NCBI GenBank assembly: GCA_016186175.1
Contig: JACPMB010000003.1
Span: 8,508-72,507 of the forward strand
Direction: 5' to 3'
Source: Candidatus Peregrinibacteria bacterium
GTDB lineage: Bacteria; Patescibacteriota; Gracilibacteria; Peribacterales; Peribacteraceae
Length of the DNA: 64,000 bases
The notes under the pieces: generated by a model
The model's database searches: none
Told to the model about the DNA's origin: nothing
What the model saw: the letters and a program-made list of their open reading frames with translations, nothing else
Program-made: the position numbers and the translations under genes
Shown here: positions 1 through 64,000 of the stretch, piece after piece
How positions within the stretch are numbered: the first letter of the stretch is position 1
Layout of the letters: every line of letters starts with the position of its first letter

Positions 1-2
1 CC

Positions 3-932
3 GCGCCCCATATTTATCTTCGCAGCGACCCCGCCGGAGCGTCCGCTTTGCTCCCCTATCCTCTGCGTCCGTTTATAGCATTATCCGGCGGCTTGTTGCT
101 GAGCAAAGCAGGAGGGACGTCCCGAATCAGCGTCTTCGGTGCGCCTGCGAATATCACGGCGGCCGTCCCGGACGATGTAACTATGTTTTCGCAGGCGCCT
201 GATCTGGTGCTGGCAATTTCCTCCCCCGCGTACGCGATTGACCTTTGGCTGGCAAGCCTGCCAGAGATCGAGCGCGCCATCCGCCGGGGACAACTCGCGA
301 ACATCGCGCATGACCTGCTCGGCGACGACTGGAGCATGCAGTACGACATTTTGCCCGCGATGCGCGATGCCGCCGTCCTGTCATGGAAAACCGGAACAGG
401 CTCCACTCCGTTGTTCATGCTGCAAAGTCATGCGGCAAGCGCCGCAGGTATCCGGAGGCAACTGCAAGAATTGCACGACGGCTTTAAGGCAATGCTCACC
501 GGAACGACGGTTGCGCGCCGCATGTTTGATCGCGGATTCACATCGGCTGTTCTTGGCAGCGACCCATCTCAAGTGGAAGACGTGAAAACCGTTGAGAACG
601 GATGGACGGTGCGCGAAACTCGTCAAAAGAACGGCGACCGGATGATGCTGAGCGCCTCGCGCGGCCGCGAATTCGTCGTGAGCAACAAAAGGGAATGGCT
701 GGAAGATGTGATAGCAGAAACACCGGCGCGCAGGCTCCCGGATGCGTCCGACAGTACGATTGCATCGGGCGTTTTTTCCGTGAATCTTTTAAGAAAGCTG
801 ATATCCGGCGCGCTTGCCGGACAGGAGTGGCAATGGCTGCTGGAAGATTTTCCGGCCAGCCGCCCGATTGCATGGTATCTCGAACGCAATGGACACGGGC
901 TCACACTCTCCCTTACGCTGTCCGGGCAATGA
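3..932 (+). CDS. Hypothetical protein, 5' end probably outside the window
   Basis: Frame is open from position 3 to TGA at 930-932, which overlaps the secF ATG (ATGA). No recognisable motif. Confidence 0.7.
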   Translation, partial: APHIYLRSDPAGASALLPYPLRPFIALSGGLLLSKAGGTSRISVFGAPANITAAVPDDVTMFSQAPDLVLAISSPAYAIDLWLASLPEIERAIRRGQLANIAHDLLGDDWSMQYDILPAMRDAAVLSWKTGTGSTPLFMLQSHAASAAGIRRQLQELHDGFKAMLTGTTVARRMFDRGFTSAVLGSDPSQVEDVKTVENGWTVRETRQKNGDRMMLSASRGREFVVSNKREWLEDVIAETPARRLPDASDSTIASGVFSVNLLRKLISGALAGQEWQWLLEDFPASRPIAWYLERNGHGLTLSLTLSGQ

Positions 933-1867
933 CTTTCCCCAGATTATCCAAATACTTTCTTGGCTTCTCGGCAATCCTGGTGCTGGCGTCCGCAACGCTC
1001 TTTGTTGTTGCAGGACCGAAATATTCGATTGAGTTTACCGGTGGCACGCTTCTTCAGATAGAACTGCCCGCAGACAAGACACGGGATGACGTTATCTCGG
1101 CGCTACAGTCATACGAAGAATCTGCTGGCTCTGCCGACGCGACCATACAGCCGGATGCAGGACGGCCGGCGGCATTGGGGAATTTCACGGTAACTGCTGT
1201 AAAGACCGCAAGCGAGGAGGCGTTTCTCATCCGACTGCGGCCGATGGATAACGAAGAGCACATCTCCGTCCTCGCGCACCTGCGCACGTCACTCGGAGAC
1301 GTCAAGGAACTCAAATACAACACAATCGGCCCAAGCTTGAGCCGCAGCCTCAAAGCCAAATCCTTGCAGGCAATCGCGTTTGCGTCCGTCGCCGTCATCC
1401 TTTATCTGGCCATCGCGTTCCGGAAACTGCCGAGGAAACTGAACCCATGGAAGTTCGGCGTGCTTGCGATCATCGGATTCCTTCACGACGTCATAGTTAC
1501 CGTCGGCGTTTTTATAGTCATAGGATGGTTCACCACATTTGAATTCGACACGCTGTTCGTTACCGCGCTGCTTACCATTCTCGCGTACTCGGCCAACGAC
1601 ACAATCGTGATCTTCGACCGCATTCGGGCCAACATGACATTCGAGAACCGTTCGGAAGAGCTCTCGAAGATCATAGTTGCCGGGTTGCGTCAGTGCGTCA
1701 CGCGCACGTTTTCGACCGCTTTCGCATCTCTGATAATGCTGATTTCTCTGTTCTTTCTCGGAAGCGACAGCATACGCTGGTTCATCCTGGCTCTGATCTT
1801 CGGCACCGTCATAGGGGCGTACAGCTCGTATTTTGTCGCAGCGCCGCTCCTGATGTACTGGAAGTAA
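929..1867 (+). CDS. secF: Protein translocase subunit SecF
   Basis: SIEFTGGT, IGPSLS and AYSANDTIVIFDRIR motifs with six TM segments; ATG at 929 is coupled to the upstream stop. Confidence 0.95.
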   Translation: MTFPRLSKYFLGFSAILVLASATLFVVAGPKYSIEFTGGTLLQIELPADKTRDDVISALQSYEESAGSADATIQPDAGRPAALGNFTVTAVKTASEEAFLIRLRPMDNEEHISVLAHLRTSLGDVKELKYNTIGPSLSRSLKAKSLQAIAFASVAVILYLAIAFRKLPRKLNPWKFGVLAIIGFLHDVIVTVGVFIVIGWFTTFEFDTLFVTALLTILAYSANDTIVIFDRIRANMTFENRSEELSKIIVAGLRQCVTRTFSTAFASLIMLISLFFLGSDSIRWFILALIFGTVIGAYSSYFVAAPLLMYWK

Positions 1868-1871
1868 AACC

Positions 1872-3149
1872 ATGCCCGATATTTCTCCGCCAAAAAAGCT
1901 CAAGCAGTCCCGCGTAGAATGCACGGTCGCTTTTACCGGCGAAGAAGTCGCGTCGGCGGAACAGAAGGCGCTGCTTCGGCTCGGCGGAAACATGCGCATA
2001 GAGGGCTTCCGGCCCGGCAAAGCGCCGACGGCTCTTGTCAGACAGAAAATTGATCCTTCTTATTTGAACGAAGAGACAGTGCGCCTTCTTCTTCCAGCCG
2101 TTTTCGATGCAATCCTCAAGGAACACAATCTGCGGCCCATCATACCCCCGAAAGTGGATATTATATCACGCGCTCCTCTGACCATGACGATCACGTTAGT
2201 GGAAAAACCGGACGTTAGGGTTAAGGGCGCAGGGAAAATTCGCGTGATCAGGAAGGACATTGTCGTGGAAAAAAAGGACGTCGCCCGGATGACTGGCTAC
2301 CTGCGCGACCAGTACCGGACTGCCATTCCGGTTGAACGTCCGGCGAAAGACGGCGACGAATTGACCCTCGACTTCGCCGGAACGCTGGACGGGAAAGAGG
2401 CCGAGGGGACTCGTGCGACCGGCTACAAGCTCACCATCGGAAGCAAATCGCTGATTCCCGGCTTCGAGGAGGCTTTGATAGGAATGAATCAGGGGGAACG
2501 GAAAAGTTTTCCTCTAACATTTCCAGCCGACTATCACGCAGAACACCTGAGGGGAAAAGAAGTCACGTTCACGGCGATCGTGAATGACATAAACGAAGTT
2601 CGAATGCCGGATTTCACGGACGCTTTCGTAAAAGAACATCATATGGGCGAATCGGTGAGCGATTTGGAGAAGAAGATCGAGCAGACGCTGCTGGATCAGC
2701 GGAAACGGGACGACAAAGTCCGCCGCCGGGAGGAATTATTGGACGCAATACGCTCCGCGGCCGCCGTTGACCTGGCGCCGGAACTGATCGCGCACGAAGA
2801 GCGGATGCTCTTCGACGAGATCGTGCGAAATCTCGAAGCGGAGAAGGCCGGCATGGATGACTGGCTTAGGCGGACGAATCGCACCGCGGAGAAACTCAAG
2901 GAAGAATTGCTGGAAGAAGCCGTAAAAAGACTGACTTTGCGCTTTGCAATCCAATGGCTGTTGGAAGAAAATAAAATCGAGGCAACTCCGCAAGAACTGG
3001 ACGAAGCCCGCGAAATTGCGCTTGCGGACGTGGAGCCGTCGGAACGCGGAAAAGCTGAATCGCACTACAAAAAAGGAGGAGAAGGGTACGAGGAGCTTAA
3101 GTGGCGGAAGAGAGTGGATAAACTTGTGGAGGAAATGCTGGCTGCGTAA
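1872..3149 (+). CDS. tig: Trigger factor
   Basis: GFRPGKAP ribosome-binding motif and FKBP domain (LIPGFEEALIGM, FPADYHAEHL). Confidence 0.96.
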   Translation: MPDISPPKKLKQSRVECTVAFTGEEVASAEQKALLRLGGNMRIEGFRPGKAPTALVRQKIDPSYLNEETVRLLLPAVFDAILKEHNLRPIIPPKVDIISRAPLTMTITLVEKPDVRVKGAGKIRVIRKDIVVEKKDVARMTGYLRDQYRTAIPVERPAKDGDELTLDFAGTLDGKEAEGTRATGYKLTIGSKSLIPGFEEALIGMNQGERKSFPLTFPADYHAEHLRGKEVTFTAIVNDINEVRMPDFTDAFVKEHHMGESVSDLEKKIEQTLLDQRKRDDKVRRREELLDAIRSAAAVDLAPELIAHEERMLFDEIVRNLEAEKAGMDDWLRRTNRTAEKLKEELLEEAVKRLTLRFAIQWLLEENKIEATPQELDEAREIALADVEPSERGKAESHYKKGGEGYEELKWRKRVDKLVEEMLAA

Positions 3150-3156
3150 GACAACT

Positions 3157-5232
3157 CTATTGAGCTTTCCTCCACCTGACTCCGATTCTCCTATCGGGAT
3201 TCCCGCGTTGCACATTCTTGCACTTCGCATCGTGGATCATCACGTCTCCCGATCTTGTGATTATGCCTGCGATCCTGGAGGCGCGGCCGACGGACAACCC
3301 CTTTATGTCGGAATCCGGCTTGCAGCATCTGGCGAATTTCAACGGCATCGGCACATTGCCGTCAATATCCACCAATGAATCTTTGCGCTGAAAACGCTGC
3401 CTGCCCGCCGAAACCTTGCTTGCCGGCCATAGCTCAAGCGACGGCTGGGCGAAGGCGTACTTGCCAGACGATTGGCCGGGGGCCCTCCCGTCCGCAAGTC
3501 GCGTAACAAGCGAAGTGCGCGCCATTCCTATAGCAACAAAAGCGGGCCTGGCGTCCCCTGTCGCCGCCGCGGCAGTCGCGGTCCGCAGCGGACGAAGAAG
3601 ATCGAGGCGCTGCAGCAGCGATCCGGCTCTGTCGGTGCCCTGTCCGATTTTCATCAGCAGATCTTCCCGCTCGGACATGGAGAGCGATTTGCCGTCATGG
3701 AACCGAAGCAATGACAAGCCGCTGTCGAGAGCGGGCAGGCGCCTCTTCTTAAGCTCTGCGACGATGATCTCTTTGCCGCGTTGTATGTTTTCTTCGCGGT
3801 GGGTCGTATGGAGATACCGTTTAAGGTGCGATCTCGACGATGCCATTTTTAACAGTTGCAACCATTTCGCGGTCGCCTGAGGCGTGCGCTGAGTGATGAT
3901 TTCGACAACGTCGCCGTTTTCAAGTTCGTATTCCAAAGGAACGATTGCGCCGTTCACGCGAGCAGCGCGGAAAGTCAATCCGACGTCCGTATGAATCTGG
4001 AACGCGAAATCGAGCGTGGTTGCCCCCTCAGGCAGTTCGACTACATCGCCCTTAGGCGTCAGCACGAATATATGCTCGACAAGCCGCGGGGCAGAGCGGC
4101 CACCGATACCGGCGGAATGTTGCGAAGCGAGTGCCTGCTGAAGTCGCGTTCTCTGCGTCGCCTGTTCCGCGCCCCATCCTTCCTTGTAACTCCAGTGCGC
4201 CGCCACGCCGTATTCTGCTTTGCGGTGCATCGAGCGGGTGCGCACCTGAACCTCAACGAACACCCCCTCTGGCACGCCGGGCAGCTTTGCAACCGTCGTA
4301 TGAAGACTCTGGTAGCCGTTCGGTTTTGGAAACGCGATGTAATCTTTGAATCGGTTCGTGACCGGCCTCCCGATCCTGTGCAGCGCGCCAAGCACCAGAT
4401 AGCACTCTGCCTCAGTCTCGACTACGACGCGCAAAGCGAAAAGATCGGGCAGGCTCTCGATGTGCGAAAGGCTTTTGCCGGTCATTTTCCGGAATAGGCT
4501 GTACGGCTGTTTTTCGCGACCGTGAATAGAAGCAACAATCCCCTGCTCGCCGAGCGCGCGTTTTAGTTCTTCGGATGCCGGAGCCAGAAATGGGCCGTAC
4601 CTGTCGTGCACCTGCTGCAACTGTTCTTCGATATGCTCGGCGTCGGACGGGTACGCGACAGGGAATGCCAGAGCTTCCAGACGCTGCTTGAGAGCGTGAA
4701 TTCCGAGTCGCGCCGCGACGGGAGCGAAGAGGTTTAGCACGTCGCGGGCGACGCGACGACGGTCAGCCGGCGGAAGCCGGGCAATGTGCTCCAGAGCAAA
4801 ACATCTCTTTGAAAGGACAATGAGCAGTATCCGGATGTCGTCCGCAACGCTGAGAAGCATGAGTCGCATATCCTCGACGCTGCTCTTGCTATTGCGCATG
4901 CTGACGTGCGACAGAAGGTACACACCGCTGACTATCGCACGCACCCGCGGACCGAATTCCTCCTGCAACGCAATTGGGCTCATAGTCTTTATTTCCAACG
5001 CATGCTGCAGGATGCACGCGGCGACGGTGTCGGAATCAGGCTGGAACGGCAGCAATATTTTAATCACCCCCAGCGCGTGCTCGAGGAGCGTTACGCCAGT
5101 CCAGTGCATGGCGCCTTTGTAAACATTGTCTGCCCTGCTGACGATCGCCAGAAGCCTTTCCTGCTCCACCGGCAATTTGGCTTCGTGGAGAGGCTTAAGA
5201 ATGGCAGCAAGCGGCGTGGACGACGCGGGCAT
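3157..5232 (-). CDS. relA: RelA/SpoT family (p)ppGpp synthetase with degenerate HD hydrolase motif and no ACT domain
   Basis: APVAARLGI, RFKDYIAFPKPNGYQSLHT, EVQVRT, TGS domain (TPKG, DFAFQIHT) and ARCCKP zinc finger; start placed at MPASST. Confidence 0.92.
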   Translation of the reverse strand: MPASSTPLAAILKPLHEAKLPVEQERLLAIVSRADNVYKGAMHWTGVTLLEHALGVIKILLPFQPDSDTVAACILQHALEIKTMSPIALQEEFGPRVRAIVSGVYLLSHVSMRNSKSSVEDMRLMLLSVADDIRILLIVLSKRCFALEHIARLPPADRRRVARDVLNLFAPVAARLGIHALKQRLEALAFPVAYPSDAEHIEEQLQQVHDRYGPFLAPASEELKRALGEQGIVASIHGREKQPYSLFRKMTGKSLSHIESLPDLFALRVVVETEAECYLVLGALHRIGRPVTNRFKDYIAFPKPNGYQSLHTTVAKLPGVPEGVFVEVQVRTRSMHRKAEYGVAAHWSYKEGWGAEQATQRTRLQQALASQHSAGIGGRSAPRLVEHIFVLTPKGDVVELPEGATTLDFAFQIHTDVGLTFRAARVNGAIVPLEYELENGDVVEIITQRTPQATAKWLQLLKMASSRSHLKRYLHTTHREENIQRGKEIIVAELKKRRLPALDSGLSLLRFHDGKSLSMSEREDLLMKIGQGTDRAGSLLQRLDLLRPLRTATAAAATGDARPAFVAIGMARTSLVTRLADGRAPGQSSGKYAFAQPSLELWPASKVSAGRQRFQRKDSLVDIDGNVPMPLKFARCCKPDSDIKGLSVGRASRIAGIITRSGDVMIHDAKCKNVQRGNPDRRIGVRWRKAQ
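3400..3457. repeat. Nested palindromic REP-like elements inserted in frame in relA
   Basis: CCTGCCCGCCGAAACCTTGC...GCGAAGGCG encloses CCGGCCATAGCTCAAGCGACGGCTGG; resembles the intergenic elements at 63064-63092 and 15234-15272. Confidence 0.65.
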
Positions 5233-5374
5233 GAAGATATGGATTCTAGACACTACGCTGTTTCTCGTCAAACATTCATTGGCTTTACACAGCCATATTT
5301 CTTGGAGTGATGTCCGCGAAGAAACAGCGCCGTGTCTATTGACTTCCTGCACGTCATGAGTAGAATACCGTCAC

Positions 5375-5495
5375 GTCCGAAGACCGAGGGCACAAGGCCG
5401 CAGGCCGAAATAAGCCCCTCCGAGGAATACAGCATCGGTTACTCGGCCCCGGCTTGGTGATTCGTGCCGTGTTCCTCGCTGGTCTCCCGGACGCA
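5375..5495 (+). promoter_or_regulatory. L10 ribosomal protein leader (autoregulatory RNA)
   Basis: CCGAAGACCGAGGG...TAAGCCCCTCCGAGG matches the AGAC..GG/CC..CGAGG core of L10 leaders, directly upstream of rplJ. Confidence 0.75.
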
Positions 5496-5539
5496 ACGTT
5501 CCAAGGGAGGCTTGCGCGTGCACGCGTTTCATTCTCATT

Positions 5540-6067
5540 ATGGCTCTCACCAAAGCGCAAAAGACGATTCAGCTCAAGGAGCTTAGGGACAAGCTGAAAT
5601 CCTCGCAGTCGGTCGTCTTCGCCAATTACATCGGCTTGAAGGTTGCGGAAGTGAGCGACTTGCGCCGCAAGCTCAAGGCAGCCGGAGCGGAAATGAAAGT
5701 CGCGAAAAAGACGCTCATGCGCATAGCTGCGAAAGAGGAGGGGCTGCCCGTGCCGGAGGAGAATGGCCTTCCAGGCCCCGTCGCCTGCATTTTCAGCATT
5801 GCCGATCCGATCGTCGGGCCGCAGATCGCCTTCGCCTTCAGCAAGGATCACCCACAAGTCTCATTCGTCGGAGGATTGTTTGAAAAAAAGCTTCTTACAA
5901 AGGCGGACGCCATGGCTCTTGCGACGATTCCCGGACGACAGGTGCTTCTCGCGACATTCGCCGGAATGTTACGGTCGCCGCTGCGCTCATTCGCTTCCAT
6001 TATAAACTCCCCGCTGACGGGGTTCGCCCGGGCCTTGAGCGAAAAGGCAAATAAGCAGCAAGTCTGA
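5540..6067 (+). CDS. rplJ: 50S ribosomal protein L10
   Basis: MKVAKKTLMRIA motif; rplJ-rplL order. Confidence 0.96.
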   Translation: MALTKAQKTIQLKELRDKLKSSQSVVFANYIGLKVAEVSDLRRKLKAAGAEMKVAKKTLMRIAAKEEGLPVPEENGLPGPVACIFSIADPIVGPQIAFAFSKDHPQVSFVGGLFEKKLLTKADAMALATIPGRQVLLATFAGMLRSPLRSFASIINSPLTGFARALSEKANKQQV

Positions 6068-6107
6068 TTTTGCATTTTTAATTTTTCATTTCCCTCCCCA
6101 TCCGTTT

Positions 6108-6509
6108 ATGTCAGACGCCGCAACAACCACTCTCACAGCCGAAGAGAAGGCCGTAATCACCGCACTGGAAAAACTGAACGTCATCAGCCTCAACAACGTG
6201 GTCAAGTACATGGAAAAGGAGTACGGCATCAGCGCAGCAGCTCCAGTGGCCGTCGCGGCCGCCGGCAGCGCTGCCGCTGCCGCTCCGGCAGAGGAGAAGA
6301 GCAGCTATAACGTTGAACTGACAGAATCCGGCGCGCAGAAGATCGCCGTGATCAAGGCGCTGCGCGAAGTCACAGGCCTGGCTCTGGGCGACGCCAAAGC
6401 CATGGTGGACGGCGCTCCGAAGATGGTCAAGGAAAACGTGCCGAAGGATGACGCCGAGAAGATGAAGAAGACTCTTGAGGCCGCAGGCGCGAAAGTGTCG
6501 CTGAAATGA
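6108..6509 (+). CDS. rplL: 50S ribosomal protein L7/L12
   Basis: Ala-rich hinge, KIAVIKALREVTGLALGDAK, LEAAGAKVSLK. Confidence 0.97.
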   Translation: MSDAATTTLTAEEKAVITALEKLNVISLNNVVKYMEKEYGISAAAPVAVAAAGSAAAAAPAEEKSSYNVELTESGAQKIAVIKALREVTGLALGDAKAMVDGAPKMVKENVPKDDAEKMKKTLEAAGAKVSLK

Positions 6510-6725
6510 CTCGCATCAGAGCAGTTATGCAGGGCGCTGAAATGCGCCCTTTTTGCGCAATACGGCGATTTTCGCATTCATTGACGCCGTTGACTTGGAT
6601 TTTCATTGATGTAGGCTGTGGCCAGCAATTCCTTCCATCTCGTCGATCGAGCAATTCGTGAAACAGAAAGAAGGAAACAGCCCTCGCAGGCGGGATGTCT
6701 GCAATTACTTCCTTCTTTTTATTTT

Positions 6726-7019
6726 ATGGCTGATCAACAGATCACCTGCCGCGACTGCGGACAATCGTTTGTGTTCACCGATGGTGAACAGGAGTTCTAC
6801 GCGTCGAAGCAGCTCTCTGCGCCGCAACGGTGCAAGGACTGCCGCGCCGCGCGGAAAAACGAGAGGATGCAGGATCGCCAGATGCACGATGCCGTCTGCG
6901 GCAAGTGCGGAGCGCAGTGCCAGGTCCCCTTTAAGCCTCGCTCGGTCGAGGAGGGTGGCCGACCGGTTCTTTGCAAGGCGTGTTTCGACGCCGAGCGCGG
7001 AAACCGCATGGCTGCGTGA
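6726..7019 (+). CDS. Zinc-ribbon protein with CxxC-x17-CxxC domain
   Basis: CRDCGQSFVFTDGEQEFY...PQRCKDCR followed by CGKCG..CQVPFKP...RPVLCKAC. Confidence 0.9.
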   Translation: MADQQITCRDCGQSFVFTDGEQEFYASKQLSAPQRCKDCRAARKNERMQDRQMHDAVCGKCGAQCQVPFKPRSVEEGGRPVLCKACFDAERGNRMAA

Positions 7020-7020
7020 G

Positions 7021-7076
7021 GTCCCTCGTACGCTAGCCCTTCGACTACGCTCGGGGCGAGCTACTCGGGACGACAC
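7021..7076 (-). repeat. Nested REP-like element (GTCGTCCCGAGTAGC family enclosing CCCGAGCGTAGTCGAAGGG)
   Basis: GTCCCTCGTACG...CCCTTCGACTACGCTCGGGG...CTACTCGGGACGAC; related ends at 14529, 27322, 41322 and 58778. Confidence 0.75.
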
Positions 7077-7104
7077 GGAATGCTCAACAATTGAGTCATT
7101 CACG

Positions 7105-7132
7105 AAAAACCCCCGCGAGGGGGTTTTTCTTT
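7105..7132. terminator. Intrinsic terminator
   Basis: AAAAACCCCC GCGA GGGGGTTTTT hairpin with T-tract after the zinc-ribbon gene. Confidence 0.8.
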
Positions 7133-7179
7133 GGAATCCATGCCATTTTGTTGTTTTGTCGTCGGCGTAGGATGGATGT

Positions 7180-7908
7180 GTGAATAAAGCTGCTGCAAAT
7201 CGCTACTGCGAGCTCGACCTGCTTCGCACGATCTCTATTGCGATGATGATCGCATATCACATCGCATACGATCTTGAATCGTATTACGGATGGCACATCG
7301 GACTCTTCGTATATGCAGGCTGGCACCTCCTGCAACTGAGTACGGCGACTTTCTTTTTGCTTCTTGCGGGATGCAGCTTCGCAATTTCGTGGAGTCGGAC
7401 GCCAATATATCGTAAATACCTGAAGCGCGGCATGGGCGTCGTCGCCTGCGGGATGCTGGTGACAGCGGCGACTTACTGGTTCGAGCCGGCGACTTACGTG
7501 CGCTTCGGAATCCTGCACATGATCGGCGTCAGCATTATACTGCTCCCATTCTTCACGCGGCTCGACGAATGGAATTTGCCGGCTGGTCTGTTCATCGCGG
7601 GACTCGGAATGTTCATGCCTGCCGTCTCAGGCGGAACGCTCGCGCTAGTTCCGTTTGGAATGACGCCTCCGGGCTTCGCAACCGTTGATTATTTTCCGCT
7701 TATCCCGTGGTTCGGCGTCGTTCTAATCGGCTACGCCATAGGTCTTCGCATCTACGTGAAGCGGTCGCCGCCGTTGTTCTCGATTCTCCATTCTTCATTT
7801 TTCATTCGCATCACCTGGCCTGGCCGACACGCCCTCATCATCTACTTGCTCCATCAGCCCGTGCTTCTGGGCATCCTGGTTGCTCTTGGCGCCATCGGCT
7901 TGTTCTGA
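7180..7908 (+). CDS. DUF1624 / HGSNAT-like membrane acyltransferase
   Basis: ELDLLRTISIAMMIAYH, FGILHMIG, DYFPLIPWFG and GRHALIIYLLHQP. Confidence 0.85.
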   Translation: MNKAAANRYCELDLLRTISIAMMIAYHIAYDLESYYGWHIGLFVYAGWHLLQLSTATFFLLLAGCSFAISWSRTPIYRKYLKRGMGVVACGMLVTAATYWFEPATYVRFGILHMIGVSIILLPFFTRLDEWNLPAGLFIAGLGMFMPAVSGGTLALVPFGMTPPGFATVDYFPLIPWFGVVLIGYAIGLRIYVKRSPPLFSILHSSFFIRITWPGRHALIIYLLHQPVLLGILVALGAIGLF

Positions 7909-7977
7909 ACGAATCTGAATGTTTTTCGGAAAAACCCCCGTTGATGTAAAACACAACGACGGGCTACACTGCGACTG

Positions 7978-9531
7978 ATGTCCTTTACCACTCGTCGCAT
8001 ACGCGAGGAGACGCCGCCTTCACGTTGGAAAAACGCGATGAAGGCCGCCGTGCCTTATTTGTTGAAATTGGGAGGACTGTTCGTCGCTCTTTACGGCAAA
8101 TGGAAAATCCGGCACGAGGAGGACGAGAGGAAGGCGGTGCGAATTCGAGTTCTGAAAAAGATCGCCGTCGTGCTTATCGCCGCCTTATTAGTCATGGCGA
8201 TCGTCGCCGGCACGGTGCAGGCGCTTGTAAGTTTGCGCATAATAACGCTTCATACTTTCCTGTCCGTCACAGGAGCGGATTTACCGGCAGATGAAAATGG
8301 CTTCACGAACATTTTGTTGCTTGGAGCCGGGGACAAAGATCACGACGGCACGGACCTGACTGACGCGGTTATTGTGGCGAGTCTGGATCCGCGAAATACG
8401 AGGAGCGTGGTGATGCTGTCGCTGCCCCGCGACCTTTACATGCTTTCGACCGGGAAAATGGGCAGCGGGCGCATCAACGAGCTTTACCGGAATTACAAAG
8501 GCCGTCTCCGCGCGAAAGATAATATGAAATCCGACGCGGCCTCATTGCAATCCATGAAGGAACTCGCCGCGGAAATCGGCCGAAAGCTCGGGATGGAAAT
8601 TCATCATGTCATCAAGGTGGATTTTACCGCCTTTGTGGAAGGCGTGAATGCACTTGGTGGCGTGGATATCACGGTGCCGCACGACATAGTTGACGCCGAA
8701 TACCCTGGGCCGAATTACACTTTTGAAACATTCGAGATTCACAAAGGCCCCCGGCATCTTGACGGCGAAACCGCTCTTAAATACGCACGCAGCCGCCACA
8801 CGACGAGCGATTTCGGACGGTCGGCCAGGCAACAACAGCTCCTTGTCGCCCTGGCTGAAAAAGCCAGATCGCATGGCATCGCCCGGAGCCCCGGCACGAT
8901 AACGAAGATGCTCAAAACGCTCGCCGATCATGTCGAAACTACTTTGTCATTCGCCGAAATTCTGGGAGCCGCAAGACTTGGCGAACGCATTGACCGCAGC
9001 AATGTCATAAACACACATTTAAACATCGAAACCGGCGTCGAAACTCCGTTCATTTCTCCAGGTGGATTCCTTTACGCCCCGCCACGCGACCAGTTTGAAG
9101 GCGCGTCCGTGTTGCTCCCCGTGTCCATTCCGGAATTCCCGGTTACATGGAAACAGATACAGGCGTTCGTACGTTTGTTGTTCGAAAATCGCACGATCAT
9201 TCTAGACAAACCTGAGGTGCGGATTCTAAATGCAGGCGCAAAGACCGGCGCGGCCAGGATGCTTGGCAACGAGCTGATACGTTACGGATTCGAAGACGTG
9301 GAAACAGCAAATGCGTCCGACGACCGCAGGAATTCGCCGAAAATTCCCGCGACCGTCATCGTTGCGCGCGCGGAAGCGGACGGATATATGGCGGAATTTT
9401 TCGCTGATCTTCTCAATCTGCCGCCGGGACCCCTGCCTGTGCAGATCTCAGTCGAAAAACAGGGACAAGTGACCATAATTCTGGGAACCGACTATGCCTA
9501 TACGCCTTTGCAGGACCTGATATTGAAATAA
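7978..9531 (+). CDS. LCP (LytR-CpsA-Psr) family protein with C-terminal LytR_C domain
   Basis: NILLLG, TDAVIVAS, LSLPRDLY, ALKYARSRHTTSDFGRSARQQ, VRILNAG and VTIILGTDY. Confidence 0.92.
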   Translation: MSFTTRRIREETPPSRWKNAMKAAVPYLLKLGGLFVALYGKWKIRHEEDERKAVRIRVLKKIAVVLIAALLVMAIVAGTVQALVSLRIITLHTFLSVTGADLPADENGFTNILLLGAGDKDHDGTDLTDAVIVASLDPRNTRSVVMLSLPRDLYMLSTGKMGSGRINELYRNYKGRLRAKDNMKSDAASLQSMKELAAEIGRKLGMEIHHVIKVDFTAFVEGVNALGGVDITVPHDIVDAEYPGPNYTFETFEIHKGPRHLDGETALKYARSRHTTSDFGRSARQQQLLVALAEKARSHGIARSPGTITKMLKTLADHVETTLSFAEILGAARLGERIDRSNVINTHLNIETGVETPFISPGGFLYAPPRDQFEGASVLLPVSIPEFPVTWKQIQAFVRLLFENRTIILDKPEVRILNAGAKTGAARMLGNELIRYGFEDVETANASDDRRNSPKIPATVIVARAEADGYMAEFFADLLNLPPGPLPVQISVEKQGQVTIILGTDYAYTPLQDLILK

Positions 9532-9547
9532 TGTATTATTCGCTCTC

Positions 9548-10453
9548 ATGACTCCACGGGAAATCATCGCCGAGGCATGGGCCATCACCCGCCGCGAATC
9601 GTCCATGCGCCGCTGGGGATGCACTTCGGCGTTTTTCGAGCTTCTGTTGAGCATCAAACTAATCAGTTATCAGATTTATTTCCTTTACGAATACGTCTCC
9701 GGAAACGGCGGCGCGGGATTCTTCGACGTGGAAATCATAATGTACAACAGCATGCCTCACTGGTTTTTCTGGACCTTCGTCATTATTCTGCTCCTGCTCT
9801 TCGCGATCGAATTTTTCTTCCCGCACATGGCGCGGGGCGCGATAATAGGCCTGGGAGCGAAATCGCACATGGGCGAACCAGTGAAAGGCGGGACGGTGCT
9901 CGCGCTTTACAATTTCTTCGCGATCTTCGCGATTCACGAGATGTTCGTGCTTGGGAGTCTCTCTACAAGCATCACTCTCACGTCTGTCATAGTGCGATAT
10001 ATTGACGGCAATGCGAAGACGGCGGTGATCGCGCTGCTTTGGATCGTATGGGCATTCTCGAACCTGCTGCGTTTTTTCTTCAGTTTCTCGGAAGAAGCAG
10101 TCGTAATTGACAAGATCGGCATTTTTGAAGCTCTCGGCAAAAGCTTCAAGCTCATTATCAGCTATCTGGGGCACATAATGTTCCTGCTGCTGCTGCTTTT
10201 CGTAATCAGCCTCCGGATAATCCTGAACGCCGCCATCGTCATAATCATTCCGGGCTGCATTATCGGAATCGTGCTGTTTCTTGGCATGTTCCTGTCCACG
10301 CTGCTCACATGGATCATAGGCGGCGTCATCGGCATAGCCATGACCGTGGCGGCAAGCTACTTTTTCGCCTATCTTCACGTCTTCAAGCAGACTGTATGGA
10401 CGATCACATACCTGGAATTGCGGAAGCATAAGGATCTGGATGTGATTGGCTGA
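9548..10453 (+). CDS. Multi-pass membrane protein of unknown function
   Basis: 301-aa hydrophobic ORF following the LCP gene. Confidence 0.8.
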   Translation: MTPREIIAEAWAITRRESSMRRWGCTSAFFELLLSIKLISYQIYFLYEYVSGNGGAGFFDVEIIMYNSMPHWFFWTFVIILLLLFAIEFFFPHMARGAIIGLGAKSHMGEPVKGGTVLALYNFFAIFAIHEMFVLGSLSTSITLTSVIVRYIDGNAKTAVIALLWIVWAFSNLLRFFFSFSEEAVVIDKIGIFEALGKSFKLIISYLGHIMFLLLLLFVISLRIILNAAIVIIIPGCIIGIVLFLGMFLSTLLTWIIGGVIGIAMTVAASYFFAYLHVFKQTVWTITYLELRKHKDLDVIG

Positions 10454-10565
10454 TGACTTCTATGCGCCACCGTTTTTCTCTTGTACATCACGCGTTCCGC
10501 TGTAAACCACATTTTGCAATACACACAACTGGTAAAAGACCGGCTTATTGTAGAATGTGCAGCTG

Positions 10566-10766
10566 ATGAGCAGTTGTAGAAATTGTCCTAGCGCCCATGT
10601 GATTACAGTTGAAGGAACGACAATCACGGTCTGCGTGCGCGATGACAATCACCAATTAAATTCGGGCGCCAGAACACAATGCGCGGATGTATTGGGGATG
10701 AGCACGGCGGAATATCAACAATTGCTGGCTGACAGAGCAAATTACAAGTCTCCGCCTTCATCCTGA
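10566..10766 (+). CDS. Small hypothetical protein with CxxC
   Basis: TAGAAT -10-like box upstream; fills the gap before lexA. Confidence 0.45.
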   Translation: MSSCRNCPSAHVITVEGTTITVCVRDDNHQLNSGARTQCADVLGMSTAEYQQLLADRANYKSPPSS

Positions 10767-10835
10767 ATTAACATCATTCATTGCCGCAGACATATAATCA
10801 GAGCACATCGCCAAAAAAGCGATATGCGGAATTGC

Positions 10836-10872
10836 TTGACTCGTGTACACACGTACACCTATTCTGGTGTAC
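10836..10872 (+). promoter_or_regulatory. lexA promoter with putative LexA operator
   Basis: TTGACT-N18-TATTCT; palindrome TGTAC-N4-GTACA (10844-10857) in the spacer and GTACACC-N6-GGTGTAC around the -10. Confidence 0.7.
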
Positions 10873-10950
10873 GCCTGCCCACCGACGTGCTCTTCGCGAC
10901 GTTGTCACGAAGCGAAGATGAAGGCGCGGGCGTCTTTTTCCGCCTTTTCC

Positions 10951-11580
10951 ATGCCGATTACAACCGACACGCTGACGCCGCACCAGAGGACCGTTTTGAG
11001 TTACATACGCGAATTCCAGCATAAGCGCGGGTATTCGCCGTCTCTTTCGGATCTGGCGGTTGCATTCGGCGTTCGCAGCAAAAACGCCGTCGCCAAGGTG
11101 GTGACGGTGCTTTTTAGGGCAGGTCATCTGGAAAAGGATCCAAAGGGGCGCATCAAGATCATGGAACAGCCTCAGGCCAATGAAACCGCGCCGATGATGC
11201 TGCCCTTGTTCGGGCCGATTGCGGCGGGTTTCGCCGCTCCGGTGGAAGAACAGGCTGAGGAAACGATCACACTTGAAAACTATCTCGTACGCGACAAGTC
11301 CGCGACATTCCTTTTGCGCGTCAAGGGCGACAGCATGATCGCAGCCGGAATCCACGAAGGAGACTTGGTAATTGTGGAGCGCGGCAAGGAGCCGCGCACC
11401 GGCAACATCGTCGTGGCTGTCCTGGACGGAGAGTTCACGCTAAAGAGGCTGGTGAAGGAAAAGACCGGTCGGGTCGGCAAGTTCTTCCTGAAGGCGGAGA
11501 ATCCCAAATACCCGGAGATGTTTGCCCGCGAAGAACTCACTGTGGCGGGGGTTGTAAGAGGTGTGATCAGGAAATACTGA
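10951..11580 (+). CDS. lexA: LexA repressor
   Basis: N-terminal wHTH (GYSPSLSDLA), AG cleavage site (IAAG), LRVKGDSM and TLKRL catalytic Ser/Lys. Confidence 0.93.
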   Translation: MPITTDTLTPHQRTVLSYIREFQHKRGYSPSLSDLAVAFGVRSKNAVAKVVTVLFRAGHLEKDPKGRIKIMEQPQANETAPMMLPLFGPIAAGFAAPVEEQAEETITLENYLVRDKSATFLLRVKGDSMIAAGIHEGDLVIVERGKEPRTGNIVVAVLDGEFTLKRLVKEKTGRVGKFFLKAENPKYPEMFAREELTVAGVVRGVIRKY

Positions 11581-11581
11581 T

Positions 11582-11797
11582 GGAACCTCTGAATGTAAAC
11601 ATGCCATGCGGAATAAATTCCGCATTCATTCATCGCAACCGTTAACCGCCGATTTACCTGTGGTGAGCTCCGTCGAACCAAATCGGCGGTTAACGTATGG
11701 GATAACACGGCGAATTACCTGTGGTGAGCTCTGTCGAACCAATTCGCCAACATACGGTGCAATCAAAGGTGTTGGTTGAGCATTTTTCAGAGGTTCC
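11582..11797. mobile_element. MITE-like element filling the lexA-valS gap
   Basis: Terminal inverted repeats GGAACCTCTGAA...TTCAGAGGTTCC; the same ends occur at 50162/50209-50329; two internal hairpins carry a REP motif in their loops. Confidence 0.7.
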
Positions 11798-14503
11798 TTA
11801 GGCCAGAGACCTGATCCTTTCGCAAATCGTTTTCAGCTTTGCACTCGTTTCTTCCAGCTTCCTGCGCTCCGCTTCCACGACCTTGGGAGGAGCTTTGTCC
11901 GTGAAGGACCTGTCCCGGAGTTTGGCCTCGATGCCAGAAATATACCGCCGCAGTTCGTCGCCCTCTTTTGCGAGCTTCTTTAGTTCGGCATCCTTGTTGA
12001 TCAGCCCTGCAAGAGAGAGATGGACCTCGGCGCCCGCAAGAATCACGGCGACCGTGCTCTTGAGCTCCTGCGGATGCGCAGCAATCGTCAGAGACCCGAC
12101 CTTCGCCAGCCTGCGAATGTGCCCGGACTGGGAATCGAGCAGTTGAGCGTGTTCCTTGCTGAAGATGGTCACCGTGAGCTGTTTCCCCGGCGCAATTCTC
12201 TGCTCCGAGCGGAGTTTGCGGATTGCTGTGATCACGTTGATGAGCGTCAGAAGCTGATCGAACGACTGCTGATCTTGCAGCTCAGATGTGATTGTCGGCC
12301 ACTGCTCTCTGATAAGCATGCCGGCGTCCGCCGGCTTTAGTGATGCCCATAGTTCTTCCGTTACGAACGGACAGTATGGATGCAATAGCTTAATAATTGT
12401 ACGGAGCGCATGCACGAGCACATCAAGATTCACTGTGCCCTTGCTCAGTTCCAGATACCAATCGCAGAAATAATCCCAAACGAATGCATACAACCGCTCC
12501 CCTACTTCACTTAGACGGTACTGTTGCAGCCCGGAAGCGACGTCATGAATGAGAGCCTGCAATGCATGCAGCAGAGCGCGATCCGCCAGAGTAAGTTCGT
12601 TGACCGGCGGCAGAGACGCGATCTTAGAGGGATCTTTTTTTTCTTCTTCGCACTTCATAAGCACGAACCGCGACGCGTTCCACAGCTTATTGACGAAGTT
12701 GCGGTACCCCGCGATCTTCTCCTCGTAGAGACGGAAATCATTTCCGGGACTCTGGCCGACGATCATGGCAAGCCGAAGAGCGTCGGCGCCGTACTTCCCA
12801 ATGACATCAATGGGGTCAATGTTTGTTTCCGGATGCGTCTTGCTCATTTTCCTGCCTTCGCGATCCCGGATCAGGCCGTGGAGGTATACCACGTCGAATG
12901 GCGCCTGACCGTACTCGAGTTCCGGCATCGCCCCGGTGACGTACGTCGTCATGAGAATCATCCGCGCGACCCAAAAGAAAAGAATGTCGTACCCGGTTTC
13001 GAGTACGTCCGTCGGATGGAATTTCAAGAAGTCCGGGCTTTTTAAGAGAATATCCTCGAGCGTGAGATCAAAATCCCCAGCCAATGAACGATCAACGAGC
13101 GTGCTCCAAGTCCAGAGAGCGGAACTGAACCAGGTATCGAGAGTATCGGAATCCTGTTCCCATGCAGTGCCTTTTGGCGGCTGAACACCGACGTGAATGT
13201 CTGAGGCTCCTGCCGCATTCCTGTACCAGACAGGAATCCGATGCCCCCACCATATTTGTCGTGAAATGCACCAGTCTCGGAGATTGTCTATCCAGTGAAA
13301 GTACGTCTTTTCAAACCTGTTCGGAATGATCTTGATGAGACCGGTTTGCACGACCTCCTGCATGACTTCCTTCAGGCTGAGCTCCCGCCGTTTCCATTTT
13401 ACGACGCGCTTGTTCACGTCAATGAACCATTGCTCCTTGATCTGCGGCTCGATCATTCCTTTCCCCCGTTGGCTGAGAGCCACGTTGTGAAGGTAGTCTT
13501 CCTTGACGCCGACGAGGAGGCCTTTGGCCTTGAGCTTCTCAACGATTTTCGGGCGCGCGTCTTTCAGGGTCAAGCCGCTGAATTCCCCGGCTATGGGCAA
13601 TAGCTTGCCGTCGAAACCGATGATCTGTTCTTTATCGAGCTTGTGACGCTCGGCGATTTCAAAATCCGCGTGGTCGTGCCACGGCGTAATCGTCATGACT
13701 CCAGTTCCGAATTCCGGATCAACCGCCTTGTCCTTTATCACTGTTGTTTCCACTGGCCCGTTGATCCACTCGACGGTCATCTTCTCGCCATGCGTGTATT
13801 TGGCATATCGCATGTCATCCGGATGCATGACGACGTACTTGTCGCCGAATTTTGTCTCTGGACGGGAGGTGCTGATTTCAAATGGGCCGTATTTGAACGT
13901 GTAGAACGGTTCCTTCCGCTCTTCGTAAATTATTTCGTCGTCGCTCACTGTAGTCTGTAGAGCCGGATCCCAGTTGACGATCCGATTCCCGCGGTAAATA
14001 AGACCGTCGCGGTACATCTTCACGAACACTTCGACGACGATGCGATTGAGCGCGGGTTCCATCGTATAGTGCTCGCGGGACCAATCGCAGCTCGCCCCCA
14101 TTTTCCTGATCTGCCCGCGGATCGTCTTCTTGCTGTTCTCCACGAAGGCGTGGATTCCCTTCAACAGCTTCTCGCGCCCGAGCTCCTTGCGGGGGTCGCG
14201 CATCTTCTGCTCCTTCTGCAGTTTCCGGATGACGAAGCTTTCCGTCGCAATCGCCGCATGGTCCGTGCCGGGGACCCAGAGCGCTTCCTTCCCGCGCATC
14301 CGCTGGAACCGGATGAAGACATCCTCCAGCGCGATCATCATCGCGTTGCCCACATGCAATTGCCCCGTGGCATTCGGCGGCGGGAGGGAGATCGTGAACG
14401 GTTCTTTTGCGCTCTTCACATCCGCGACAAAGGCGCAGCTCTCCTCCCACATTCTGTAGATGCGGTCTTCGGCTGTCTTTGGATCATATGTTTTCGGGAG
14501 CAT
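11798..14503 (-). CDS. valS: Valine--tRNA ligase
   Basis: PPPNATGQLHVGNA (HIGH-like), DWCISRQIWWGH, KMSKT and C-terminal coiled coil. Confidence 0.97.
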   Translation of the reverse strand: MLPKTYDPKTAEDRIYRMWEESCAFVADVKSAKEPFTISLPPPNATGQLHVGNAMMIALEDVFIRFQRMRGKEALWVPGTDHAAIATESFVIRKLQKEQKMRDPRKELGREKLLKGIHAFVENSKKTIRGQIRKMGASCDWSREHYTMEPALNRIVVEVFVKMYRDGLIYRGNRIVNWDPALQTTVSDDEIIYEERKEPFYTFKYGPFEISTSRPETKFGDKYVVMHPDDMRYAKYTHGEKMTVEWINGPVETTVIKDKAVDPEFGTGVMTITPWHDHADFEIAERHKLDKEQIIGFDGKLLPIAGEFSGLTLKDARPKIVEKLKAKGLLVGVKEDYLHNVALSQRGKGMIEPQIKEQWFIDVNKRVVKWKRRELSLKEVMQEVVQTGLIKIIPNRFEKTYFHWIDNLRDWCISRQIWWGHRIPVWYRNAAGASDIHVGVQPPKGTAWEQDSDTLDTWFSSALWTWSTLVDRSLAGDFDLTLEDILLKSPDFLKFHPTDVLETGYDILFFWVARMILMTTYVTGAMPELEYGQAPFDVVYLHGLIRDREGRKMSKTHPETNIDPIDVIGKYGADALRLAMIVGQSPGNDFRLYEEKIAGYRNFVNKLWNASRFVLMKCEEEKKDPSKIASLPPVNELTLADRALLHALQALIHDVASGLQQYRLSEVGERLYAFVWDYFCDWYLELSKGTVNLDVLVHALRTIIKLLHPYCPFVTEELWASLKPADAGMLIREQWPTITSELQDQQSFDQLLTLINVITAIRKLRSEQRIAPGKQLTVTIFSKEHAQLLDSQSGHIRRLAKVGSLTIAAHPQELKSTVAVILAGAEVHLSLAGLINKDAELKKLAKEGDELRRYISGIEAKLRDRSFTDKAPPKVVEAERRKLEETSAKLKTICERIRSLA

Positions 14504-14528
14504 TGGACGGCAGTTTAGTGTTTTTTTG

Positions 14529-14571
14529 TCATTCCGAGTAGCCCCGCACCTTTCCGCAGAAGGGTGCGGGA
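14529..14571 (+). repeat. Dispersed repeat, near-identical to 27322-27364
   Basis: GTCATTCCGAGTAGCCCCGCACCTTTCCGCAGAAGGGTGCGGG versus GTCATCCCGAGTAGCCTCGCACCTTCCCGCAGAAGGGCGCAGA. Confidence 0.8.
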
Positions 14572-14610
14572 CATAAACGCTCAAATGTGATATACTGGCG
14601 GGAAATCTCC

Positions 14611-14880
14611 ATGCAGAGCTTGAACATCCTTCCGGGCGCGCCGGCCTCAATCCCGCCAGGCCCGGAGCTGTCGTCAATGACGCCCTCGGCCGTAATCGCG
14701 GAGAGAGCGCCTGTGGCGCGTGGCGCGGCCGGCCTCGGAGTGAGTAACATTCTCAGCTGCCTGTCGCCGCTGCTGCCGGTCGCCGGCATAGGATTCCTGA
14801 CATGGCTTGGCGCGGATATGATCCTTGGCGGGGCGCTCGGGAATCCGTTCACGCCGAAAGGCGCTAAGCGCGTGGCGTGA
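14611..14880 (+). CDS. Small hypothetical membrane protein
   Basis: TATACT upstream; Gly-rich hydrophobic C-terminal half. Confidence 0.5.
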   Translation: MQSLNILPGAPASIPPGPELSSMTPSAVIAERAPVARGAAGLGVSNILSCLSPLLPVAGIGFLTWLGADMILGGALGNPFTPKGAKRVA

Positions 14881-14915
14881 GCGCGATATTGTCCGCCTTG
14901 CTACAATGCCGCCCG

Positions 14916-15227
14916 ATGCCATCATTCGATTTCCAGTGCCGCGCGTGCCAGCACGTTTTTGAGTTCGCGCGCCCGTTCGGCAGCAGCGCGCAACCCGCGT
15001 GCCCCTCATGCAGCAGCAAGAGGGTGGAAAAATTGATCGCTCCGCCGGCGGTGCACTTTAAAGGAAGCGGATGGTACAAGACGGACAGTCGGCCTGTGAT
15101 TAAACCGGAGAAGAAAAAAGAAGAAAAGAAAACAGAAGCTCCTGCTTCAGAACCGAAGATCGAGAAAAAGGACATCAGTGCGCAAACAAAACATACACAC
15201 AAACCGGATGATACCGCGCACCACTAG
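14916..15227 (+). CDS. FmdB family zinc-ribbon protein
   Basis: MPSFDFQCRAC..FE...CPSC...FKGSGWYKTD signature. Confidence 0.92.
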   Translation: MPSFDFQCRACQHVFEFARPFGSSAQPACPSCSSKRVEKLIAPPAVHFKGSGWYKTDSRPVIKPEKKKEEKKTEAPASEPKIEKKDISAQTKHTHKPDDTAHH

Positions 15228-15233
15228 GAGTGA

Positions 15234-15272
15234 CCCGTCTTCGCTCGCCTTTGGCGAGCTACGCCGGGCAAG
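15234..15272 (-). repeat. REP-like palindrome (CCGGCGTAGC...GCGAAGACGG family)
   Basis: CCCGTCTTCGCTCGCCTTTGGCGAGCTACGCCGGGCAAG; related to 63064-63092. Confidence 0.6.
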
Positions 15273-15374
15273 AGGGTCTCTGCACGGCTTGCCCGCCGCA
15301 GCTCCGGCAGAAGCGGATTGGATGCCTTTTCTTTTTGGCAATTTTCTTTGGTGGGACAAAGAAATGGCGGTTGG

Positions 15375-17636
15375 TCATCGCCTTGACGGCCCCCTTCTCG
15401 GTCCCCCAAATCCTCCACTCGGCCGTCCCCCGAACCCTCCGGATCGCGGAGGAAGCGGCGTCCAGCCTGCGGGTGGCGCCGTCATCTGCTTGAGCGACAT
15501 GCGCGTCTTGCCCTCGATCGGATCGTACTCGATGCATTTGGCCTCGACCTCCTGACCGAGTTTTAGAATGTCTTCAACCCGTTCGGTGCGTCCCCATTGC
15601 AGTTCCGAAATATGTATCATCGCATCTTTGCCCGGTAGGAATTCGACGATTGCGCCGGTTCCGTCAATGATCCTGACCACTTTGCCCTTGTAGACTTTTC
15701 CGACTTCCGGTTTCTCGACGATTCCCATGATCCAGGATTTGGCTTTTTCCATCGCCTCGCCATTGACTGACGTTACGAACACCAATCCGCTGTCCTCTAT
15801 GTCAATTTCGACGCCGAGTTCCTTGGTGATCTTTTGTATTGTCTCCCCGCCTTTGCCGATTACGAGCCTGATGTCATCCGGATTAATTCGAATCGTCTCG
15901 ATTCGCGGCGCGAACGGACTCATTTCTTTCCGCGGCTCTGTTATCGCCTGCAGCATGACTTTGAGCACTTCCATGCGCCCGGATTTTGCGCGCGCAAGCG
16001 CTTCCTCGAAGACAGCGTCTGGCAGGCCCTTGATTTTGATGTCCATCTGAATCGCCGTGACGCCTTTTTCCGTGCCGGTGACTTTGAAGTCCATATCCCC
16101 GCCGAAATCCTCCTCGTCCTGCAGATCGGTGAGGATGACGTACTTCCCTGGCGAGCCTGACGAACCATCTTCATCGGAGATCAATCCCAGAGCGATCGCG
16201 GAGACTGGGGTCGTGATTGGAACGCCCGCTGCCATGAGGGCCAGGGTGCATCCGCAAGTGGCCGCCATGGAACTGGAGCCGTTGCTTGAGAGAATCTCCG
16301 TTACGGCGCGTATCGTGTACGGATAATTTTCCTGCGACGGCAGCACCGGTTCCATGCCCCTTTGCGCAAGATTGCCGTGGCCAACTTCGCGATTCCCGAC
16401 AAAGAGGCGGTTGCTGGTTTCGCCGACGGAAAACGGCGGAAAGTTATAATGATGCATGAATCGGATCTCGTGCTCTCCTTCCATTCCCTCAACGATCTGC
16501 CTGTCTCCCGGGCCTCCGAGCGTGACAGTGGTTAAACCCTGCGTTTCGCCGCGCTCGAAGAGCGCCGAACCGTGAACGCGGTTCGGGAGGATATCAACCA
16601 TGGCGCTGAGCGGCCTGATCTGATCTGTCTTTCTGCCGCTCATGCGCACGCCTTCCTCCAGAACAAGTCTGCGCATTTCTCCTTTCACGATTTTGTCAAC
16701 GAAAGCCGGCCCGTGGTCATGAAGCTTCTGAAATTCTTCCAGTTGCTCATCGGTGCAATCCTTCGGTGTCGGAAACTTCTCTTTGAGCTTAATGACGGAC
16801 TCCTCCATGAGCCGCGCGAAGATCCCCCGGCGGACGTTCTTTGGCATGTGCGTCTTGATCGCCTTCGTGATCTCCGGGAGCGCCCAGTTCTTAAGGAATT
16901 TATACGCCCCATCATGCGTGAATATCGGATCAACTGCGAATTTCTCTTTACCCATCTCCTTTTGTATGTCGGCGAAAAATCCGGCGATTTTTTGCGCCCA
17001 CTTCCTGCCGAATTGTATGGCGCGCAGAATTTCCGCTTCCGGCGCCTGGTTGGCGCCGGCTTCTATCATAACCACCCGCTCCAGCGACGCCGTGACGAAC
17101 ATATCAAGATCGCTTTTCAGGCGCGCCTCGCGTGACGGATTCAAAACAAGCTCGCCGCCTATTAGTCCCACGCGAACCATGCCGATTGGCCCGTCGCACG
17201 GGCAGTCGCTCAGGGCAACGGCAAGATTTGCGGCGTTGCCCGAAACGATGTCGTGTTCGTGCTCGAAGTCGTAACTCAGCACGGTGCAGAAGACCTGGAT
17301 GTCGCGGCGGATATTCTTGTCAATCATCGGCCGCAATCCCCGGTCAATGACTCGGCCGAGCAGGATATAGTCGTCGCCCGGGCGTCCTTCGCGCTTGCGG
17401 AACCGCGATCCCGCGATCTTGCCTCCGGCGTAATACTTTTCCTGATAGACAACTTGCAACGGCAAAAAATCAACGCCTTCGCGCGCTTTGGCGCTGACTG
17501 TGCAGTTGCCGAGCGCGATGGTGTCTCCCAGCCGGCAGATAACCGACGCGTTCGCCTGGTTCGCAATCGCGCCCAGCTTGACGATGAGTGTCTGATTCCC
17601 GAGTTCGAGCGAGTATTCCTTTTGCGGAGATAACAT
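15375..17636 (-). CDS. pnp: Polyribonucleotide nucleotidyltransferase (PNPase)
   Basis: Two RNase PH domains (HGSALFERGETQ, SNGSSSMA, GDMDFKVTGT), KH and S1 domains, Gly/Arg-rich tail. Confidence 0.97.
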   Translation of the reverse strand: MLSPQKEYSLELGNQTLIVKLGAIANQANASVICRLGDTIALGNCTVSAKAREGVDFLPLQVVYQEKYYAGGKIAGSRFRKREGRPGDDYILLGRVIDRGLRPMIDKNIRRDIQVFCTVLSYDFEHEHDIVSGNAANLAVALSDCPCDGPIGMVRVGLIGGELVLNPSREARLKSDLDMFVTASLERVVMIEAGANQAPEAEILRAIQFGRKWAQKIAGFFADIQKEMGKEKFAVDPIFTHDGAYKFLKNWALPEITKAIKTHMPKNVRRGIFARLMEESVIKLKEKFPTPKDCTDEQLEEFQKLHDHGPAFVDKIVKGEMRRLVLEEGVRMSGRKTDQIRPLSAMVDILPNRVHGSALFERGETQGLTTVTLGGPGDRQIVEGMEGEHEIRFMHHYNFPPFSVGETSNRLFVGNREVGHGNLAQRGMEPVLPSQENYPYTIRAVTEILSSNGSSSMAATCGCTLALMAAGVPITTPVSAIALGLISDEDGSSGSPGKYVILTDLQDEEDFGGDMDFKVTGTEKGVTAIQMDIKIKGLPDAVFEEALARAKSGRMEVLKVMLQAITEPRKEMSPFAPRIETIRINPDDIRLVIGKGGETIQKITKELGVEIDIEDSGLVFVTSVNGEAMEKAKSWIMGIVEKPEVGKVYKGKVVRIIDGTGAIVEFLPGKDAMIHISELQWGRTERVEDILKLGQEVEAKCIEYDPIEGKTRMSLKQMTAPPAGWTPLPPRSGGFGGRPSGGFGGPRRGPSRR

Positions 17637-17717
17637 AGATGAGGGGGGAAAGATATCATCCCGTGTGGAAAATCGCAGAACGATTTTCGCATCGGGAGGC
17701 TTCCCTCCAACGTGCGA

Positions 17718-17873
17718 CCTCATGTGTGTGGATTCACCTCCGACTTCTCGCAGAGATCGCCACAAGCTAGTCGTCCTGCGTCGCTCCCGTTCGATGGCCA
17801 GAGCCATATCAGGACCAATATCGGGGCAGATGCGACGATTCGAGGAGTCGGACGTAAACCCAAAACAATGAGG
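17718..17873 (-). promoter_or_regulatory. Long rod-like stem in the pnp 5' leader (RNase III site-like)
   Basis: Nested pairings CCTCAT/ATGAGG, TCCGACT/AGTCGGA, ATCGTCGCA/TGTGGCGAT and GTCCTG/CAGGAC on the minus strand; TATACT at 17918-17923. Confidence 0.6.
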
Positions 17874-18004
17874 AGATGAACGACGAAGGAAAGATCGTGC
17901 CCTTAAGGGCCGCGAAGAGTATAGCGACTTTGCCGCGAAAAAAAAGCCCTGCTCTCAGCTACATCTGCCCGTGCTGGATTCGCCCGGCCATGCCATTCGC
18001 GCCT

Positions 18005-18089
18005 GGCGACGACCCCGCCGAAGAGTTACGTATACATTGCTGATCAACGTAATTTCGGAAGACAGAAATTCTTCGGCGGGGTCGTCGCC
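18005..18089. repeat. 20-bp perfect inverted repeat with 45-bp spacer
   Basis: GGCGACGACCCCGCCGAAGA (18005-18024) and its reverse complement (18070-18089). Confidence 0.85.
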
Positions 18090-18117
18090 GATGATGACGC
18101 GGGTTACGAGGCGCATA

Positions 18118-20262
18118 TTATGAAGATAGAAACGGCTGCAGGGTTTTGAGCGGAACTTGCATTTTGTTTTCGGTCTCGTCGTACTCGGCGGACGGATCCG
18201 AATCCATGACAATGCCGGCGCCAGCTTGCACCGTAAGGACTGACCCGTGTCGCATCACTGAACGCAAGCCCATTACCGCCTTCATGTTGCCTCGCACGTC
18301 AATGAAACCAATTGAGGACGCGTACAACCCGCGCGGCTCGCGATCCTCATATTCATAAATGATCTGCATGGCGCGCACTTTGGGCGCGCCGGAAACGGTG
18401 CCCATCGGCGCGATTGTGAGCAATGCCCGTAATGGCGAAACCTCTTTCATCAGCCTGCCCCGCACTTCCGATGCGATGTGCATCACCGGTCCGGCGTCTT
18501 TTCGGTGCATCAGGAGGGCTTCGGGCGTTACTACGGTTCCGAGTTCCGCGATGCGCGCGACGTCATTGCGTTCAAGATCAACCAACATCATATGTTCAGC
18601 CCGTTCCTTTGGATCGTTTTTCAGTTTTTGAAATGCTTCTTCATCTTCCGACGACCTGCCTGACCTCCTGGCCGTTCCGGCAAGCGGCAAGGCGGTGACG
18701 TCGCCGTTGATTATGTGCATAGCAAGCTCCGACAAAGAACCGATGCTTTCTTCGTCTGCCATCTTGATCGCATGCATGTGCGTTGATGGGCAAACGGCGC
18801 GGAGTTGCGCATAGAGAGGAGCCATTGATCCCTCTATGGAAAAGGTTTTGCGGCGCGACAAAATCGTTTGAAAGGAATTGCCTGTTCGGATTTCATTTTC
18901 TTTTATCCCGTTTACTCTCCGCATAAACTCTTCTCGGGACATTCCATCGTGTTTTGGAGTGACCACTGTCGGAGATGCACAACACGGCTCCATACCGATC
19001 ACTTCTTGAAAATACCGCATGCGGTCCCGACCGCGCGTGAAGTACGTGTATTGCTTCCTGGTTCTGTCATACATCAGTCCGTCATCGAAATATCCGAAGG
19101 CGAAAGTACTCCTGCCTTCCGGCGTGCGTCCGGGGAATCGTTCGGTTTCCAGATATTGCGTCGCTTCATAACTCAGGAAACCAACAAGGCCGCCGCTGAA
19201 GTGCTGTCCTTCCGGAGGATCTCCGGAAGACTCTTTTGTCAGATAATCCATCGCTCGCGATAGAACGTCGAATGGAGATGAGGCCGCGTGACAGACGCGC
19301 TCGCCGTCCAGGAGCAATTCGTTATTGTTCGCGCTCAACACAAATACCGGCCTGAAACCGAAATATGAACGGGAGTCCGCTGCCGTTCCATCCTGCGGAA
19401 GAGATTCGAAACAAAACGCGTGATCGGAAGCGCCATGAAGACGGGCGTAGACCTCTTCCGGAGGGAGATCGCACTGGAATTCTCGCGATTCAAACGGTTT
19501 TTGTTTTGCAATCGCCAGCCGCTGAATCAGTCCGTACGGCAATTGTGTCTTTGGCTGCCGGTCGGGGAAATAATATGCGCGTTGTGTGTTTGACCGGAAA
19601 GCGCCGGGCGTCAGCCTGAGGAAATTATCCAGTATCCGGAGGCCGTCGTCCGTGGCGAAAGATTCTGGGTGGAACTGAACTCCGTATATGGGATAGGCGC
19701 GATGCTGAACGGACATGATGACGCGCAGTTCATCTCTGGTAAATGACGTTACGGCCAGTTGTTCCGGAAAAGAGCATTGATCAACGCAAAGGGAATGATA
19801 GCGCATGACTTGCGCGTCAGGTCTCATCCCTGCAAGAAGATTTGGGCAGGGCAACCGGTTCTCATCAACAAAATTCAATCTGCTGGTTTTTCCGTGAACT
19901 GCCTCTGGCGCTGCAATAACGCGGCAGCCAAAGTGCACTGCAAGCGCCTGATGACCCAGGCAAATTCCCATCAATGCCCTGTTATGCTCGATGGCGAAAT
20001 CAATGGCGTCCGGCGTGATGCCGATGTCTTCCTGGTTGTGCGGGCTCCCCGGGCCGGGACCGATCACAATCGCACCCGGGTTGATCCTGCGAATATCCGG
20101 TGCGGCTATTGCGTCGTTGCGAACGATTCTTGAGTCGGCTCCAAGTTTTCCAAACTGGTTCCTGATGTTATGAGTAAAAGAATCGTAATTATCAACGATT
20201 AGCACGCCGCCGTCGGGCGATTGCCGATTGGAAGCTTGATTATGCAAATTGGTGGAAGACAT
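18118..20262 (-). CDS. trpE: Fused glutamine amidotransferase-anthranilate synthase (TrpG-TrpE order)
   Basis: GATase: DNYDSFT, PGPGSP, GICLGHQ, QFHPES. Chorismate-binding domain: PLAGT, KERAEHMMLVDLERND, GTVSGAPKVRAM. Confidence 0.85.
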   Translation of the reverse strand: MSSTNLHNQASNRQSPDGGVLIVDNYDSFTHNIRNQFGKLGADSRIVRNDAIAAPDIRRINPGAIVIGPGPGSPHNQEDIGITPDAIDFAIEHNRALMGICLGHQALAVHFGCRVIAAPEAVHGKTSRLNFVDENRLPCPNLLAGMRPDAQVMRYHSLCVDQCSFPEQLAVTSFTRDELRVIMSVQHRAYPIYGVQFHPESFATDDGLRILDNFLRLTPGAFRSNTQRAYYFPDRQPKTQLPYGLIQRLAIAKQKPFESREFQCDLPPEEVYARLHGASDHAFCFESLPQDGTAADSRSYFGFRPVFVLSANNNELLLDGERVCHAASSPFDVLSRAMDYLTKESSGDPPEGQHFSGGLVGFLSYEATQYLETERFPGRTPEGRSTFAFGYFDDGLMYDRTRKQYTYFTRGRDRMRYFQEVIGMEPCCASPTVVTPKHDGMSREEFMRRVNGIKENEIRTGNSFQTILSRRKTFSIEGSMAPLYAQLRAVCPSTHMHAIKMADEESIGSLSELAMHIINGDVTALPLAGTARRSGRSSEDEEAFQKLKNDPKERAEHMMLVDLERNDVARIAELGTVVTPEALLMHRKDAGPVMHIASEVRGRLMKEVSPLRALLTIAPMGTVSGAPKVRAMQIIYEYEDREPRGLYASSIGFIDVRGNMKAVMGLRSVMRHGSVLTVQAGAGIVMDSDPSAEYDETENKMQVPLKTLQPFLSS

Positions 20263-20283
20263 TGATAGTGGGGGAAATAAATA

Positions 20284-20315
20284 CAAAAAAAAGCCGCCTC
20301 CTGCGCGGCAGCGGC
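20284..20315 (-). terminator. Attenuator terminator upstream of trpG-E
   Basis: GCCGCT...GGCGGC hairpin followed by eight Ts on the minus strand. Confidence 0.7.
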
Positions 20316-20335
20316 GTTGGAATCGTTTAATCAGA

Positions 20336-20449
20336 TCACCGCAAAGCGCGCAGGCATGAAGAGGCGGGCCGCCACCTCGCGTCGGCTGCTCTGCCAGAAT
20401 GGCAGAGCTGACTGGCAATCCCGGCGTGGATGATCGTTGATAGTCTCAT
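20336..20449 (-). CDS. Putative trp leader peptide
   Basis: MRLSTIIHAGIASQLCHSGRAADARWRPASSCLRALR; the single Trp codon lies just before a segment complementary to the terminator. Confidence 0.55.
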   Translation of the reverse strand: MRLSTIIHAGIASQLCHSGRAADARWRPASSCLRALR

Positions 20450-20452
20450 GAT

Positions 20453-20480
20453 TGAACTGTTGTACCGGTACAACGGTACA
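20453..20480. promoter_or_regulatory. Tandem TrpR operator
   Basis: TGAACTGTTGTACCGGTACAACGGTACA contains two GNAC(T/C)-N8-GGTAC boxes staggered by 8 bp, next to trpR. Confidence 0.75.
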
Positions 20481-20529
20481 TGAGGGCAAAATGAAAAGCA
20501 AGAGCAATTTTTGATCGGCCGCATCCGCG

Positions 20530-20820
20530 CTATTTGGCCGCTTTCTTCATTCGTTTAATGAACAACGCGAATCCTCCCTTTCCGTATCTGAGCGCACGGG
20601 AACCACGCGTGATTTTGCTGATGCTGATCTTGAGTTTCTTGTTGATTTCCCTTTGCTTCATCCCCGATGACAACGCCTGAATCAATTTCCACCGCTCGGC
20701 GACGGATGACAACTCTCTGGGAGTGAGAATGTCTTCCAGGAGCAATGCAGCCTCTTTTGCATTCCTGACACTGGCAAAAAGACCATACAAAGCCTGCTTG
20801 CCGCGAGCGTCACTATCCAT
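20530..20820 (-). CDS. trpR: Trp operon repressor
   Basis: LTPRELSSVAERW...QREI...ISKITRGSRAL matches the TrpR family. Confidence 0.88.
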   Translation of the reverse strand: MDSDARGKQALYGLFASVRNAKEAALLLEDILTPRELSSVAERWKLIQALSSGMKQREINKKLKISISKITRGSRALRYGKGGFALFIKRMKKAAK

Positions 20821-20875
20821 GATTGAAAAGGGTAGCGCATGCGGCGGATTCTTCAATGCCTGAGCGTTACGGGGC

Positions 20876-21145
20876 TCACTTCTTCAATTTGTGCCTCTCC
20901 AAAACCTCCTGGTACTCCTGCGGCTTGTTCTGTTTTAAGTACGTCAGGAGCTTGCGGCGTTGGGCGACTTTGCCGAGCAGTCCGCGCCGGGCGGAATTAT
21001 CCTTCTTGTGGTCCTTGAGGTGATCGGTAAGCAGGCCGATTGTCTTCGTCAGAAGCGCGATCTGCACCTGTGGGCTGCCAGTATCCTTTGCATGCTTCCT
21101 GTGCTTGGTGATGAGGGCTTTCTTCGACTTTTGCTTGATAGCCAT
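20876..21145 (-). CDS. rpsO: 30S ribosomal protein S15
   Basis: DTGSPQVQIALLT, HKKDNSARRGL. Confidence 0.97.
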   Translation of the reverse strand: MAIKQKSKKALITKHRKHAKDTGSPQVQIALLTKTIGLLTDHLKDHKKDNSARRGLLGKVAQRRKLLTYLKQNKPQEYQEVLERHKLKK

Positions 21146-21314
21146 AGAGTTGGTTAAGAAAAAACGAATTGGCGCCGGGCCGATCGGAGGCAAGCCACCC
21201 GAACAGCGCGGACACGATGGGGGATTGTAATCAGAAAAACGCAAAAAGCAAGGCTCCTGGGGCAAAATGCCTCTCTGAAGCCTATGACAAAGGAGTGAGT
21301 GGACATGCGTACAC

Positions 21315-21374
21315 CACGTAAAGACGCGTCAGCGGCTTTACGTGTCACGTGGCGGCGGAGCCGCTTTACGTGAC
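21315..21374. repeat. Two CACGTAAAG-family hairpin repeats
   Basis: The reverse complement of 21344-21374 (GTCACGTAAAGCGGCTCCGCCGCCACGTGAC) matches 49471-49501, upstream of a GIY-YIG gene. Confidence 0.8.
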
Positions 21375-21423
21375 CACGATGTTGACGCGTCCACGTGGCG
21401 CCGCCATCTGCTAAGATTCCGGC

Positions 21424-22533
21424 ATGACGTTTGCGATCGGGCTCCTCACGGGCTTTCTCATTGGAGGGGTGATCGCGTACTGGCTCGGACGGCGTTCCAC
21501 CTCAGACGCCGCAACTATCGCCGAGTCGCTCACGGACAAAGTGTTTTCACGGCAGGCAGAAAAAATTCTGCAGCTCGCGGAGGCCAAGCTTTCGGGAAAG
21601 AAGGACGTGATTGATGGAACGTTGAAGGCGATGAAGGGAGACCTGAACCGCGTGGAAGACCTGATGCGCAAAATCGGCGACGGCAATGTGCAGGTTGGTA
21701 CGCGATTGGATAACGCAGCAGTCGCCATTAAAGAGCTGTCCGAAACCACCGGCGGCATTCGCAATGCCCTGAGCAGCAACAATCTGCGCGGGAATTGGGG
21801 CGAACGCATGGCGGAAGACGTATTGCGTCTCTCCGGCCTCATCGAAGGCATCAATTTCATCAAGCAAACGAAGCTCGAAACCGGATCGAAGCCCGACTTC
21901 ACGTTCATGCTGCCGCAGAAGCTTAAACTGAACATGGACGTGAAGTTCCCCTTCAACAACTACCAGCTCTATGTCGAAGCAAAGACCGACCGGGACAAGG
22001 AGGAACATAAGGAGAAGTTCCTGAAGGACGTCCGCAAGCGCGTGAAGGAAGTGCAGACGCGCGATTACATCAACCCGGAGGACGGCACCGTAGACTACGT
22101 GCTGCTCTTTGTCCCAAACGAGCAGATTTTCTCCTTCATCAACGAGATTGACCGCACCGTGATCGACGAAGCGATGCGCGGGAAGACGATCCTCTGCTCC
22201 CCGTTGAGCCTATACGCGATCCTCGCGGTCATCCGGCAGTCCATTGATAGCTTCAGCATGGAGAGCAAGTCGCAGGAAATGCTCACGATCTTCGGCGCGT
22301 TCAGGCAGCAATGGGAGAAATTCAAAGATCAGATGGAAACCGTGAAGGAGCGCTTCGAGTCCGTCCACAAGGGATACGAGGAGCTCACGGGAGCGCGTGA
22401 GCGGCAGCTCGACCGGCAGCTTCAGAAGATCGACGAGATTCGCTCAGAGAAAGCTTTTGAGAGTCCGATCGAAGCGGCGGGGGAGAAGGCCAAAATGAAA
22501 GCGTTGAGCGAAAAGCGCGTATCCATGGAGTGA
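21424..22533 (+). CDS. rmuC: DNA recombination protein RmuC
   Basis: RGNWGE, PDF..LP, DVKFP, DYVLLFVPNE; N-terminal TM segment. Confidence 0.93.
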   Translation: MTFAIGLLTGFLIGGVIAYWLGRRSTSDAATIAESLTDKVFSRQAEKILQLAEAKLSGKKDVIDGTLKAMKGDLNRVEDLMRKIGDGNVQVGTRLDNAAVAIKELSETTGGIRNALSSNNLRGNWGERMAEDVLRLSGLIEGINFIKQTKLETGSKPDFTFMLPQKLKLNMDVKFPFNNYQLYVEAKTDRDKEEHKEKFLKDVRKRVKEVQTRDYINPEDGTVDYVLLFVPNEQIFSFINEIDRTVIDEAMRGKTILCSPLSLYAILAVIRQSIDSFSMESKSQEMLTIFGAFRQQWEKFKDQMETVKERFESVHKGYEELTGARERQLDRQLQKIDEIRSEKAFESPIEAAGEKAKMKALSEKRVSME

Positions 22534-22569
22534 GCATTAAGATAGATTCATCGTCTACATTATTGTTTA

Positions 22570-24858
22570 ATGATGACGCACATCTCCGATCCCATCCTCG
22601 GCCCTCTCAACGAGCCGCAACGCCAGGCGGCCATTCATCATGCAGGCCCGGCGCTCATTCTGGCCGGCGCCGGGAGCGGGAAGACGCGCGCGCTGACGCA
22701 CAGGATCGCACGATTGATGAAGGACGGCGTGCAACCATGGCAAATCCTCGCGGTGACCTTCACCAACAAGGCGGCGAACGAAATGAAGGAGCGCATCAAG
22801 AATCTTCTTCATATTGTCGAAGGATCGTCACACCTCGACTTCGCTCGGGATGACCGGCAATCGCTCGCGCGATTGCCGGTCATGGGCACGTTCCACTCGA
22901 TCTGCGCACGAATCTTGAGGAAGGACATCGAGCGTCTGGGCCGCAATCGCAATTTCGTGATTTACGACACCGATGATCAGGAAAAACTGATGAAGGAAGT
23001 CCTCAAAGAACTGCAAATTGACGAAAACACGCTCAAGCCGAGGCCCGCACTCGGCTACATCGGACGATTCAAGAGCGAAGCAATGAACGCGAAGGACGCG
23101 CTGAAGGATGCGACCACTGAACGCATGATCCAGGTAATCCGGGCATACGAAACCTACGACAAGATGCTCCGCGCGGCCAATGCCGTGGACTTCGACGATC
23201 TGATTCTGGAAACCGTCCGGCTGTTCAACGAAGTGCCGGAGGTGCTCAGCCGCTACCAGGAAACGTGGCGGTTCCTCCATGTGGACGAGTACCAGGACAC
23301 GAACCACGCGCAGTACCTGTTCATCTCCCAACTCGCGCAGAAGTACCGCAACCTCTGCGTCATCGGAGATCCCGACCAGTCCATCTACGCCTTCCGCGGC
23401 GCCGACGTACGAAACATCCTGGAATTCGAGCAGGAATACCCTGATGCGCTGAGGATCGCGCTTGAGCAAAACTACCGCAGCACGCAGGTCATACTGGACG
23501 CATCCAACGCCGTGATCAAATCCAACCCGCGGCGCCCGAAGAAGAATATGTGGACCAAGCGGAAGGGCGGGCCCACCGTGATCGTTCATGAAGTGCGGGA
23601 TGAGAGGAAGGAAGCGGAAGAAGCAGCCAAAGCAGCGCAGTTTTTGAAGAAAGACGGGGTGCCGCTCAACCACCAAGTGGTTCTGTACCGCACCAACGCG
23701 CAGTCTAGACTGTTCGAAGAAGCCTGCATGCGCGCAGGCATTCCCTACCGCATCGTCGGCGGCACGAAGTTCTACACGCGGAGGGAAGTGAAGGACGTTC
23801 TCGCGTACTTGTATGTGATTCTGAATCCCGCGGACACGATTTCGCTGCTCAGAATCTTGAATGTTCCCGCGCGAAAGATCGGCGAGGCCACACTCGGACA
23901 TATTCAGGCGTTTGCGTCCCAGGAAAGTCTCACGCTGTGGGATGCATTGATCCGCGCAAACGACATCGTCGAACTGAATGACGGGGTGAAGACGCGCATC
24001 GAGAAATTTATCTCCATTGTGAAGCAATTGCGCACCCGCTCCTCCGCTCTGGTGGTTTCTGAGCTTGCCGCCCAGCTCCTGGATGCAGTGGGACTGGAGA
24101 AATGGCTGCGGGACGACCTCGATGAGGGCGAGGAACGCTGGCAGAACGTGCAGGAATTGCTCACTGTCATGCACAAGTACGATCAGCTGGACCCCCAGAC
24201 ATCGCTGACGAGTTTTTTGGAGGAGGTCGCGCTGATTTCGGAGGTGGATAAGCTGACTTCCATACGCGACGACGCGCTCACGCTGATGACGCTGCACCTC
24301 TGCAAGGGTCTGGAGTTCGAACACGTGATGATAGCGGGATGCGAAGAAGGCATCTTCCCGCACAGCAGTTCCATGTTCGACAAAGAGCAGCTGGAGGAGG
24401 AACGACGGCTGATGTACGTTGGCATGACGCGGGCCAGGACGCATTTGAGAATTTTCTTCACGCGCAGCAGGCAGTTATGGGGCAATACACAAGCCAATGC
24501 GCCGAGCCGCTTCATCGCCGACCTGCCCTCGGAAGCCGTCGAGCGGCGCAGCGACGAGCTTCTCTCGGCTTTCGCATGGGCAACGGAGAGCGGACGACTG
24601 AAAGCCGCAGAGTCGCATACGGATATCCAACCATATCGCCAGCGTGCTGAATTGAATGTGGAGTTCAATCAAGACCTGGAGATCGCGGATGGGATGAATC
24701 AAGACGTACCCGAGCTGCGGAAAGGCTCCCGCGTTCGGCATCCGTCATTCGGCGAGGGAACAGTCCTCAGCAAGCGCGGCGACGTCGCGACAATCGTATT
24801 CGATTCGGGGAAGAAGAAGGACTTCGCGCTGAGCATCGCGCCGTTGCAAGTGTTGTAG
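22570..24858 (+). CDS. pcrA: ATP-dependent DNA helicase PcrA/UvrD
   Basis: AGAGSGKT, VDEYQDTN, GDPDQSIY, LEQNYRS, KGLEF, EERRLMYVGMTRA and C-terminal Tudor-like HPSFGEG. Confidence 0.96.
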   Translation: MMTHISDPILGPLNEPQRQAAIHHAGPALILAGAGSGKTRALTHRIARLMKDGVQPWQILAVTFTNKAANEMKERIKNLLHIVEGSSHLDFARDDRQSLARLPVMGTFHSICARILRKDIERLGRNRNFVIYDTDDQEKLMKEVLKELQIDENTLKPRPALGYIGRFKSEAMNAKDALKDATTERMIQVIRAYETYDKMLRAANAVDFDDLILETVRLFNEVPEVLSRYQETWRFLHVDEYQDTNHAQYLFISQLAQKYRNLCVIGDPDQSIYAFRGADVRNILEFEQEYPDALRIALEQNYRSTQVILDASNAVIKSNPRRPKKNMWTKRKGGPTVIVHEVRDERKEAEEAAKAAQFLKKDGVPLNHQVVLYRTNAQSRLFEEACMRAGIPYRIVGGTKFYTRREVKDVLAYLYVILNPADTISLLRILNVPARKIGEATLGHIQAFASQESLTLWDALIRANDIVELNDGVKTRIEKFISIVKQLRTRSSALVVSELAAQLLDAVGLEKWLRDDLDEGEERWQNVQELLTVMHKYDQLDPQTSLTSFLEEVALISEVDKLTSIRDDALTLMTLHLCKGLEFEHVMIAGCEEGIFPHSSSMFDKEQLEEERRLMYVGMTRARTHLRIFFTRSRQLWGNTQANAPSRFIADLPSEAVERRSDELLSAFAWATESGRLKAAESHTDIQPYRQRAELNVEFNQDLEIADGMNQDVPELRKGSRVRHPSFGEGTVLSKRGDVATIVFDSGKKKDFALSIAPLQVL

Positions 24859-24921
24859 TCGCGAAACAAACATCTTTGAAACATCTATTGGATGTCGGCG
24901 GCGCGCAAGTATGCTTTTGCC

Positions 24922-25743
24922 ATGGCATCTTTGCGGGAAAAAGTATTGTCCTTCCTCCATGGTCACCGGGTCCGCCTTAACACCGATCTCGGCCAGCATT
25001 TTCTGGCCGATGAAGATGTTCTGGAGGCGATCGTTGAGACTGCGGAGATCGGACATGAAGATCACATCGTTGAGATCGGGCCTGGCATCGGCATCCTGAC
25101 CGGCCGGCTCCTAATGCGCGCAGAGGAAGTCACATCCATCGAGCTGGATGCCCGGATGATTACGCTCATGAAAGATTTTCTTCCGCCGGAGAACGAGCGC
25201 GCCGCAAGAAAGTTCACCGTCGTCCATGAGAATGCCCTTCGTGTGGATTTTCCGGAGACGCCATACAAAATTGTCGCCAATATTCCTTATCACATCACCT
25301 CCCCTCTGCTCCGGCATGCGTATCTTGAATCAACGGCGCAACCGACAACGATGACACTCCTGATCCAGCGCGAAGTGGCGGAGAAAATCTGCGATGAAGA
25401 GCATGCCGGCATCCTAACGATCATGGTGAAGCTCTTTGGCGATCCGGAAATGATCTGCACGGTGCCGCCGGAAGCATTCATTCCGCCGCCGGCAGTCGAA
25501 TCCGCCGTGCTCAAGATCACCTCACACCCCAAGCCGCTCGCAGACCGCCCGACGATCGACAACATTCTGAAGTTCCTGAAGCTATCTTTTGCAGGGAAAC
25601 GAAAAATGCTCAGGAACACGCTCGGAAATTTGGAGAACGGAATGGAATCTCTCGCAAAGGCAGATATTGATCCTGCGCGAAGGCCGGAAACGCTGACGGT
25701 GACGGAGTGGATTGAATTGGCTGAACGTTCCACGACCGCATAG
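24922..25743 (+). CDS. rsmA: 16S rRNA dimethyltransferase RsmA/KsgA
   Basis: LGQHFL, EIGPGIG, ANIPYHITSP, RRPETL. Confidence 0.96.
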   Translation: MASLREKVLSFLHGHRVRLNTDLGQHFLADEDVLEAIVETAEIGHEDHIVEIGPGIGILTGRLLMRAEEVTSIELDARMITLMKDFLPPENERAARKFTVVHENALRVDFPETPYKIVANIPYHITSPLLRHAYLESTAQPTTMTLLIQREVAEKICDEEHAGILTIMVKLFGDPEMICTVPPEAFIPPPAVESAVLKITSHPKPLADRPTIDNILKFLKLSFAGKRKMLRNTLGNLENGMESLAKADIDPARRPETLTVTEWIELAERSTTA

Positions 25744-25846
25744 AACATCTTTAATGGCTTGTATAAAAGAAAAACTCGTCCGCTGGAAAGGAAAATCTAC
25801 GCAAGAGGATTCACCGGATTCGGTCACAGTGAGATCCTGAGCCGCT

Positions 25847-27451
25847 ATGCGCCCGTCGCATCTGTCTTATTCTTTCCTTGTGAGTTTTCTTGCCGCGGTG
25901 TTCGCGCTGCAATGGTGGCAGTCGCCCGCGTATCCGTGGCAATTGTGGATGACCGCCGGCGCCATGGGTTTCTTGTGTTCCATCGTAGCTGTGATGGCAG
26001 ATAAAAGGAATGCGCTGCTGCCGTTCGCGATTATGATCGGCGCGGCCGCGGCCATCTGGACGGTATCGCGTACAACTCACGTCCCCTCATCCGCAGACGT
26101 TGACTTTCACGCAAACGGAACGGAGGTTGTTCTGCGCGGATTCATCGCCGATGATCCGGACAGGAGAGCGATGCAGACGAATTACACCGTTGCCATTGCC
26201 GTCCTGAAAAAAGGAGATAAGACTTTCGCGGTTGGCGGCAATGTCCTTGTGACGCTCCGCGTCGGCCACCAGGCCTTCGAGTACGGCGATCCGGTGATAG
26301 TTCGGGGAATCCTGGAATTGCCGGAAGGCAACCATGACTTCCGCTACGACCGTTATTTAAGCGTGAAGAGAATTTACAGCGTCATGAATAATCCAACGAT
26401 GGATCGCGCAGGTTTGAACAGGGGCAACGCGGTACTGCGAATGATCTACCGGTTTCGCAGAAGTATGGAATGGCAGATCAATGAGCTCTTTCCGGAACCA
26501 CACGCGTCTCTGCTGGCTGGATTGCTGCTGGGGGCGCGGGGCGCCATGCCAGAAGACCTTGTTCTGGATTTCAAGACAACCGGGCTCACGCACATCGTCG
26601 CGATTTCCGGCTACAACATAACCATCCTGATAACTGCGATGGGGACTTTGCTCTTCTGGATGCCGCTCAAGTGGCGTTTTTGGCCTTCGTCGCTGCTGAT
26701 TGCAGCCTTCACACTGCTCACGGGAGCATCCGCTTCCGCGGTTCGCGCGGCGGTGATGGGGATACTTGCACTGCTAGCGCTGCAAACGAACCGCATACAG
26801 ACGACGCGGCTCACTGTTCTATGGTCGGCGTTCCTGATGCTCGCCTGGAATCCAAAGCAGATGTGGTATGACGCCGGATTCCAGCTTTCATTTCTCGCAC
26901 TTATCGGCGTTCTGGAGATCAGTCCGCTCTTGCAGCCTTGCCTGCGGCGGCTTCCGGAACGCTTCGGCGTCCGGGAATCGTTCTGCCTGACGCTCTCAGC
27001 ACAGGCGCTGGCCTCTCCGTGGATTCTTTTTCTTTTCGGCCAGTTGAGCCTGATCGCTCCGCTCAGCAACCTGCTTGCCCCGCCGGCCGTCCCTTACGCG
27101 ATGCTTATGGGAACTATAAGCATCCTGTTCGGGTGGGTCTGGTCGCCGATTGGACGCGCGTCCGCGATGCTCGCATGGCTGCCGTTGCAATGGATCACCG
27201 GCGTAGCGCATGCGCTCGGCGCGATTCCGTTCGCGTCTCTGACTTTGACGGGATTCACAACAGTATGGATGGTGATTTACTACGCGTGTACAGCACTATG
27301 GGTCGGACGCCATGCCATTGTGTCATCCCGAGTAGCCTCGCACCTTCCCGCAGAAGGGCGCAGAGTCACCACTCGTATCTGCGAATCGTCTTCTTTCCGC
27401 TCCAATGCGGAAGCGCGACGGTTTCCGTCGGCTGCCGGCGCGGAAATTTGA
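25847..27451 (+). CDS. comEC: ComEC/Rec2 competence channel (DUF4131 plus competence domain, no beta-lactamase-like domain)
   Basis: GLTHIVAISGYN, SAVRAAVM, DAGFQLSF; the C-terminus runs through a repeat into the convergent gene. Confidence 0.92.
   Translation: MRPSHLSYSFLVSFLAAVFALQWWQSPAYPWQLWMTAGAMGFLCSIVAVMADKRNALLPFAIMIGAAAAIWTVSRTTHVPSSADVDFHANGTEVVLRGFIADDPDRRAMQTNYTVAIAVLKKGDKTFAVGGNVLVTLRVGHQAFEYGDPVIVRGILELPEGNHDFRYDRYLSVKRIYSVMNNPTMDRAGLNRGNAVLRMIYRFRRSMEWQINELFPEPHASLLAGLLLGARGAMPEDLVLDFKTTGLTHIVAISGYNITILITAMGTLLFWMPLKWRFWPSSLLIAAFTLLTGASASAVRAAVMGILALLALQTNRIQTTRLTVLWSAFLMLAWNPKQMWYDAGFQLSFLALIGVLEISPLLQPCLRRLPERFGVRESFCLTLSAQALASPWILFLFGQLSLIAPLSNLLAPPAVPYAMLMGTISILFGWVWSPIGRASAMLAWLPLQWITGVAHALGAIPFASLTLTGFTTVWMVIYYACTALWVGRHAIVSSRVASHLPAEGRRVTTRICESSSFRSNAEARRFPSAAGAEI
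27322..27364 (+). repeat. Dispersed repeat, near-identical to 14529-14571
   Basis: Direct comparison; lies in the 3' end of comEC. Confidence 0.8.
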
Positions 27452-27902
27452 AAGCATGCGATATCACGACGGTTCCGTGTTTTAGCTCGCGGTCGAACTT
27501 ATCTTCGAGCGACGCCATAAGCGCTGGCGAAAGGTAAAGAAATATCGCATCCGCGCCACTCGCGTCGTAATTCAGAGCGTTGCCGCACAGCAACCGCAAT
27601 TTCTGGCCGCTCAGTAGAATATTCACCCGCCCCAGACACCACACAGTCGGTGCGATCTCGATGCCGGTCGCGGCGATGCCGGGGTGCCTGCGCTTGGCTT
27701 CGATCAGAATCAGGCCGTTGCCCGCACCCATGTCAACAACGGCTTCCGATCCCTTGAGGCGCGCCAAAGTCACCATGGCCCGCGCGACGAACTTTGGCGT
27801 CGGGACGTACGGCACCCCTCCTACAAACCAGAAAACAGCTGTGATCACGATCATAACAACCGGCAGAATCGCGAAAACGATGACGATATCCGCTGGCTGC
27901 AC
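27366..27902 (-). CDS. Membrane-anchored class I SAM methyltransferase
   Basis: N-terminal TM, VPYVPTP, VDMGAGNG, GIEI, IFLYL. Confidence 0.88.
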   Translation of the reverse strand: MQPADIVIVFAILPVVMIVITAVFWFVGGVPYVPTPKFVARAMVTLARLKGSEAVVDMGAGNGLILIEAKRRHPGIAATGIEIAPTVWCLGRVNILLSGQKLRLLCGNALNYDASGADAIFLYLSPALMASLEDKFDRELKHGTVVISHAFKFPRRQPTETVALPHWSGKKTIRRYEW

Positions 27903-27961
27903 AAATAAAGCCTACAGAAGACTTTTGGATTCCGCATCATGCGCTATAGACTCGCTCCGAT

Positions 27962-28840
27962 ATGAGATCACTGTCAGTTTCATTCGCAGCTTTTCTGTTT
28001 GCGGCATCGCTCGCCGGATGTGCGGGGCTAACCGCGGACAAAACTCCACGGCAGCCGGCAACCGATTCGGGCGCGACAGTCGGTGAAGCACGCGGGAGCA
28101 CTTCGACTGTGCTCAGTGTAAACAAGCCCCCGCGCTTCACCCTGAGCTCGCCCCTGAAGGACAACATCATTCATGACGCGGCTGCCCATTCGAGCCTGAG
28201 AGGCCCGCAGCAGGGCCTTCGCACGGCAAGCAGCCGCGCTTTGTCGAAGGGCAAACTCGACTATGCCAGTGTTCTGGAACTGGCTATGAACGGGAACCAC
28301 GACGCCGAATTCGAACTTGGCGCCATGTTCCACGACGGTGACGGAGTCGGTCGGGATTTCGGCAAGGCACTTGAGTGGTACAGAAAAGCCGCATCTGCCG
28401 GCAATCGCCAGGCCGCGTTCAATCTCGGATTGATGCTCCAAAACGGCGAAGGCGCCGGCGCCGATCCCGACGCGGCCCGCAACTGGTTCATCCGCGCGTC
28501 GGATGCCGGAGACGCGCGCGGCGCGCTGCAACTCGGCACGATGGCGTATGCGGAAAAGGATTATTCGAAGGCGCTCTCCTACTTCCTTAAATCTGCGGGG
28601 CAGGGGCTAGCCGATGCGCAGATGAACGTCGGAATCATGCATATTCGCGGCGAAGGCGTGCCGTCGCAGGATCTCGTCGGTGGATACGCGTGGCTGACAC
28701 TGTCCAAAGAAGGCGGCAATCAGCGCGCGGCGGCGATGCTGGATGGTCTTTCTGGGAAGATGACGGAGGAACAGAAAATGGAAGGCAAAGCGAAGGCGCA
28801 GGAACTGGGAGCAGAGGTGAACGAGGCTGTGGGGGACTAG
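27962..28840 (+). CDS. Lipoprotein with SEL1-like repeats, carrying an in-frame repeat insertion
   Basis: LAGC lipobox; repeats such as AEFELGAMFHDGDGV...ALEWYRKAA. Confidence 0.88.
   Translation: MRSLSVSFAAFLFAASLAGCAGLTADKTPRQPATDSGATVGEARGSTSTVLSVNKPPRFTLSSPLKDNIIHDAAAHSSLRGPQQGLRTASSRALSKGKLDYASVLELAMNGNHDAEFELGAMFHDGDGVGRDFGKALEWYRKAASAGNRQAAFNLGLMLQNGEGAGADPDAARNWFIRASDAGDARGALQLGTMAYAEKDYSKALSYFLKSAGQGLADAQMNVGIMHIRGEGVPSQDLVGGYAWLTLSKEGGNQRAAAMLDGLSGKMTEEQKMEGKAKAQELGAEVNEAVGD
28081..28251 (+). repeat. Structured element copy 1 (in frame in the SEL1 gene)
   Basis: Near-identical to 33734-33875, with an extra CTTCGACTGTGCTCAGTGT REP in the first loop. Confidence 0.9.
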
Positions 28841-28851
28841 GGGTGAGGGGC

Positions 28852-30966
28852 TTACATGAACAGCGCCGCAAGAGCCAATGTCAGCGTCGAGAACAGCTTA
28901 ATCAGAACGTGGAGCGACGGCCCGGCGGTATCCTTGAAAGGATCTCCGACTGTGTCGCCGGTGACCGCCGCTTGGTGCGCGTGGCTGCGCTTGCCGCCGT
29001 GGATGCCGCCTTCGATGTACTTTTTCGCGTTGTCCCACGCACCGCCGGCGTTGTTGAGGTACGCAGCCAGAATGACGCCGACAATCGTGCCTACCATCAG
29101 GAGCCCGGCGACCGCCTCCTTTCCCAGGACGACGCCGACAAGGATTGGCGAGACAACCGCGACGATGCCCGGCATGATCATCTCCTTCAGCGCCGCGCGC
29201 GTGGAAATATCCACAGCTGCCGCGTAGTCTGGGTCCTCAGTGCCGCGCATGATCCCCGCCTTCTCCTTGAACTGGCGGCGGACCTCATGGACGATAACCG
29301 ACGCCGCGCGGCCGACCGCACGGATGGTGAGCGACGTGAAGAAGAACACCACCATGGCGCCGATGAACGCGCCAACGAAAACTTTGACATTTGCCAGATC
29401 AACGACCTCAAACTGCGCCTCCGTCAGATACGCGGAGAAAAGCAGAAAGGCCGCGAGCGCCGCCGAACCCACGGCATATCCCTTCGTGAGCGCCTTGGTT
29501 GTGTTTCCGGCGGCATCCAGCTCGTCGGTGACTTTTCGCATTTCCTCCGGCGCCTTGGACATCTCGACTATGCCTCCCGCGTTGTCCGTGATCGGTCCGA
29601 ACATATCCATCGAAAGGACATAGCCGACGACCGCCAGCATGCCCATGGTCGCTACGGCCGTCCCGTAAAGCGCGCCGCCATCGATCCCCGTTTGCTCGCC
29701 CAACCAGTACGCGCAGAAGAGCGCTACGCAGACCGTCAGCACAGTAAGACCGGTGGACTCCATGCCAATCGCCGTGCCGGAGATGATGTTAGTCGCGTGT
29801 CCCGTCGTCGAGGCGTCCGCAATGGACTGCACTGGGCGGTACTCCTTGCTTGTGTAGTAATCCGTGATGTAGACGAAAGCAACGGAGGTCAGGACGCCGA
29901 CCAGTCCGGCAAGAAAGTACCAAATCGCGGAATCGCTGAATATCGCAGGCAGGTCGTCGTGCAATATATCCGTCGGCGCGTTGAGCATCCAGCGCGAGCA
30001 AAAGTACAGGGCGATTGTCGTAAGGACGGCCGTGACCCAGAATCCGCGCGTCATCGCGCGCATGGGATTCTTCTCAGTATCTTTCGCCGAGACGGTGTAC
30101 ACTCCTATAATCGCAGCTACGAGCCCTATGGATCGCAGAACGAGCGGAAAGAGCACACCTTTGACGCCGAAGTACGGCACCAGCGCGACGCCGAGGATCA
30201 TCGCGCCGATGTTCTCGGCGGAGATGGATTCAAAGAGATCCGCGCCGCGCCCGGCGCAGTCGCCGACGTTATCGCCGACGAGATCGGCCACTACGGCCGG
30301 ATTGCGCGGATCATCCTCTGGTATGCCAGCCTCGATCTTGCCGACCAGATCCGCGCCGACGTCCGCCGCTTTCGTGTAAATCCCTCCACCGAGCTGCGCG
30401 AAAAGCGCCACGAAGCTCGCGCCGAAGCCGTACCCGACAATCAGCTTCGGGATGTCGGCTACGTCCAGCAGGAACACGAACTTGTAGAAGAGGTATAGAC
30501 CGCTGATTCCGAGCAGACTCAAGGCCGTGATAACGATCGCGGGGACCGCACCTCCACGCAGGGCCATCTGCAATGCACTATTGAGACCGCCTTTGGCCGC
30601 CGCCGCGCACTTGAGGTTGACGCGCGTTGCAACACGCATGCTCACCACTCCCGCGAGGCCGGATAAGAGCGCCCCCAAAAGGAACGCCGCCCCAGTCTCG
30701 ACGCCGTGTGTCCACGCACTCTCATCGCTGCCAGTAAGTCCGTAGAGCACCACTATCAAGACTGCAACGATGACGGTGAGGACTGCGATCGCCTGATACT
30801 GACGACGTATGAACGCCTGCGCCCCCGTACGGATCGCGTTGGCGACTTTTTTCATCTCATGCGTGCCGTCAGGCGCGTACTTGACCTGGTTCCAGAATAC
30901 GAGTGAATACAGGAGGCCGGCGATCGCTACGACAGGCGCGAAGAATTCGAGAAGATAGGAGGACAT
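28852..30966 (-). CDS. hppA: Membrane-bound pyrophosphatase, K+-independent type
   Basis: [34 protein letters not shown] (Lys indicates K+-independent), [14 protein letters not shown]. Confidence 0.96.
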
Positions 30967-31103
30967 AGAAATGGGAGTAATGCCGATATTCGGATGAAAT
31001 TACCTGGGGCTGTTGCCCTGGAAGTGCGTAAAGACTAAAGATTTGAGCTTGGAAGTCAATGTACACGGCCTTTCGTTCACGGACGGAGCTATTATGTCAC
31101 CGT

Positions 31104-33284
31104 ATGGTTTCGACAGAGGAAGACAGGCTGTCCAATCTTCGCAAGCGAGTCGCCAGGGCGCCGCAGGATCCTGGCGTGTATAAATGGCTGGATGACAACG
31201 GACGCGTTCTGTACGTCGGAAAGGCGAAGAATTTGAGGAAGAGATTGAGCTCATACGTGCGATCGGCGCCACCACTAGGGCCGTGGAAGGAATCGTTCAT
31301 GCGGCAGATCGTCGATTTCGACGTGCTGGTCGCGACGTCCGAATTCGAAGCGCTGATTCTCGAAACGAATTTGATAAAGCAGCTGCGGCCCAAATACAAC
31401 GTCCTGATGAAGGACGACAAGAATCATATCTTCATCCGCGTCTCCGTACAGGATTCTTATCCGTCCGTCGCGACTGTCCGGCGATTCGAGCAGGACGGCG
31501 CAAGGTATTTCGGGCCGTACATGAACGGCGATGAAGTCAATCAGACGCTCGATCTGCTGCACGAAGCCGTCGGCTATCGCGCGTGCGCGCAGTCAATAGC
31601 AGCCATGAACAGGGGCGGGCGGGCGGTGCGTCCGTGCCTGGAATTCCAGATAGGCAGGTGCAACGGGCTGTGCGCCGGAAAAATCACGAAAGACGAATAC
31701 AGAAACCGGATTGATCAGATGGTTTCGTTTCTGAAGGGGCAAAAGGATTCAATCAAAAGCATCCTACTCGAGCGGATGCGCGCCGCAGCCGATGATCGCA
31801 AGTTCGAGCTTGCCGCGAAGCTGCGCAATTACATCGGCCTCATCGAAGGCGGAGCCGACGACAAACAGGTGGCCGCAGACGGCACCGGAGAAAATTCCGA
31901 CATTCTCGGCGTCGCAATATCAAGCAACCGCGCACACGTGACAATTCTGCACCGCCGCAACGGACGCTTGGTCGGCGAGTCGCATTTTGCGTTATCAGGC
32001 CATCCGGAATCCGCCGCATCGGTCCTTGAACAATTCATCCCGCAATACTACGACGACGGGCGCGAGATCCCGGAAGCAATAATCATTTCCGAAGCTCCGC
32101 CCGACGACGGCAAAGTGATTGAAATTCTTCTGAGGGAACGACGGAAAAAAGCGGCGCGGCTGATCGTTCCGGAGCGCGGAAAAAAATCAAGATTGCTGCA
32201 ACTCGCGGAACGAAACGCGCGCGAGCAAGCGCGCCAGATGGAACTCAAATGGGAAACGGAAGAACGCAATACCACAGGCGCGCTCGCGGAGCTTGCGGAG
32301 GCGCTCGCACTCCCAGCGCCGCCGCAGAGAATCGAAGGATATGACATCAGTCACCTGGGGGGGACGGAGACAGTCGGTTCTATGGTCGTCATAAAAGATG
32401 GCCGGGCGTCCAATGATCAGTACCGTTCATTCATCATCCGTACTATGCAGAGCGGCGAAGTGGATGACTGCAAGGCGATGAAAGAAGTGCTTACGAGACG
32501 ACTGCGGAGACTCACGGAGAATGTGCGCGGGGAAGAGAATAAATGGAATACGGAAGGAATCACGTTCGGAAAGGCCTTGAAGAAGGATCAGGCGGAGATC
32601 GAGCGGATCCACGCCGCGAACACAGACGATATGGAGAATTCCAACGTCCGTTGCGGCAACTGCATCGTTGCGCGTCACGATGGATCAATCGTCGGTTTCG
32701 GCCGGATATACAAGCATCCTAAGAGCATCATGGAGCTGGAATCCGTCTGGGTGGACGAACCGTTCCGCGGAGGAAAGCTAGGCCAATTAATCGCCCGAAA
32801 ACTCCTGCGCATGATCAAGAAAGGCAAGGTGTACTCCAAAGTGCAACCCGAATTGGAGCAATATTACGCGGATATTGGATTCCGATACATCATAACCACG
32901 CCAAAAGAACTCCTCCGTCCATCCGCGAAAAGAAAATGTCGAACGGCGAGGGTTGTGATGATGTGGGAGTCCAGCCGCAATAAAACGGACGCATCGCTCT
33001 CGTCGAAACCAGACCTTATAGTCGTTGACGGCGGCAAGGGACAGCTAAATGCCGCAGACGGCGTCGTGAAGTCATTCGGTCTCGACATTCCGGTGGTCGC
33101 TTTGGCCAAGCGCGAGGAGGAAATTTTCGCTCAGGGGCGATCAAGCAAGATCGCATGCCCCGATGAATCACCAGCGAAGTTCCTGTTGATGCGGTTGCGC
33201 GACGAGGCGCACCGCTTTGCAAACGCGCATCGCGTGAAGCGGACGATCAATGCAATCAAATCGCCGCATGGAAAAGCGAAATGA
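31104..33284 (+). CDS. uvrC: Excinuclease ABC subunit C with inserted GNAT-like domain
   Basis: PGVY..YVGKAKNLRKR, RIEGYDISH, PDLIVVDGGKGQ, LRDEAHRFA; insert contains VWVDEPFRGGKLGQ. Confidence 0.93.
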   Translation: MVSTEEDRLSNLRKRVARAPQDPGVYKWLDDNGRVLYVGKAKNLRKRLSSYVRSAPPLGPWKESFMRQIVDFDVLVATSEFEALILETNLIKQLRPKYNVLMKDDKNHIFIRVSVQDSYPSVATVRRFEQDGARYFGPYMNGDEVNQTLDLLHEAVGYRACAQSIAAMNRGGRAVRPCLEFQIGRCNGLCAGKITKDEYRNRIDQMVSFLKGQKDSIKSILLERMRAAADDRKFELAAKLRNYIGLIEGGADDKQVAADGTGENSDILGVAISSNRAHVTILHRRNGRLVGESHFALSGHPESAASVLEQFIPQYYDDGREIPEAIIISEAPPDDGKVIEILLRERRKKAARLIVPERGKKSRLLQLAERNAREQARQMELKWETEERNTTGALAELAEALALPAPPQRIEGYDISHLGGTETVGSMVVIKDGRASNDQYRSFIIRTMQSGEVDDCKAMKEVLTRRLRRLTENVRGEENKWNTEGITFGKALKKDQAEIERIHAANTDDMENSNVRCGNCIVARHDGSIVGFGRIYKHPKSIMELESVWVDEPFRGGKLGQLIARKLLRMIKKGKVYSKVQPELEQYYADIGFRYIITTPKELLRPSAKRKCRTARVVMMWESSRNKTDASLSSKPDLIVVDGGKGQLNAADGVVKSFGLDIPVVALAKREEEIFAQGRSSKIACPDESPAKFLLMRLRDEAHRFANAHRVKRTINAIKSPHGKAK

Positions 33285-33409
33285 CAGGCGCAGTCCGCCG
33301 CAGGAATCACACGAAAGGCCGACGTGTAATGAAACCGTTGGTTTTTTTTGGCGATTTTTTTGCACTTCTTTCAAAAACGACTACACTGCAGCCATCTTAC
33401 TCTCAGATT

Positions 33410-33739
33410 ATGCGCAAATTCTCTCTACTGCTCGGCACTCTCGGAGGCGCGCTCGCCGGTTACATACTGAGCAACGAAAGACTGCGCAAGCAAATGGCGA
33501 GCGCACCCAACGCCGAGGCGATGGCCAAGCTGCTCGGTCAGCAACTCACGAAAGACGGAAGAAAAGTCGCTAAGGAAGTGAAGGGATTTGTGGAGAGCGA
33601 GGACGTGCAGAATAATCTCAAGAAAGCGAAGGCATTCGCCAGCCAGAAGCTCGGATCCGCACAGAAGGAATTGAAAAAGTACGCGAAAAAGGGCTACAGG
33701 GAGGCGAAGAAGTATGCCACAGGCATGATTTCGCGGTGA
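33410..33739 (+). CDS. Small YtxH-like membrane-anchored protein
   Basis: LGTLGGALAGY anchor followed by a basic helical tail. Confidence 0.7.
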   Translation: MRKFSLLLGTLGGALAGYILSNERLRKQMASAPNAEAMAKLLGQQLTKDGRKVAKEVKGFVESEDVQNNLKKAKAFASQKLGSAQKELKKYAKKGYREAKKYATGMISR

Positions 33740-33875
33740 AGCGCGGAGGCAAGCACCCGCGCTTCACCCTGAGTTCGCCCCCGAAAGACAACATCATTCA
33801 TGACGCGACTGCCCATTCGGGCCTGAGAGGCCCTCAGGGCCTTCGAACGGCAAGCAGTCGCGCTTTGTCGAAGGG
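33734..33875 (+). repeat. Structured element copy 2 (upstream of pyrG)
   Basis: Near-identical to 28081-28251. Confidence 0.9.
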
Positions 33876-33932
33876 TGACAGTTGCGCGTCAAAGCAAAGA
33901 CGCGGCATTGCAAGGCAGAAAAAACCGAGTAA

Positions 33933-35720
<1,788 letters not shown>

Positions 35721-35768
35721 AAACATCACACAAAAACATGGAGTGGCTGCGCACGCTATGCTACGTCC

Positions 35769-36506
35769 ATGCCCATCCTCTCAGTCACTCACCTCTCCCT
35801 TACCCTCAACAGCCAGCAAATCCTCAAGAACGTGACCTTCTCCGTCGAACAAGGTGAAGTGATTGGATTGATAGGGCCCAACGGCTCGGGAAAGACGACG
35901 CTGTTCAACGTGCTTTCCGGATTTCTTAAGCCGACGAGCGGCGTCATGCACTTCCGCGACGCCGACATCACGTCGGTCTCCCCCGCCCAGCGCGCGCGGC
36001 TGGGTATTGGAAGAGTATTCCAGAACTTCGGGATATTCCGTGAGATGACGCTGGAGGAGAACGTGCTCGTCGCGCTCGAGGCGCTGCCAAAAGAACAGAG
36101 GATGCTGCTGGGCAGCATCAAAGATGCTGTGAAGGGGACGCTCGACATGGTCGGGCTGAGCCACCACGCGAAGAAGAAGGCCGGCTCGCTCAGCGGAGGA
36201 CAGATGCGCCTGCTCGAGATCGCGCGCACCCTGAAGAGCGGCAAGGAACTGTTCCTTTTAGATGAGCCTACCGCCGGCGTGAGCCCGAAGATGACCAGGC
36301 AGGTGGCCGACCTGATCGGGGAGCTTAAGAAGGAAGGGAAGACCGTCCTAATCATAGAGCACGACCTGCCGTTCATCTCCCAGATATGCGACCGCGTGCT
36401 CGTCCTGGACGTCGGCGAGGTGGTGCTGAGCGGGGCGCCGCGGGAGATCAAGCACGATAAAAAGCTGCAGGAAATTTACTTCGGCGCCGACGCGGCGCCG
36501 TACTGA
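35769..36506 (+). CDS. Branched-chain amino acid ABC transporter ATPase (LivG-like)
   Basis: GPNGSGKTT, LSGGQ, LLDEPTAG, IEHD. Confidence 0.9.
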   Translation: MPILSVTHLSLTLNSQQILKNVTFSVEQGEVIGLIGPNGSGKTTLFNVLSGFLKPTSGVMHFRDADITSVSPAQRARLGIGRVFQNFGIFREMTLEENVLVALEALPKEQRMLLGSIKDAVKGTLDMVGLSHHAKKKAGSLSGGQMRLLEIARTLKSGKELFLLDEPTAGVSPKMTRQVADLIGELKKEGKTVLIIEHDLPFISQICDRVLVLDVGEVVLSGAPREIKHDKKLQEIYFGADAAPY

Positions 36507-36643
36507 GCCTGTCGAAAAATCGTACTTCGAGATGCCCTCCACGAGTTCAGAAACGAAGTTGCACACCTAGACTTAGAGATGCCCCTTTACAAAGCCACGA
36601 TTCTGAGGGAAAGTACGCCTGACATTCCTTTCCCCATTTTCGT

Positions 36644-37756
36644 ATGAAGCGCTCTCTCGCACTTCTTTCATTGACAGCCCTCGCGTTGACGGCCTGCCAA
36701 CCCGCCGGAGGCGGCACGATCAAGATCGGCTATATCGGCCCATTGACCGGCGACGCGGCGTCGTACGGCGTTGACACATTGAACGGCGTGAAAATGAAAA
36801 TCGAAGAAATCAACGCCGCTGGCGGCATCAACGGCCGTCAAATCGAAATCGTCGCCGAAGACGGCAAGTGCACGGGTTCCGAGGCCGCAAGCGCCGCACA
36901 GAAGCTCGTCAACGTGGACAAGGTCATCGCCATCGTCGGCGGCCAGTGCAGCGGCGAAACACTAGCGGCGGCGCCGATCGCCGAAGAGGGCAAGGTCGTC
37001 ATTGTCTCACCGGTCTCCAGCAGCCCGGATGTGACGAAGGCGGGCGATTACGTCTTCCGCGATTACCCGAGCGACGCGCTGAAGACGAAAGCGATGGCGA
37101 AGTACTTCGCAGAGGAGAAGATAACGAAGGTCGCGATGATATCGGAGAACACCGATTTCGCTTCGGCCTTCCGCGCCTCGCTAAAGGAGAATCTTCCGGC
37201 GGACGCCGTCGTATTCGACGAAGTCGTCGAGCCGGGAACGAAGGATTTTCGGACGCTCATGACCCGCCTCAAGAATGTGAAGTTCGATACCTTCTTCCCG
37301 AACGCCCAATCGGATGCGACCATGGCGGCGATGATGCAGCAGTTCCGCGACCAGGGCATGAAGCAGCCAGCCATCAGCCATGACATCGCCGACTCCGTCA
37401 CGCTTGCCAAGCTCGCGCCAGAGGCCGTGGAAGGCATGTGGGTGATCAACGTGCCGACCTCCGGCCAGGGAACGTCGTTCGAAACGGACTTCACGGCGAA
37501 GTACGGCGCCGCTCAGGCGACGATCGCGTTCGCAGCTCACGCGTACGACGCAGCGGGCGTGATCGCCGAAGCCCTAAAGGCAGGAGCAACCGACGGGACG
37601 GCGATTAAGGACTGGCTTTACAATATGAAGGAGTACAAAGGTGTCGTCGGCGCGTTCAGTTTTGATCGGAACGGCGACGTCGTCGGCGTCCCGTACGGCC
37701 TCAAACAGTTTCAGAAAGGAGTGATCAGGCAGGTAAAAGGAATCAGTGTAGACTGA
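36644..37756 (+). CDS. LIV-type ABC substrate-binding lipoprotein
   Basis: LTAC lipobox, IKIGYIGPLTG, INAAGGINGR, AYDA. Confidence 0.92.
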   Translation: MKRSLALLSLTALALTACQPAGGGTIKIGYIGPLTGDAASYGVDTLNGVKMKIEEINAAGGINGRQIEIVAEDGKCTGSEAASAAQKLVNVDKVIAIVGGQCSGETLAAAPIAEEGKVVIVSPVSSSPDVTKAGDYVFRDYPSDALKTKAMAKYFAEEKITKVAMISENTDFASAFRASLKENLPADAVVFDEVVEPGTKDFRTLMTRLKNVKFDTFFPNAQSDATMAAMMQQFRDQGMKQPAISHDIADSVTLAKLAPEAVEGMWVINVPTSGQGTSFETDFTAKYGAAQATIAFAAHAYDAAGVIAEALKAGATDGTAIKDWLYNMKEYKGVVGAFSFDRNGDVVGVPYGLKQFQKGVIRQVKGISVD

Positions 37757-37843
37757 AAGGAGAATGTAGCTCGCAATCAGTGCACTCATCGCAGGTTCCA
37801 TCGCCACGGCATTCGCGAATGCCGTGGCGAGCCCCGCTGATCT

Positions 37844-38719
37844 ATGCAATTAATAGTGAACGGTCTCATTGCTGGTTCTCTGGCTGCTCTCATGGCGGGG
37901 GGGCTGGCCTTGGTGTACGGCGTTCTCGGGATCTTCAATCTCGCCCTCGGCCAACTGGCGCTTATTGGCGGCTACGGAACATGGTGGCTGCACGCATCGG
38001 GCATTCCACTCTTCCCGAGCCTCATAGGCGGGATGGCGATTGGTGCGATATTCACATGGCTGACGTTCGAAATCGCGGTCGCGCCATTCTACCGAAGAGA
38101 TGCGCGGATTCCTCTCGTGACGACGATTGCCTGGAGCATGATCCTCGATGCCGCAATCCTCCTGACCCTCGAAGAACGTCCGAGATCAATTCTCCCGGGG
38201 GGCAAGCACTTTCTTCCATTTGATGCAGTGCGCATCAGCGTCGAACAGATCGTTCTAATCGGCTGCACGCTCATTTTCGTCTGTGTCGTGGCGTGGGTGC
38301 TCCACTCGACGCCATTCGGCAGAAAAATCCGCGCCACCGTGCAGCATCCCGACGCCGCTCGAAGCCTGGGGATCTCCTCGTCGCTCCTTCACCGGATCGT
38401 CTTCATCGTGAGCGGCGTTCTGGCCGCCTGCGGCGGGATCTACATCGGAATTGATCAGAACCTGACGCCAACCCTGGCGTTCCCTGTGACGATCAAGGCG
38501 TACGCCGCGCTGATCGCGGGAGGGAAGGACAACTTCTGGGGAACGATTCTGGCGGCATACATTATCGCGATGCTTGAGCAACTCGCCGTCGGGACGCCGT
38601 GGTGGTTCGGCAACTACGTTTCAGCGGGATACCAGAGCATCGTGGCGCTGCTGTTCATCATCGTCGTGCTCCTCATCAAGCCGACGGGGCTGTTTTCCCA
38701 CAGAGCGCGCGCCGCATGA
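37844..38719 (+). CDS. livH: LIV-type ABC permease (LivH-like)
   Basis: QLIVNGL..GS, GLALVYGVLGIFNLA, TPFGRKIRA, KPTGLF. Confidence 0.88.
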   Translation: MQLIVNGLIAGSLAALMAGGLALVYGVLGIFNLALGQLALIGGYGTWWLHASGIPLFPSLIGGMAIGAIFTWLTFEIAVAPFYRRDARIPLVTTIAWSMILDAAILLTLEERPRSILPGGKHFLPFDAVRISVEQIVLIGCTLIFVCVVAWVLHSTPFGRKIRATVQHPDAARSLGISSSLLHRIVFIVSGVLAACGGIYIGIDQNLTPTLAFPVTIKAYAALIAGGKDNFWGTILAAYIIAMLEQLAVGTPWWFGNYVSAGYQSIVALLFIIVVLLIKPTGLFSHRARAA

Positions 38720-38731
38720 GCTGGCACGGCG

Positions 38732-39613
38732 ATGCCGCGCTTCTACAACCTCCCGGAAATGCCATTTTTCTTCCACCTCATTACCGTCATCGCCATCGCC
38801 CTCCCGGCGCAGCTGGGTTACACGTTCGTGTTCGGCCGCGGGAAGATCTTACATTTCGGGCCGATCGGCGTCTCCACAGTCGCCGCGTACGGGACATTTC
38901 TAACGCTGAACGCGACCGGGAGCTTCCTACTGGGACTCTGCGCGGGAGTCCTAATGGCCTTGGCGTTCTCACTCCTCTTCGCCTGGCTATCGTTCCGCCT
39001 GGATTCGGACGGGCTCGGCATCATGTCAATCGCCGTCTACCTGGCGCTCTTCGCGGTGGTCTTGAACTGGACGAGTCTCACGCGCGGTGCGTTGGGGTTG
39101 CCGCGGATCCCACGCGTGCCGTTCGCGGATTCGGCCATGTCCTTCGCGCTACTGACAACTGGAGCGTGTGTCTTGTGGACGCTCTTCTTCCTCTGGCTGG
39201 ACCGTACGAAGCTCGCGCGGCAGGTGAGCGCGCTGGCGGAAGGAGAATGGCATGCGAAGGCGCTCGGCATCAGCAGGGCGGGCGCGCACATCGCCGCATT
39301 CGTGATACTGGGCTTGACGCTGGCAAGCGACAACTTCTTCTACGCGCAGTACTATCATCTTCTGCATCCCTCGGACTACTACTTCCCCGCCTTCGTGTCG
39401 CTGCTCATGATCACCGTCGCGGGAAAGCCCGGAAGCACGCCCGGTGCCATCATCGCGACGATCCTACTGTCGCTCCTCAAAGAAGGTCTCCGCTTCCTCC
39501 CCTTCCCTTCGGCCGTCCTCGGGCCGCTGCGCTTGATGTTATTTGGAATCATTCTGCTGGCAGCAGTTTGGATTCAGAGAGACACATTATTTCCCAAGAA
39601 ACGGACAATCTGA
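38732..39613 (+). CDS. livM: LIV-type ABC permease (LivM-like)
   Basis: NWTSLTRGALGL, AKALGI, LLKEGLRFL. Confidence 0.82.
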   Translation: MPRFYNLPEMPFFFHLITVIAIALPAQLGYTFVFGRGKILHFGPIGVSTVAAYGTFLTLNATGSFLLGLCAGVLMALAFSLLFAWLSFRLDSDGLGIMSIAVYLALFAVVLNWTSLTRGALGLPRIPRVPFADSAMSFALLTTGACVLWTLFFLWLDRTKLARQVSALAEGEWHAKALGISRAGAHIAAFVILGLTLASDNFFYAQYYHLLHPSDYYFPAFVSLLMITVAGKPGSTPGAIIATILLSLLKEGLRFLPFPSAVLGPLRLMLFGIILLAAVWIQRDTLFPKKRTI

Positions 39614-39683
39614 GCGCTAATTCGATAACCCGTTATTCTCAAAGATGAATTATCTTACATTCCATTCCGCTATAATTTGGCAT

Positions 39684-40640
39684 GTGAATCTTTCCCAAAC
39701 GGTCCTCGGCGTCCGCTTCGAAAACCCGACCGTACTTGCTTCGGGAATCATGGGCGTCACAGCCGGCAGTTGGAAACGCGCCGCGCGCTGCGGCGCGGGA
39801 GCTGTAACGACGAAGTCCATCTGGCTGCGGGAACACAAGGGACATCCAAATCCCGTCATCATCAGCACACCGCACTGGACGCTCAACGCCGTCGGCGTGC
39901 CCGACGCTGGCTATGAGAAAGCACGCGAGGAAATCGGCGAATTCCTGAAGGATAAACCTGTCCCTCTGATCGTGAACATCATCGCCGAGACTGTGGAAAA
40001 CTACTCGAAAACCGCCGAGGTGCTTTTGCCGCTCAAGCCCGATTTTCTGGAAGTTAATATCAGCTGCCCGAATATCGAGCATGAATTCGGCAAGCCTTTC
40101 GCCTGCTCCGCATCGGACGCGGCGGCGGTTACGCAAGCCGTGAAGGGCGTTTGCAAAGGGACGCCGGTCTTTATCAAGCTGTCTCCGAACGCGGACAGCA
40201 TCGGCCGGATCGCAGCGGCATGCGCCGCGGCCGGAGCAGACGGGTTCACCGCCATCAACACCGCTGGTCCCGGCATGGCAATTGACCTGCGCAGCCGCAT
40301 GCCGATTCTGGCGAACAGAGTTGGAGGACTCTCCGGGCCCGCCATCAAGCCGATCTCAGTACGCTGCATCGCCGAAGTCTATGAGGCGACCGGCGGCAAA
40401 CTCCCAATCATCGGAACCGGTGGAGTTTGCACCGGGGAAGACGCGATTGAACTTATGCTGGCAGGAGCTTCCCTGATCGGAATAGGCACCGCCGTGGGAG
40501 ACCGCGGAATGGACGTTTTCCAGAAAGTCTGCGACGAGATGCAAGCCTGGTGCGCGAGCGAAGGGGTGAAGGATGTGAAGGAACTTGTAGGAGGAATGCA
40601 TCACGCTGTCGCGCGAGTGGAAAGTGGAAAAAAGTCATAA
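39684..40640 (+). CDS. pyrD: Dihydroorotate dehydrogenase family 1B catalytic subunit
   Basis: NPTVLASG, EVNISCPN, KLSPN, GGLSGPAIKP; GTG start 7 nt after TATAAT. Confidence 0.94.
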   Translation: MNLSQTVLGVRFENPTVLASGIMGVTAGSWKRAARCGAGAVTTKSIWLREHKGHPNPVIISTPHWTLNAVGVPDAGYEKAREEIGEFLKDKPVPLIVNIIAETVENYSKTAEVLLPLKPDFLEVNISCPNIEHEFGKPFACSASDAAAVTQAVKGVCKGTPVFIKLSPNADSIGRIAAACAAAGADGFTAINTAGPGMAIDLRSRMPILANRVGGLSGPAIKPISVRCIAEVYEATGGKLPIIGTGGVCTGEDAIELMLAGASLIGIGTAVGDRGMDVFQKVCDEMQAWCASEGVKDVKELVGGMHHAVARVESGKKS

Positions 40641-40716
40641 CTTTCCACTTTCCACTTTCCACTTTCCACTTTCCACTTTCCACTTTCCACTTTCCACTTT
40701 CCACTTTCAACTTCCC
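40640..40716 (+). repeat. Heptamer tandem array (ACTTTCC) x9 plus 2 degenerate units
   Basis: Counted directly; inverted GAAAGTG units lie just upstream; the same heptamer recurs at 63930-64000. Confidence 0.95.
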
Positions 40717-40720
40717 ACTC

Positions 40721-41635
40721 ATGTCGATCCCCCTTCAGAGCCGGCTCCCCAGAACCTATCGGATCAAACATGTAAAACAGGAAACCGAAATGGTGCGCAC
40801 ATTCACGTTCGACGGCTCGCTGGGCGCGAAACCCGGACAGTTCGCGATGGTGTGGCTGCCTGGAGCGGACGAGGTGCCGATGAGCGTCGCCTGCGACGAC
40901 GGCGCGACCACGCGGATCACATTTTTTGCCGCCGGCGGCATGACGAATGAGCTGGCAAAACTCCGCGTTGGCGATCTCGCGGGGCTGCGCGGGCCGTTCG
41001 GCACGCATTACGAATGGGAACGCGGCCAGCATATCGTCCTTGTAGCTGGAGGATACGGCGCTGCGCCGATGTACTTCGTCGCGAAGGAGACGGCCATGCA
41101 CGACTGCACTCTGGATGTGATCGTCGGCGCGCGGAGCAATGATCACCTGTTGTACGTGGAGGAGCTGGAATCGCTCCCGCACGTGTCGCTCCATCTCGCG
41201 ACCGACGACGGATCCGCAGGGCACAAGGGATTCGGCACCGACATTTTGGAAAAGTTGTTAAGTTCGTGCCACCGACCGGCTGCGGCCCGACCCATAGATG
41301 CGACATCCGCTCCGCGGATTTCTACTCGGAGTGACAACGGAAAGTGCAGTCCTATTGATCAGATCTTTGGTTGTGGGCCCGAAATGATGTTGAAGCGCAT
41401 TAGTGAGATGTGCGCGAAATATGAGGTTACTGCGCAGCTTTCCATGGAACGCTACATGAAGTGCGGGTACGGACTGTGCGGGAACTGCGTTATGGATCCG
41501 CTTGGCATACGCATCTGCAAGGAAGGGCCCGTGGTAAGCAACGAGGTTCTGCTGCAATTGACGGAATTCGGGAAATACTACCGCGATGATCTGGGCAAAA
41601 AACACAGCTTCGACGCTATCAGGAAACAGCGATAA
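40721..41635 (+). CDS. pyrK: Dihydroorotate dehydrogenase electron transfer subunit
   Basis: PGQFAM, RGPFG, AGGYGAAP, CGPEMML, MKCGYGLCGNC...CKEGPV. Confidence 0.92.
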   Translation: MSIPLQSRLPRTYRIKHVKQETEMVRTFTFDGSLGAKPGQFAMVWLPGADEVPMSVACDDGATTRITFFAAGGMTNELAKLRVGDLAGLRGPFGTHYEWERGQHIVLVAGGYGAAPMYFVAKETAMHDCTLDVIVGARSNDHLLYVEELESLPHVSLHLATDDGSAGHKGFGTDILEKLLSSCHRPAAARPIDATSAPRISTRSDNGKCSPIDQIFGCGPEMMLKRISEMCAKYEVTAQLSMERYMKCGYGLCGNCVMDPLGIRICKEGPVVSNEVLLQLTEFGKYYRDDLGKKHSFDAIRKQR

Positions 41636-41706
41636 AATGCGGAATATCGTGCCGAATGGCAGAATGGCAGTTTGCATATTTAGCATAATTATGTTATAGT
41701 ATCTAA

Positions 41707-41822
41707 GTCATCTTCTGATCGATCTCCTCCGATCGTCCCACATGGTGACATCTATACCGTCGCAAGACGGATTAACAAACATCAACCGTCATCTGCAGTC
41801 GTAGGCGACGGTTTTTGTTTTT
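41707..41822 (+). ncRNA. Candidate small RNA (or 20-aa ORF) between a promoter and a terminator
   Basis: TTGCAT-N17-TATAGT at 41672-41700; CCGTC GCAA GACGG hairpin; AACCGTC...GACGGTT terminator with T-tract. Confidence 0.5.
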
Positions 41823-41932
41823 CCGCAGAAAAACCCTGAGCGAGCTGCCAAGCATTGCAAATCTCGGACGCGGCGAGTCGAAGGGCTTTTCCGCAGAAAA
41901 ACCCTGAGCGAGCTGCCAGGCAAATCGAAGGA
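41819..41932 (+). repeat. Tandem 32-bp direct repeat built on CCCTGAGCGAG...TCGAAGG REP elements
   Basis: TTTTCCGCAGAAAAACCCTGAGCGAGCTGCCA at 41819-41850 and 41887-41918. Confidence 0.85.
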
Positions 41933-42019
41933 TGCTTTTGTCACTCGTCAAGTTGGAGTGCTAGACAAAAGTCAGGACAGATACTATTATCCACTCTCTA
42001 CTTTTTTCCCATTTCATTT

Positions 42020-42076
42020 ATGTCAGCATATAGTTGTTCCGGAGGCGGCGGATGCGGAGGCGGCTGCAGCCACTGA
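42020..42076 (+). CDS. 18-aa Cys/Gly-rich micropeptide MSAYSCSGGGGCGGGCSH
   Basis: TAGACA-N17-TATTAT promoter (41962-41990), pyrimidine-rich UTR like those of rplL and the LIV binding protein gene, terminator downstream. Confidence 0.55.
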   Translation: MSAYSCSGGGGCGGGCSH

Positions 42077-42106
42077 TTTATCGCCGATGTATTCGTCAGA
42101 AAATAG

Positions 42107-42138
42107 GGTTCGCGTGCGTACAACGCGGGCCCTTTTGG
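42107..42138 (+). terminator. Intrinsic terminator after the micropeptide
   Basis: AGGGTTCGCGT/ACGCGGGCCCT stem followed by a short T-tract. Confidence 0.65.
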
Positions 42139-42211
42139 TTGCACAATAGCCCGCATAATTTGATGCGGCTTGCTTCTTGACACATAACAGAAAAGGTATT
42201 TAATTAACTGC

Positions 42212-43255
42212 ATGACTGAAACACGCCGCGAATGCGAGGATGAGCCGATACAGGCAACATTCGACAAATTGGTGGATGAATGTCTATCCACGGCGGAAAA
42301 ACTGGGTGTGAGCATTAAGCATCAAAATGCGCTCTCCATCTGGCTGTGCAAAGGCCTGGATTCAGGCTGGTCGAATGTCAAACAAATATTCGCAGAAGTA
42401 TGGCGCAAAACTGAAAAGGATTCAGTTATACGTGAGCAACTCAAGGCCGCCGTCCGCTCCATCGCATCTCAATTCTGCGATATTAACGCGTATTATATAG
42501 CTAAAGTTCTGTGCGAAACGACGGAGCAGGATCACGGAACGATGATTCTGGAACATGCGCGGGCGCACGGCGCGATTGATCCGATAAGCAAGGATGTCAA
42601 TCTTGATCTTGCGATGACAGTGGAGGAACGAGGCACTGCGCAAGAGATAGACAAGGTGCTTGCTTTGAAATTGCCAATGAGCGGAGGCTTCGACGATATA
42701 CACGGACAGGTCAAAGATGTTCTGGAAAACATCTGGCGTTTGCTCAAAACATACACCAGGCATCTACAACTGCCATCACGACACGGCAATGTTTATCAAT
42801 TGTTGTTTCCGACGGCGGCTTTGCAGCTGCACGAACAGAACTACGATATTGCAATCGGGGTGCTCCATGGCGGAGCGAATATCGTCAATTATATGCACCC
42901 TCTTGGTCAGAACTCCGGTTATCTGGAATGGCACAGGCACTGGCAGCGCAATCCAACATGGATTACAAAAAATAGGACAGAGATAAGGAAGGGCATGAGA
43001 GTGCTACTGTGCGAGAATGATGCGTGTTCCGGAGATACTTTGATCAATGTGATGCGCAAGCTGGATTCTATTTCTCCGTCGTCGGTGGACGTGTGTTTTA
43101 CAGGCATAAGGCACAAAGCAAGCAAAGATGTTGCCGGTAAAATGAATGCTTTCGGCCGGATCATGCACCTCACTGACCTGAGCAGTGAAAGAATTTTTTC
43201 AGACATGTTGAAGTACAAGCAATTGCTGACGGATGTCATGGCCGGTACGGAGTGA
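42212..43255 (+). CDS. Hypothetical protein with C-terminal phosphoribosyltransferase-like domain
   Basis: IAIGVLHGG and RVLLCENDACSGDTL resemble type I PRTase motifs; visibly more AT-rich than the core genes. Confidence 0.65.
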   Translation: MTETRRECEDEPIQATFDKLVDECLSTAEKLGVSIKHQNALSIWLCKGLDSGWSNVKQIFAEVWRKTEKDSVIREQLKAAVRSIASQFCDINAYYIAKVLCETTEQDHGTMILEHARAHGAIDPISKDVNLDLAMTVEERGTAQEIDKVLALKLPMSGGFDDIHGQVKDVLENIWRLLKTYTRHLQLPSRHGNVYQLLFPTAALQLHEQNYDIAIGVLHGGANIVNYMHPLGQNSGYLEWHRHWQRNPTWITKNRTEIRKGMRVLLCENDACSGDTLINVMRKLDSISPSSVDVCFTGIRHKASKDVAGKMNAFGRIMHLTDLSSERIFSDMLKYKQLLTDVMAGTE

Positions 43256-43423
43256 GAGTTCGGATATCGAATGACACCGCTTCGCTTTTAAATGGATGGG
43301 CCACGTTCCCATTGCTGATGCTTGATCCAAATTATTTTGTGTACGGCTCTCCCAGTTTCTTCATAACCCGGTGAAAACGCTTTTAAAACGGCAAGCGCTG
43401 GAAGTCGTGTATACTGCGGGAGT

Positions 43424-44602
43424 ATGGAGGAAACTGACGTTCCAGAGATGCACGTGAAACAGACGGTGCGTGTGTTCGCTGCGGCCTCTTTTCTTCACGA
43501 TATCGGATCGGACATGATTTTCTCCGTCTGGCCGCTCTTCCTCACGCAAGTGCTCGGTGCGAACATGGCGGTCGTCGGTTTCATTGATGGACTTGGCGAC
43601 ACCATCGTCTCGATCTCTCAGGCAGTCTCCGGCTATCTCTCTGACCGCATCCGCAAGAGGAAGATCTTTGTGTGGATGGGATACCTGCTCGGCGGCATCG
43701 CACGGATCGGCTATGCACTCGCGCCATCGTGGCAATGGATCATTCCTTTCCGCATCCTCGACCGCTCAGGGAAAATGCGCGGTGCGCCGCGTGATGCAAT
43801 GCTTTCGGATGTCTCGACTCGCGAAAATCGCGGAAGGCACTTCGGCATACTGCGGGCAATGGACAATGCTGGTGCCGTCGTCGGCATCATCTTGTCCATC
43901 CTGCTCATCGAGCGGATTGGTTATAGCTCACTGTTCCTGACCGCCGCGGTTCCTTCCATACTAGCCGTTCTCCTCGTACTCACCTTCGTCCGGGAATCGA
44001 CATCCTCAACGCGAATCTTCAAAGGAGTCCGGCTGACGGATTTCACACATGATCTCAAGCTCTACACCATACTCTCTGCGCTCTTTTCTTTGGGGAACTT
44101 CAGCTACTCCTTCCTCCTCCTTGTGGCGAGACAGGCCGGATTCACTGTTGGTTCCATTCCCGTCCTGTATTTGCTCTTTACGCTCATGGCCGCTCTCTTC
44201 TCGCTGCCGTTCGGGAAGCTGGCAGACAAGTTCAACCGGAAAGCAGTTCTCCTCTGCTCTTTTATCCTCTGGGCTGGAGTTTCCACCTTGCTACTCCTGA
44301 GTCACTCCACGACTGCCATCATAGTATCGTTCGTGCTCTACGGACTTCACAAGGCGGCGCACGATCCGGTCCAAAAGGCTTTTGCCGCTGAACTCGCACC
44401 GAAGGATTTTGTCGCGAGCACACTCGGCGGATTCCAGATGGTCATCGGTCTCTGCAGTCTCCCCGCATCGCTGATGGCAGGTCTTATCTGGGATCGCATT
44501 GGCATGATGATGCCATTCCTGCTTTCCCTCATCCTGACTGTTTTTTCCTCTTTCCTGCTGCTGTTTGTGACTGAAGGCAAAAAGTCGCGCAGGCCAAGTT
44601 AA
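43424..44602 (+). CDS. MFS transporter
   Basis: GYLSDRIRKRK and GKLADKFNRK motif A; about 12 TM segments. Confidence 0.92.
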   Translation: MEETDVPEMHVKQTVRVFAAASFLHDIGSDMIFSVWPLFLTQVLGANMAVVGFIDGLGDTIVSISQAVSGYLSDRIRKRKIFVWMGYLLGGIARIGYALAPSWQWIIPFRILDRSGKMRGAPRDAMLSDVSTRENRGRHFGILRAMDNAGAVVGIILSILLIERIGYSSLFLTAAVPSILAVLLVLTFVRESTSSTRIFKGVRLTDFTHDLKLYTILSALFSLGNFSYSFLLLVARQAGFTVGSIPVLYLLFTLMAALFSLPFGKLADKFNRKAVLLCSFILWAGVSTLLLLSHSTTAIIVSFVLYGLHKAAHDPVQKAFAAELAPKDFVASTLGGFQMVIGLCSLPASLMAGLIWDRIGMMMPFLLSLILTVFSSFLLLFVTEGKKSRRPS

Positions 44603-44717
44603 ACCGAATAATTCCGAACAGTTGATGAAAAATACGTATTGTGGTCAGCCATCCTATTGGCATCCAATGATATTCGATCCAAGGCTCGGCCGCAAAATTC
44701 CACTATGCCACTGCAGT

Positions 44718-46109
44718 CTAGTGCCGTGACCCATGCAATTCGCTTCGCCGAAGGAGAAACGTCAGGATCGGAGGTGTGAGGAGAGTCGTGAGGATCACCA
44801 TAATGATGATGACGGAAAAAAGTTTGTCCGTGAGCACCCCGAGAGACAATCCCATCGAAGCAAAGATGAGACCCACTTCACCACGAGGCACCATTCCCCA
44901 GCCGACGAGCGACTTTCGCACGGGTCCTGCGGCGAGTCCGGAGACGATCTTCCCTACGAATGCCACTGCGGTGATCCCGAGGGCGACGAGGAGCACAGGG
45001 AGGTTCCCGAGCGTCTCGAGTTTCACTCCCATGCCGATCATGATGAAGAAGATCGGCACGAGGAAATGGCCAAGCGGCTCGATGATGTCGTCGATGTGCC
45101 GATCAGCATGCGGCTCGATCGCTGCGAGCACGCGCTGCCTCGTCGCGCTGTCTGCCTTCTCCACCGACGCTTTCACGTCGGATACCACTTTTGGATCCTT
45201 GAAGTAGCGGAAGTGCACGGGTTCGAGGACGAGTCCCGCCGCGAAGGCTCCGACGATCGGCGCAAGACCTATTTGCTGCGCGAGCCCTGCGATGACGAGC
45301 CCGAAGCACACAGCCAGGGTGAACTTCATGCCGACACCTGTATGAATCATCGAGAAGAGCTTGCCGAGGCGCGGTGCCAGAACGTGGCCGATGACGATGG
45401 ATCCCACGAGGAACGCAAGTGCCTTCAACGTGATGAGGCTGATACCTGCGAAGTTCACGGTGCCTTCCGTGGCGATCGCAGATACCACAGCGAGGATGAT
45501 GAGGCCGATGACGTCGTCGATGACAGCAGCTCCGAGCACGATCTGCGCCTCTGGACTCTGCAATTTCTTAAGATCACGGAAGACGCGCGCGGTGATACCG
45601 ACGGAGGTGGCCGTCAATGCTGCTCCCAAGAAAAGGTAGGCATTGCTCTGCAGGCCTGGGAGAAGCAGAGGACCCACAATGTACGTACCGAGCACGAACG
45701 GTGCAATCACACCGACCGTGGCGACGAGGAGGGCACGGACACCGACTTTTCGCATCTTTTGAATATTCGATTCGAGACCGATTTGGAAGAGAAGAATGAC
45801 TACCCCCAGTTCCGCAAGGAAGCGGATGATCTCGTGATGCTTCACGGGCTCGATCCAGGGAATGCCGACGAGCACGAGGTTCCCAAGCAGCACACCCATG
45901 ATCAGTTCACCGAGGACAGCAGGTTGCCCGAAGCGTTCGACGAGACTCGCCATCTTCGCGGCCACGAGCAGGAAAGCGATCCAGAGGAACGTGCTTGCGA
46001 TATTGTGTGTTCCCGGATCTCCGGCACTTTCGGCTGCGAAGGCAATCGGCACATGAGCGAGCGCGAGAAGTGAGAGAGGAAAGATTCTTCGAAGCAACGT
46101 GCAGCGCAT
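44718..46109 (-). CDS. Cation:proton antiporter (CPA2, NapA/KefB-like)
   Basis: GQPAVLGE, TATSVGIT, AAVIDD, PIFF, MVPRGEVGL. Confidence 0.93.
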   Translation of the reverse strand: MRCTLLRRIFPLSLLALAHVPIAFAAESAGDPGTHNIASTFLWIAFLLVAAKMASLVERFGQPAVLGELIMGVLLGNLVLVGIPWIEPVKHHEIIRFLAELGVVILLFQIGLESNIQKMRKVGVRALLVATVGVIAPFVLGTYIVGPLLLPGLQSNAYLFLGAALTATSVGITARVFRDLKKLQSPEAQIVLGAAVIDDVIGLIILAVVSAIATEGTVNFAGISLITLKALAFLVGSIVIGHVLAPRLGKLFSMIHTGVGMKFTLAVCFGLVIAGLAQQIGLAPIVGAFAAGLVLEPVHFRYFKDPKVVSDVKASVEKADSATRQRVLAAIEPHADRHIDDIIEPLGHFLVPIFFIMIGMGVKLETLGNLPVLLVALGITAVAFVGKIVSGLAAGPVRKSLVGWGMVPRGEVGLIFASMGLSLGVLTDKLFSVIIIMVILTTLLTPPILTFLLRRSELHGSRH

Positions 46110-46239
46110 GCGTTTGGGAGGAAAGTTGTGGCATAGTATGCCGTGAAGGTTGATTCCGTTCAAGCCCACTGGCCTCGGCGAAAAACAACTGCGTCAACTG
46201 GAGAAACAATGGGAATCACGAACATGATGACAGAAATAA

Positions 46240-47220
46240 TCACAGAGCGATGACGATCTGTATGGCAACGATCCCGAGGTACCCTCCGAGGAGCACAGCG
46301 CCTTCGAGCCGCGAGATCGTCTGCTTCGTGAGAAGAAAGAAAAAGAGCAGGAGGCTCATTACGATGAGCGCAGGCAATTCAAACGAAAGCCAGCGACTGG
46401 AGATGGCGACCGGCGAGAGCATCGCCGCGATGCCGAGCGTCACTAGGAGTGTGAAAACGTTGCTACCGAGCGTCTCGGACACGGCGATGTCCCCCATGCC
46501 CTTCTTCGTAGCTTTATACGCCGCAAAGATATTGGGGAGCGACGGTCCGAGCGCCCCCAGCGTCAGACCGATGAGGAGTTCATCGATACCAAGGGTGCTG
46601 GCAAACCACACGAGTTGCTGCGAGAAAATATGCGCGCCGACGAGGAGCAAAGCCGTTCCAAGGATGAACGAGAGCCAGTTCGCTTTCATTTTGCCGAAGT
46701 TGAAGCCGATGAAATCAAGTTCCATCTCGATTTCTTGTATTTCTTTGCTGCGTTCTTCGGGAGACAGCTGCTTCTCCTGCATGAAGATATTGACGAGGTA
46801 CGGGATGAAGAGCAGGAACAACGCCCCGCCCTCCAGCCGCGTGATCTCGCCGCTCGCGCCGATGGCGAAGATGAGAATCGGGATGATGATCGAGAAGATG
46901 CCATCCCGTAGAATGAGGGATTTCTTCACTTTCAATGGCCGGATAATCGCGCAGAATCCCGTCATGAGCCCGATGTTGCAGATGATCGAACCAAGCACCA
47001 CGCCCAAGCTGATCGCGAGGTAGCCTTGCATCGTCGTGAGGACGGCCACGAGAATCTCCGGCAAGCTCACGGCGGTAGAGACGAGGATGAGCCCCACAGC
47101 CACTCCCGATACACCGAGCCTCCGTGCAATAGGGATGAGGGAAGCGGTCAGCCAGTCCGACCCCTTACCCATAAGAAGAATGCCGAGGCCAGTGAAAAGG
47201 AACGCAACGATGAGGAACAT
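46240..47220 (-). CDS. Calcium/sodium antiporter (YrbG-like)
   Basis: Alpha repeats STAVSLPE...GSIICN and GPSLPN...GSNVF. Confidence 0.9.
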   Translation of the reverse strand: MFLIVAFLFTGLGILLMGKGSDWLTASLIPIARRLGVSGVAVGLILVSTAVSLPEILVAVLTTMQGYLAISLGVVLGSIICNIGLMTGFCAIIRPLKVKKSLILRDGIFSIIIPILIFAIGASGEITRLEGGALFLLFIPYLVNIFMQEKQLSPEERSKEIQEIEMELDFIGFNFGKMKANWLSFILGTALLLVGAHIFSQQLVWFASTLGIDELLIGLTLGALGPSLPNIFAAYKATKKGMGDIAVSETLGSNVFTLLVTLGIAAMLSPVAISSRWLSFELPALIVMSLLLFFFLLTKQTISRLEGAVLLGGYLGIVAIQIVIAL

Positions 47221-47358
47221 GAGATGTAGAAATGGATTGTAGCAGCGATCTGATCGATATAAGTTGAGGATTCATCTTCTTCGACGCTCCGAAACCAATC
47301 CTGCGTGGCATCAGGGTTCTGATGTTCTTTCTTTGTTCTGCTATACAATGCGGACATC

Positions 47359-47958
47359 ATGCACATCTTCGCCCTCGAAACAGACATCGGGAAACTGAAG
47401 GCAAGTTTCCTCTCGGAAGAGGAACGGGAGATCTGCACGGTGTTCTTCCATGGTTTCCGATTCTTCCTGACAGTGCTGCGTCTGACGCTCTGGACTTTCC
47501 TCATCATCGGCATCGCCATGGGGATCGGCTTAGCGGGTCTGCCATTTTCATGGGTCGTTATCGCGGCGTCCAGTGTCTGGCTCGCCTTTGTCTCCCGACC
47601 GTTGCTGCGAGCATACCTCGACTGGCATTACGACTTCATCCTCATCACGACTGACAAAGTGATCCTCGTCAATCAATCATCGATCTTCCATCAGAAGGTC
47701 ACACCGATGAACCTGGAGAATTTCGCGAGTGCGAGTGCTGAGACACAATTCTGGAACCTCTTCCCCTTCGGAATTCTGCACTTCAACTGGAAAGAGGGTG
47801 TAGGGAACGGTGTGAATCTACGCTACATCCCGCATGCGCATGACATCGCATCGTGCATCTCGGACGCGATCACCACATTCCAGCGGCGCAAGGATCTGCG
47901 TCGCTACGGCAGTACGTCGGAAGAGGAACAGAGAAGAGGGCATGAAGTGCGGTCGTGA
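47359..47958 (+). CDS. Membrane protein with bacterial PH-like domain
   Basis: Two TM segments then DWHYDFILITTDKVILVNQ...FG...YIPH. Confidence 0.75.
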   Translation: MHIFALETDIGKLKASFLSEEEREICTVFFHGFRFFLTVLRLTLWTFLIIGIAMGIGLAGLPFSWVVIAASSVWLAFVSRPLLRAYLDWHYDFILITTDKVILVNQSSIFHQKVTPMNLENFASASAETQFWNLFPFGILHFNWKEGVGNGVNLRYIPHAHDIASCISDAITTFQRRKDLRRYGSTSEEEQRRGHEVRS

Positions 47959-47960
47959 AC

Positions 47961-48197
47961 TTACAAATTTGAATCCCAGAGAGCATCCTCGAAGGTCGGG
48001 GTTTGAGAACTTGAAGGCACCACGATCGCGAGAGGCGGATTCCTTTCGCAAGTTGACCGGATTCGACGACCAACCTGATTCGTTCCCCATTCGTCGAGAA
48101 CTTCTTTCACTATTTGATCAGCTAGATTGCGCTGTTCATTGGAAAGCTGCCGGACTTCAAATGGAGTGCCTTCTTCTGCCCTTTCCCGGTTGCTCAT
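47961..48197 (-). CDS. Small hypothetical protein
   Basis: ORF in the same orientation as the GIY-YIG cluster; no motif. Confidence 0.4.
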   Translation of the reverse strand: MSNRERAEEGTPFEVRQLSNEQRNLADQIVKEVLDEWGTNQVGRRIRSTCERNPPLAIVVPSSSQTPTFEDALWDSNL

Positions 48198-48245
48198 GAG
48201 CAAAATATACCTGCGAACATATATGGAAGCAATGAGATAGTGACA

Positions 48246-48506
48246 TCAGTTTTTCGTCGGATGCTTACCTACAGCAAGATTTTCTTTCTTCATCTTGCTC
48301 CATGTCTTCACCTGCGCTTCACGACGTCTGGCTTCAACAAGAGTAGAAAATTCTTCGTGATAGATGATTTTCACTGGCCGTCGCGATCGTGTGTATTTAG
48401 CACCTTTGCCTATATTGTGTCTCGCCTCTCGAGCTTTCAGATCAATACAAGAACCTGAATACAAAGACGCATCGACGCACCGTGCAAGATAGAAATAGTA
48501 AGGCAT
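48246..48506 (-). CDS. Stand-alone GIY-YIG nuclease (UPF0213/YhbQ-like), copy 1
   Basis: YFYLARC..SLYSG...R..RHN.GKGAKYTRSRRPV...ARRREAQVK. Confidence 0.92.
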   Translation of the reverse strand: MPYYFYLARCVDASLYSGSCIDLKAREARHNIGKGAKYTRSRRPVKIIYHEEFSTLVEARRREAQVKTWSKMKKENLAVGKHPTKN

Positions 48507-48532
48507 TGGTTTATGAGTATATCTGATTGATT

Positions 48533-48665
48533 GCCCTCGGCTCGCTCCGCTCGCTCGGGGCACTCGCCTCGGCCACGCGAAAGAATGGTCGGAGCCCGAG
48601 CGAAGCCGAGGGCGTAGACCACGAGCGAGGCCCGAGTTGCGCAGCAACGAGGGCCGAGTCGAGTG
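48533..48665. repeat. Cluster of CCCGAGCG...(T/C)CGAGGG hairpin repeats upstream of GIY-YIG copy 1
   Basis: GCCCTCGGCTCGCTCCGCTCGCTCGGGGC, GCCCGAGCGAAGCCGAGGGC and nested CCACGAGCGA...CGAGTCGAGTGG. Confidence 0.8.
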
Positions 48666-48752
48666 GCAGAACAACGGGGTCTGACACCAAAAAGGTTGAG
48701 GCCCAGACAAGGTTTTTGAGAGTCGGGTTTTAGGGATGACAGGGCAAGACGG

Positions 48753-49016
48753 TCACCTCTTTTCTGATGCTCTGAGAAAGATTACGGTCGTTACAAGCTC
48801 GATCAATTTTCTTCCATGAGCATCATCTTCAAATCCCCCCATTATTGATATGAGACTTCTCCTCGATGAATCTTGTTGAAGAGTAGTTGCAGCTTTTTGG
48901 AGAACTGTGATGTCATCTGGAGTGAGAGCGGCTTCTACAAAACGTGGATGGCTTTTCGCCAGAGAACCAATATCCAAGCCTGTTGTGTAATCAAATCCCT
49001 CATCCATAACTTTCAT
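48753..49016 (-). CDS. Small hypothetical protein between GIY-YIG genes
   Basis: AT-rich ORF with TACAAT immediately upstream. Confidence 0.55.
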   Translation of the reverse strand: MKVMDEGFDYTTGLDIGSLAKSHPRFVEAALTPDDITVLQKAATTLQQDSSRRSLISIMGGFEDDAHGRKLIELVTTVIFLRASEKR

Positions 49017-49029
49017 ATTGTACCATTTT

Positions 49030-49314
49030 CTAGGCAATCTTAGAAACTGAGGAATGTGAATTGAATTTGAAATGATGTGCAAGTTGTTTCTTTACAAAGC
49101 GATGGCCAGCACCGCTTTTCAGAAATTTCTCTCGGCCAAGGGCATCCATCTTCTCCATGTATGCCTCGTAGTAGATGAGTTTCCAGGGTTCTCCATGAGA
49201 GGTGGAAATATTCTTGCCGTCATTATGAGCATCGAGACGTTCTTCAACATTCGTCGTGTAGCCGATATACCATTGTTTGTCAGTCTCGCTTTCGAGGAGG
49301 TAAACGAAATACAT
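49030..49314 (-). CDS. Stand-alone GIY-YIG nuclease (SLX1-like group), copy 2
   Basis: YFVYLL...WYIGYT...RLDAHNDG...PWKLIYYEAY...REKFLKSG. Confidence 0.93.
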   Translation of the reverse strand: MYFVYLLESETDKQWYIGYTTNVEERLDAHNDGKNISTSHGEPWKLIYYEAYMEKMDALGREKFLKSGAGHRFVKKQLAHHFKFNSHSSVSKIA

Positions 49315-49332
49315 AGCAGATTATTGTAGCAG

Positions 49333-49544
49333 CCCCGTAAAGGCGCTGCGCGCCCACGGGGACACGGCCCGTAAAAAGCTGCGGCTTCACGGGCCATGTA
49401 AAAAAGCTTCTCGTGCGTTTATATGTTTTTCTCGTCGCAAGTTGGTGGCTGCGCCACGTGACTGCGCGCAGGGACGTAAAGCGGCTGCGCCGCCACGTCC
49501 CACGTAAAACAGCTGCTCGCTTCGCTGCGCGCAGTTTTACGTGG
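49333..49544. repeat. Four CGTAAA...ACG hairpin repeats between GIY-YIG copy 2 and tRNA-Glu
   Basis: Units at 49333-49361, 49366-49395, 49471-49501 and 49500-49544, with covarying outer stems. Confidence 0.85.
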
Positions 49545-49616
49545 CAGCCCCACGGGGAATCGAACCCCGGTTAACGGATTGAAAACCCGCTGTCCTAACC
49601 GCTAGACGATGGGGCC
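49542..49616 (-). tRNA. tRNA-Glu(TTC)
   Basis: GGCCCCATCGTCTAGCGGTTAGGAC...TTTTCAA...GGTTCGATTCCCCGTGGGGCTGCCA; cloverleaf with encoded CCA. Confidence 0.96.
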
Positions 49617-49817
49617 GTGATCGTGGGAGGGCCACCTAGCGGTGTCCCTCCCACGGACCCACCCTTCCCTTTCGGCGGTGTCGCTCCAGCCGGGCAAAGC
49701 CCGGCTTCGCGACAATTTTTTTGATTAGTCCGAGAAAGAAGAATGCGTCCGTGAAAGAACGACTTTGTCATCATAATGCATCAGGATGCAGAAAAATACT
49801 GCCGCTATACTTTTTCC

Positions 49818-50279
49818 ATGCCATATTATTTCTACCTCGCCCGCTGCAGAGACGGATCGCTCTACGCTGGAACATGCATGGACCCCGCGACGCGGCAGGC
49901 GAAGCACAATGACGGGACGGGCGCGAAGTACACGCGCTCCCGCCGGCCGGTGAAGATTATCTATCACGAAGCATGTGCGACACTCGGAGAAGCACGACGG
50001 CGGGAGGCGGAAATCAAGCGCTGGAGAAAACGCGACAAAGAGGAGCTCGCGGCATCAACGCGACGCGCGGCGGAGTATCAGAGATTGCTTCCGAGCAGCT
50101 GCCTTGAGAAAACATCAGCGAGGCGGCAAGCAAGAGAGCGTTCGCTCGGCGCCAGACATCTGGAACCTCTGCAAAATGATACGCATCACCAAAACATCAC
50201 GATGGTAAGGAACCTCTCAAAAATCGCTTCATGCGAGGAAGCGAGCCAAAATTTCGCGAGGCGTATCGGCATACGTTGA
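49818..50279 (+). CDS. Stand-alone GIY-YIG nuclease, copy 3 (paralog of copy 1), with C-terminal run-on into a MITE
   Basis: MPYYFYLARC...GAKYTRSRRPVKIIYHE...ARRREAEIK; TATACT 6 nt before ATG. Confidence 0.88.
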   Translation: MPYYFYLARCRDGSLYAGTCMDPATRQAKHNDGTGAKYTRSRRPVKIIYHEACATLGEARRREAEIKRWRKRDKEELAASTRRAAEYQRLLPSSCLEKTSARRQARERSLGARHLEPLQNDTHHQNITMVRNLSKIASCEEASQNFARRIGIR

Positions 50280-50329
50280 GCGAAATTTTGGCGCAGCTGA
50301 CGAAGCAGGAGGCATTTTTCAGAGGTTCC
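50162..50329. mobile_element. MITE-like element with GGAACCTCT termini
   Basis: Left ends at 50162 and 50209, right end GCATTTTTCAGAGGTTCC identical to 11780-11797; internal GCCAAAATTTCGC/GCGAAATTTTGGC inverted repeat. Confidence 0.7.
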
Positions 50330-50347
50330 GCCTGGTACCACTGTCGA

Positions 50348-51556
50348 TCACCGCTCCCCTTCCGCAAGCTTCAGAGATGGGTCGCGCCTGTATGCTTTCC
50401 CCGTGATCGCGTTGCGGACGATTGACGGGGCGCTACTGGTCACGGTCGGGAAGCCGACGATATTCTTGTATGGTTTCGTTTCGATCATGCGCGAATTCGC
50501 CGCGCTCTCCGCTGATGCTGCTTTCATACCGGCATTCCGCATGGCGACTCCGATTTTGCATTCGAGTGCGTGTAATTCCGCCACAATTGCTTGCCACTCG
50601 GTATCGCCATTCCGCAATTGCCCGCGAACCTGGTCACTGAGAAGATGTTCAAAGGACATGAGAAGCTTGCGGGAAATATTCTGCACAGCCCTCTTGAATT
50701 CGCGTGCGAACACTTGCGCGACGGCGAATTGATCTTCGATATCTTCGAAGAATACGACGAATTCGTCGCCTCCCTGCCGGCAGATTGACACGCGCGTCCC
50801 CGAACGGACAGGAAGGCGCACGGGCAGCGCTTCGGCGATCGGCCGCAGGACGGTTTCGTCAACGAATCCCTGACCGTACTGGTCATTGATGGCTTTGAAG
50901 CCGCTGACATCCGCAAACACAATGACGCCGATGCGATCGGGTTCGAGGTCCAGACGCTGATGGAACGCGGCATGGCTGAGCAGCGTCGGGAATTTCTTGT
51001 CCTGCTGCAATTTCTCCAGCATCGCCTCGCGCGTCTGCACCATGCGCGATACGATCTCGAGGAGTTCTGGCTGGTTCTCGACGCCAGCGAGAAGTTCCGT
51101 GACCAACGCGTCGTCGAGCTCGTCCGCTTCGCGCTCTCTACCTCCCTTCTTCAAACGCCCGAGCATCCGCGCCGCCCGTTCCCGGGGCGTGAGCGTCAAC
51201 TCGTTCCTCGTGAGATTCGCCTTTATGGTGTAGAGAGCGCCGAGCACGGCCGCGTCGCCTCCGTCGGCAATCTGTTCCAACGCGATCGCCATCTCGACTA
51301 CGCCCCCGCGGTTCTGCGCCCCGCGTGGACGGATCGTGTGCGTCGCTTTGCCGTGACGGAGCGCGCTTGCGACCTGATTGCGGAATTCCAGCGCGAACGT
51401 CTGCAGGAGTTGATGATTATTGAGCGCGGAAAGGACATTCTTCTGATCTGCAGAACGCTGCTCGGGCGCGGCAGGAGGAATCAGCGGAGCCTCGACTGTT
51501 TCCAGGAGCGCCTCATGCGTTCCGGTGTCCGAAGTCGACTTTGACCGTTGAGCCAT
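50348..51556 (-). CDS. GGDEF domain protein (putative diguanylate cyclase)
   Basis: DVSGFKAINDQYG and RQGGDEF. Confidence 0.85.
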   Translation of the reverse strand: MAQRSKSTSDTGTHEALLETVEAPLIPPAAPEQRSADQKNVLSALNNHQLLQTFALEFRNQVASALRHGKATHTIRPRGAQNRGGVVEMAIALEQIADGGDAAVLGALYTIKANLTRNELTLTPRERAARMLGRLKKGGREREADELDDALVTELLAGVENQPELLEIVSRMVQTREAMLEKLQQDKKFPTLLSHAAFHQRLDLEPDRIGVIVFADVSGFKAINDQYGQGFVDETVLRPIAEALPVRLPVRSGTRVSICRQGGDEFVVFFEDIEDQFAVAQVFAREFKRAVQNISRKLLMSFEHLLSDQVRGQLRNGDTEWQAIVAELHALECKIGVAMRNAGMKAASAESAANSRMIETKPYKNIVGFPTVTSSAPSIVRNAITGKAYRRDPSLKLAEGER

Positions 51557-51696
51557 ACACGTACTACATCACAAAGAAAAAGCATTCGCAATACTTCCTC
51601 GGCATCACGCACACATAAGTAGAGTTCCGGGATACGTCGCGACCATGTCCGGAAAACCCTACCAGTACCCCTGATTTTCCACTACGCTTCAAGGAC

Positions 51697-52965
51697 ATGG
51701 CGTATCCGCAAATCCAAAACACCGCAAGTTTCACCAACCTCGGCATCGCGCCGGGCCTGCTGCAGATACTTGCCCGGATGAAATTCACGGCACCTACGCC
51801 GATTCAGCACCAGGCGATTCCCATAGCAGTGGAAGGCAAGGACGTGATCGGCATCGCGCAGACCGGCACAGGAAAGACGATGGCATTCGGCCTGCCGATG
51901 CTGCAGCGGCTTGCGCAATTCGGGGGACGGGGGCTTGTGATCCTTCCAACGCGGGAGCTCGCCTACCAGGTGGAAGAAGCGCTCGCGCCATTTGCAAAGG
52001 CTCTCAATATCCGCACTGCGGTCTTCGTTGGCGGCGCATCAATGAATTTGCAGCGTCAGATGCTCCGGCATAACCCCCGTATTCTCATCGCGACGCCGGG
52101 GCGGCTGAACGATCACCTGGAACAACGGACAGTGACGCTAAAGGAGGTCAATATCCTCGTGCTTGATGAGGCCGACCGCATGCTCGACATGGGATTCAAG
52201 CCGCAGATTGACCGAATCCTCGCGCACGTGCCGAAGAAACGGCAGACCATGCTCTTTTCGGCGACTATGCCGCGCGAGATCCTGCAATTGGCTACATCGC
52301 AGATGCAGACGCCGCTGCGGATCGAAGTCGCGCCCGCTGGAACGACCGCCGAAAAAGTGGAGCAGGAGATTTTCGTCGTCCGAAAAGAAGAGAAATTGCG
52401 GCTCCTGGAAAAGCTTCTGCAGGAATACACGGGCTCGGTGCTCGTGTTTTCTCGGACGAAGCACGGAGCGAAAAAGATGACGCGGGCGGTGCGCGCCATG
52501 GGGCACGCGTCGGCGGAAATCCACGCCAATCGCTCGCTTTCGCAGCGCCGCGAAGCGTTGGAGGGCTTCAAGACCGGACGCTACCGCGTGCTGATCGCAA
52601 CAGACATCGCCGCTCGGGGCATAGACGTGACGGGCATCGCGATTGTCATCAATTATGACCTGCCGGATGACCCGGGAGATTACGTCCATCGCATCGGGAG
52701 GACGGCGCGGGCCGGCCGCGAAGGACGCGCGATCTCGTTCGCCACTCCGGATCAGACGGGCGACATACGGAGCATCGAGCGGCTTACGCGCATGCCGATC
52801 CGCCGCACTCCCCTGCCTTCGCTGCCGCCGCCGCGGGCGGCTCTTCCTGAAGAACATCGCTTCGTCGGTGAGCGCCATACTCGGACATCGGATGCACACA
52901 ATCCGCGCGGGCATAAACAACACAGTGGATGGCGACGTGGAGGGAGACGATTCCGTGGAAGGTGA
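51697..52965 (+). CDS. rhlE: DEAD-box RNA helicase (RhlE-like)
   Basis: AQTGTGKT, PTRELA, DEAD, SAT, HRIGRTAR; RGG-like tail. Confidence 0.93.
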   Translation: MAYPQIQNTASFTNLGIAPGLLQILARMKFTAPTPIQHQAIPIAVEGKDVIGIAQTGTGKTMAFGLPMLQRLAQFGGRGLVILPTRELAYQVEEALAPFAKALNIRTAVFVGGASMNLQRQMLRHNPRILIATPGRLNDHLEQRTVTLKEVNILVLDEADRMLDMGFKPQIDRILAHVPKKRQTMLFSATMPREILQLATSQMQTPLRIEVAPAGTTAEKVEQEIFVVRKEEKLRLLEKLLQEYTGSVLVFSRTKHGAKKMTRAVRAMGHASAEIHANRSLSQRREALEGFKTGRYRVLIATDIAARGIDVTGIAIVINYDLPDDPGDYVHRIGRTARAGREGRAISFATPDQTGDIRSIERLTRMPIRRTPLPSLPPPRAALPEEHRFVGERHTRTSDAHNPRGHKQHSGWRRGGRRFRGR

Positions 52966-53053
52966 AGTGTGTGCTTCACAACGCGCAGAAAAAATCGGTC
53001 TTTTTGGCTTCCTTGAGGTAACAATCCGCCTTTTTTGCCGTTATAGTGCCTGC

Positions 53054-54823
53054 ATGCGCGCCTTTCTGACGCTGCTTTCGGCTGTATGGCGATATACGCG
53101 AGACCGGCGCGGCCGGCTACTGCTGTACGTTGCGATGTTCATCGGGGCGAATATCGTCCTGCTGCTGGAGCCGCTCGTGATCGGGCGACTGCTAAACACT
53201 ATCCAGCAGATACGGAATGTTCCCGATCCTATGGCGTCGCTCGGCATCCTGTTCGCGCTGCTCATCGGCATTCAGTTCTCCTTCTGGGCACTTCACGGCC
53301 CGGCGCGGGCGCTGGAGACCACAGGCGCGTTTCATGCGCGGATCGCCTTCGCCGACCACGTCTTCCGCACCGTCACATCCCTGCCGATGCAGTGGCACAA
53401 GGACCACCACTCGGGGCAGACCATCAACCGTATGCGCAAGTCGGCCTACGCGCTGAACGAATTCCTGGGAAACGGTTACCAGATAATCGAAATGATCGTC
53501 CGACTGATCGGGTCTGTGACCGCAATAGTGATTCTGCAGCCGATTGCGGCATTCATTGCCCTGAGCGTGACGGCCTTCGCGTTCCTCATCGTCTTCTTGT
53601 TCGATCGCGTCCTCCTGCGCCAGTACGAGGAAATCAATGAACGCGAGCATTTCACCGCCTCAGCGCTGCACGACTACGTGACGAACATCGCCACGGTGAT
53701 CACGCTGCGGTTGGAATCGTTGACGCGCAATGAACTCTGGAAGCGCATGACCGTATACTACCCGCTTTTCCGTAGGAACTCCATCGTCAACGAAACAAAG
53801 TGGTTCCTGACGACAATCGTCATCGCCGTGATGACCGTCACAGTACTCGCATGGTACGCGCTCACGACCATCCGCGGCGGCGGCGTTCTGCTGGCGGGCA
53901 CCGTGTACATGCTGTACGACTATCTGCAGAAGATCGGAAGCGTGTTCTTCATGTTCGCGTGGAAGTACAGCGCCACCGTGCAGCAGTACGCCGACATGTT
54001 GGCGTCGAAGGCGATCCTGGACGCCGTGCCGGCGGAAAGCGACCCAGCAGAACCGCTCCCACAGGGGTGGAGGAGCGTCACTATCCGCAATCTGCGGTTC
54101 TCTTACGAAGATACGGCGAAGCGCCGCCATCATCTGGACGGCATCTCCATGACGCTCGAGCGCGGAAAGAACATAGCCCTCGTAGGGGAGAGCGGCTCCG
54201 GCAAGAGCACGCTGATGAGCCTGCTCCGCGGACTTCACGTGACAGAGAGCGCGGACGTGTCATGCGACGGCCAGACCCTGCCGGAAGGACTGCGGCACCT
54301 GGCGCAGCACGTGACGCTCATCCCGCAGGAGCCGGAAATTTTCAGCAACACCATTGAGTACAACGTCAGCGTCGATACGCAGCAATCGGAAGATGAGCTG
54401 CTGCATGACATCGACCTCGCATGTTTCACGCCGGTGCTGGATCGCCTTCCGCACGGGCTGAAGACGGACATCGCCGAAAAGGGCGTAAACCTGAGCGGCG
54501 GCGAGAAGCAGCGGCTGGCACTCGCGCGGGGAATCTTCGCTGCAAAGGAGAGCGACATCATTCTTCTGGATGAACCAACGTCCTCCGTGGATTCGATGAA
54601 CGAACTGAAAATTCACCGTAATATCTTCGCGCACTTCGCCGACCGCTGCATCGTCGCCTCTATCCACCGGCTGCACCTGCTGCCGCTCTTCGATGAAGTC
54701 TGCGTGTTGGCGAATGGGAAATTGATCGAACGGGGAAAGCCGGCAGAATTGATGGAGCGGGACGGGCCGCTGGGGAGAATGTGGAAGCAGTACCTGCGTC
54801 AGCATCCCCGGTATGGAAAGTAA
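53054..54823 (+). CDS. ABC transporter fused permease/ATPase
   Basis: TM domain then GESGSGKS, LSGGEKQR, LLDEPTS. Confidence 0.92.
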   Translation: MRAFLTLLSAVWRYTRDRRGRLLLYVAMFIGANIVLLLEPLVIGRLLNTIQQIRNVPDPMASLGILFALLIGIQFSFWALHGPARALETTGAFHARIAFADHVFRTVTSLPMQWHKDHHSGQTINRMRKSAYALNEFLGNGYQIIEMIVRLIGSVTAIVILQPIAAFIALSVTAFAFLIVFLFDRVLLRQYEEINEREHFTASALHDYVTNIATVITLRLESLTRNELWKRMTVYYPLFRRNSIVNETKWFLTTIVIAVMTVTVLAWYALTTIRGGGVLLAGTVYMLYDYLQKIGSVFFMFAWKYSATVQQYADMLASKAILDAVPAESDPAEPLPQGWRSVTIRNLRFSYEDTAKRRHHLDGISMTLERGKNIALVGESGSGKSTLMSLLRGLHVTESADVSCDGQTLPEGLRHLAQHVTLIPQEPEIFSNTIEYNVSVDTQQSEDELLHDIDLACFTPVLDRLPHGLKTDIAEKGVNLSGGEKQRLALARGIFAAKESDIILLDEPTSSVDSMNELKIHRNIFAHFADRCIVASIHRLHLLPLFDEVCVLANGKLIERGKPAELMERDGPLGRMWKQYLRQHPRYGK

Positions 54824-54842
54824 CCCTCTCCCGCGCCGAAGA

Positions 54843-55073
54843 AAACCCCCTCCCCCGGCCCCTCCCCCAACCTCGCATCGCTCGGTTGGGAGAGGGGTGA
54901 CTGCCATCTCCCCCTCTCCCCCGCAGGGGGGAGGGGGTCGGGGGGAGGGGGTTTCTGAGAATGGGGAGGGGCCGGGGGAGGGGGTTTCTGAGAATGGGGA
55001 GGGGCCGGGGGAGGGGGTTTCTGAGAATGGGGAGGGGCCTTCTGAGAATGGGGAGGGGCCGGGGGAGGGGGTT
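54843..55073 (+). repeat. C-rich/G-rich palindromic element followed by a 33-bp G-rich tandem repeat
   Basis: Unit GGGGGAGGGGGTTTCTGAGAATGGGGAGGGGCC; period 33 seen at 54951, 54984 and 55017, plus a partial copy. Confidence 0.9.
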
Positions 55074-55091
55074 CTACGCTAGAATCCCGCC

Positions 55092-56018
55092 ATGCTCGAA
55101 CTCCATCGCCTCCTCCTGGGCGACGCCGCGCGCAATCATGCATTCGCAAAAGCGTTGAATGGGGTCATCGTGCCGGGGCAGACGACAATCGCCGACATCG
55201 GCTCCGGGACGGGGTTTTTGAGTTTCCTCGCGGAAAAGTACGGAGCCAGAGAGTGTTTCCTGTACGAGCGGAATTCCGCGATGCTCGCGCTGAGCAGGAA
55301 GACCGCGCGGGAGAACGGCATGAAGCGATGCCGATTCAATGCGGGACACTCGACGGAAGTGGCGAACCCCCCGAAGGTGGACGTCATCGCGAGCGAGACA
55401 CTGGGCAATTGGGCGTACGAAGAAAACATCATCGAGACGATGAACGATGCGCGCAGATTCTTAAAGCCCGGTGGAATCATGATTCCGCAGGAGCTGCGCT
55501 GCTTCGTCGCACCGGTGACTTCACCGCGCTTGTACGATGAGCTCAACATCTGGGACCGCATCGGACACGGGTTGAAGTTCACGGCGGCCAGGGAAACGTG
55601 CATGAACAACATGTATGTGAAGGACATTGTTGCAAAAGACCTTCTGGGCAATGGGGAGCAGTGGGATGTTGTGGATTTCCGTAAGCATAACAGCTCCATC
55701 CGTAATAACGCCGTCGCATGGATCATGCCGTCTACAGCGACGATCTACGGTTTTGCATGCTGGTGGGAAGCATTGCTCGTAAAGGGCGTCTCAATCAGCA
55801 CGAGCTCCTTTGGGCCGCCGACTCACTGGAAGCAAATCTATCTCCCGGCCCTTGCCCCGATTACCGTCCGCAGATCGGAGACTGTCCGCCTGACAATTTC
55901 GTCTGATTCACGCCCCGCCGTGAAGATCAACGTGGCATGGAAGACAGAAATCCTTGATGCGAAGGGCAAAACGCGAACGCGGACGGCGCAGGATATGCGA
56001 ACTGGATATGTGGAGTAG
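55092..56018 (+). CDS. Eukaryote-type protein arginine methyltransferase (PRMT-like)
   Basis: HRLLLGDAARN, DIGSGTG, VDVIASETLGNWAYEE (double-E loop), FLKPGGIMIP, GFACWW, PTHWKQ. Confidence 0.85.
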   Translation: MLELHRLLLGDAARNHAFAKALNGVIVPGQTTIADIGSGTGFLSFLAEKYGARECFLYERNSAMLALSRKTARENGMKRCRFNAGHSTEVANPPKVDVIASETLGNWAYEENIIETMNDARRFLKPGGIMIPQELRCFVAPVTSPRLYDELNIWDRIGHGLKFTAARETCMNNMYVKDIVAKDLLGNGEQWDVVDFRKHNSSIRNNAVAWIMPSTATIYGFACWWEALLVKGVSISTSSFGPPTHWKQIYLPALAPITVRRSETVRLTISSDSRPAVKINVAWKTEILDAKGKTRTRTAQDMRTGYVE

Positions 56019-56028
56019 AATCCCGATT

Positions 56029-56547
56029 ATGGAACACCGACCGCACCTCGCGGCAATTCTGGAACGCAACATACGAACTCTCTCGGAAGTGCGCGCTCAA
56101 ATGGAACGGCGAAAAGGGATGCAGGAAAAAATGGCCGATGCCGTTACATCGTTCACCGGGAGCGTCCTATTCGTATATATTCATGTCATCTGGTTTCTCG
56201 CATGGCTTGTCTTCAATTTGGGATTGACTCCTTTCCCGTCGTTCGACCCGTTCCCATTCGGGCTTTTGACGATGATCGTATCGCTCGAAGCGATTTTCCT
56301 CTCGACATTCGTTCTCATCAGCCAGAATCGCATGTCGCAGATGAGCGAACGGCGGTCGGATCTGGATTTGCAGGTCAATCTGCTGGCAGAATATGAAATC
56401 ACGAAGCTGCTGCGGCTTTCCGACGCCCTGGCGGACCATTTCAATCTTAAAGAAGGGCGCGACCGCGAACTTGAACAGTTGAAAGTGGAAATTCAGCCGC
56501 AGGACGTGCTTCAGGAAATGGAACGCGGCGGCCACCATGTTTTCTAA
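56029..56547 (+). CDS. DUF1003 membrane protein
   Basis: FDPFPFGLLTMIVSLEAIFLSTFVLISQNR, DLQVNLLAEYE. Confidence 0.92.
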   Translation: MEHRPHLAAILERNIRTLSEVRAQMERRKGMQEKMADAVTSFTGSVLFVYIHVIWFLAWLVFNLGLTPFPSFDPFPFGLLTMIVSLEAIFLSTFVLISQNRMSQMSERRSDLDLQVNLLAEYEITKLLRLSDALADHFNLKEGRDRELEQLKVEIQPQDVLQEMERGGHHVF

Positions 56548-56574
56548 TCGCGCTCAGGGCGAGAGCCTGAGGAA

Positions 56575-58002
56575 TCAATACGCCTTCCCATACAACGCCA
56601 TCGTGATTCCTTGCTTGCCGGATACCGGGTCTTTGCCGCATGCCATCCTGTCTGTTTCGGGAAGCAGTCGTATGGTCGCTTTAGTTTTCTCTTTGACGGC
56701 GTTCGCGGATGCGACTGTCCCGTCCCACGAAGTCCAGACCATATTCCCCTCTTCGATCAGCAGAGCGAGTTCGTCCATGGATGACGCTTCTCTCGTGTGG
56801 TCATCAAGATATTGCTTGGCCTGGGCGTATAGCGTTGCCTGTATATCATGCAGGAGAGTCTGCACGGCCGCTGCGGACGCCGACGCGACCGGAATCGCGC
56901 TCTTCCCGCCCGTATCGCGCCGCACGACGGTGATCTGTTTTTTCTCAACATCCTTGGGGCCGATTTCGACCCGCAACGGAACTCCTTTCACTTCCCATTC
57001 GTTGAACTTGAACCCCGGCGACTTGTCGTCGCGGTCGTCAATTTTCACGCGAAGCGCCGGCGACCATGATTGCTCGAGACTTTTGCACGCGGACAGCATC
57101 GCCGTCTTCTCCGCATCCGTCTTGTAGATCGGGATGATGACGATCTGAACCGGCGCGAGCGACGGGGGAAGCCGCAGCCCTTTCGCGTCTCCGTGAACGA
57201 CGATCACGGTGCCGATGATGCGCGTCGAAAGCCCCCAGCTCGTGATCCACGGACGTTGCGCCATACCGGCGGCGTCCAGAAATTTGACGTCGTACGCCTC
57301 CGAAAACCCCTGCCCCAGATTGTGCGATGTCCCCGCCTGGATCGCCTTGCCGTCGCGCGCAAGCGCTTCGGTCGTCAGCGTGTAGAGCGCTCCGGCGAAC
57401 TTTTCATGATCCGGTTTCCGGCCGCGCAGCACCGGAAGCGCGAGGAATTCGCGGTCGAAGTCCGCGTACATCTTAAGCGCGTCGTTCACCATGGCGTCCG
57501 CTTCGTCTTTCGTGGCATGCGCGGTGTGACCCTCCTGCCACAGGAATTCCAGCGTGCGGAGGAACGGCCGCGTGCGCATCTCCCACCGGACGATGTTCGC
57601 CCACTGGTTGATCTTGAGCGGCAGGTCGCGGTGTGAATGTATCCACTTTGCGAACGTCGGATACATGATGGTCTCGCTCGTAGGCCGGACGTAGAGTTTT
57701 TCCGCCAGTTCCTTTCCTCCGCCGTGCGTCACCACCGCGCACTCGGGCGCGAAACCCTTTACATGGTCCTTCTCTTTGTTCAGGAACGATTCGGGGATAA
57801 AAAGCGGAAAATAGCAATTCTGGACCCCGAGCGCCTTGATGCGCCGGTTCAAGTCCTGCTGGATTGCCTCCCACATCGCGTACCCGTAAGGCTTGAAGAC
57901 TATGCATCCTTTGACGTCGGCGTGTTCGGCGAGGTCGGCATGCTGTATGACGTCGAGATACCACTGAGGAAAGTCATTTTTTTGGTCGGCGAGGCGTGGC
58001 AT
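56575..58002 (-). CDS. proS: Proline--tRNA ligase (archaeal/eukaryote type)
   Basis: VRPTSET, VRWEMRTRPFLRTLEFLWQEGHT, QAGTSHNLGQ, C-terminal GKAY. Confidence 0.97.
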   Translation of the reverse strand: MPRLADQKNDFPQWYLDVIQHADLAEHADVKGCIVFKPYGYAMWEAIQQDLNRRIKALGVQNCYFPLFIPESFLNKEKDHVKGFAPECAVVTHGGGKELAEKLYVRPTSETIMYPTFAKWIHSHRDLPLKINQWANIVRWEMRTRPFLRTLEFLWQEGHTAHATKDEADAMVNDALKMYADFDREFLALPVLRGRKPDHEKFAGALYTLTTEALARDGKAIQAGTSHNLGQGFSEAYDVKFLDAAGMAQRPWITSWGLSTRIIGTVIVVHGDAKGLRLPPSLAPVQIVIIPIYKTDAEKTAMLSACKSLEQSWSPALRVKIDDRDDKSPGFKFNEWEVKGVPLRVEIGPKDVEKKQITVVRRDTGGKSAIPVASASAAAVQTLLHDIQATLYAQAKQYLDDHTREASSMDELALLIEEGNMVWTSWDGTVASANAVKEKTKATIRLLPETDRMACGKDPVSGKQGITMALYGKAY

Positions 58003-58039
58003 GGGACGAGTATAGGGCACAGTTTGATATACTCAACGC

Positions 58040-58777
58040 ATGCGCGATCTGCAGGAAGAACTCCGAAGACATCTCGCTTCCGAGCTTCACGGCAGCCATC
58101 TCGGTCCGTGGATACACGACATCGTCTACGGCGCTCACGACGGCATAGTGACCACATTCGCGGTGGTAGCCGGCACTGTCGGAGCAGGCTTGCCAGTGGG
58201 CATCGTGGTGATAATCGGCATGGCGAATCTGCTGGCGGACGGCGTTTCGATGGGTGCCGGAGCCTTCCTGTCACTGCGGTCCGAGCGCGACCAGTACGAG
58301 CGCCTGCTCAAGGAAGAGCTGCAGGAGATAGACGATGATCCGGAAATCGAGCGCGAGGAAATCCGTGAGGCGTACCGCGCGAAAGGATTTTCGGGGGAAG
58401 ACCTGGAACGGACGGTTGCGATCATCACGCGCGACAAGACCGTGTGGGCGGAAACGATGATGAGGGAGGAACACGGCATGATGCCGCCCGGCTCGTCCGA
58501 CAATGCCTTGTTGCACGGCGTGGCGACTTTTTTGGGTTTTTTCGTCTTCGGCGGCGTCCCGCTGCTGCCGTATCTGATGTTGCGCGCGGAATCCAACAAC
58601 TTCGTTCTCTCGATCGCCGGCGCCGCATTCGCTCTTCTGCTCGTGGGAATCACTCGCAGCCTGGTCACACGCGAGCGCATCTATCGCGGCGCAATCGAAA
58701 TACTCTTGATCGGCGCGACGACTGCAAGCGTCGCGTACGGAGTGGGAGTGGCACTGAAGAGCTTTGCAGGGGTTTGA
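58040..58777 (+). CDS. VIT1/CCC1 family metal transporter
   Basis: DIVYGAHDGIVTTFAVVAG, ANLLADGVSMG, MMREEHG. Confidence 0.93.
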   Translation: MRDLQEELRRHLASELHGSHLGPWIHDIVYGAHDGIVTTFAVVAGTVGAGLPVGIVVIIGMANLLADGVSMGAGAFLSLRSERDQYERLLKEELQEIDDDPEIEREEIREAYRAKGFSGEDLERTVAIITRDKTVWAETMMREEHGMMPPGSSDNALLHGVATFLGFFVFGGVPLLPYLMLRAESNNFVLSIAGAAFALLLVGITRSLVTRERIYRGAIEILLIGATTASVAYGVGVALKSFAGV

Positions 58778-58795
58778 TCCCTCGTACGAGGGACG

Positions 58796-59206
58796 CTAAC
58801 TCAGCCAAATCCCCGCCCATGTGACCGCACCGCCGAAGATTATCCCTCCCGCCACTTGCTTACCCGAATGTCCCAGCCGCTCGCTCAAATGCTTCCACTT
58901 TTGCAGCCGGTTGAGTATGACCGCCTGCTCCCCTATCGCACGCCTCGAACCCATGGCGTCGTACCATACGATGCACGCCAGAACGAACGCGATGGCGAAC
59001 CCAACCGAATTGACGCCGGTTTTCCTCCACACGACGATGAGCAGGGACGTGACGAACGCCGAGTGCGTGCTTGGCATGCCGCCCGGACGAAACAACCCTT
59101 CGTGCCACCTGCCGGTCCGCAGGCCCTCGCCGGCAATCTTCGCCGCTTCGCATAGAATACCGACGGCGAGAGGAATCAGGAAGGGGTAGAGGCGGAGGAG
59201 GGACAT
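58796..59206 (-). CDS. Divergent PAP2 family protein (DUF212)
   Basis: GGMPSTHSA, YDAMG.RR..GEQA..LN, LGHS..QV. Confidence 0.92.
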   Translation of the reverse strand: MSLLRLYPFLIPLAVGILCEAAKIAGEGLRTGRWHEGLFRPGGMPSTHSAFVTSLLIVVWRKTGVNSVGFAIAFVLACIVWYDAMGSRRAIGEQAVILNRLQKWKHLSERLGHSGKQVAGGIIFGGAVTWAGIWLS

Positions 59207-59228
59207 GGGGCAAGAGTATACTCAATGT

Positions 59229-60650
59229 TTAACCGATCGTAGTGATGATTTTGAGTCTCTTTCCATCAACAGTATGTTCTTGTTCACGCAACCTTTCACC
59301 AGCATTGTAACGGCGGATAGCATCGGCAATTTCGCTGAATCCAAGGATCTGACCGTTCCTAACAGTAAATAGGCCAAAATCTACAGATCCGACTATCTGT
59401 AGACCGCCTACTGCCCGGGTGCATTGTTCCAAAGTAGGAGCGATCGGAGGAGACCAAAAACCCGGCGTGGAAATACCCAATATTGCTGGAGAAGGAGGAA
59501 CGTATTGCTGAACCTGAATTCTCATTGGCAATCCATCAACAAATATGCCATTCGTGCCGATCGCTATATTGACGCCATCAGCTTCGAATGAGACAGACTG
59601 TGCAATAAAGTTCTGGTTTGACGGAAGATCGCTGATCGCTTTGATGACCTGCTGCTCAACCGATACCTTGATTTTATCTTCCTTGTTCTTGGCCTGATTC
59701 TCAACATTGGTCTTGTTCTCGGCATTCTTTGCTTGATTCTCCACTTTCATTTTATCTTCGGTGTTTTTCGTCTGGTTCTCGATTTTTTTCAGTCCCGCTT
59801 CCCTGGCTTCAAGCGCCTTTAATCTGCCTTGAAGGAACTCCTTTCGCTGTTCCTGGCCTGGCATCGGATTAATCATTGTCAATTCATCCTGGATTGCCTT
59901 GCGGGCTCTTCCAATTGCGGCATCCACATCGTTCGTTCTGTTGCTGTCCAGTGCATCACTGATCAGTTTCGTTGTTTCATTCTGTTGCTTGCGTATTTTC
60001 TCTCGCTGTTCCGTGCTGCCGCCTCCGAACCAGCCGGACACGGTATCTTTCACACTCTTCCAGAGCCCGCCGATTGCCGTCCAGTTTTCCTGCAATTTTT
60101 GGAATCCGAGGAATCCCATGGTACCCGCTACGCCTGTCGCTAAAGTTTTCCCTATTACTCCAAGTTCGTTCCACATCCACTTGATTGCGAGAACCGCAGC
60201 GACTCCGGCGCCTGCCAAGATTCCAACACGGGCCGCAGGAGGCAAATCACGCGTGGCCGCGCTGAGTGTCCTGATCCCGACATCCAGCGAGCCCGCCGTG
60301 AACTGCAGCGCCCCGCGGACCGCGCCCGGAGCGTCCGGAGCGTAGTCGGGGAGTATGAATCTTTTATCCATGACTTCGCGCAAAGTCTTCAGTTCCGCGA
60401 CGATTTCTTTTCGCGTATCGTCCGACACGTTCGCAGCGGCTTCGATCAGGGAGATGCGCGTGCCGATGACTGCCTGCAGCCTCTCGAGTTTCCTCTGCTG
60501 TTCCGGAGTCGCGTTTGCCCCTGCGCTGAGATCTTCGCGCAATCGGCGGATTTGCTGCGCGCCGAGAGAGATTATTTGCTCGCGTGACGCGTTGTTATCA
60601 ACAAGAGTATCTATCGTGGGAAGAACGTCTATGGATAGCGTGGAGGACAT
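59229..60650 (-). CDS. Hypothetical protein with central Gly-rich TM hairpin, coiled coil and 13-aa repeats
   Basis: VGILAGAGVAAVLA...GVAGTMGFLG; three K/N-V/I-ENQ.KN.E.K units. Confidence 0.8.
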   Translation of the reverse strand: MSSTLSIDVLPTIDTLVDNNASREQIISLGAQQIRRLREDLSAGANATPEQQRKLERLQAVIGTRISLIEAAANVSDDTRKEIVAELKTLREVMDKRFILPDYAPDAPGAVRGALQFTAGSLDVGIRTLSAATRDLPPAARVGILAGAGVAAVLAIKWMWNELGVIGKTLATGVAGTMGFLGFQKLQENWTAIGGLWKSVKDTVSGWFGGGSTEQREKIRKQQNETTKLISDALDSNRTNDVDAAIGRARKAIQDELTMINPMPGQEQRKEFLQGRLKALEAREAGLKKIENQTKNTEDKMKVENQAKNAENKTNVENQAKNKEDKIKVSVEQQVIKAISDLPSNQNFIAQSVSFEADGVNIAIGTNGIFVDGLPMRIQVQQYVPPSPAILGISTPGFWSPPIAPTLEQCTRAVGGLQIVGSVDFGLFTVRNGQILGFSEIADAIRRYNAGERLREQEHTVDGKRLKIITTIG

Positions 60651-60675
60651 GGATGTGAATGTGTTAAGAAAATCG

Positions 60676-62271
60676 CTATGCGGAGAACGCGAGCGTCGTC
60701 GGATTCGTGAATGTGATTCTGTTCATGTTTTGATTCGCCGTCGCCGTGACCTGCTGCTGCAAGACGCTCAAACGCACTCCCTGATTCCTTCCGTTTGCGC
60801 GAATCTCGACGTCTCCGGCGTTCGCGGAAGCGGCCACGAGCGTCAGACTGGCGGCTCGCGTCGTGTTATTTGCGTCATAAAAAGTCCTGAACGGCGCGCT
60901 GTCGTCGCTCCCCGCCCGCATTTGCAGATTCCCGCCGTCTTTGCGAAATTGCATCCGGGTGCCGTTTATCGTGACAGTAAGCACCTGCGACTCCGTCACC
61001 GGCAGTTCAAAGTTCGGAGGATTGAAGATCAGAGTGTCGAACGTGCGACGCTCTGTGAGCGTAGTTGGCTGCGGGGAAAGCATGTCCTCATCCAGACGCC
61101 GCGGTAGCGGTGCGCCGCTCTGCAAATGCTTCTGTGCAGAGGCAATCGTTGGAGGGCCCTGTGTGAATCTTTGACCGTTCGCCTTGCTGTAACGGGCATT
61201 TGCTGCCCAAATATCGAATAGTTCTTCCCAGCGCGTCATCACACGGTCTTCCACTTGCAGTTCTTGCTCTGTAGGCGCAGGAAGTGGCGGTCGCGCTCTC
61301 AATGCTGCACGGGTCAATATCTTTCGATGATTTTCTACCGCCATTTTTCGATACATGTCCTTGCCAACTGCATAGAAATCGGAGCCCTCAGGGACGAGCG
61401 TGGATGTTGCAAGAAAATTGGCGATCTTCGCACGCAAAAAATCGAAGAGGAACGTGGCAATTTTTTCCGTCGTGAGTCCAATACCCAGTGCACGCTTCAT
61501 CCATGGCTGCAGGGCCTCACTCTTGAGGAGAGGTTCAATCAATGAGTTGCGAATGTGTTTTTCAAAGCTATCCGCATCAGGATTTTCCAATTGCTCTATA
61601 AACGTACGGGGGTCAGACACGACGCCGAGAATTTTCTGAACTTGCTCATGGAATGTGGGAGACTCGACTGCCTGCGCCAAAATCTCACGAAGTTGTTTCA
61701 CTATCCCAGGCCTGTCCAGCTCTCGTTCAAGATTGGTGATGAACTCCGGGTCAACAACCTGAAAATCCCGTATCGCCTCATCAATGGCTGCCAACGCCTG
61801 CCGTTGACGCTTCAGGCTCTCCAGCTTTTCCGTGCTTTCCTTAAGAACAGCGGCAGTCTTTACTTCAATCTGAAGCTTCGTAAGTTTAGCGCGGAGCTCT
61901 GCTATCCGTTCCCGTTGCTCGATAGTAAGCTTTCCTGTGCCAGCAACTTCCCGAGAGGCCGGAACCGACAGGAATTTGTTGATTGCTTCGGCGATGCGCG
62001 CACGCACCGCATCGGCGCTCAATCCGAAGGCGCCATTCACAGTGAACGTCTGCGGCATGCGATCCATCTGCGCCGCGTTAATCTGCGGAAAGCCCGGGAT
62101 TCTGTTCATCGCTTCTATAATTCCGGCGACCGCAGGATGCGTTGCGCGGAGCGTCGGCGGAACCGGAACTTCGGGAATCAGCGGCCCGTTACGGCCAGTT
62201 TCGATTTGGAAGCACAACCTTGGCTCCCGAAATGAGCAAGATGAACGGATATAGGTGAATGTGTGTTTCAT
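60676..62271 (-). CDS. Hypothetical protein
   Basis: 531-aa ORF co-oriented with its neighbours; helical middle and beta-rich C-terminus. Confidence 0.8.
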   Translation of the reverse strand: MKHTFTYIRSSCSFREPRLCFQIETGRNGPLIPEVPVPPTLRATHPAVAGIIEAMNRIPGFPQINAAQMDRMPQTFTVNGAFGLSADAVRARIAEAINKFLSVPASREVAGTGKLTIEQRERIAELRAKLTKLQIEVKTAAVLKESTEKLESLKRQRQALAAIDEAIRDFQVVDPEFITNLERELDRPGIVKQLREILAQAVESPTFHEQVQKILGVVSDPRTFIEQLENPDADSFEKHIRNSLIEPLLKSEALQPWMKRALGIGLTTEKIATFLFDFLRAKIANFLATSTLVPEGSDFYAVGKDMYRKMAVENHRKILTRAALRARPPLPAPTEQELQVEDRVMTRWEELFDIWAANARYSKANGQRFTQGPPTIASAQKHLQSGAPLPRRLDEDMLSPQPTTLTERRTFDTLIFNPPNFELPVTESQVLTVTINGTRMQFRKDGGNLQMRAGSDDSAPFRTFYDANNTTRAASLTLVAASANAGDVEIRANGRNQGVRLSVLQQQVTATANQNMNRITFTNPTTLAFSA

Positions 62272-62293
62272 ACGTATTGGAGAAATTGGATGT

Positions 62294-62512
62294 TCAGGTT
62301 GCCAGTGTCGGATTGGCCGCCTGCCTGACGGCCGTAAAGTAATCCCTCACTTTTTCTTCGACGTGTATATTCTCGCCTTCGCTCAGTATTCTTTCCAGTT
62401 TGGCGACGTGCTCCGGCTTCATAGACGGGAGCGTCCTTAGCCAGTAGGCGCGCTCTTCGTCCGAAAGCAACTTGCTCTTCGAGACGAGCTTTTGAAGCTG
62501 CAATGAATCCAT
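62294..62512 (-). CDS. Small hypothetical protein
   Basis: SKLLSDEERAYWLRTLPSM...LERIL helical protein; TATAAT upstream. Confidence 0.7.
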   Translation of the reverse strand: MDSLQLQKLVSKSKLLSDEERAYWLRTLPSMKPEHVAKLERILSEGENIHVEEKVRDYFTAVRQAANPTLAT

Positions 62513-62692
62513 AAGCAAATTTGTGTGAATCGGATCATTATAGCAACAAACAGTAGCTTTGGCGAAGGCGGCAGCAATGACAAAAGCGGCAAATGTGACA
62601 AAGAGTATTTTTTGCCGCCTGCGCCCGTTACAGGGCGCGCCGACTGGCCGTTTTTGTCGTCTTGGTCCAACATGTGCTACCTTTCGTCACGC

Positions 62693-63046
62693 ATGAATAT
62701 TCAGCACTTTGAAAAAGGCCTCTCCTACAACGATCAGGAGCTGCTTATCCTAGCAAAGAAGATCGGCAAGCTCGCGACGTACTGCAAGAAGCTCAAAGAC
62801 GAGGATTCCGCGATACGCGTGGAAGCAGAGCGGCGCCCCACAAAAAAGAACCGCGATCGGGTGAAGGTGATGGTGACGGTGGAGCTGCCGGGGAAAATTC
62901 TGCGCGCCGAATCGCGCCGCAATCGCGTCATCGAAGCGGTGGATCGGGCGATGGAGAAGCTGAAACCGCAAATCAAGCGATATAAAGAGGAAGGAACAGG
63001 GAGGGAAAGGGCGAGGCGCGCGAAAGCAAACACCTACAAAACATAA
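62693..63046 (+). CDS. hpf: Ribosome hibernation factor HPF/RaiA
   Basis: KKIGKL...LPGKILRAE...AVDRAMEKLKPQIKRYKE. Confidence 0.88.
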   Translation: MNIQHFEKGLSYNDQELLILAKKIGKLATYCKKLKDEDSAIRVEAERRPTKKNRDRVKVMVTVELPGKILRAESRRNRVIEAVDRAMEKLKPQIKRYKEEGTGRERARRAKANTYKT

Positions 63047-63049
63047 ACA

Positions 63050-63128
63050 TCCCCCTCTCCGTGCCTGTCCGCCGTAGCTTTAGCGAAGGCGGAGACGACG
63101 GAGAGTGGCTAGGGGTGAGGGGTGAGGG
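63050..63128. repeat. Nested repeat: CCCCTCTCC...GGAGAG element enclosing CCGCCGTAGCTTTAGCGAAGGCGG
   Basis: Read directly between hpf and rplY. Confidence 0.7.
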
Positions 63129-63129
63129 T

Positions 63130-63846
63130 TCACTTCTTCGTCTTACCTTCCTTAGACGTTTTCTCCGACTTCTCCTTTGTCTGAGCTTCAGTCGTTGGCG
63201 CGGCGCCCTCTGTAGTTGTGACCCCCGGAACGCCCGTAGCCGCTGCAGCCGCCTCTCCCTCTGCCGTCGCCGGGGCCGCGACAGCGACTTCTTCTATTTC
63301 GCGCGGTTCCTGGATGGTCACAAGGACCGTGTCGGCGCCGTCCATAACCCTGACTCCCTGTGGCGCAGGCAGATCGCGAACCGCGATGCTCGCATGGAAC
63401 TCTGCGAGTGCGGCAATATTAACCGTGATGTTGTGCGGGAGATTTTTCGGCAGGCACCGCACCCTGACATGATCATGCGCAATTACAAGAACTCCGCCAA
63501 GCGTCTTGACGGCCGGTGCCTCTCCTTCGAAATGCAACGGCACCAGAGTCTCTATTTCTTTTTCCATGTTCACCGCATAAAAATCCGCGTGAATCTCGCG
63601 GTCACTGACCGGATCAAAAGCGATAGCCTTGAACAGCACGGGGATTTTTTTTCCTCCCACATCCAACTCCACCAGCGTGCTCTCACCCGCCTTGACGAAC
63701 GCATTGTGCAGCTCCTGCGCCGGGCATTGCACGTTCATTTGCGCCTTGTGCCCGTACACAACGCACGGCACTTGATTCTCGCGGCGCAACGCCTTGGGAT
63801 TGGCTTTAAGATCGCGGGCAGCCGCCGTAAGTGGGATCATTTGCAT
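63130..63846 (-). CDS. rplY: 50S ribosomal protein L25/Ctc
   Basis: LRRENQVPCVVYG, IHADFY, VPLHFEGEAPAVKTLGG. Confidence 0.95.
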   Translation of the reverse strand: MQMIPLTAAARDLKANPKALRRENQVPCVVYGHKAQMNVQCPAQELHNAFVKAGESTLVELDVGGKKIPVLFKAIAFDPVSDREIHADFYAVNMEKEIETLVPLHFEGEAPAVKTLGGVLVIAHDHVRVRCLPKNLPHNITVNIAALAEFHASIAVRDLPAPQGVRVMDGADTVLVTIQEPREIEEVAVAAPATAEGEAAAAATGVPGVTTTEGAAPTTEAQTKEKSEKTSKEGKTKK

Positions 63847-63929
63847 GGACGACCTAGGGTATGTGCCAAATTCAAGCGGGTCAATAGGCTCCTGGAGGGT
63901 AAAATCCTTCCTAGAGTAATAGTGATAAG

Positions 63930-64000
63930 TTGAAAGTGGTAAGTGGAAAGTGCTGTGTTTGGACCGCTTTCAACTTTCAACTTTCCACTTTCCACTTTCC
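63930..64000. repeat. Inverted heptamer arrays (GAAAGTG / ACTTTCC), truncated by the window end
   Basis: Same unit as 40640-40716. Confidence 0.9.

What the first reader, a model, noticed from the sequence alone, without database searches (positions are those of the whole stretch)
3400..41337. Palindromic repeats inserted in frame into conserved housekeeping genes
Seen: intergenic repeat motifs or similar hairpins sit inside coding sequences without breaking frame. Examples: relA 3400-3457 (nested pair), pnp 16149-16167 (TGGCGAGCCTGACGAACCA, read GSSGSP, same motif as the loops at 11661 and 11722), pcrA 22815-22854 (HLDFARDD), pyrG 34691-34723 (33-bp hairpin) and 35461-35481 (SLRSGQ), pyrK 41291-41337, and the SEL1 gene 28081-28251. 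Known: Rickettsia palindromic elements add peptides to proteins in this way. Inference: several repeat families are creating new protein loops in this genome.
Basis: partly seen in the sequence, partly recalled or inferred. Interest (0 to 1): 0.75.

Follow-up and report, generated by a model that had tools for sequence, protein, structure and literature searches.

The report
Hairpin repeats inserted into essential genes
In this uncultured Peribacteria bacterium, short hairpin-forming repeats that normally sit between genes have also landed, without breaking the reading frame, inside essential enzymes, adding new peptide loops much as Rickettsia palindromic elements do.

Summary
The window is from a Candidatus Peribacteria (CPR) genome.
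- relA: 49 aa
- pnp: GSSGS
- pyrG: 11 aa and about 8 aa
- pyrK: about 14 aa
- the SEL1 lipoprotein linker: about 57 aa
- a hypervariable pcrA loop

Six of the seven sites belong to repeat families that I defined and modelled.
- **Family A**: GTCAT-GGTGAGC-N-GTCGAACC-ATGAC hairpin. Found in pnp, pcrA, pyrG site 2, and nested in SEL1.
- **Family B**: GTCAYYCCGAGTAG-hairpin-CGTACGAGGRA. Found in pyrK.
- **Family C**: relA, and also in-frame in ligA of another genome.
- **Family D**: about 140-170 nt, in SEL1 with an intergenic twin.

Families A to C also occur in other Peribacteria, mostly between genes and often as inverted doublets. There they have hit the same protein loops independently, in different frames. 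The pyrG site-1 hairpin has no family.

The best reading is REP/REPIN- or RPE-like mobile hairpin DNA, filtered by selection for frame and tolerance. Three things remain untested: the mobilising enzyme, translation of the inserts, and their surface location. Literature searches found no prior description in the CPR.

The parts
3415..3561 (-). In-frame 147-nt (49-aa) insertion in relA/spoT. Its gene-3' part (3404-3469) is a family C core, GCCTTCGC..GCTAYGGCCGRCAAGCAAGG.
   Evidence: 1 of 59 orthologs has 9 unrelated residues there; 88% over 42 nt to L078, E 9e-6
16149..16167 (-). Insertion in pnp read as GSSGSP. It is a family A core without outer stems; the sense strand reads GGT TCG TCA GGC TCG CCA.
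   Evidence: 1 of 79 orthologs; relaxed family pattern; 17 of 19 identical to the L046 copy; (7-residue gap against 5yjj)
22827..22854 (+). Complete family A element inside the hypervariable pcrA loop (GTCAC ACC TCGAC TTC GCTC GGG ATGAC), read as (S)SHLDFARDD.
   Evidence: 0 mismatches; 0 of 100 shuffles
22850..22883 (.). Perfect 15+4+15 palindrome in pcrA. The right arm encodes the conserved RLPVM. The left arm is its reverse complement and encodes DDRQS.
   Evidence: no shuffle reaches a 15-bp stem; xLPxMGTFH in 113 of 120 rows; D[RK]QS in 5 of 120
28081..28251 (+). Family D element (about 170 nt, several hairpins) in frame in the linker of a Sel1-repeat lipoprotein.
28088..28129 (-). Family A unit (CAC TTCGAC TGT GCTCA GTG on the + strand) nested in the loop of the first hairpin of the SEL1 family D copy. 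It is absent from the intergenic copy.
   Evidence: 19.6 bits, E 0.0014
33735..33875 (+). Intergenic family D copy between orf152 and pyrG.
34691..34723 (+). 33-nt hairpin (9-bp stem) forming the 11-aa insertion [11 protein letters not shown] in pyrG. No family was found.
35454..35481 (+). pyrG site-2 insertion (GNSSLRSG). It is the family A variant TCTTCGCTCCGCTCAGGACAAG.
   Evidence: 20 of 22 identical to the L044 site-3 insert
41285..41338 (-). Family B element (GTCACTCCGAGTAG plus hairpin) on the antisense strand, forming the pyrK insertion ARPIDATSAPRIST.
   Evidence: 0 mismatches; 24.3 bits, E 0.001
11640..11752 (+). Two intergenic family A hairpins between lexA and valS (11640-11695 and 11708-11752). 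The cores are conserved and the outer stems differ.
   Evidence: 42.7 and 38.3 bits
7020..7077 (-). Complete family B hairpin with an A-like core in its loop. It lies in a probably spurious ORF.
   Evidence: 43.8 bits; 7030-7067, E 0.036
14525..14567 (+). Family B-derived copy in the 5' leader of valS.
   Evidence: (E 0.047)
17652..17700 (+). Family B-like hairpin between trpEG and pnp.
   Evidence: 22.1 bits, E 0.0034
27319..27361 (+). Family B-derived copy read through as part of the non-conserved C-terminal tail of the comEC ORF.
   Evidence: (E 0.15)
36490..36528 (+). A-like unit at the stop codon of livG (TTCGACAGGCTCA on the - strand).
   Evidence: (E 0.3, weak)
63058..63094 (-). Family C-like unit at the start of orf 63061.
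   Evidence: E 0.0033

Best explanation
The window's genome, and Peribacteria in general, carry several families of short, non-coding repeats that fold into imperfect hairpins with purine-purine mismatches. Families A, B and C share this build; family D is longer.

Inferred mechanism: these repeats behave as non-autonomous mobile DNA of the REP/REPIN/MITE kind. They spread at the DNA level, mostly into intergenic DNA and into the loops of existing hairpins, and occasionally into coding DNA. Only copies that keep the frame, carry no stop codon and fall in tolerant loops or linkers of a protein survive. Such copies are then translated as extra peptide loops, as with Rickettsia palindromic elements.

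Shown here: family membership, the hairpin structures with covariation, presence/absence among orthologs, repeated independent hits on the same loops, use of different frames, and nesting.

Inferred only: that the elements transpose, by which enzyme, that they are translated, and that they lie at the protein surface.
For: **1. The families are real.**
- Family A core: 16 exact matches in the window plus 80 loci. With one change allowed per half there are 34 matches, against 5-10 in 5 shuffles.
- Model R1 gives 33 hits at E <= 0.1 in 1.25 Mb of loci.
- The family A hairpin is supported: 74% paired against 67% in shuffles (0 of 500), and a G-C pair switches to C-G in 3 copies.
- Family B 14-mer: 4 matches in the window against 0.04 expected and 25 in the loci.
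- Family B hairpin: 95.4% paired against 79.4%, covariation 0.46 against 0.17, 0 of 500 shuffles. Model R2 gives 32 hits in the loci at E <= 0.01.
- Family C: nhmmer hits in the window and L078, then in L052, L060 and window 63058.

**2. In-frame copies in the window.**
- pcrA
- pyrK
- pnp
- pyrG site 2
- relA
- SEL1

**3. The same families sit in frame elsewhere.**
- pyrG of L044 and L037
- pyrG site 3 of L037, L044, L052 and L072
- pyrK of L002, with a complete family B element at 51.6 bits
- pyrK of L073, with an A doublet
- ligA of L078
- comEC of L077 and a GT2 gene of L044

**4. Hits are independent.**
- On the pnp tree, starred branches force at least 2 changes for GSxGSP.
- On the pyrG tree, the window groups with insert-free L064, L030 and L031 (95*) and L039 groups with L001 and L003. 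There is no recombination signal.

**5. Frames differ.** The relA copy and the L078 ligA copy of the same family C DNA are read in different frames. The pcrA and pnp copies of family A also differ in frame.

**6. Nesting.** A-type units lie in the apical loop of a family D hairpin and of family B hairpins (window 7020-7077 and L032).

**7. Doublets.** In relatives, A and B occur as adjacent inverted doublets and as 230-260 nt composite palindromes.

**8. Enrichment.** Among lineage-specific insertions in 10 gene alignments, 10 of 116 carry a strict A/B core against 47 of 2320 control segments (Fisher p = 2.6e-4).

uvrC, hppA, pyrD, orf152 and livGKHM have no window-specific insertions.
Against: - No transposase or Y1 (RAYT-type) family appeared in the Pfam scans of 37 and 70 ORFs or in the NCBIfam scan of 22. 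Only a small part of any genome was examined.
- No target-site duplications or terminal inverted repeats were identified.
- The pnp copy lacks the stems. Model R1 misses it. A 20-mer search with up to 4 edits finds at least one hit in 53% of 60 shuffles. Its membership therefore rests on the family consensus plus its exact coincidence with the only insertion in pnp.
- pyrG site 1 and family D have no copy in the 80 loci.
- relA's insert has no significant fold.
- Perfect stems of 10 or more in CDS are not enriched.
- 106 of the 116 lineage-specific insertions carry no strict core.
Confidence: 0.75

Rival explanations
1. The inserts arise locally, without mobile elements. Hairpin-driven replication errors (template switching that copies the complementary strand nearby, slippage) and short-patch gene conversion from other copies create palindromic in-frame insertions at fragile sites. 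The shared motifs then reflect copying between existing hairpins rather than transposition.
For: - The pcrA palindrome at 22850-22883 is a perfect inverted duplication in which one arm is the conserved RLPVM coding sequence.
- Empty pyrG site-2 alleles in L031 and L064 already read TATGGTTCA, which resembles the element's end. That would suit microhomology-guided copying.
- The same sites are hit again and again.
- No transposase was seen.
- pyrG site 1 is a hairpin with no family.
Against: - The conserved 15-30 nt cores recur at unrelated loci and in genomes whose pyrG proteins are only 68-83% identical to the window's. The outer stems of these copies are variable and covary.
- Copies sit in different genes and frames.
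- Inverted doublets and composite elements have fixed spacing.
- A purely local process does not explain any of these.
Confidence: 0.14
2. The hairpins are functional RNA or protein-binding motifs (for example tandem G.A motifs bound by a protein, or mRNA stabilisers and terminators). They are kept by selection wherever they occur, including inside mRNAs, so the peptide is a by-product.
For: - The cores are conserved across distant Peribacteria and the stems covary.
- Many intergenic copies lie at gene ends: between lexA and valS, at the livG stop, in the comEC tail, and after pyrG in L031.
- Tandem G.A mismatches are common in protein-binding RNA motifs (recalled, not tested).
Against: - There is no Rfam match at gathering score or at E <= 1.
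- Coding copies are degenerate, and some lack stems altogether, as in pnp.
- The same loop carries different families in different lineages.
- Copies are patchily present among close relatives. That suits gain and loss better than a conserved function.
Confidence: 0.08
3. The inserts are assembly or binning artefacts of metagenome-assembled genomes, with repeat-induced chimeras placed inside genes.
For: All genomes compared are MAGs, and repeats are a known source of misassembly.
Against: - Every intragenic copy keeps the frame and has no stop codon in an essential gene.
- The same kind of insert is seen in many independently assembled genomes and at orthologous sites.
- The window's proteins are found identically on a 75,995-nt contig in the protein collection.
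Confidence: 0.03

Closest known systems
Rickettsia palindromic elements (RPEs)
   Same: Both are repeat families found between genes and in frame inside unrelated housekeeping genes, where they add peptides without destroying the protein. Both include several families per genome. About 7-8 of the roughly 17 copies tallied in the window are intragenic. The review passages say nearly half of the RPEs were inserted into ORFs (PMC10969869, passages read).
   Different: - The host is a CPR bacterium, not Rickettsia.
- Families A and B are 17-55 nt, against about 150 bp for RPEs. Only the relA insert (147 nt) and the SEL1 insert (about 170 nt) are of RPE size.
- One element is read in several frames, rather than encoding one conserved peptide.
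- Sequence similarity to RPEs was not tested, because no RPE sequence was at hand.
REP sequences and REPINs (REP doublets mobilised by RAYT transposases)
   Same: Both are short imperfect palindromes. Both are largely extragenic, often occur as inverted doublets with a spacer, and persist across related lineages (PMC3116915 abstract and passages; PMC3337134 abstract). Family B carries GTAG just 5' of its inner hairpin. I recall the same for E. coli REPs; this was not checked.
   Different: - REPs are by definition extragenic. Here a large share of copies is intragenic and in frame.
- No RAYT gene was seen in the ORFs scanned.
- The window's two family A copies are direct, not inverted.
MITEs that make in-frame fusions (ERIC, BOX, Correia and others)
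   Same: They are non-autonomous repeats that occasionally fuse in frame with host ORFs (PMC10969869, passages read).
   Different: No terminal inverted repeats or target-site duplications were recognised here. The units are much shorter.
Quasi-palindrome / template-switch mutations
   Same: The pcrA palindrome looks like an inverted copy of adjacent coding sequence.
   Different: This explains at most that one feature. It does not explain the dispersed families. The comparison rests on recalled literature.

Membership tests
Rickettsia palindromic elements (RPE) | Repeats inserted in frame in unrelated protein-coding genes | tested here: met
Rickettsia palindromic elements (RPE) | Length of about 100-150 bp | tested here: not met
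   Families A and B are 17-55 nt. Only the relA insert (147 nt) and the SEL1 insert (about 170 nt) are of that size.
Rickettsia palindromic elements (RPE) | Sequence membership in RPE-1 to RPE-10 and occurrence in Rickettsia | not tested
   The host is Peribacteria. No RPE sequences were available to compare.
Rickettsia palindromic elements (RPE) | Each family encodes one conserved peptide in a fixed frame | tested here: not met
   Family C is read in different frames in relA and ligA. Family A is read in different frames in pnp and pcrA.
Rickettsia palindromic elements (RPE) | Inserted peptide lies at the protein surface and is compatible with the fold | tested here: inconclusive
   The inserts align to gaps in solved homologs. 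The relA site is not covered.
REP / REPIN | Short imperfect palindrome forming a hairpin | tested here: met
REP / REPIN | Inverted doublets with a spacer | tested here: met
   Seen in relatives: L014, L015 and L077 for family A, and L016, L031, L032, L040 and L079 for family B. Not seen in the window itself.
REP / REPIN | Confined to extragenic space | tested here: not met
   In the window, 7-8 of about 17 copies are intragenic.
REP / REPIN | Associated RAYT (Y1 transposase) gene | tested here: inconclusive
   None among the ORFs scanned. Whole genomes could not be searched.
MITE | Terminal inverted repeats and target-site duplication | tested here: inconclusive
   Filled and empty sites were compared for pyrG and pyrK. 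No clear duplication was found.

The most novel reading that the evidence does not exclude
Peribacteria harbour a class-wide superfamily of tiny (about 17-55 nt) hairpin modules with tandem purine mismatches. These modules insert preferentially into single-stranded hairpin loops and into a few specific, permissive codon positions of essential enzymes. As a result, unrelated lineages converge on the same extra peptide at the same site, for example GS(S/A)GSP in PNPase, SLRSG in CTP synthase, and the pyrK loop. The modules would be moved by an enzyme that is not a classical RAYT. That would make them a previously unrecognised, recurrent generator of protein loops in streamlined CPR genomes.
Probability: 0.35. 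Interest if true: 0.85.

Novelty: new variant of a known kind. Interest (0 to 1): 0.7.

Why it matters
CPR bacteria have small, streamlined genomes and are thought to carry little repetitive DNA. This window shows selfish-looking hairpin repeats colonising essential genes (PNPase, CTP synthase, PcrA, RelA/SpoT, PyrK) without inactivating them, repeatedly and independently across a whole class.

It gives a second, phylogenetically remote system beside Rickettsia for asking how mobile DNA creates new protein segments. It offers concrete models (R1, R2) and junction peptides to test by metaproteomics.

It also warns annotators that lineage-specific loops in CPR proteins may be repeat-derived. The apparent preference for hairpin loops points to a single-strand-specific insertion mechanism that could be identified by comparative genomics.

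Tried and rejected
- **Rfam:** only tRNA-Glu at gathering score over the whole window. At E <= 1 on the two repeat regions there was only a chance miRNA hit.
- **K-mer census of the window:** gave only GC-rich codon repeats.
- **Fold of the relA insert:** not significant. The L078 ligA insert gave z = -1.25.
- **Search for a family for the pyrG site-1 hairpin and for family D in the loci:** none found.
- **Recombination as the reason why the window and L039 share both pyrG inserts:** not supported by segment identities.
- **Greedy ORF calling** mis-chose several genes and was replaced by a curated list.
- **orf 6658-7170,** which holds a family B element, looks spurious and was not counted as a gene.
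- **The valS family B copy** lies upstream of the true start, not in frame in the protein.
- **Structure prediction** was not accepted by the tool, so mapping to surface loops stayed undone.
- **Ogata 2002 (PMC186582)** is not held.
- **Collections not searched:** No genome-wide census or search for further pnp, relA or pcrA DNA was therefore possible.
- **Literature searches** found nothing relevant: Peribacteria + palindromic, Patescibacteria + REP, CPR + MITE, Peregrinibacteria + repeat elements, and the motif strings. The Peribacter genome paper does not mention such repeats in the passages found for repeat, palindrom, hairpin, insertion and mobile.


Full report
**Origin and genes.** The window has 53-60% G+C. 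Its CTP synthase finds 80 loci in Candidatus Peribacteria / Peregrinibacteria genomes at 67-83% identity, so this is a CPR (Patescibacteria) genome.
- relA/spoT: 3157-5352 (-)
- valS: 11798-14677 (-)
- pnp: 15375-17807 (-), annotated start 17636
- pcrA: 22570-24858
- a Sel1-repeat protein: 27962-28840
- pyrG: 33987-35720
- pyrD, and pyrK in the ORF 40550-41635

**Are the peptides insertions?** I aligned each protein with close orthologs. The sources were 78 pyrG and 43 pyrK genes from the fetched loci and 119 PcrA, 59 RelA and 79 PNPase proteins from the protein collection.
- **pnp:** GSSGS is the only window-specific insertion in 753 residues. It is absent from a 95%-identical ortholog, and only 1 of 79 orthologs (P0251, 82% identical, GSAGS) has residues there.
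- **relA:** a 49-residue insertion at 3415-3561. Only 1 of 59 orthologs has anything in those columns, and that is 9 unrelated residues. A second insertion of 7 residues, GLSVGRA, is shared with the 4 closest orthologs.
- **pyr[12 protein letters not shown] is shared by 1 of 78 orthologs (L039). GNSSLR..G lies in a loop where several lineages carry different inserts.
- **pyrK:** ARPIDATSAPRIST sits in a loop where 5 of 43 orthologs have something.
- **pcrA:** the site is a hypervariable loop, 16 residues longer than in Geobacillus PcrA 1pjr.
- **SEL1:** the ORF starts with a lipoprotein signal peptide, MRSLSVSFAAFLFAASLAGC. Its linker is about 80 residues, against about 25-35 in the orthologs with complete N-termini.

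Against solved structures the inserts are gaps in the PDB chain: 11 and 6 residues in CTP synthase 1vco and 7 residues in PNPase 5yjj. The relA site is not covered.

A systematic screen found no window-specific insertion of 3 or more residues in uvrC, hppA, pyrD, orf152 or livG/K/H/M, with 21-56 orthologs each.

**Chance controls.** I permuted codons within 49 curated CDS 100 times.
- Perfect stems of 8 or more: 57 observed against 32 +/- 5.5.
- Stems of 9 or more: 17 against 8.3 +/- 2.9. In both cases 0 of 100 shuffles reach the observed value.
- Stems of 10 or more: 3 against 2.25 (38 of 100), so not enriched.
- The 15-bp pcrA stem is longer than any shuffle maximum.

Hairpin excess in coding DNA is thus modest overall. 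The stronger evidence comes from the repeat families.

**Family A.** The two intergenic hairpins between lexA and valS (11640-11695 and 11708-11752) share a 24-nt loop at 23 of 24 positions, while their stems differ.
- The core GGTGAGC-N(1-4)-GTCGAACC occurs exactly 16 times in the window plus 80 loci. It is often flanked by GTCAT...ATGAC and by variable complementary outer stems.
- With one change allowed per half there are 34 hits, against 5-10 in five Markov shuffles of the same length.
- On 14 copies the hairpin is 74% paired against 67% in shuffles (0 of 500). One G-C pair becomes C-G in three copies.
- Model R1 finds the two intergenic copies in the window at 42.7 and 38.3 bits. It finds a third at 28088-28129 (-) with E 0.0014, and weaker ones at 7030-7067 and 36490-36528. 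In the loci it finds 33 hits at E <= 0.1, several as adjacent inverted pairs.
- The pattern TTCGAC-N(1-5)-GCTCA occurs 4 times in the window against 0.40 expected.

**Family A inside window genes.**
- **pcrA:** 22827-22854 reads GTCAC ACC TCGAC TTC GCTC GGG ATGAC. This is the complete element with a changed inner stem, with 0 mismatches to GTCAYNNNTCGACNNNGCTCNNNATGAC. None of 100 shuffles matched even with 2 mismatches. It encodes SHLDFARDD.
- **pnp:** GGT TCG TCA GGC TCG CCA matches the L046 copy at 17 of 19 positions. It has no stems and R1 misses it. A loose 20-mer search with up to 4 edits is not significant by itself, since 53% of 60 shuffles give a hit. What makes it convincing is that the relaxed family pattern falls exactly on the only insertion in the gene. 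I estimate the chance of that at about 2e-4, from the null rate. In addition, pyrG of L044 and L037 carries the same element, in the same orientation and frame, at site 2: GGT TCG ACG CCG CTC ACC, read GSTPLT (R1 E 0.0011).
- **pyrG site 2:** TCTTCGCTCCGCTCAGGACAAG is 20 of 22 identical to the insert at a different pyrG site in L044 (CCTTCGCTCCGCTCAGGGCAAG, read PSLRSGQ). It resembles the piece nested in a family B hairpin of L032.
- **SEL1:** the R1 hit is a roughly 28-nt extra piece in the loop of the first hairpin of the family D element. It is absent from the intergenic twin.

**Family B.** GTCAYYCCGAGTAG occurs 4 times in the window (up to 1 mismatch) against 0.04 expected, and 25 times in the loci. 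It is dense in L031, L040, L032, L016 and L079.
- Full copies are 46-50 nt hairpins that close with CGTACGAGGRA. They contain a tandem G.A mismatch and a bulged G.
- On 21 copies, 95.4% of cells pair against 79.4% in shuffles. Covariation is 0.46 against 0.17, with 0 of 500 shuffles reaching it.
- In relatives they form inverted pairs with two inner hairpins, giving composite palindromes of 230-260 nt.
- Model R2 scores the pyrK insert at 41290-41338 (-) at 24.3 bits, E 0.001.
- The orthologous pyrK site of L002 holds a complete family B element at 51.6 bits, E 1e-8.
- Other window copies are 7020-7077 (43.8 bits, with an A-like core in its loop), 17652-17700, 14525-14563 (valS leader) and 27319-27360 (comEC tail).
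- The same pyrK loop holds an inverted family A doublet in L073 and A/B-like pieces in L003.

**Family C.** The gene-3' part of the relA insert matches L078 at 88% over 42 nt, E 9e-6.
- That stretch lies inside an in-frame insertion of about 46 residues in LigA. E. coli LigA 2owo residues 158 to 163 correspond to query residues 211 to 258.
- The orientation relative to the gene is the same, but the frame differs.
- An nhmmer profile of the two copies finds further copies in L052 and L060 and at window 63058-63094. Weak ones appear in a third pyrG site of L031 and L064.

**Family D.** This has only the two window copies.

**pyrG site 1.** The hairpin (9-bp stem) has no relative except the insert at the same position in L039.

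**Independence of the hits.**
- On a PNPase tree built without the insert columns, the window lies in starred clades of 2, 4 and 10 rows that all lack the insert. P0251 lies outside these clades, so at least two changes are forced.
- On the pyrG tree the window groups with insert-free L064, L030 and L031 (95*), and L039 groups with L001 and L003 (91). Both inserts therefore need two changes.
- Segment identities give no sign of a recombined block. Either the same elements hit the same sites twice, or old inserts were lost precisely several times.
- Across ten gene alignments, 10 of 116 lineage-specific insertions carry a strict A or B core, against 47 of 2320 control segments (p = 2.6e-4). Most insertions remain of unknown origin.
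- Further intragenic copies exist in comEC of L077 (an inverted doublet), a family-2 glycosyltransferase of L044 and hppA of L031.

**The pcrA palindrome.** Next to the family A element lies a perfect 15+4+15 palindrome at 22850-22883.
- Its right arm encodes RLPVM, part of a motif present in 113 of 120 rows.
- Its left arm is the reverse complement of the right arm and encodes DDRQS. D[RK]QS is present in 5 of 120 rows.
- This looks like an inverted copy of adjacent coding sequence. It may be a template-switch product or a by-product of element insertion.

**Mechanism.**
- The data fit non-autonomous mobile hairpin DNA of the REP/REPIN or MITE kind, whose intragenic survivors behave like Rickettsia palindromic elements.
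- Three independent cases of A-type units sitting in the apical loop of another hairpin suggest a preference for single-stranded loops. This is an inference.
- I found no transposase in the ORFs scanned and no target duplications. Transposition is therefore not shown.

**Untested.**
- Translation is untested, although intact frames in essential genes argue for it.

**Literature.**
- RPE properties come from passages of a review (PMC10969869).
- REPIN properties come from an abstract and passages (PMC3116915) and from a search listing with abstract (PMC3337134).
- The Peribacter riflensis genome paper shows no mention of such repeats in the passages found for five search words.
- Five searches found no description of these elements in the CPR. 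Subscription papers and supplements were not searched.

**Verdict.** This is a new variant of a known kind of phenomenon, in a lineage where it has apparently not been described.

Noticed in passing
window 40616-40733 and 63921-64000: The spacer between pyrD and pyrK consists of about a dozen tandem copies of the heptamer ACTTTCC, preceded by its inverse AGTGGAAAGTGGAAA. A similar inverted heptamer array lies at the window's end.
   Followed up: no
window 54942-55073: G-rich tandem repeat (GGGGAGGGGG..., period 33) lies between the ABC transporter gene and the methyltransferase gene. A 10-bp hairpin GGGAGAGGGG/CCCCTCTCCC lies just upstream at 54888-54920.
   Followed up: no
window 48246-48710 (-), 49776-50279 (+), 49542-49616 (-): Two ORFs with GIY-YIG nuclease domains flank the only tRNA gene of the window (tRNA-Glu). 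Several hairpins lie around the tRNA.
   Followed up: no
window 31059-33284; L016 53-850: UvrC is 741 aa, about 120 residues longer than the NCBIfam profile, and the extra part is shared with relatives. In L016 the corresponding piece carries a GNAT acetyltransferase domain next to the UvrC RNase H domain. That suggests a domain inserted into UvrC in this clade.
   Followed up: partly
window 41819-41854 and 41887-41922: There are two copies, 97% alike, of a 36-nt unit downstream of pyrK containing TTTCCGCAGAAA. The same CCGCAG loop occurs in the family B-derived copies at 14551 and 27345.
   Followed up: no
window 37801-37830 and 18005-18089: A perfect 30-nt palindrome lies between livK and livH. 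A 23-nt inverted repeat with a 39-nt spacer lies between trpEG and pnp.
   Followed up: no
window 3280-3300: A second, 7-residue insertion in relA (GLSVGRA), near the zinc-finger-like CC motif, is shared with the four closest orthologs only.
   Followed up: partly
L078 20157-20294; L077 20810-20896; L044 3436-3476: Repeat-derived in-frame insertions occur in other Peribacteria: LigA has a family C insert of about 46 aa. ComEC has an inverted family A doublet. A family-2 glycosyltransferase has a family A unit.
   Followed up: partly
L004, L005, L018, L045, L048, L050, L070, just upstream of pyrG: A family A-like motif (GGTGAGYGAAGTCGAACCAC) lies at the very start of pyrG in several genomes. 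In L005 its GTG could be the start codon, giving MSAVEP....
   Followed up: partly
L014 4334-4750 (-); L015 2211-2678 (+): ORFs of the '23S rRNA-intervening sequence protein' family lie about 1 kb from family A doublets, near pyrG and pyrD.
   Followed up: no

Follow-up and report, generated by a model that had tools for sequence, protein, structure and literature searches.

Eight copies of a nested-hairpin composite, probably a selfish palindromic DNA element, in a Candidatus Peregrinibacteria genome

Two related stretches in a lipoprotein gene and before pyrG

The window, i.e. the whole stretch of 64,000 nucleotides that was analysed here, carries two copies of a composite repeat on its plus strand. 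Copy 1 (28083–28254, 172 nt) lies within the gene of a SEL1-repeat lipoprotein (27962–28840, plus strand; Sel1 repeats at 93.5 bits in Pfam), where it is read in frame, as the initial annotation of this DNA had proposed, and provides ~57 linker residues (EARGSTST...SRALSKG) after the lipobox. Copy 2 (33736–33878, 143 nt) is located between pyrG and a gene of unassigned family encoding 152 aa (33281–33739, plus strand; no Pfam match). Bases 2–4 of this copy (TGA, 33737–33739) serve as the stop codon of the upstream gene, whose product is 3–6 residues shorter at its C-terminus than each of the five orthologues examined.

The two copies are 5.6 kb apart in direct orientation and ~92% identical. 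Near-identity had originally been described for 28081–28251 and 33734–33875, and it stands with boundaries that differ by 2–3 nt. Within the copies, an 88-nt match at 92% (28123–28210 = 33750–33837) is joined by a 41-nt match at 95% (28211–28251 = 33835–33875), the latter shifted relative to the former by the previously reported 3-nt indel, which reads GGCCCGCAGCAGGGCC in copy 1 and GGCCCTCAGGGCC in copy 2.

Copy 2 also opens a frame of its own, ORF 33736–33990 (plus strand). Its GTG overlaps the TGA of ORF 33281–33739 and its stop overlaps an ATG of the pyrG frame at 33987, both as first noted, but the ORF lacks a counterpart in congeners, in which the intergenic regions vary in length and content. 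For this reason, and because it crosses the conserved pyrG leader, sequence comparison indicates that it is most likely not a gene.

Copy number, boundaries and distribution

A profile search of the 904-kb genome with the element recovered exactly eight full copies of 143–176 nt at E-values from 2e-47 to 3e-22, which excludes chance as the source of the similarity. The composite thus occupies at least eight genomic sites, on contigs C1, C2, C38, C45 (two copies), C46 (two copies) and C47, and a degenerate relic is present on C30. The initial annotation had regarded a pair of copies only as a sign of simple local duplication and had called the element mobile; mobility is borne out by eight copies on six contigs, four of them at sites that are empty in orthologues or homologues.

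The boundaries given above (GTGAAG ... GGGYRA) were set from the alignment of all eight copies, the flanks of which are mutually unrelated. No duplicated bases common to the flanks of the eight copies, i.e. no target-site duplication, were found, and the two ends of the element are not inverted copies of each other. The element moves as a single unit (GTGAAG ... GGGTRA) and does so without target-site duplication or terminal inverted repeats.

The composite was not found in 40 related genomes, of which three contain sub-modules of at most 40 nt alone. Contigs from four DNA runs of one study end at the repeat, their joints correspond to the other genomic copies, none spans an empty site and they reveal no polymorphism between empty and filled sites, with the proviso that rare alleles are invisible in contigs. 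In a separate metagenome scan, a 26-nt core string had no match among contigs.

Modular architecture and base pairing

All eight copies fit one modular grammar of nested hairpins built around the short motif CCCTGAGC-N-GTCGAAGGG. In copy 1, hairpin A (28083–28140, plus strand) consists, in this order, of GTGAAG, a CA bulge, a 9-bp stem, a 24-nt loop insert, AA, the other arm of the 9-bp stem and CTTCAC, and a motif scan located a reversed short REP, CTTCGAC-TGT-GCTCAG (28101–28116), inside the loop insert (28100–28123). Hairpin C (28177–28238, plus strand) is formed by a 9-bp stem, CGCGGCTGC/GCAGCCGCG (28177–28185/28230–28238), around a 42-nt inner hairpin module that includes the three nucleotides extra to copy 1. 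The halves of a REP bracket this core, CACCCTGAGC at 28138–28147 and GTCGAAGGG at 28243–28251 (both plus strand). Such bracketing, part of the first description, applies to copy 1 with its CCCTGAGC and GTCGAAGGG, but copy 2 carries CCCTGAGT as the first half. The pattern CGCGGCnnC-AA-GnnGCCGCG-CTT is common to hairpins A and C, which are thus directly oriented to each other. A further module, B, occurs in three of the copies, while the remaining five have the layout without it.

That the element is structured, as had been suggested, is evident from the fact that every copy folds better than its dinucleotide shuffles, with z-scores of −2.5 to −6.0 as DNA and −1.9 to −4.8 as RNA. Base pairs were counted from a modular parse of the eight copies rather than from the MAFFT alignment, since in copies with the loop insert the latter misregisters hairpin A at its 5′ arm. 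Two compensatory events emerged from this count. One is the G-C to A-T exchange in hairpin C that had drawn attention to the locus: G28181-C28234 of copy 1 becomes A33808-T33858 in hairpin C of copy 2 (33804–33862, plus strand), where the stem reads CGCGACTGC/GCAGTCGCG (33804–33812/33854–33862). One fully compensated pair among the six substitutions of copy 2 has a chance probability of ~0.03. The other event lies in the 5′ hairpin (A), where three neighbouring pairs at the tip are exchanged between C-G and G-C. Yet, five mismatches in four copies are uncompensated, and the variant pairs include no G.T wobbles. The proposed selection for pairing is thus weakly supported, with pairing maintained loosely rather than strictly, and templated self-correction within DNA palindromes would yield an identical compensatory pattern without selection.

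Insertions into genes and gene ends

Four insertion sites have an empty counterpart: those in the SEL1 lipoprotein, a large secreted protein and a methyltransferase, and that at the 3′ terminus of the gene preceding pyrG. The first three are the intragenic copies, all of them in frame, and the genes in question stay readable. Among the SEL1 orthologues with a readable N-terminus, 6/6 are without the insert and their linker runs directly into KL(S/D/G)(Y/L). For the secreted protein encoded on C38, the flanking segments adjoin in one relative (G009; query residues 4–110, then 164–261), and another (G007) has 6 aa where the query has 59.

The methyltransferase carries copy C2 in reverse orientation. 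A search for its orthologues within the genus at E 1e-10 returned none, and homologues were therefore taken from a large protein database; exactly the 55-aa block is missing from all nine that were aligned (249–255 aa vs 311 aa), with conserved flanks. A structure model predicts the core with pLDDT values of 86–96 and the insert (residues 56–108) as coil with values of 30–46, although low pLDDT is partly expected there because the alignment is empty over this segment. C2 is the sole copy open in frame −1, the frame used by the methyltransferase, since two C2-unique substitutions remove both stops present in the other four copies that lack module B.

Both the SEL1 and the C38 protein read the frame EARG...PRFTLSSPLKDNIIHDAAAHSGLRGPQGLRTASSRALSKG on the opposite strand. 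Five copies are open in this frame, and the three copies with module B carry stops in it. The canonical element is open in one frame per strand. Inside genes it survives when inserted in frame into a linker or loop, whereupon host selection holds the frame open; the 3-nt length of the copy 1 indel was noted in favour of such selection. The preserved reading frame of the initial annotation is kept where the element sits in a gene, but is a property of the host genes and not of the element.

The remaining five copies are found at or just after gene ends. Two are intergenic and three merely supply a stop codon, with the GTGA at the element start overlapping the upstream stop, meaning that the first bases of the element (G-TGA-AG) turn into a stop codon. 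Overall, seven of the eight copies are co-oriented with the gene that they occupy or follow (two-sided P = 0.07).

The short motif inside and outside the composite

Of the 24 genomes of the family, 22 contain the short motif CCCTGAGC-N-GTCGAAGGG, a 23-nt form of which recurs nearly unchanged across many bacterial phyla. Sites of the form CTGAGC-N(0-160)-GTCGAAG number 36, against 3 in a reversed-genome control. Two further members of this group lie in the window: CCCTGAGC and GTCGAAGGG separated by a 35-nt insert and followed by a second partial unit (41834–41885, plus strand), in a region (41000–43000) where Tandem Repeats Finder reported no tandem repeat, and a variant, CCCCGAGC-GTA-GTCGAAGGG, on the minus strand at 7037–7056.

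Nesting is visible at several levels. The loop insert of hairpin A and module B each hold a reversed REP motif; a congener (G001) has hairpin A followed by a minimal REP with a 2-nt centre at the place of the ~92-nt core of the present genome; the inner module occurs by itself in two genomes (G018 and G028); and inverted doublets of the minimal motif are found in other phyla. In structural terms, the short motif consists of variable helices flanked by conserved unpaired bases, its minimal form having two helices. Outside the fixed 23 nt of the pan-bacterial hairpin, a 5′ T is nearly invariant and covariation is weak at position ±2 (43% Watson-Crick vs 29% in shuffles), with none farther out. 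Searches of Rfam, and of the non-paywalled literature with motif strings and translated peptides, found no name for the bracketing 23-nt motif, the literature matches being irrelevant or to primers only.

A more far-reaching reading, which we consider speculative and rather unlikely, takes the bracketing motif T-CACCCTGAGC-YT-GTCGAAGGGTG as the putative core of a pan-bacterial hairpin element that has so far gone undescribed. Additional hairpin modules would preferentially insert at its 2-nt centre, such that the element would grow by self-nesting. The eight-copy composite would then be one nested product that can now move as a whole and that proteins are acquiring as linkers and termini. Its agent would be an enzyme of the HUH type that acts on hairpins in single strands, and the Y1 domain embedded in LeuRS might be among such enzymes.

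Competing explanations

Taken by themselves, the spacing and direct orientation of the two window copies would fit a simple local duplication of a 140–170-nt segment within a 6-kb region, a reading refuted by the copy count: six more copies with unrelated flanks are found on five other contigs, leaving it practically no probability. The shared frame EARG...PRFTLSSPLKDNIIHDAAAHSGLRGPQGLRTASSRALSKG could also point to a protein-coding module, i.e. a peptide cassette common to several proteins and selected for its amino-acid sequence. This is very improbable given that the methyltransferase reads the opposite strand, that two copies are intergenic and three just provide a stop codon, that module B introduces stops, that the insert is predicted to be unstructured and that orthologues do without the segment. 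A functional structured RNA that acts in cis, be it a 3′-end stabiliser, a terminator or a small RNA, and is kept for this role, has somewhat more in its favour, namely the compensatory pair changes, the RNA folding scores, the five copies at or just past gene ends and a co-orientation of the kind that an RNA-level role would predict. We nevertheless hold it to be improbable: the three copies inside coding sequence are read through, one of them antisense; the hairpins are not followed by a T-run at their 3′ side; the variant pairs tolerate five mismatches and lack wobbles; the composite is restricted to one of the 41 genomes searched; and no Rfam family was matched on the eight loci at E = 0.05, one spurious snoRNA match aside. 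An Rfam scan extended to E-values up to 1 and to 20 REP loci from other phyla likewise gave no match at gathering score. This also bears on a self-cleaving ribozyme or other catalytic RNA, which the self-cleavage assay suggested in the initial annotation implies and which we judge to be extremely improbable. Its attraction lies in the conserved unpaired bases beside the variable helices of the short motif, but the scan met no ribozyme family and returned, beyond the snoRNA match, sub-threshold hits on either strand to generic models of long hairpins (microRNA precursors). A hammerhead-like reading of the unpaired bases was rejected because the minimal motif has just two helices and matched no ribozyme model.

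A further alternative is a REP/RAYT (REPIN-type) system, in which the hairpins would be recognised and copied by a RAYT-like tyrosine transposase (Y1). The search for transposase-like genes in the assembly, which is 82% complete, turned up no more than a Y1 domain within leuS, an rve-type gene on a contig of 1.5 kb and a tyrosine recombinase. The Y1 domain scores 51.2 bits on the NCBIfam model of REP-associated transposases and 54.6 bits on the IS200 model, but neither value reaches its curated threshold (80 and 55, respectively), and this sole Y1 sits inside LeuRS, an in-frame arrangement shared by four genera of the family. The leuS gene of the present genome has an apparent frameshift at an A-run, either genuine or due to assembly error. 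Across 41 genomes, a Y1 match was obtained in 27 of 28 with the short REP motif vs 5 of 13 without (Fisher P = 1e-4, the genomes being related and hence not independent samples). However, REP and Y1 counts correlate only weakly within the family alone (rho = 0.39, P = 0.054), one genome (G013) has six Y1 matches and no REP, and among the Y1 loci of relatives a REP-like site within 1.5 kb was seen at 1/31. While hairpins near both ends and the lack of inverted termini and target duplications agree with such a system, the two composite hairpins are direct rather than inverted. We therefore regard a REP/RAYT system proper as unlikely, even if an HUH/Y1 transposase is the best candidate mobiliser available, a putative and unproven one. 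No TnpB was found in the genome, and a profile search of it yielded no autonomous longer element with the same ends.

A palindromic element akin to known repeat families

Both window stretches probably represent a palindromic DNA element that is selfish and non-autonomous, a nested-hairpin composite that resembles a REP/BIME mosaic in its make-up and behaves like the palindromic elements of Rickettsia. The element would spread via a folded single-strand DNA intermediate and be moved by an enzyme acting in trans, with an HUH/Y1 transposase as a candidate, and its copies may later swap, gain or lose modules. We propose that the hairpins are retained because of this folded intermediate, either through selection on transposability or through self-templated palindrome repair. 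No evidence of a cellular function of the element was seen.

According to the MITE review PMC10969869, Rickettsia palindromic elements are ~150-bp palindromic repeats whose insertions into unrelated genes of a small genome are in frame, the added peptide being thought compatible with the fold. The present element, with its 143–176 nt, its 3/8 in-frame insertions with empty counterparts and an insert modelled as a disordered loop, would by this description be a close analogue. It differs in the opposite-strand reading of one insertion, in the stop codons that three copies provide and in the smaller REP-type modules nested within it.

BIMEs and REPINs are extragenic in what is generally described of them, a REPIN is an inverted pair of REPs, and the RAYT gene, present in a single copy, lies between its REPs. 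Short imperfect palindromes in mosaics, many copies per genome and Y1 genes in the lineage are common ground, whereas the genic location of three copies, the direct hairpins and the scarcity of REPs near Y1 loci set the present element apart. MIRUs (mycobacterial interspersed repetitive units) have ends that overlap the stop and start codons of flanking operon genes, much as GTGA does here at three upstream stops; they are, however, tandem minisatellite units and not hairpin mosaics, and the downstream mini-ORFs are not conserved in the present case. Palindrome-associated elements derived from IS200/IS605 carry hairpins near both ends and, like the element described here, have neither terminal inverted repeats nor target duplications. 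Yet, in such elements a fixed target of 4–5 nt immediately precedes the left end on its 5′ side, and an autonomous relative shares their ends, while here the bases before GTGAAG vary among copies and neither an autonomous relative nor TnpB was found. A classical MITE mobilised by a DDE enzyme differs by the very terminal inverted repeats and target-site duplications that the eight copies lack. Finally, the BOX elements of Streptococcus pneumoniae are modular, being composed of boxA, boxB and boxC, and share with the present composite, as do other modular MITE-like repeats, a few module types in variable number; here, though, the modules show self-similarity, one motif being nested within them in either orientation, and relatedness is unsupported. 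Open reading frames within repeats are not confined to the present case; the MITE review (PMC10969869) notes them in ERIC elements located inside genes and in BOX elements of large size.

Implications

The principle is not new, and the composite adds an example to a type of element known in other bacteria. The part most deserving of dedicated study is the 23-nt bracketing motif. In practical terms, the element explains why assemblies of such genomes break and why their annotations contain ‘repeat peptides’ and spurious small ORFs, and it can provide strain markers. For the organism itself, the finding means that recently active hairpin DNA of a selfish kind persists even in the very small genome of a bacterium from an uncultured lineage in groundwater, and that this DNA remodels proteins—the linker of a lipoprotein, a loop of a methyltransferase and the C-terminus encoded by another gene—without destroying them, a behaviour so far best documented in Rickettsia.

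A repeated composite of hairpins

The near-identical pair reported in the initial annotation is real: window positions 28123-28210 and 33750-33837 agree at 92% across 88 nt, a second block (28211-28251 and 33835-33875) agrees at 95% across 41 nt, and a 3-nt indel offsets the two blocks. The proposed stem swap holds as well, CGCGGCTGC/GCAGCCGCG in copy 1 becoming CGCGACTGC/GCAGTCGCG in copy 2, as do the bracketing REP halves, one formed by the final bases of hairpin A with CCTGAGC and the other by the terminal GTCGAAGGG. Comparison of eight copies set the element boundaries at 28083-28254 (copy 1) and 33736-33878 (copy 2).

Word-7 BLASTN and a profile HMM (E-values for the eight copies 2e-47 to 3e-22) located exactly eight full copies in the source assembly (904,290 bases, 48 contigs, 55% G+C, 81.7% complete), along with one 29-nt relic on contig C30. 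In this assembly the window corresponds to C45:8508-72507. On their contigs these copies occupy C45:36590-36761 (+; copy 1, or C45a), C45:42243-42385 (+; copy 2), C2:25101-25269, C38:68979-69123 (-), C46:2415-2559 (-), C46:22615-22787 (C46b), C1:44881-45054 (-) and C47:452-627 (-).

One modular grammar fits all eight. Hairpin A opens with GTGAAG and a CA bulge; a 9-bp stem closed by an AA loop follows, and CTTCAC ends the hairpin. Three copies (C45a, C2 and C1) have a 24-nt insert in the loop. After hairpin A come CCT, then module B, an optional 44-nt hairpin that C46b, C1 and C47 possess, and GAGY. A 29-nt spacer, extended to 32 nt in C47, leads to hairpin C, and CTTYGTCGAAGGGTRA closes the element. 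In hairpin C, a 9-bp stem (CGCGGCTGC ... AA GCAGCCGCG) encloses an inner hairpin module of 39-42 nt in five copies and 23 nt in two; C1 has none, and its minimal hairpin C is of the same design as hairpin A; the composite thus carries a pair of related hairpins that point the same way. The distribution of modules among the copies is reticulate: crossing loop insert with module B, hairpin A tip type with module B, or tip type with the core-flanking T..T or C..C bases gives every one of the four possible combinations, which implies that copies exchange segments or repeatedly gain and lose modules.

Insertion into genes and at gene ends

Comparison with counterpart loci indicates that the element is an insertion at four sites. 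Copy 1 lies, as first described, in frame within ORF 27962-28840, which encodes a Sel1-repeat protein bearing a lipobox, and the additional 3 nt of this copy preserve that frame. All six orthologues compared (G002, G003, G006, G007, G008 and G009; this count leaves out G001, where a contig end cuts the gene, and G004) lack the 57-residue stretch at their N-termini and pass from the lipobox through a short linker to KL(S/D/G)(Y/L). The C2 copy is reversed relative to a methyltransferase gene, and the 55 residues encoded by its reverse strand are exactly absent from each of nine aligned homologues (out of 47 in the database), in which the residues on either side are conserved. For a large secreted protein on C38, the flanks abut in G009, 59 residues are replaced by 6 in G007 and both flanks are matched in G004; no match was obtained in the remaining six congeners.

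The gene upstream of copy 2 has orthologues in all nine congeners, and the five examined end 3-6 residues later with different last residues; copy 2 has thus truncated the gene's own C-terminus and provides its stop codon. Copies on C46 and C47 act as stops in the same way, through G-TGA-AG. C46b comes after rpsP, whose tail extends into the element, and the C1 copy is located between convergent genes. ORF 33736-33990 does exist as annotated, opening with copy 2, its GTG overlapping the TGA of ORF 33281-33739 and its stop overlapping an ATG in the pyrG frame, but it is not conserved in the congeners, whose intergenic regions before pyrG differ in length and content save for the last ~70 nt.

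Each of the five copies lacking module B has one open forward frame, +3 (+1 in copy 2, where hairpin A is 2 nt shorter), and one open reverse frame; in the three that contain module B, only the reverse strand is open. Unlike the four other copies of its layout, C2 is also open in the methyltransferase frame, since two substitutions found only there abolish two stop codons that those four carry; this is direct evidence of a host gene being read through the element. In the AlphaFold model of the methyltransferase (core pLDDT 86-96), residues 56-108 form coil at pLDDT 30-46, although the alignment is empty there and low confidence is partly expected.

Two further features were noted in the window. 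The 741-aa UvrC ORF (31059-33284, +) contains a GNAT domain (Acetyltransf_1, residues 531-593, 35.5 bits), apparently inside the RNase H-like endonuclease domain, itself matched in two stretches. A pyrG leader (window ~33905-33985; orthologous leaders L184, L186 and L189) is conserved in the source genome, G001, G003 and G008. Its TAnAAT-like box and then CGGCGGGCTCC precede a variable stretch, after which come a GC-rich return arm and a T-run, an arrangement that looks like a transcription attenuator. Rfam returned no match at this locus, and in G001 a REP-like motif lies within the variable stretch.

Pairing in the hairpins

In hairpin C, copy 2 carries the one change that is fully compensated, and C47 the one mismatch. 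At the tip of hairpin A, three adjacent pairs read C-G in three copies and G-C in the remaining five, with four mismatches over three copies; no G.T pairs occur among the variant pairs of the eight copies. Placing copy 2's six substitutions at random would yield a compensated pair with P = 0.029. The weakest-folding copy is copy 1 (DNA z = -2.45). Pairing is favoured, but not strictly, and the data are equally compatible with selection acting on a folded intermediate of transposition and with correction of the palindrome from its own template.

The REP motif and the nesting of modules

The genome has 30 occurrences of GTCGAAGGG and 36 sites of the form CTGAGC-N(0-160)-GTCGAAG, versus 3 of the latter in the reversed genome. 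Insert lengths are discrete (2-3, 11, 18-20, 35 and 92-95 nt), the longest class being the core of the composite. The composite is self-similar, since both the loop insert of hairpin A and module B contain the motif in reverse orientation. In the congener G001 a minimal REP motif (2-nt centre) directly follows hairpin A, and the inner module of hairpin C is found alone in G018 and G028; the composite thus arose by the nesting of modules that occur on their own as well. CCTGAGC-N(2-20)-GTCGAAGG is present in 28 of the 41 genomes searched (source genome included), among them 22 of 24 other family members and all nine congeners, at up to 49 per genome (reversed-pattern control 0-1). Contig C10 begins (positions 1-100) within tandem repeats of a 39-nt unit containing the minimal REP; apart from this, repeats of that sort lie within 200 nt of 1 of 96 contig ends.

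A 23-nt hairpin, CACCCTGAGC-NN-GTCGAAGGGTG, with 21 fixed bases, is near-unchanged across many bacterial phyla, at no fewer than 125 loci (L054-L178) in a species-level genome collection versus a chance expectation of ~0.27. Among the matches listed are Dehalococcoidia, Eremiobacterota/Vulcanimicrobiota, Alpha-, Beta- and Gammaproteobacteria, Bacteroidota, Nitrospirota, Spirochaetota, Calditrichota, Clostridia, Acidobacteria and a Peribacteria MAG. In 136 instances the centre is TT (59) or CT (57) in 116, a 5′ T is nearly always present, and reverse copies frequently lie close by. No Rfam family was found for this form, and a literature search found no paper printing or naming its sequence.

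Mobilisation and relation to known repeats

None of the eight copies has target-site duplications or terminal inverted repeats, and the bases preceding GTGAAG vary. Together with hairpins near both ends, this gives the element a closer resemblance to HUH/Y1-type elements than to MITEs of the DDE type. A single Y1 domain was identified in the assembly (Pfam 63 bits, under both NCBIfam cut-offs), besides one tyrosine recombinase and, on a 1.5-kb contig, one rve-type transposase (C34:632-916, -; 76.9 bits, 336-aa open frame), the sole DDE-type transposase found, which is unrelated in sequence to the element; TnpB, DDE_Tnp_1, IS110 and DDE_3 gave no match. Across 41 genomes, which are related and not independent, Y1 and the REP motif are associated (cells 27, 1, 5, 8; Fisher P = 1e-4), though the rank correlation reaches only 0.39 within the family alone. 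Yet the RAYT hallmark is absent, a REP-like site lying within 1.5 kb of only 1 of 31 Y1 loci in relatives. A Y1 enzyme may mobilise the element, though this is less likely than not.

A Y1/HUH domain with conserved HUH motif and catalytic Tyr lies in frame within leucyl-tRNA synthetase (C26:26824-27222, -; L024/L046), where it separates the catalytic N-half from the CP1 editing domain. Relatives in three other genera (L047 in G012, L048 in G013, L049 in G023) have it in a continuous ORF of 1059-1077 aa, the Pfam order in G012 being tRNA-synt_1, Y1_Tnp (327-440) and the LeuRS editing domain (458-628). In the source genome, the N-terminal part of leuS is one base out of frame with the Y1-to-C-terminal part at an A6 run, which may be an assembly error, a true frameshift or a programmed one. 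In the same gene, a REP-type CCTGAGC-GTT-GTCGAAGG (C26:25949-25966, -) is translated in frame as PPALSVVEGIGG, in a loop that is hypervariable among relatives.

Population data came from the contigs of four DNA runs, all from a single groundwater study and three of them possibly the source of the assembly; no RNA run was listed as carrying the region. These contigs break at the repeat, and the only joins are to other genomic copies.

The element fails the defining features that were tested for the REPIN/RAYT system, for classical MITEs and for IS200/IS605 derivatives. Its architecture is similar to that of REP/BIME mosaics, and its behaviour matches, by description, that of Rickettsia palindromic elements as summarised in PMC10969869.

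Follow-up and report, generated by a model that had tools for sequence, protein, structure and literature searches.

A hairpin array paired with a minimal GIY-YIG nuclease gene at the 3' end of tRNA-Glu in a Candidatus Peribacteria bacterium: a possible selfish element of an undescribed kind

RESULTS

Three GIY-YIG genes surround a tRNA-Glu gene

The locus lies within a 64,000-nucleotide stretch of DNA (the window) from a Candidatus Peribacteria (CPR) bacterium. A tRNA-Glu(UUC) gene (anticodon ttc; 49542-49616, minus strand; ARAGORN, Rfam tRNA score of 60.7 bits) is flanked by three single-domain GIY-YIG genes, with genuine hairpins in between. Its encoded CCA (49542-49544) serves both as the anchor of an adjoining hairpin array and as the opening three bases of the first hairpin. 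The three genes, already noticed in an earlier reading of the letters alone (the sequence-only reading), were each confirmed by a match to PF01541: copy 1 (48246-48506, minus strand, 86 aa; E = 1.1e-13), copy 2 (49030-49314, minus strand, 94 aa; E = 4.7e-16), and copy 3 (49818-50279, plus strand, domain at residues 3-73; E = 2.4e-13), with scores of 51.7, 59.3, and 50.6 bits, respectively, against a cut-off of 22.6. Copies 1 and 3, both of clade 2, are 70% identical, whereas copy 1 shares 31% identity with copy 2, which therefore belongs, as that reading had it, to a different clade (subclade 3b).

Copies 1 and 2 have the size and single-domain form of stand-alone UPF0213/Slx1-like proteins. 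The UPF0213 structures 1zg2 and 1ywl matched copy 1 (E = 1e-13), and 1zg2 matched copy 2 (E = 1.9e-7). No second Pfam domain scored above cut-off, save a weak T5orf172 overlap in copy 2, and the chain ends 10 to 20 residues beyond the GIY-YIG domain, with no joined DNA-binding region. Residues Y5, Y16, R26, and E62 of copy 2, which we take to be the catalytic Tyr, Tyr, Arg, and Glu, are invariant among 33 aligned relatives and also among 6 close ones; judged by these residues, the copy 2 enzyme looks active.

The true C terminus of copy 3 is uncertain, because its open frame continues into a 121-nt MITE-like element (50209-50329; TIRs GGAACCTCTCAAAAAT and ATTTTTCAGAGGTTCC). The core word of this repeat is present in 12 element copies genome-wide, one of which adjoins a GIY-YIG gene, and the element is unrelated to the GIY-YIG hairpins. 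Divergent placement like that of copy 3 beside tRNA-Glu(TTC) was also seen in two related genomes (G001 and G003). An ORF of 87 to 109 aa (48753-49082, minus strand) matched no Pfam or NCBIfam family and lies outside the conserved cassette, as it is missing at the locus of a further relative, G008, with which DNA homology ends at 49071.

A structured array lies between tRNA-Glu and copy 2

The interval from tRNA-Glu to copy 2 (49315-49541, minus strand) is taken up by a hairpin array, here called B-type, whose modules recur in relatives. Folding of this 230-nt spacer beat 200 of 200 shuffles (z = -4.4), and the four hairpins that had been described before copy 2, three of them with a fixed core and covarying outer stems, were found again. 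A long CCA..TGG hairpin at 49500-49544 takes in the CCA of the tRNA. B modules are located at 49471-49501, 49366-49395, and 49333-49361; they share the core CGTAAA..CACG and carry the outer stems GGGA/TCCC, GGCC/GGCC, and CCCC/GGGG, respectively. The array also holds a mini-hairpin (49446-49460) that ends in GCCA. On the tRNA strand, the module reads N4-CGTG-(5-bp stem, GNA triloop)-TTTACG-N4.

The B module is also carried, with covarying stems, by the loci of relatives. A perfect 4/4 outer stem was present in 60 of 188 distinct B modules, compared to a mean of 11 and a maximum of 21 with shuffled partners, and the loops were GAA (28), GCA (8), GTA (3), and GGA (3). Relative to the gene, 50 modules were sense and 37 antisense, some of them after the stop codon.

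B modules occur at three loci in this genome. One further array, of about 190 nt and without a gene, follows tRNA-Glu(CTC) outside the window (G000:C45:75554 onward). The other is a solo array at 21315-21423 (plus strand) that comprises two modules plus CACGTGGCGCCGCCA and ends in TGCTAAGAT, 6 nt before an ATG; the recurrence noted earlier at 21315-21374 was thus a full second array. A -10-like box closes this solo array directly 5' of a 369-aa ORF at 21424, which we read as probably RmuC-like. Elsewhere in the same genome, a GIY-YIG copy on contig C47 has hairpins on both sides of the gene.

Searches with Rfam 15 covariance models left the hairpin arrays unmatched, recovering only tRNA, tmRNA, and RNase P along with weak chance hits on tRNAs, and a sigma-70 scan of the array yielded neither a promoter nor a terminator. 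Three familiar identities were considered and rejected: a CRISPR array was ruled out, as there is no constant repeat with spacers; an intrinsic terminator was ruled out by the absence of a U-tract; and for a group I intron with endonuclease, TIGR01453 gave only a sub-threshold match (16 bits versus a 56-bit cut-off).

A -10-like box precedes the nuclease genes at a fixed offset

A -10-like box, TACAAT (TGCTACAAT; 49323-49328, minus strand), is positioned 8 nt 5' of the copy 2 ATG. The same 8-nt spacer separates a TANNNT hexamer from the start codon in 30 of 54 loci of clades 3-14, with other offsets accounting for 0 to 7 loci each. This motif suggests that copy 2 has its own promoter and a leaderless mRNA, in which case the hairpins would lie outside the mRNA and act as DNA.

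The copy 2 type of gene follows tRNAs across genomes

Small GIY-YIG loci were collected from 41 related genomes, and a same-strand tRNA was found to end 6 to 355 nt upstream in 38 of the 114, where about 0.8% would be expected by chance (36 tRNAs in 904 kb). Clades were defined by average linkage, as single linkage had merged 107 of 108 proteins into one group. The tRNA-following loci amounted to 0/27 in clade 1, 4/26 in clade 2, and 30/55 in clades 3-14, the last having 1 to 15 family matches per 1-Mb genome. Six of the 114 genes were short, being cut before the normal end.

Subclade 3b, to which copy 2 belongs, was surveyed through the 80 best loci from species-representative genomes, with a locus search built on the 6 closest sequences. 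In many genomes the gene lies 55 to 377 nt downstream of a same-strand tRNA gene: 43 of these best 80 loci follow a tRNA (Peribacteria, 30 of 34; at least 13 tRNA kinds). The spacer opens with CCA|CGTAAA in 36 of the 43 and with a near variant in 5 more. Among Verrucomicrobia, a same-strand tRNA was upstream in 0 of 20 loci, and hairpins flank the gene on both sides (module positions read off a list), with one module about 50 nt before the ATG; in Peribacteria they are only upstream of the gene, as inverted pairs. Five Verrucomicrobia genomes had 5 to 8 copies each, most of them grouped on the same contig as the GIY-YIG locus.

Comparison of individual sites showed the tRNA-Glu(TTC) position to hold a full cassette in this genome (G000) and a 45-nt solo in G001, and to be empty in G003 and G004. 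Between this locus and that of G008, DNA homology extends from the tRNA across the array to the end of the gene and then stops. In G015, paralogous cassettes after tRNA-Met and tRNA-Arg are 81% identical over a stretch that starts at about the CCA and runs nearly to the end of the gene, and locus L084 has tandem tRNA-Ile 3' halves. Synteny based on a neighboring membrane-protein gene gave four orthologous loci, of which only that of G004 keeps tRNA-Glu adjacent; the GGDEF neighbor gave one distant match.

Hairpin family follows nuclease subclade

The first 12 nt after the CCA were 60% identical for pairs with at least 50% protein identity from different genomes and tRNAs (n = 25), compared to 25% for distant paralogues within one genome (n = 19), a difference reached in 0 of 4,999 permutations. 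A rank Mantel test of protein versus leader identity over all pairs was not significant, as 176 of 999 permutations reached the observed value. Within G015, different subclades carry different hairpin families, while the B module stays with its subclade in Verrucomicrobia, where no tRNA is nearby. Because other subclades carry other CCA-anchored families, we conclude that hairpin family follows nuclease subclade across genomes and even phyla, rather than host or tRNA, which bears out the link between hairpin family and nuclease clade raised by the sequence-only reading. Copy 1 is an exception to one family per clade, as this clade 2 gene sits behind a hairpin element of another family, here called type 9.

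Type-9 elements and the hairpins near copies 1 and 3

Cognate hairpins had been envisaged for these nucleases, and only copy 2 proved to have a family of them; clade 2 has neither conserved flanks (26 loci) nor a hairpin family of its own. Hairpins are present before copy 1 (48525-48675; z = -2.9, a fold equaled by 3 of 200 shuffles), yet they are a decayed solo element of the family paired with a different subclade, clade 9. This palindromic type-9 element (48533-48666, minus strand), with the layout CCACTCGACTCG-hairpin-CTCGCTCGTGG ... GGCCGAGGCGAGTG ... GAGCG.., aligns with elements after nine tRNAs. It abuts a relic of the tRNA-Glu 3' end (48664-48680, minus strand) that ends in CTGCCA and agrees at 13 of 17 bases, a level reached by 31 matches among the roughly 1.8 million positions of the whole genome, counting both strands. 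Between tRNA-Glu and copy 3 there are likewise hairpins (49622-49655 and 49688-49706, by folding), but these form no repeat family, the first being unique in the window and the second having one similar copy in the genome. Hairpin density near clade 2 genes was 2.3 per kb against a background of 1.75, a comparison confounded by the mostly coding nature of the "far" regions. We conclude that copies 1 and 3 are an ordinary paralogue, at about one per genome among the genes listed.

Near-identical type-9 solos follow 9 of the 36 tRNAs of this genome, tandem and nested copies occur, and 9 of the 11 exact-pattern copies are at tRNA ends. The cognate clade 9 nuclease gene was not found in this assembly, which is 82% complete. 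More broadly, about 20 of the 36 tRNAs have, by reading, a CCA-anchored palindromic trailer of some kind, mostly without a nuclease gene. In the family as a whole, the type-9 module was present in 39 of 61 genomes. A count of repeats against gene presence, as had been proposed, came out in two parts: all 18 genomes with a clade 9 gene have the module, and so do 21 of the 43 where the gene was not found, these assemblies being incomplete and breaking at such repeats. The module is 100 to 460 nt upstream on the same strand in 15 of 21 clade 9 genes, one of which is preceded by tmRNA. Type-9 inserts had a stem of at least 4 bp in 15 of 26 cases, compared to 0.9 in shuffles. The hairpin structure of both B and type-9 modules is under selection.

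Distant recurrences of the copy 1 type had been placed at 7037-7056 and 22833-22854 (both plus strand), and motif matches confirmed them, although only in a short form, CC-TTCGACT-N-CGCTC-GG. The first is a type-9/family-A hairpin, CCC-TTCGACTACGCTC-GGGG; the second, followed by an 11-bp perfect hairpin, is inside a loop of pcrA. Since this loop varies in length among eight same-genus genomes, insertion of the hairpin into pcrA is plausible. Under a strict definition, short family-A hairpins numbered 12 in the genome and 0 to 1 in three simulated sequences, while plain GNA-triloop hairpins with a perfect stem of at least 7 bp numbered 28 and 7 to 11, respectively, a mild enrichment; internal loops define the families better than the plain GNA triloop does.

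DISCUSSION

A recurrent hairpin-nuclease unit

In the unit that emerges from these comparisons, hairpin modules form a structured array, and a minimal (80 to 95 aa) UPF0213/Slx1-type GIY-YIG gene comes after it. The internal loop of a module is conserved, whereas its outer and inner stems vary; a GNA triloop caps most of the inner stems, and modules often form inverted pairs. The array starts at the CCA that a tRNA or tmRNA gene encodes, and the nuclease-hairpin pair stays constant while tRNA, host genome, and even phylum change. Solo arrays occupy other tRNA ends, and sister species differ at orthologous sites, which can be filled, hold a solo, or be empty. One such unit is formed by copy 2 and its B-type array.

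These cassettes look like an undescribed kind of selfish genetic element. Our leading reading of the locus, to which we give slightly less than an even chance, is a pile-up of small selfish hairpin-nuclease cassettes at the 3' end of tRNA-Glu(UUC), in which the older solo element now before copy 1 would have been pushed downstream along with the relic of a tRNA end. The nuclease may recognize the single-stranded or cruciform form of its cognate hairpin and nick there or close by, and host repair would then copy the cassette, or the array alone, to other CCA-ended sites. GIY-YIG enzymes hydrolyze DNA and, to our knowledge, do not join strands, so such transfer must lean on host repair. In function this would resemble a REP/RAYT system or a homing endonuclease, the enzyme here being of the GIY-YIG type. 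More doubtful is the general proposal of a new mobile-element class, widespread in CPR and with relatives in Verrucomicrobia, in which a bare GIY-YIG nuclease recognizes a hairpin of its own family and copies itself (autonomous) or the array alone (nonautonomous) to any tRNA or tmRNA gene, at its CCA end.

Several observations count against a selfish reading. The protein is an 80-aa single domain with no evident sequence-reading part, copy numbers are low (three loci for B modules here), and 21 of the 43 genomes in which no clade 9 gene was found nevertheless have type-9 modules. Cis-regulatory hairpins would also produce a linkage of hairpin and gene, the rank Mantel test was not significant, and the leaderless promoter is a motif call.

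Alternative explanations

The hairpins could instead be cis-acting expression elements of the nuclease gene, either an operator or insulator, perhaps bound by the nuclease for autoregulation, or tRNA 3' trailer structures that stop or process read-through; the cassette might still be selfish, with hairpins that take no part in movement and solo arrays that are remnants of gene loss. We regard this as a serious possibility, albeit not a probable one. Hairpins always lie within about 40 to 380 nt upstream of the start codon, the Verrucomicrobia module precedes the ATG closely with no upstream tRNA, copies are few and mostly local to the gene, and solo arrays persist without a cognate gene. The solo B array before an unrelated ORF, with its terminal -10-like box, fits an expression role as well. 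However, the occurrence of modules in both orientations and after the stop codon would be unusual for an RNA leader, the array has no terminator-like U-tract, and a genuine -10 box would place the hairpins outside the mRNA. Nine near-identical solos after nine tRNAs, along with tandem and nested copies, are also hard to produce by gene loss alone.

That the hairpins belong to the host and have no connection with the GIY-YIG genes is improbable; they would then be either tRNA-trailer or terminator structures of a generic kind or REP-like repeats that some other enzyme moves, and the nucleases would merely gather in permissive tRNA flanks. The many palindromic trailers without a nuclease gene would be expected under this explanation, as would the presence of the type-9 module in nearly two-thirds of the family (39 of 61 genomes), and the genome does encode one HUH Y1 transposase-like domain. 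That domain, however, is in frame inside leuS and is unflanked by these hairpins. Hairpin family tracks nuclease subclade rather than host genome or tRNA, as seen both in G015 and in Verrucomicrobia, where the B module accompanies its subclade with no tRNA nearby, and the type-9 module is present in every genome with a clade 9 gene and precedes most of these genes on the same strand.

Slightly more improbable still is a reading of the three genes as ordinary UPF0213/Slx1-like nucleases of repair or RNA metabolism whose position at tRNA-Glu is meaningless. This reading agrees with clade 2, at about one gene per genome among those listed, with unconserved flanks and a hairpin density near background, and with the Slx1-like fusions and operons with COG4123 and TrmH-like methyltransferases described in the accessible part of PMC1564403. 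It misfits copy 2 and clades 3-14, which have 1 to 15 matches per 1-Mb genome, tRNA sites that vary and can be filled or empty, some truncated genes, and hairpins specific to the clade.

Relation to known systems

REP/RAYT systems comprise an HUH-Y1 enzyme whose gene is flanked by cognate REPs and tens to hundreds of intergenic copies with a GTAG-type 5' tetranucleotide. The present hairpins resemble REPs and REPINs in being short and imperfect, with variable stems and conserved unpaired bases, and often in inverted pairs, and the cassettes resemble RAYTs in that one family goes with each enzyme clade and gene-less copies occur elsewhere; at the C47 copy and in Verrucomicrobia the small nuclease gene also has its own hairpins on either side, whereas in Peribacteria they are upstream only. 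They differ in the associated enzyme, which is GIY-YIG and not HUH-Y1 (the sole Y1_Tnp match in the genome, inside leuS, is on another contig), in copy number (a few to a few dozen, not hundreds), in being mostly CCA-anchored at tRNA or tmRNA genes, in lacking a GTAG-type 5' tetranucleotide, and in the solos of genomes where no cognate gene was found. The REP/RAYT-like system put forward by the sequence-only reading is therefore supported in part: the layout and the clade-hairpin link hold, while dispersal on the REP scale and strict dependence on the nuclease do not.

Seg and I-TevI-type enzymes have a DNA-binding region after the catalytic domain, and we know of no hairpin family associated with Seg genes. 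The cassettes are like Seg genes in that a GIY-YIG gene lies between genes, beside tRNAs, is present or absent among relatives, and would be spread by repair (as proposed here), and unlike Seg and I-TevI enzymes in having a bare 80- to 95-aa domain and a hairpin family. SegB of T4-like phages, a free-standing GIY-YIG homing endonuclease, lies in a tRNA gene cluster, according to the accessible part of PMC13096335. Integrative elements at tRNA and tmRNA 3' ends share the same target and leave copies of tRNA 3' ends; in contrast to them, the unit here is about 0.5 kb, has no integrase, and has its junction at the CCA and not inside the tRNA.

The proteins belong to the same family as the UPF0213 structures (PDB 1zg2 and 1ywl) and share their minimal single domain. 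Bacterial genomes very commonly encode minimal GIY-YIG proteins (UPF0213, Slx1-like), for which we know of no established role. The stand-alone Slx1-like/UPF0213 form has been described as the minimal GIY-YIG form, linked to RNA and tRNA methyltransferases; the full text of that paper contains "tRNA" three times, never concerning gene position, and its accessible part mentions neither post-tRNA placement nor flanking hairpins (PMC1564403). Our literature search found no description of hairpin-led GIY-YIG cassettes at tRNA ends.

Some subclades of minimal GIY-YIG nucleases hereby gain a testable role, which pairs them with a short structured DNA partner of defined form and places them at a defined genomic address, the tRNA CCA end. 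If the nuclease does read the hairpin, the REP/RAYT lifestyle would have been invented a second time, independently and on another catalytic fold, and the cassettes would be a source of very small structure-specific nucleases. For annotation, many cassettes are at contig ends, so the repeats appear to break CPR assemblies, and they also appear to extend open frames into false C-terminal tails.

Small GIY-YIG genes at tRNA-Glu and in related genomes

In the genome that contains the window (G000; 904 kb in 48 contigs, 55% G+C, 82% complete; window at C45:8508-72507), three genes matching the PF01541 profile surround tRNA-Glu(UUC), which lies between them on the minus strand (49542-49616). Copy 1 (48246-48506, minus strand, E 1.1e-13) and copy 3 (49818-50279, plus strand, E 2.4e-13) share 70% identity and fall into one protein cluster, clade 2. 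Copy 2 (49030-49314, minus strand, E 4.7e-16) is 31% identical to copy 1 and clusters separately in subclade 3b, so that its assignment to a different clade in the sequence-only reading is upheld. All three consist of the catalytic domain alone, and the closest solved structures are the UPF0213 proteins 1zg2 and 1ywl. Beyond the window, two further small copies and one UvrC-like match were found; the copy on contig C43 (clade 5) lies 157 nt downstream of tRNA-Ala, and the copy on C47 (clade 1) has no tRNA nearby. The open frame of copy 3 is lengthened by a 121-nt MITE-like element (50209-50329) with terminal inverted repeats GGAACCTCTCAAAAAT and ATTTTTCAGAGGTTCC and an inner 22-nt inverted repeat; a partial end also occurs at 50162-50178, and the core word is present in 12 element copies genome-wide. 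tRNA-Glu(TTC) occurs a second time, on a contig of 2 kb (C24:234-308), with different flanks and no copy-2-type array; this copy may reflect strain variation or mis-binning of the contig.

Of 41 related genomes, 40 contain PF01541 matches, with between 1 and 15 in a genome of ~1 Mb. From these, 114 small-gene loci were gathered and oriented, and their proteins were clustered into clades. A same-strand tRNA lies upstream in 38 of the 114, where the chance of such a neighbor at a random site is about 0.8% (36 tRNAs in 904 kb). Clades 3 to 14, which include copy 2 and the C43 copy, account for 30 of 55 loci with a tRNA end 6 to 355 nt upstream, and a tRNA also precedes 4 of 6 unclustered genes with a shortened reading frame. 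Clade 2, to which copies 1 and 3 belong, comprises 26 loci, with roughly one listed member in each genome; four lie downstream of a tRNA and three divergently upstream of tRNA-Glu(TTC) (G000 and its relatives G001 and G003). None of the 27 clade 1 loci, the C47 copy among them, adjoins a tRNA; this clade is multi-copy, with long, ragged C-terminal frames. At least one further locus (L060, G004) has a clade 9 gene directly behind tmRNA, and several more begin at a CCA whose tRNA ARAGORN missed owing to a truncated flank. At one locus (L055, G002), RNase P RNA adjoins tRNA-Thr and a GIY-YIG cassette, that is, a hairpin array with its nuclease gene.

A scan of species-representative genomes returned 399 stretches encoding relatives of copy 2. 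Among the best 80 of these, 43 lie behind a same-strand tRNA at 55 to 377 nt, including 30 of 34 loci from Peribacteria and 0 of 20 from Verrucomicrobia. The 43 tRNA-led spacers start with CGTAAA directly after CCA in 36 cases, with a near variant in 5 and differently in 2.

The hairpin family follows the nuclease subclade

The spacer between tRNA-Glu and copy 2 is 227 nt long. In tRNA-strand orientation, a long hairpin (CCACGTAAAAC...GTTTTACGTGG) takes the CCA of the tRNA itself as the beginning of its 5' arm. There are also three modules (B modules) that share the layout N4-CGTG-(5-bp stem, GCA loop)-TTTACG-N4 but differ in their outer and inner stems, and a mini-hairpin with GCCA at its 3' end. 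Its predicted fold was more stable than 200 of 200 shuffles (z -4.4), and the description of this family made from the sequence alone, a fixed core within varying stems, was correct. Among 188 distinct B modules from the best 80 of 399 relatives and the window's own locus, the 4-nt outer arms are fully complementary in 60, compared with a mean of 11 and a maximum of 21 when arms were re-dealt; judged by this pairing, B modules are selected as structures.

Within a subclade, the same kind of structured array directly follows CCA while the tRNA varies. The subclade 3b leader CGTAAAA... is found after Glu-TTC, Glu-CTC, Met, and Arg-CCT. Clade 10 leaders consist of TTCGTCG, a hairpin with differing stems, and CTCCTCATGGCAAGCCAT (3 of 3 loci); clade 9 has TTCGACTCG, a hairpin, and CTCGCTCATGG..., clade 5 (the C43 copy) has CACTTCGCTCGC..., and clade 4 has TCCGGCTTCG.... 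When the first 12 nt past CCA were compared across 31 loci, leader identity was 60% for proteins at least 50% identical from different genomes and behind different tRNAs (n = 25) and 25% for distant paralogues sharing a genome (n = 19), an excess matched by 0 of 4,999 label permutations. A rank Mantel test over all pairs of the 31 loci was not significant (176 of 999), as most pairs are simply unrelated. By the measure of these leaders, the spacer goes with the nuclease gene and not with the tRNA, and the proposal that hairpin family tracks nuclease clade is borne out.

In the Verrucomicrobia loci inspected, one module lies ~50 nt before the ATG and another past the stop codon on the opposite strand, which leaves the gene between hairpins in inverted orientation. 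Five Verrucomicrobia genomes (2 to 4.3 Mb) have a degenerate B module just 5 to 8 times each, mostly clustered on the GIY-YIG contig; the B hairpin is no dispersed repeat there, and its pairing with the subclade 3b nuclease is therefore old and tight. Four clade 1 loci of same-genus genomes (L021, L022, L028, and L035) have downstream arrays of hairpins with 8- to 9-bp stems, ~60-nt spacing, and GGA, GAA, or TCC triloops, and five clade 1 loci share a GTTCCA-N8-TGGAAC hairpin ~130 nt upstream of the start.

Arrays without a nuclease gene

Solo arrays occur for both families. Some 190 nt of the copy-2 array follow tRNA-Glu(CUC) near the end of C45, the contig of the window, with no nuclease gene, and the first arm is also present after tRNA-Thr(UGU) on C38. 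The far-off recurrence of this hairpin type noted in the sequence-only reading proved to be a complete array (21315-21423), ending in TGCTAAGAT 6 nt before the ATG of a 369-aa ORF that we read as probably RmuC-like; the array may supply the promoter of this ORF. It occupies a divergent spacer beside an rpsO-like ORF.

The hairpins beside copy 1 had been proposed as its possible cognate family, a view that did not hold. The stretch 48533-48666 aligns with a ~150-nt element found behind 9 of 36 tRNAs in G000 (Ser twice, Val three times, Leu, Arg twice, and Phe), which consists of two inverted modules, CC(A/C)TTCGACTCG-hairpin-CTCGCTCA(T/G)GG, around a central part. In relatives this type-9 element is the array that accompanies clade 9 genes; copy 1 belongs to clade 2, and its hairpins are a decayed clade-9-type element. 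Directly before the decayed element is a 13/17 match to the tRNA-Glu 3' end, ending in CTGCCA, of a grade found just 31 times genome-wide on both strands. We infer that the element is an older insertion that once abutted tRNA-Glu; the arriving copy-2 cassette would have displaced it downstream along with the tRNA-end copy.

The recurrences of the copy-1 hairpin type at 7037-7056 and in pcrA (22833-22854) are indeed the same module, with the inner hairpin absent. Across G000, this short form (stem-GAGCGNAGCGA-stem) is represented by ~12 hairpins that fit it strictly and some 40 that match more loosely; five of these hairpins surround the C47 clade 1 gene. In pcrA (22833-22884), the short motif and a perfect 11-bp hairpin (GACCGGCAATCG..CGATTGCCGGTC) are translated in frame within a PcrA loop of varying length (different in all 8 same-genus genomes compared). 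Hairpins of a similar GGCAATCGCGATTGCC type lie behind tRNA-Trp and tRNA-Thr.

The exact type-9 module was found in 39 of 61 family genomes, at 1 to 12 copies each, and a reversed control pattern gave zero matches in the 61. Stems of at least 4 bp are present in 15 of 26 distinct inserts, compared with 0.9 after shuffling. Clade 9 genes (at least 55% identity to that of locus L081) number 21 in 18 genomes. Counting repeats against gene presence, as had been suggested, gave a divided result: the module is present in all 18 gene-bearing genomes, on the same strand 100 to 460 nt upstream of 15 of the 21 genes, but also in 21 of the 43 genomes where no clade 9 gene was found (73 and 51 copies, respectively; 11 in G000). 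In a sample of 30 modules, 20 begin precisely at the CCA of a called tRNA, and one has a downstream GIY-like ORF by a rough pattern. Over the 61 genomes, the module and gene counts show far more solo type-9 arrays than full cassettes, and show these arrays persisting where the cognate subclade is lacking; assembly incompleteness tempers both points without removing them.

Signs of gain and loss at tRNA ends

DNA similarity to the corresponding G008 locus begins at the tRNA, spans the array and breaks off at 49071, near the gene end, with 75 to 79% identity between the copy-2 proteins; on this alignment, the ORF at 48753-49082 is outside the conserved unit. In G015, cassettes after tRNA-Met and tRNA-Arg(CCT) are 81% identical over 403 nt, from roughly the CCA to the vicinity of the gene end. 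What stands at the orthologous tRNA-Glu(TTC) site varies: G000 has a full cassette, G001 a solo B element of 45 nt, and G003 and G004 neither, with a different gene following the tRNA. At L084 (G013), two tandem copies of the tRNA-Ile(tat) 3' half, from anticodon arm to CCA, separate that tRNA from a clade 6 gene, a pattern resembling the traces of repeated insertion at a tRNA end; the same 20-nt palindrome stands before each half.

Shortened genes make up 6 of the 114 loci, and many small GIY-YIG genes lie at contig ends. A hairpin with a 15- to 16-bp stem (loop GGAGCGTAGCGGA) is found at four G000 contig ends (C17:127-169, C45:32-76, C46:56659-56703, and C47:85590-85634), and this repeat evidently breaks the assembly. 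The commonest 10-mers in G000, at ~100 copies each, belong to a GGAAAGT/GGAAAGTG-type tandem repeat.

Putative promoter position and possible role of the hairpins

No sigma-70-type promoter or terminator-like site was found in the copy-2 array. Copy 2 has a -10-like box, TGCTACAAT (49323-49328), 8 nt before its ATG. Of 54 loci in clades 3 to 14, 30 have a TANNNT hexamer at this distance, with 0 to 7 at every other offset. In clades 1 and 2, the box is 6 nt before the ATG (12 and 10 of 26 loci, respectively). No Shine-Dalgarno sequence was evident at GIY-YIG starts across loci L001 to L206, where the fixed-distance box without one suggests leaderless mRNAs. Copy 2 thus probably has its own promoter and a leaderless mRNA, in which case the hairpins would not be part of the nuclease mRNA, although any read-through from the tRNA would include them. 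Among 87 well-formed B modules, 50 are in sense and 37 in antisense orientation to the gene, and loops include GAA (28), GCA (8), GTA (3), and GGA (3). GNA loops are known from DNA mini-hairpins of very high stability, GCGAAGC for example. Because of both orientations, the GNA loop, and the box downstream of the array, we lean towards a DNA-level role over a regulatory RNA leader.

Overall, the conserved unit is a clade-specific hairpin array with a minimal GIY-YIG gene, anchored at the CCA of tRNA or tmRNA genes in Peribacteria and further CPR lineages; it has derivatives that lack the gene, and tRNA sites are polymorphic between species. We infer that the hairpins, as DNA, are what their own nuclease acts on, and that this would promote copying of the unit. 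A purely regulatory role for the hairpins stays a live alternative, favored by low copy numbers, by solo arrays that lack a cognate gene, and by the solo array ahead of another ORF; the orientations, loops, and box position weigh against its RNA-leader form. The analogy with REP/RAYT systems drawn in the sequence-only reading applies to the architecture; the enzyme fold (GIY-YIG, not HUH) and the dispersal are unlike.

Full-text literature, mostly outside subscription journals, yielded no bacterial stand-alone GIY-YIG genes with hairpin repeats or behind tRNAs, and a prior description is possible; the matches were mitochondrial introns, phage Seg genes, and a 2006 GIY-YIG superfamily survey. 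In the passages available from that survey, prokaryotic Slx1-like proteins are the minimal stand-alone form, with fusions or operons involving COG4123 and TrmH-like methyltransferases, and those passages do not mention tRNA-gene adjacency or hairpins (PMC1564403). The sole HUH Y1 transposase-like domain in G000 (PF01797, E 1.8e-17; C26:26881-27213) lies outside the window, in frame between LeuRS segments of a leucyl-tRNA synthetase gene, with the HUH motif HVHLLV.
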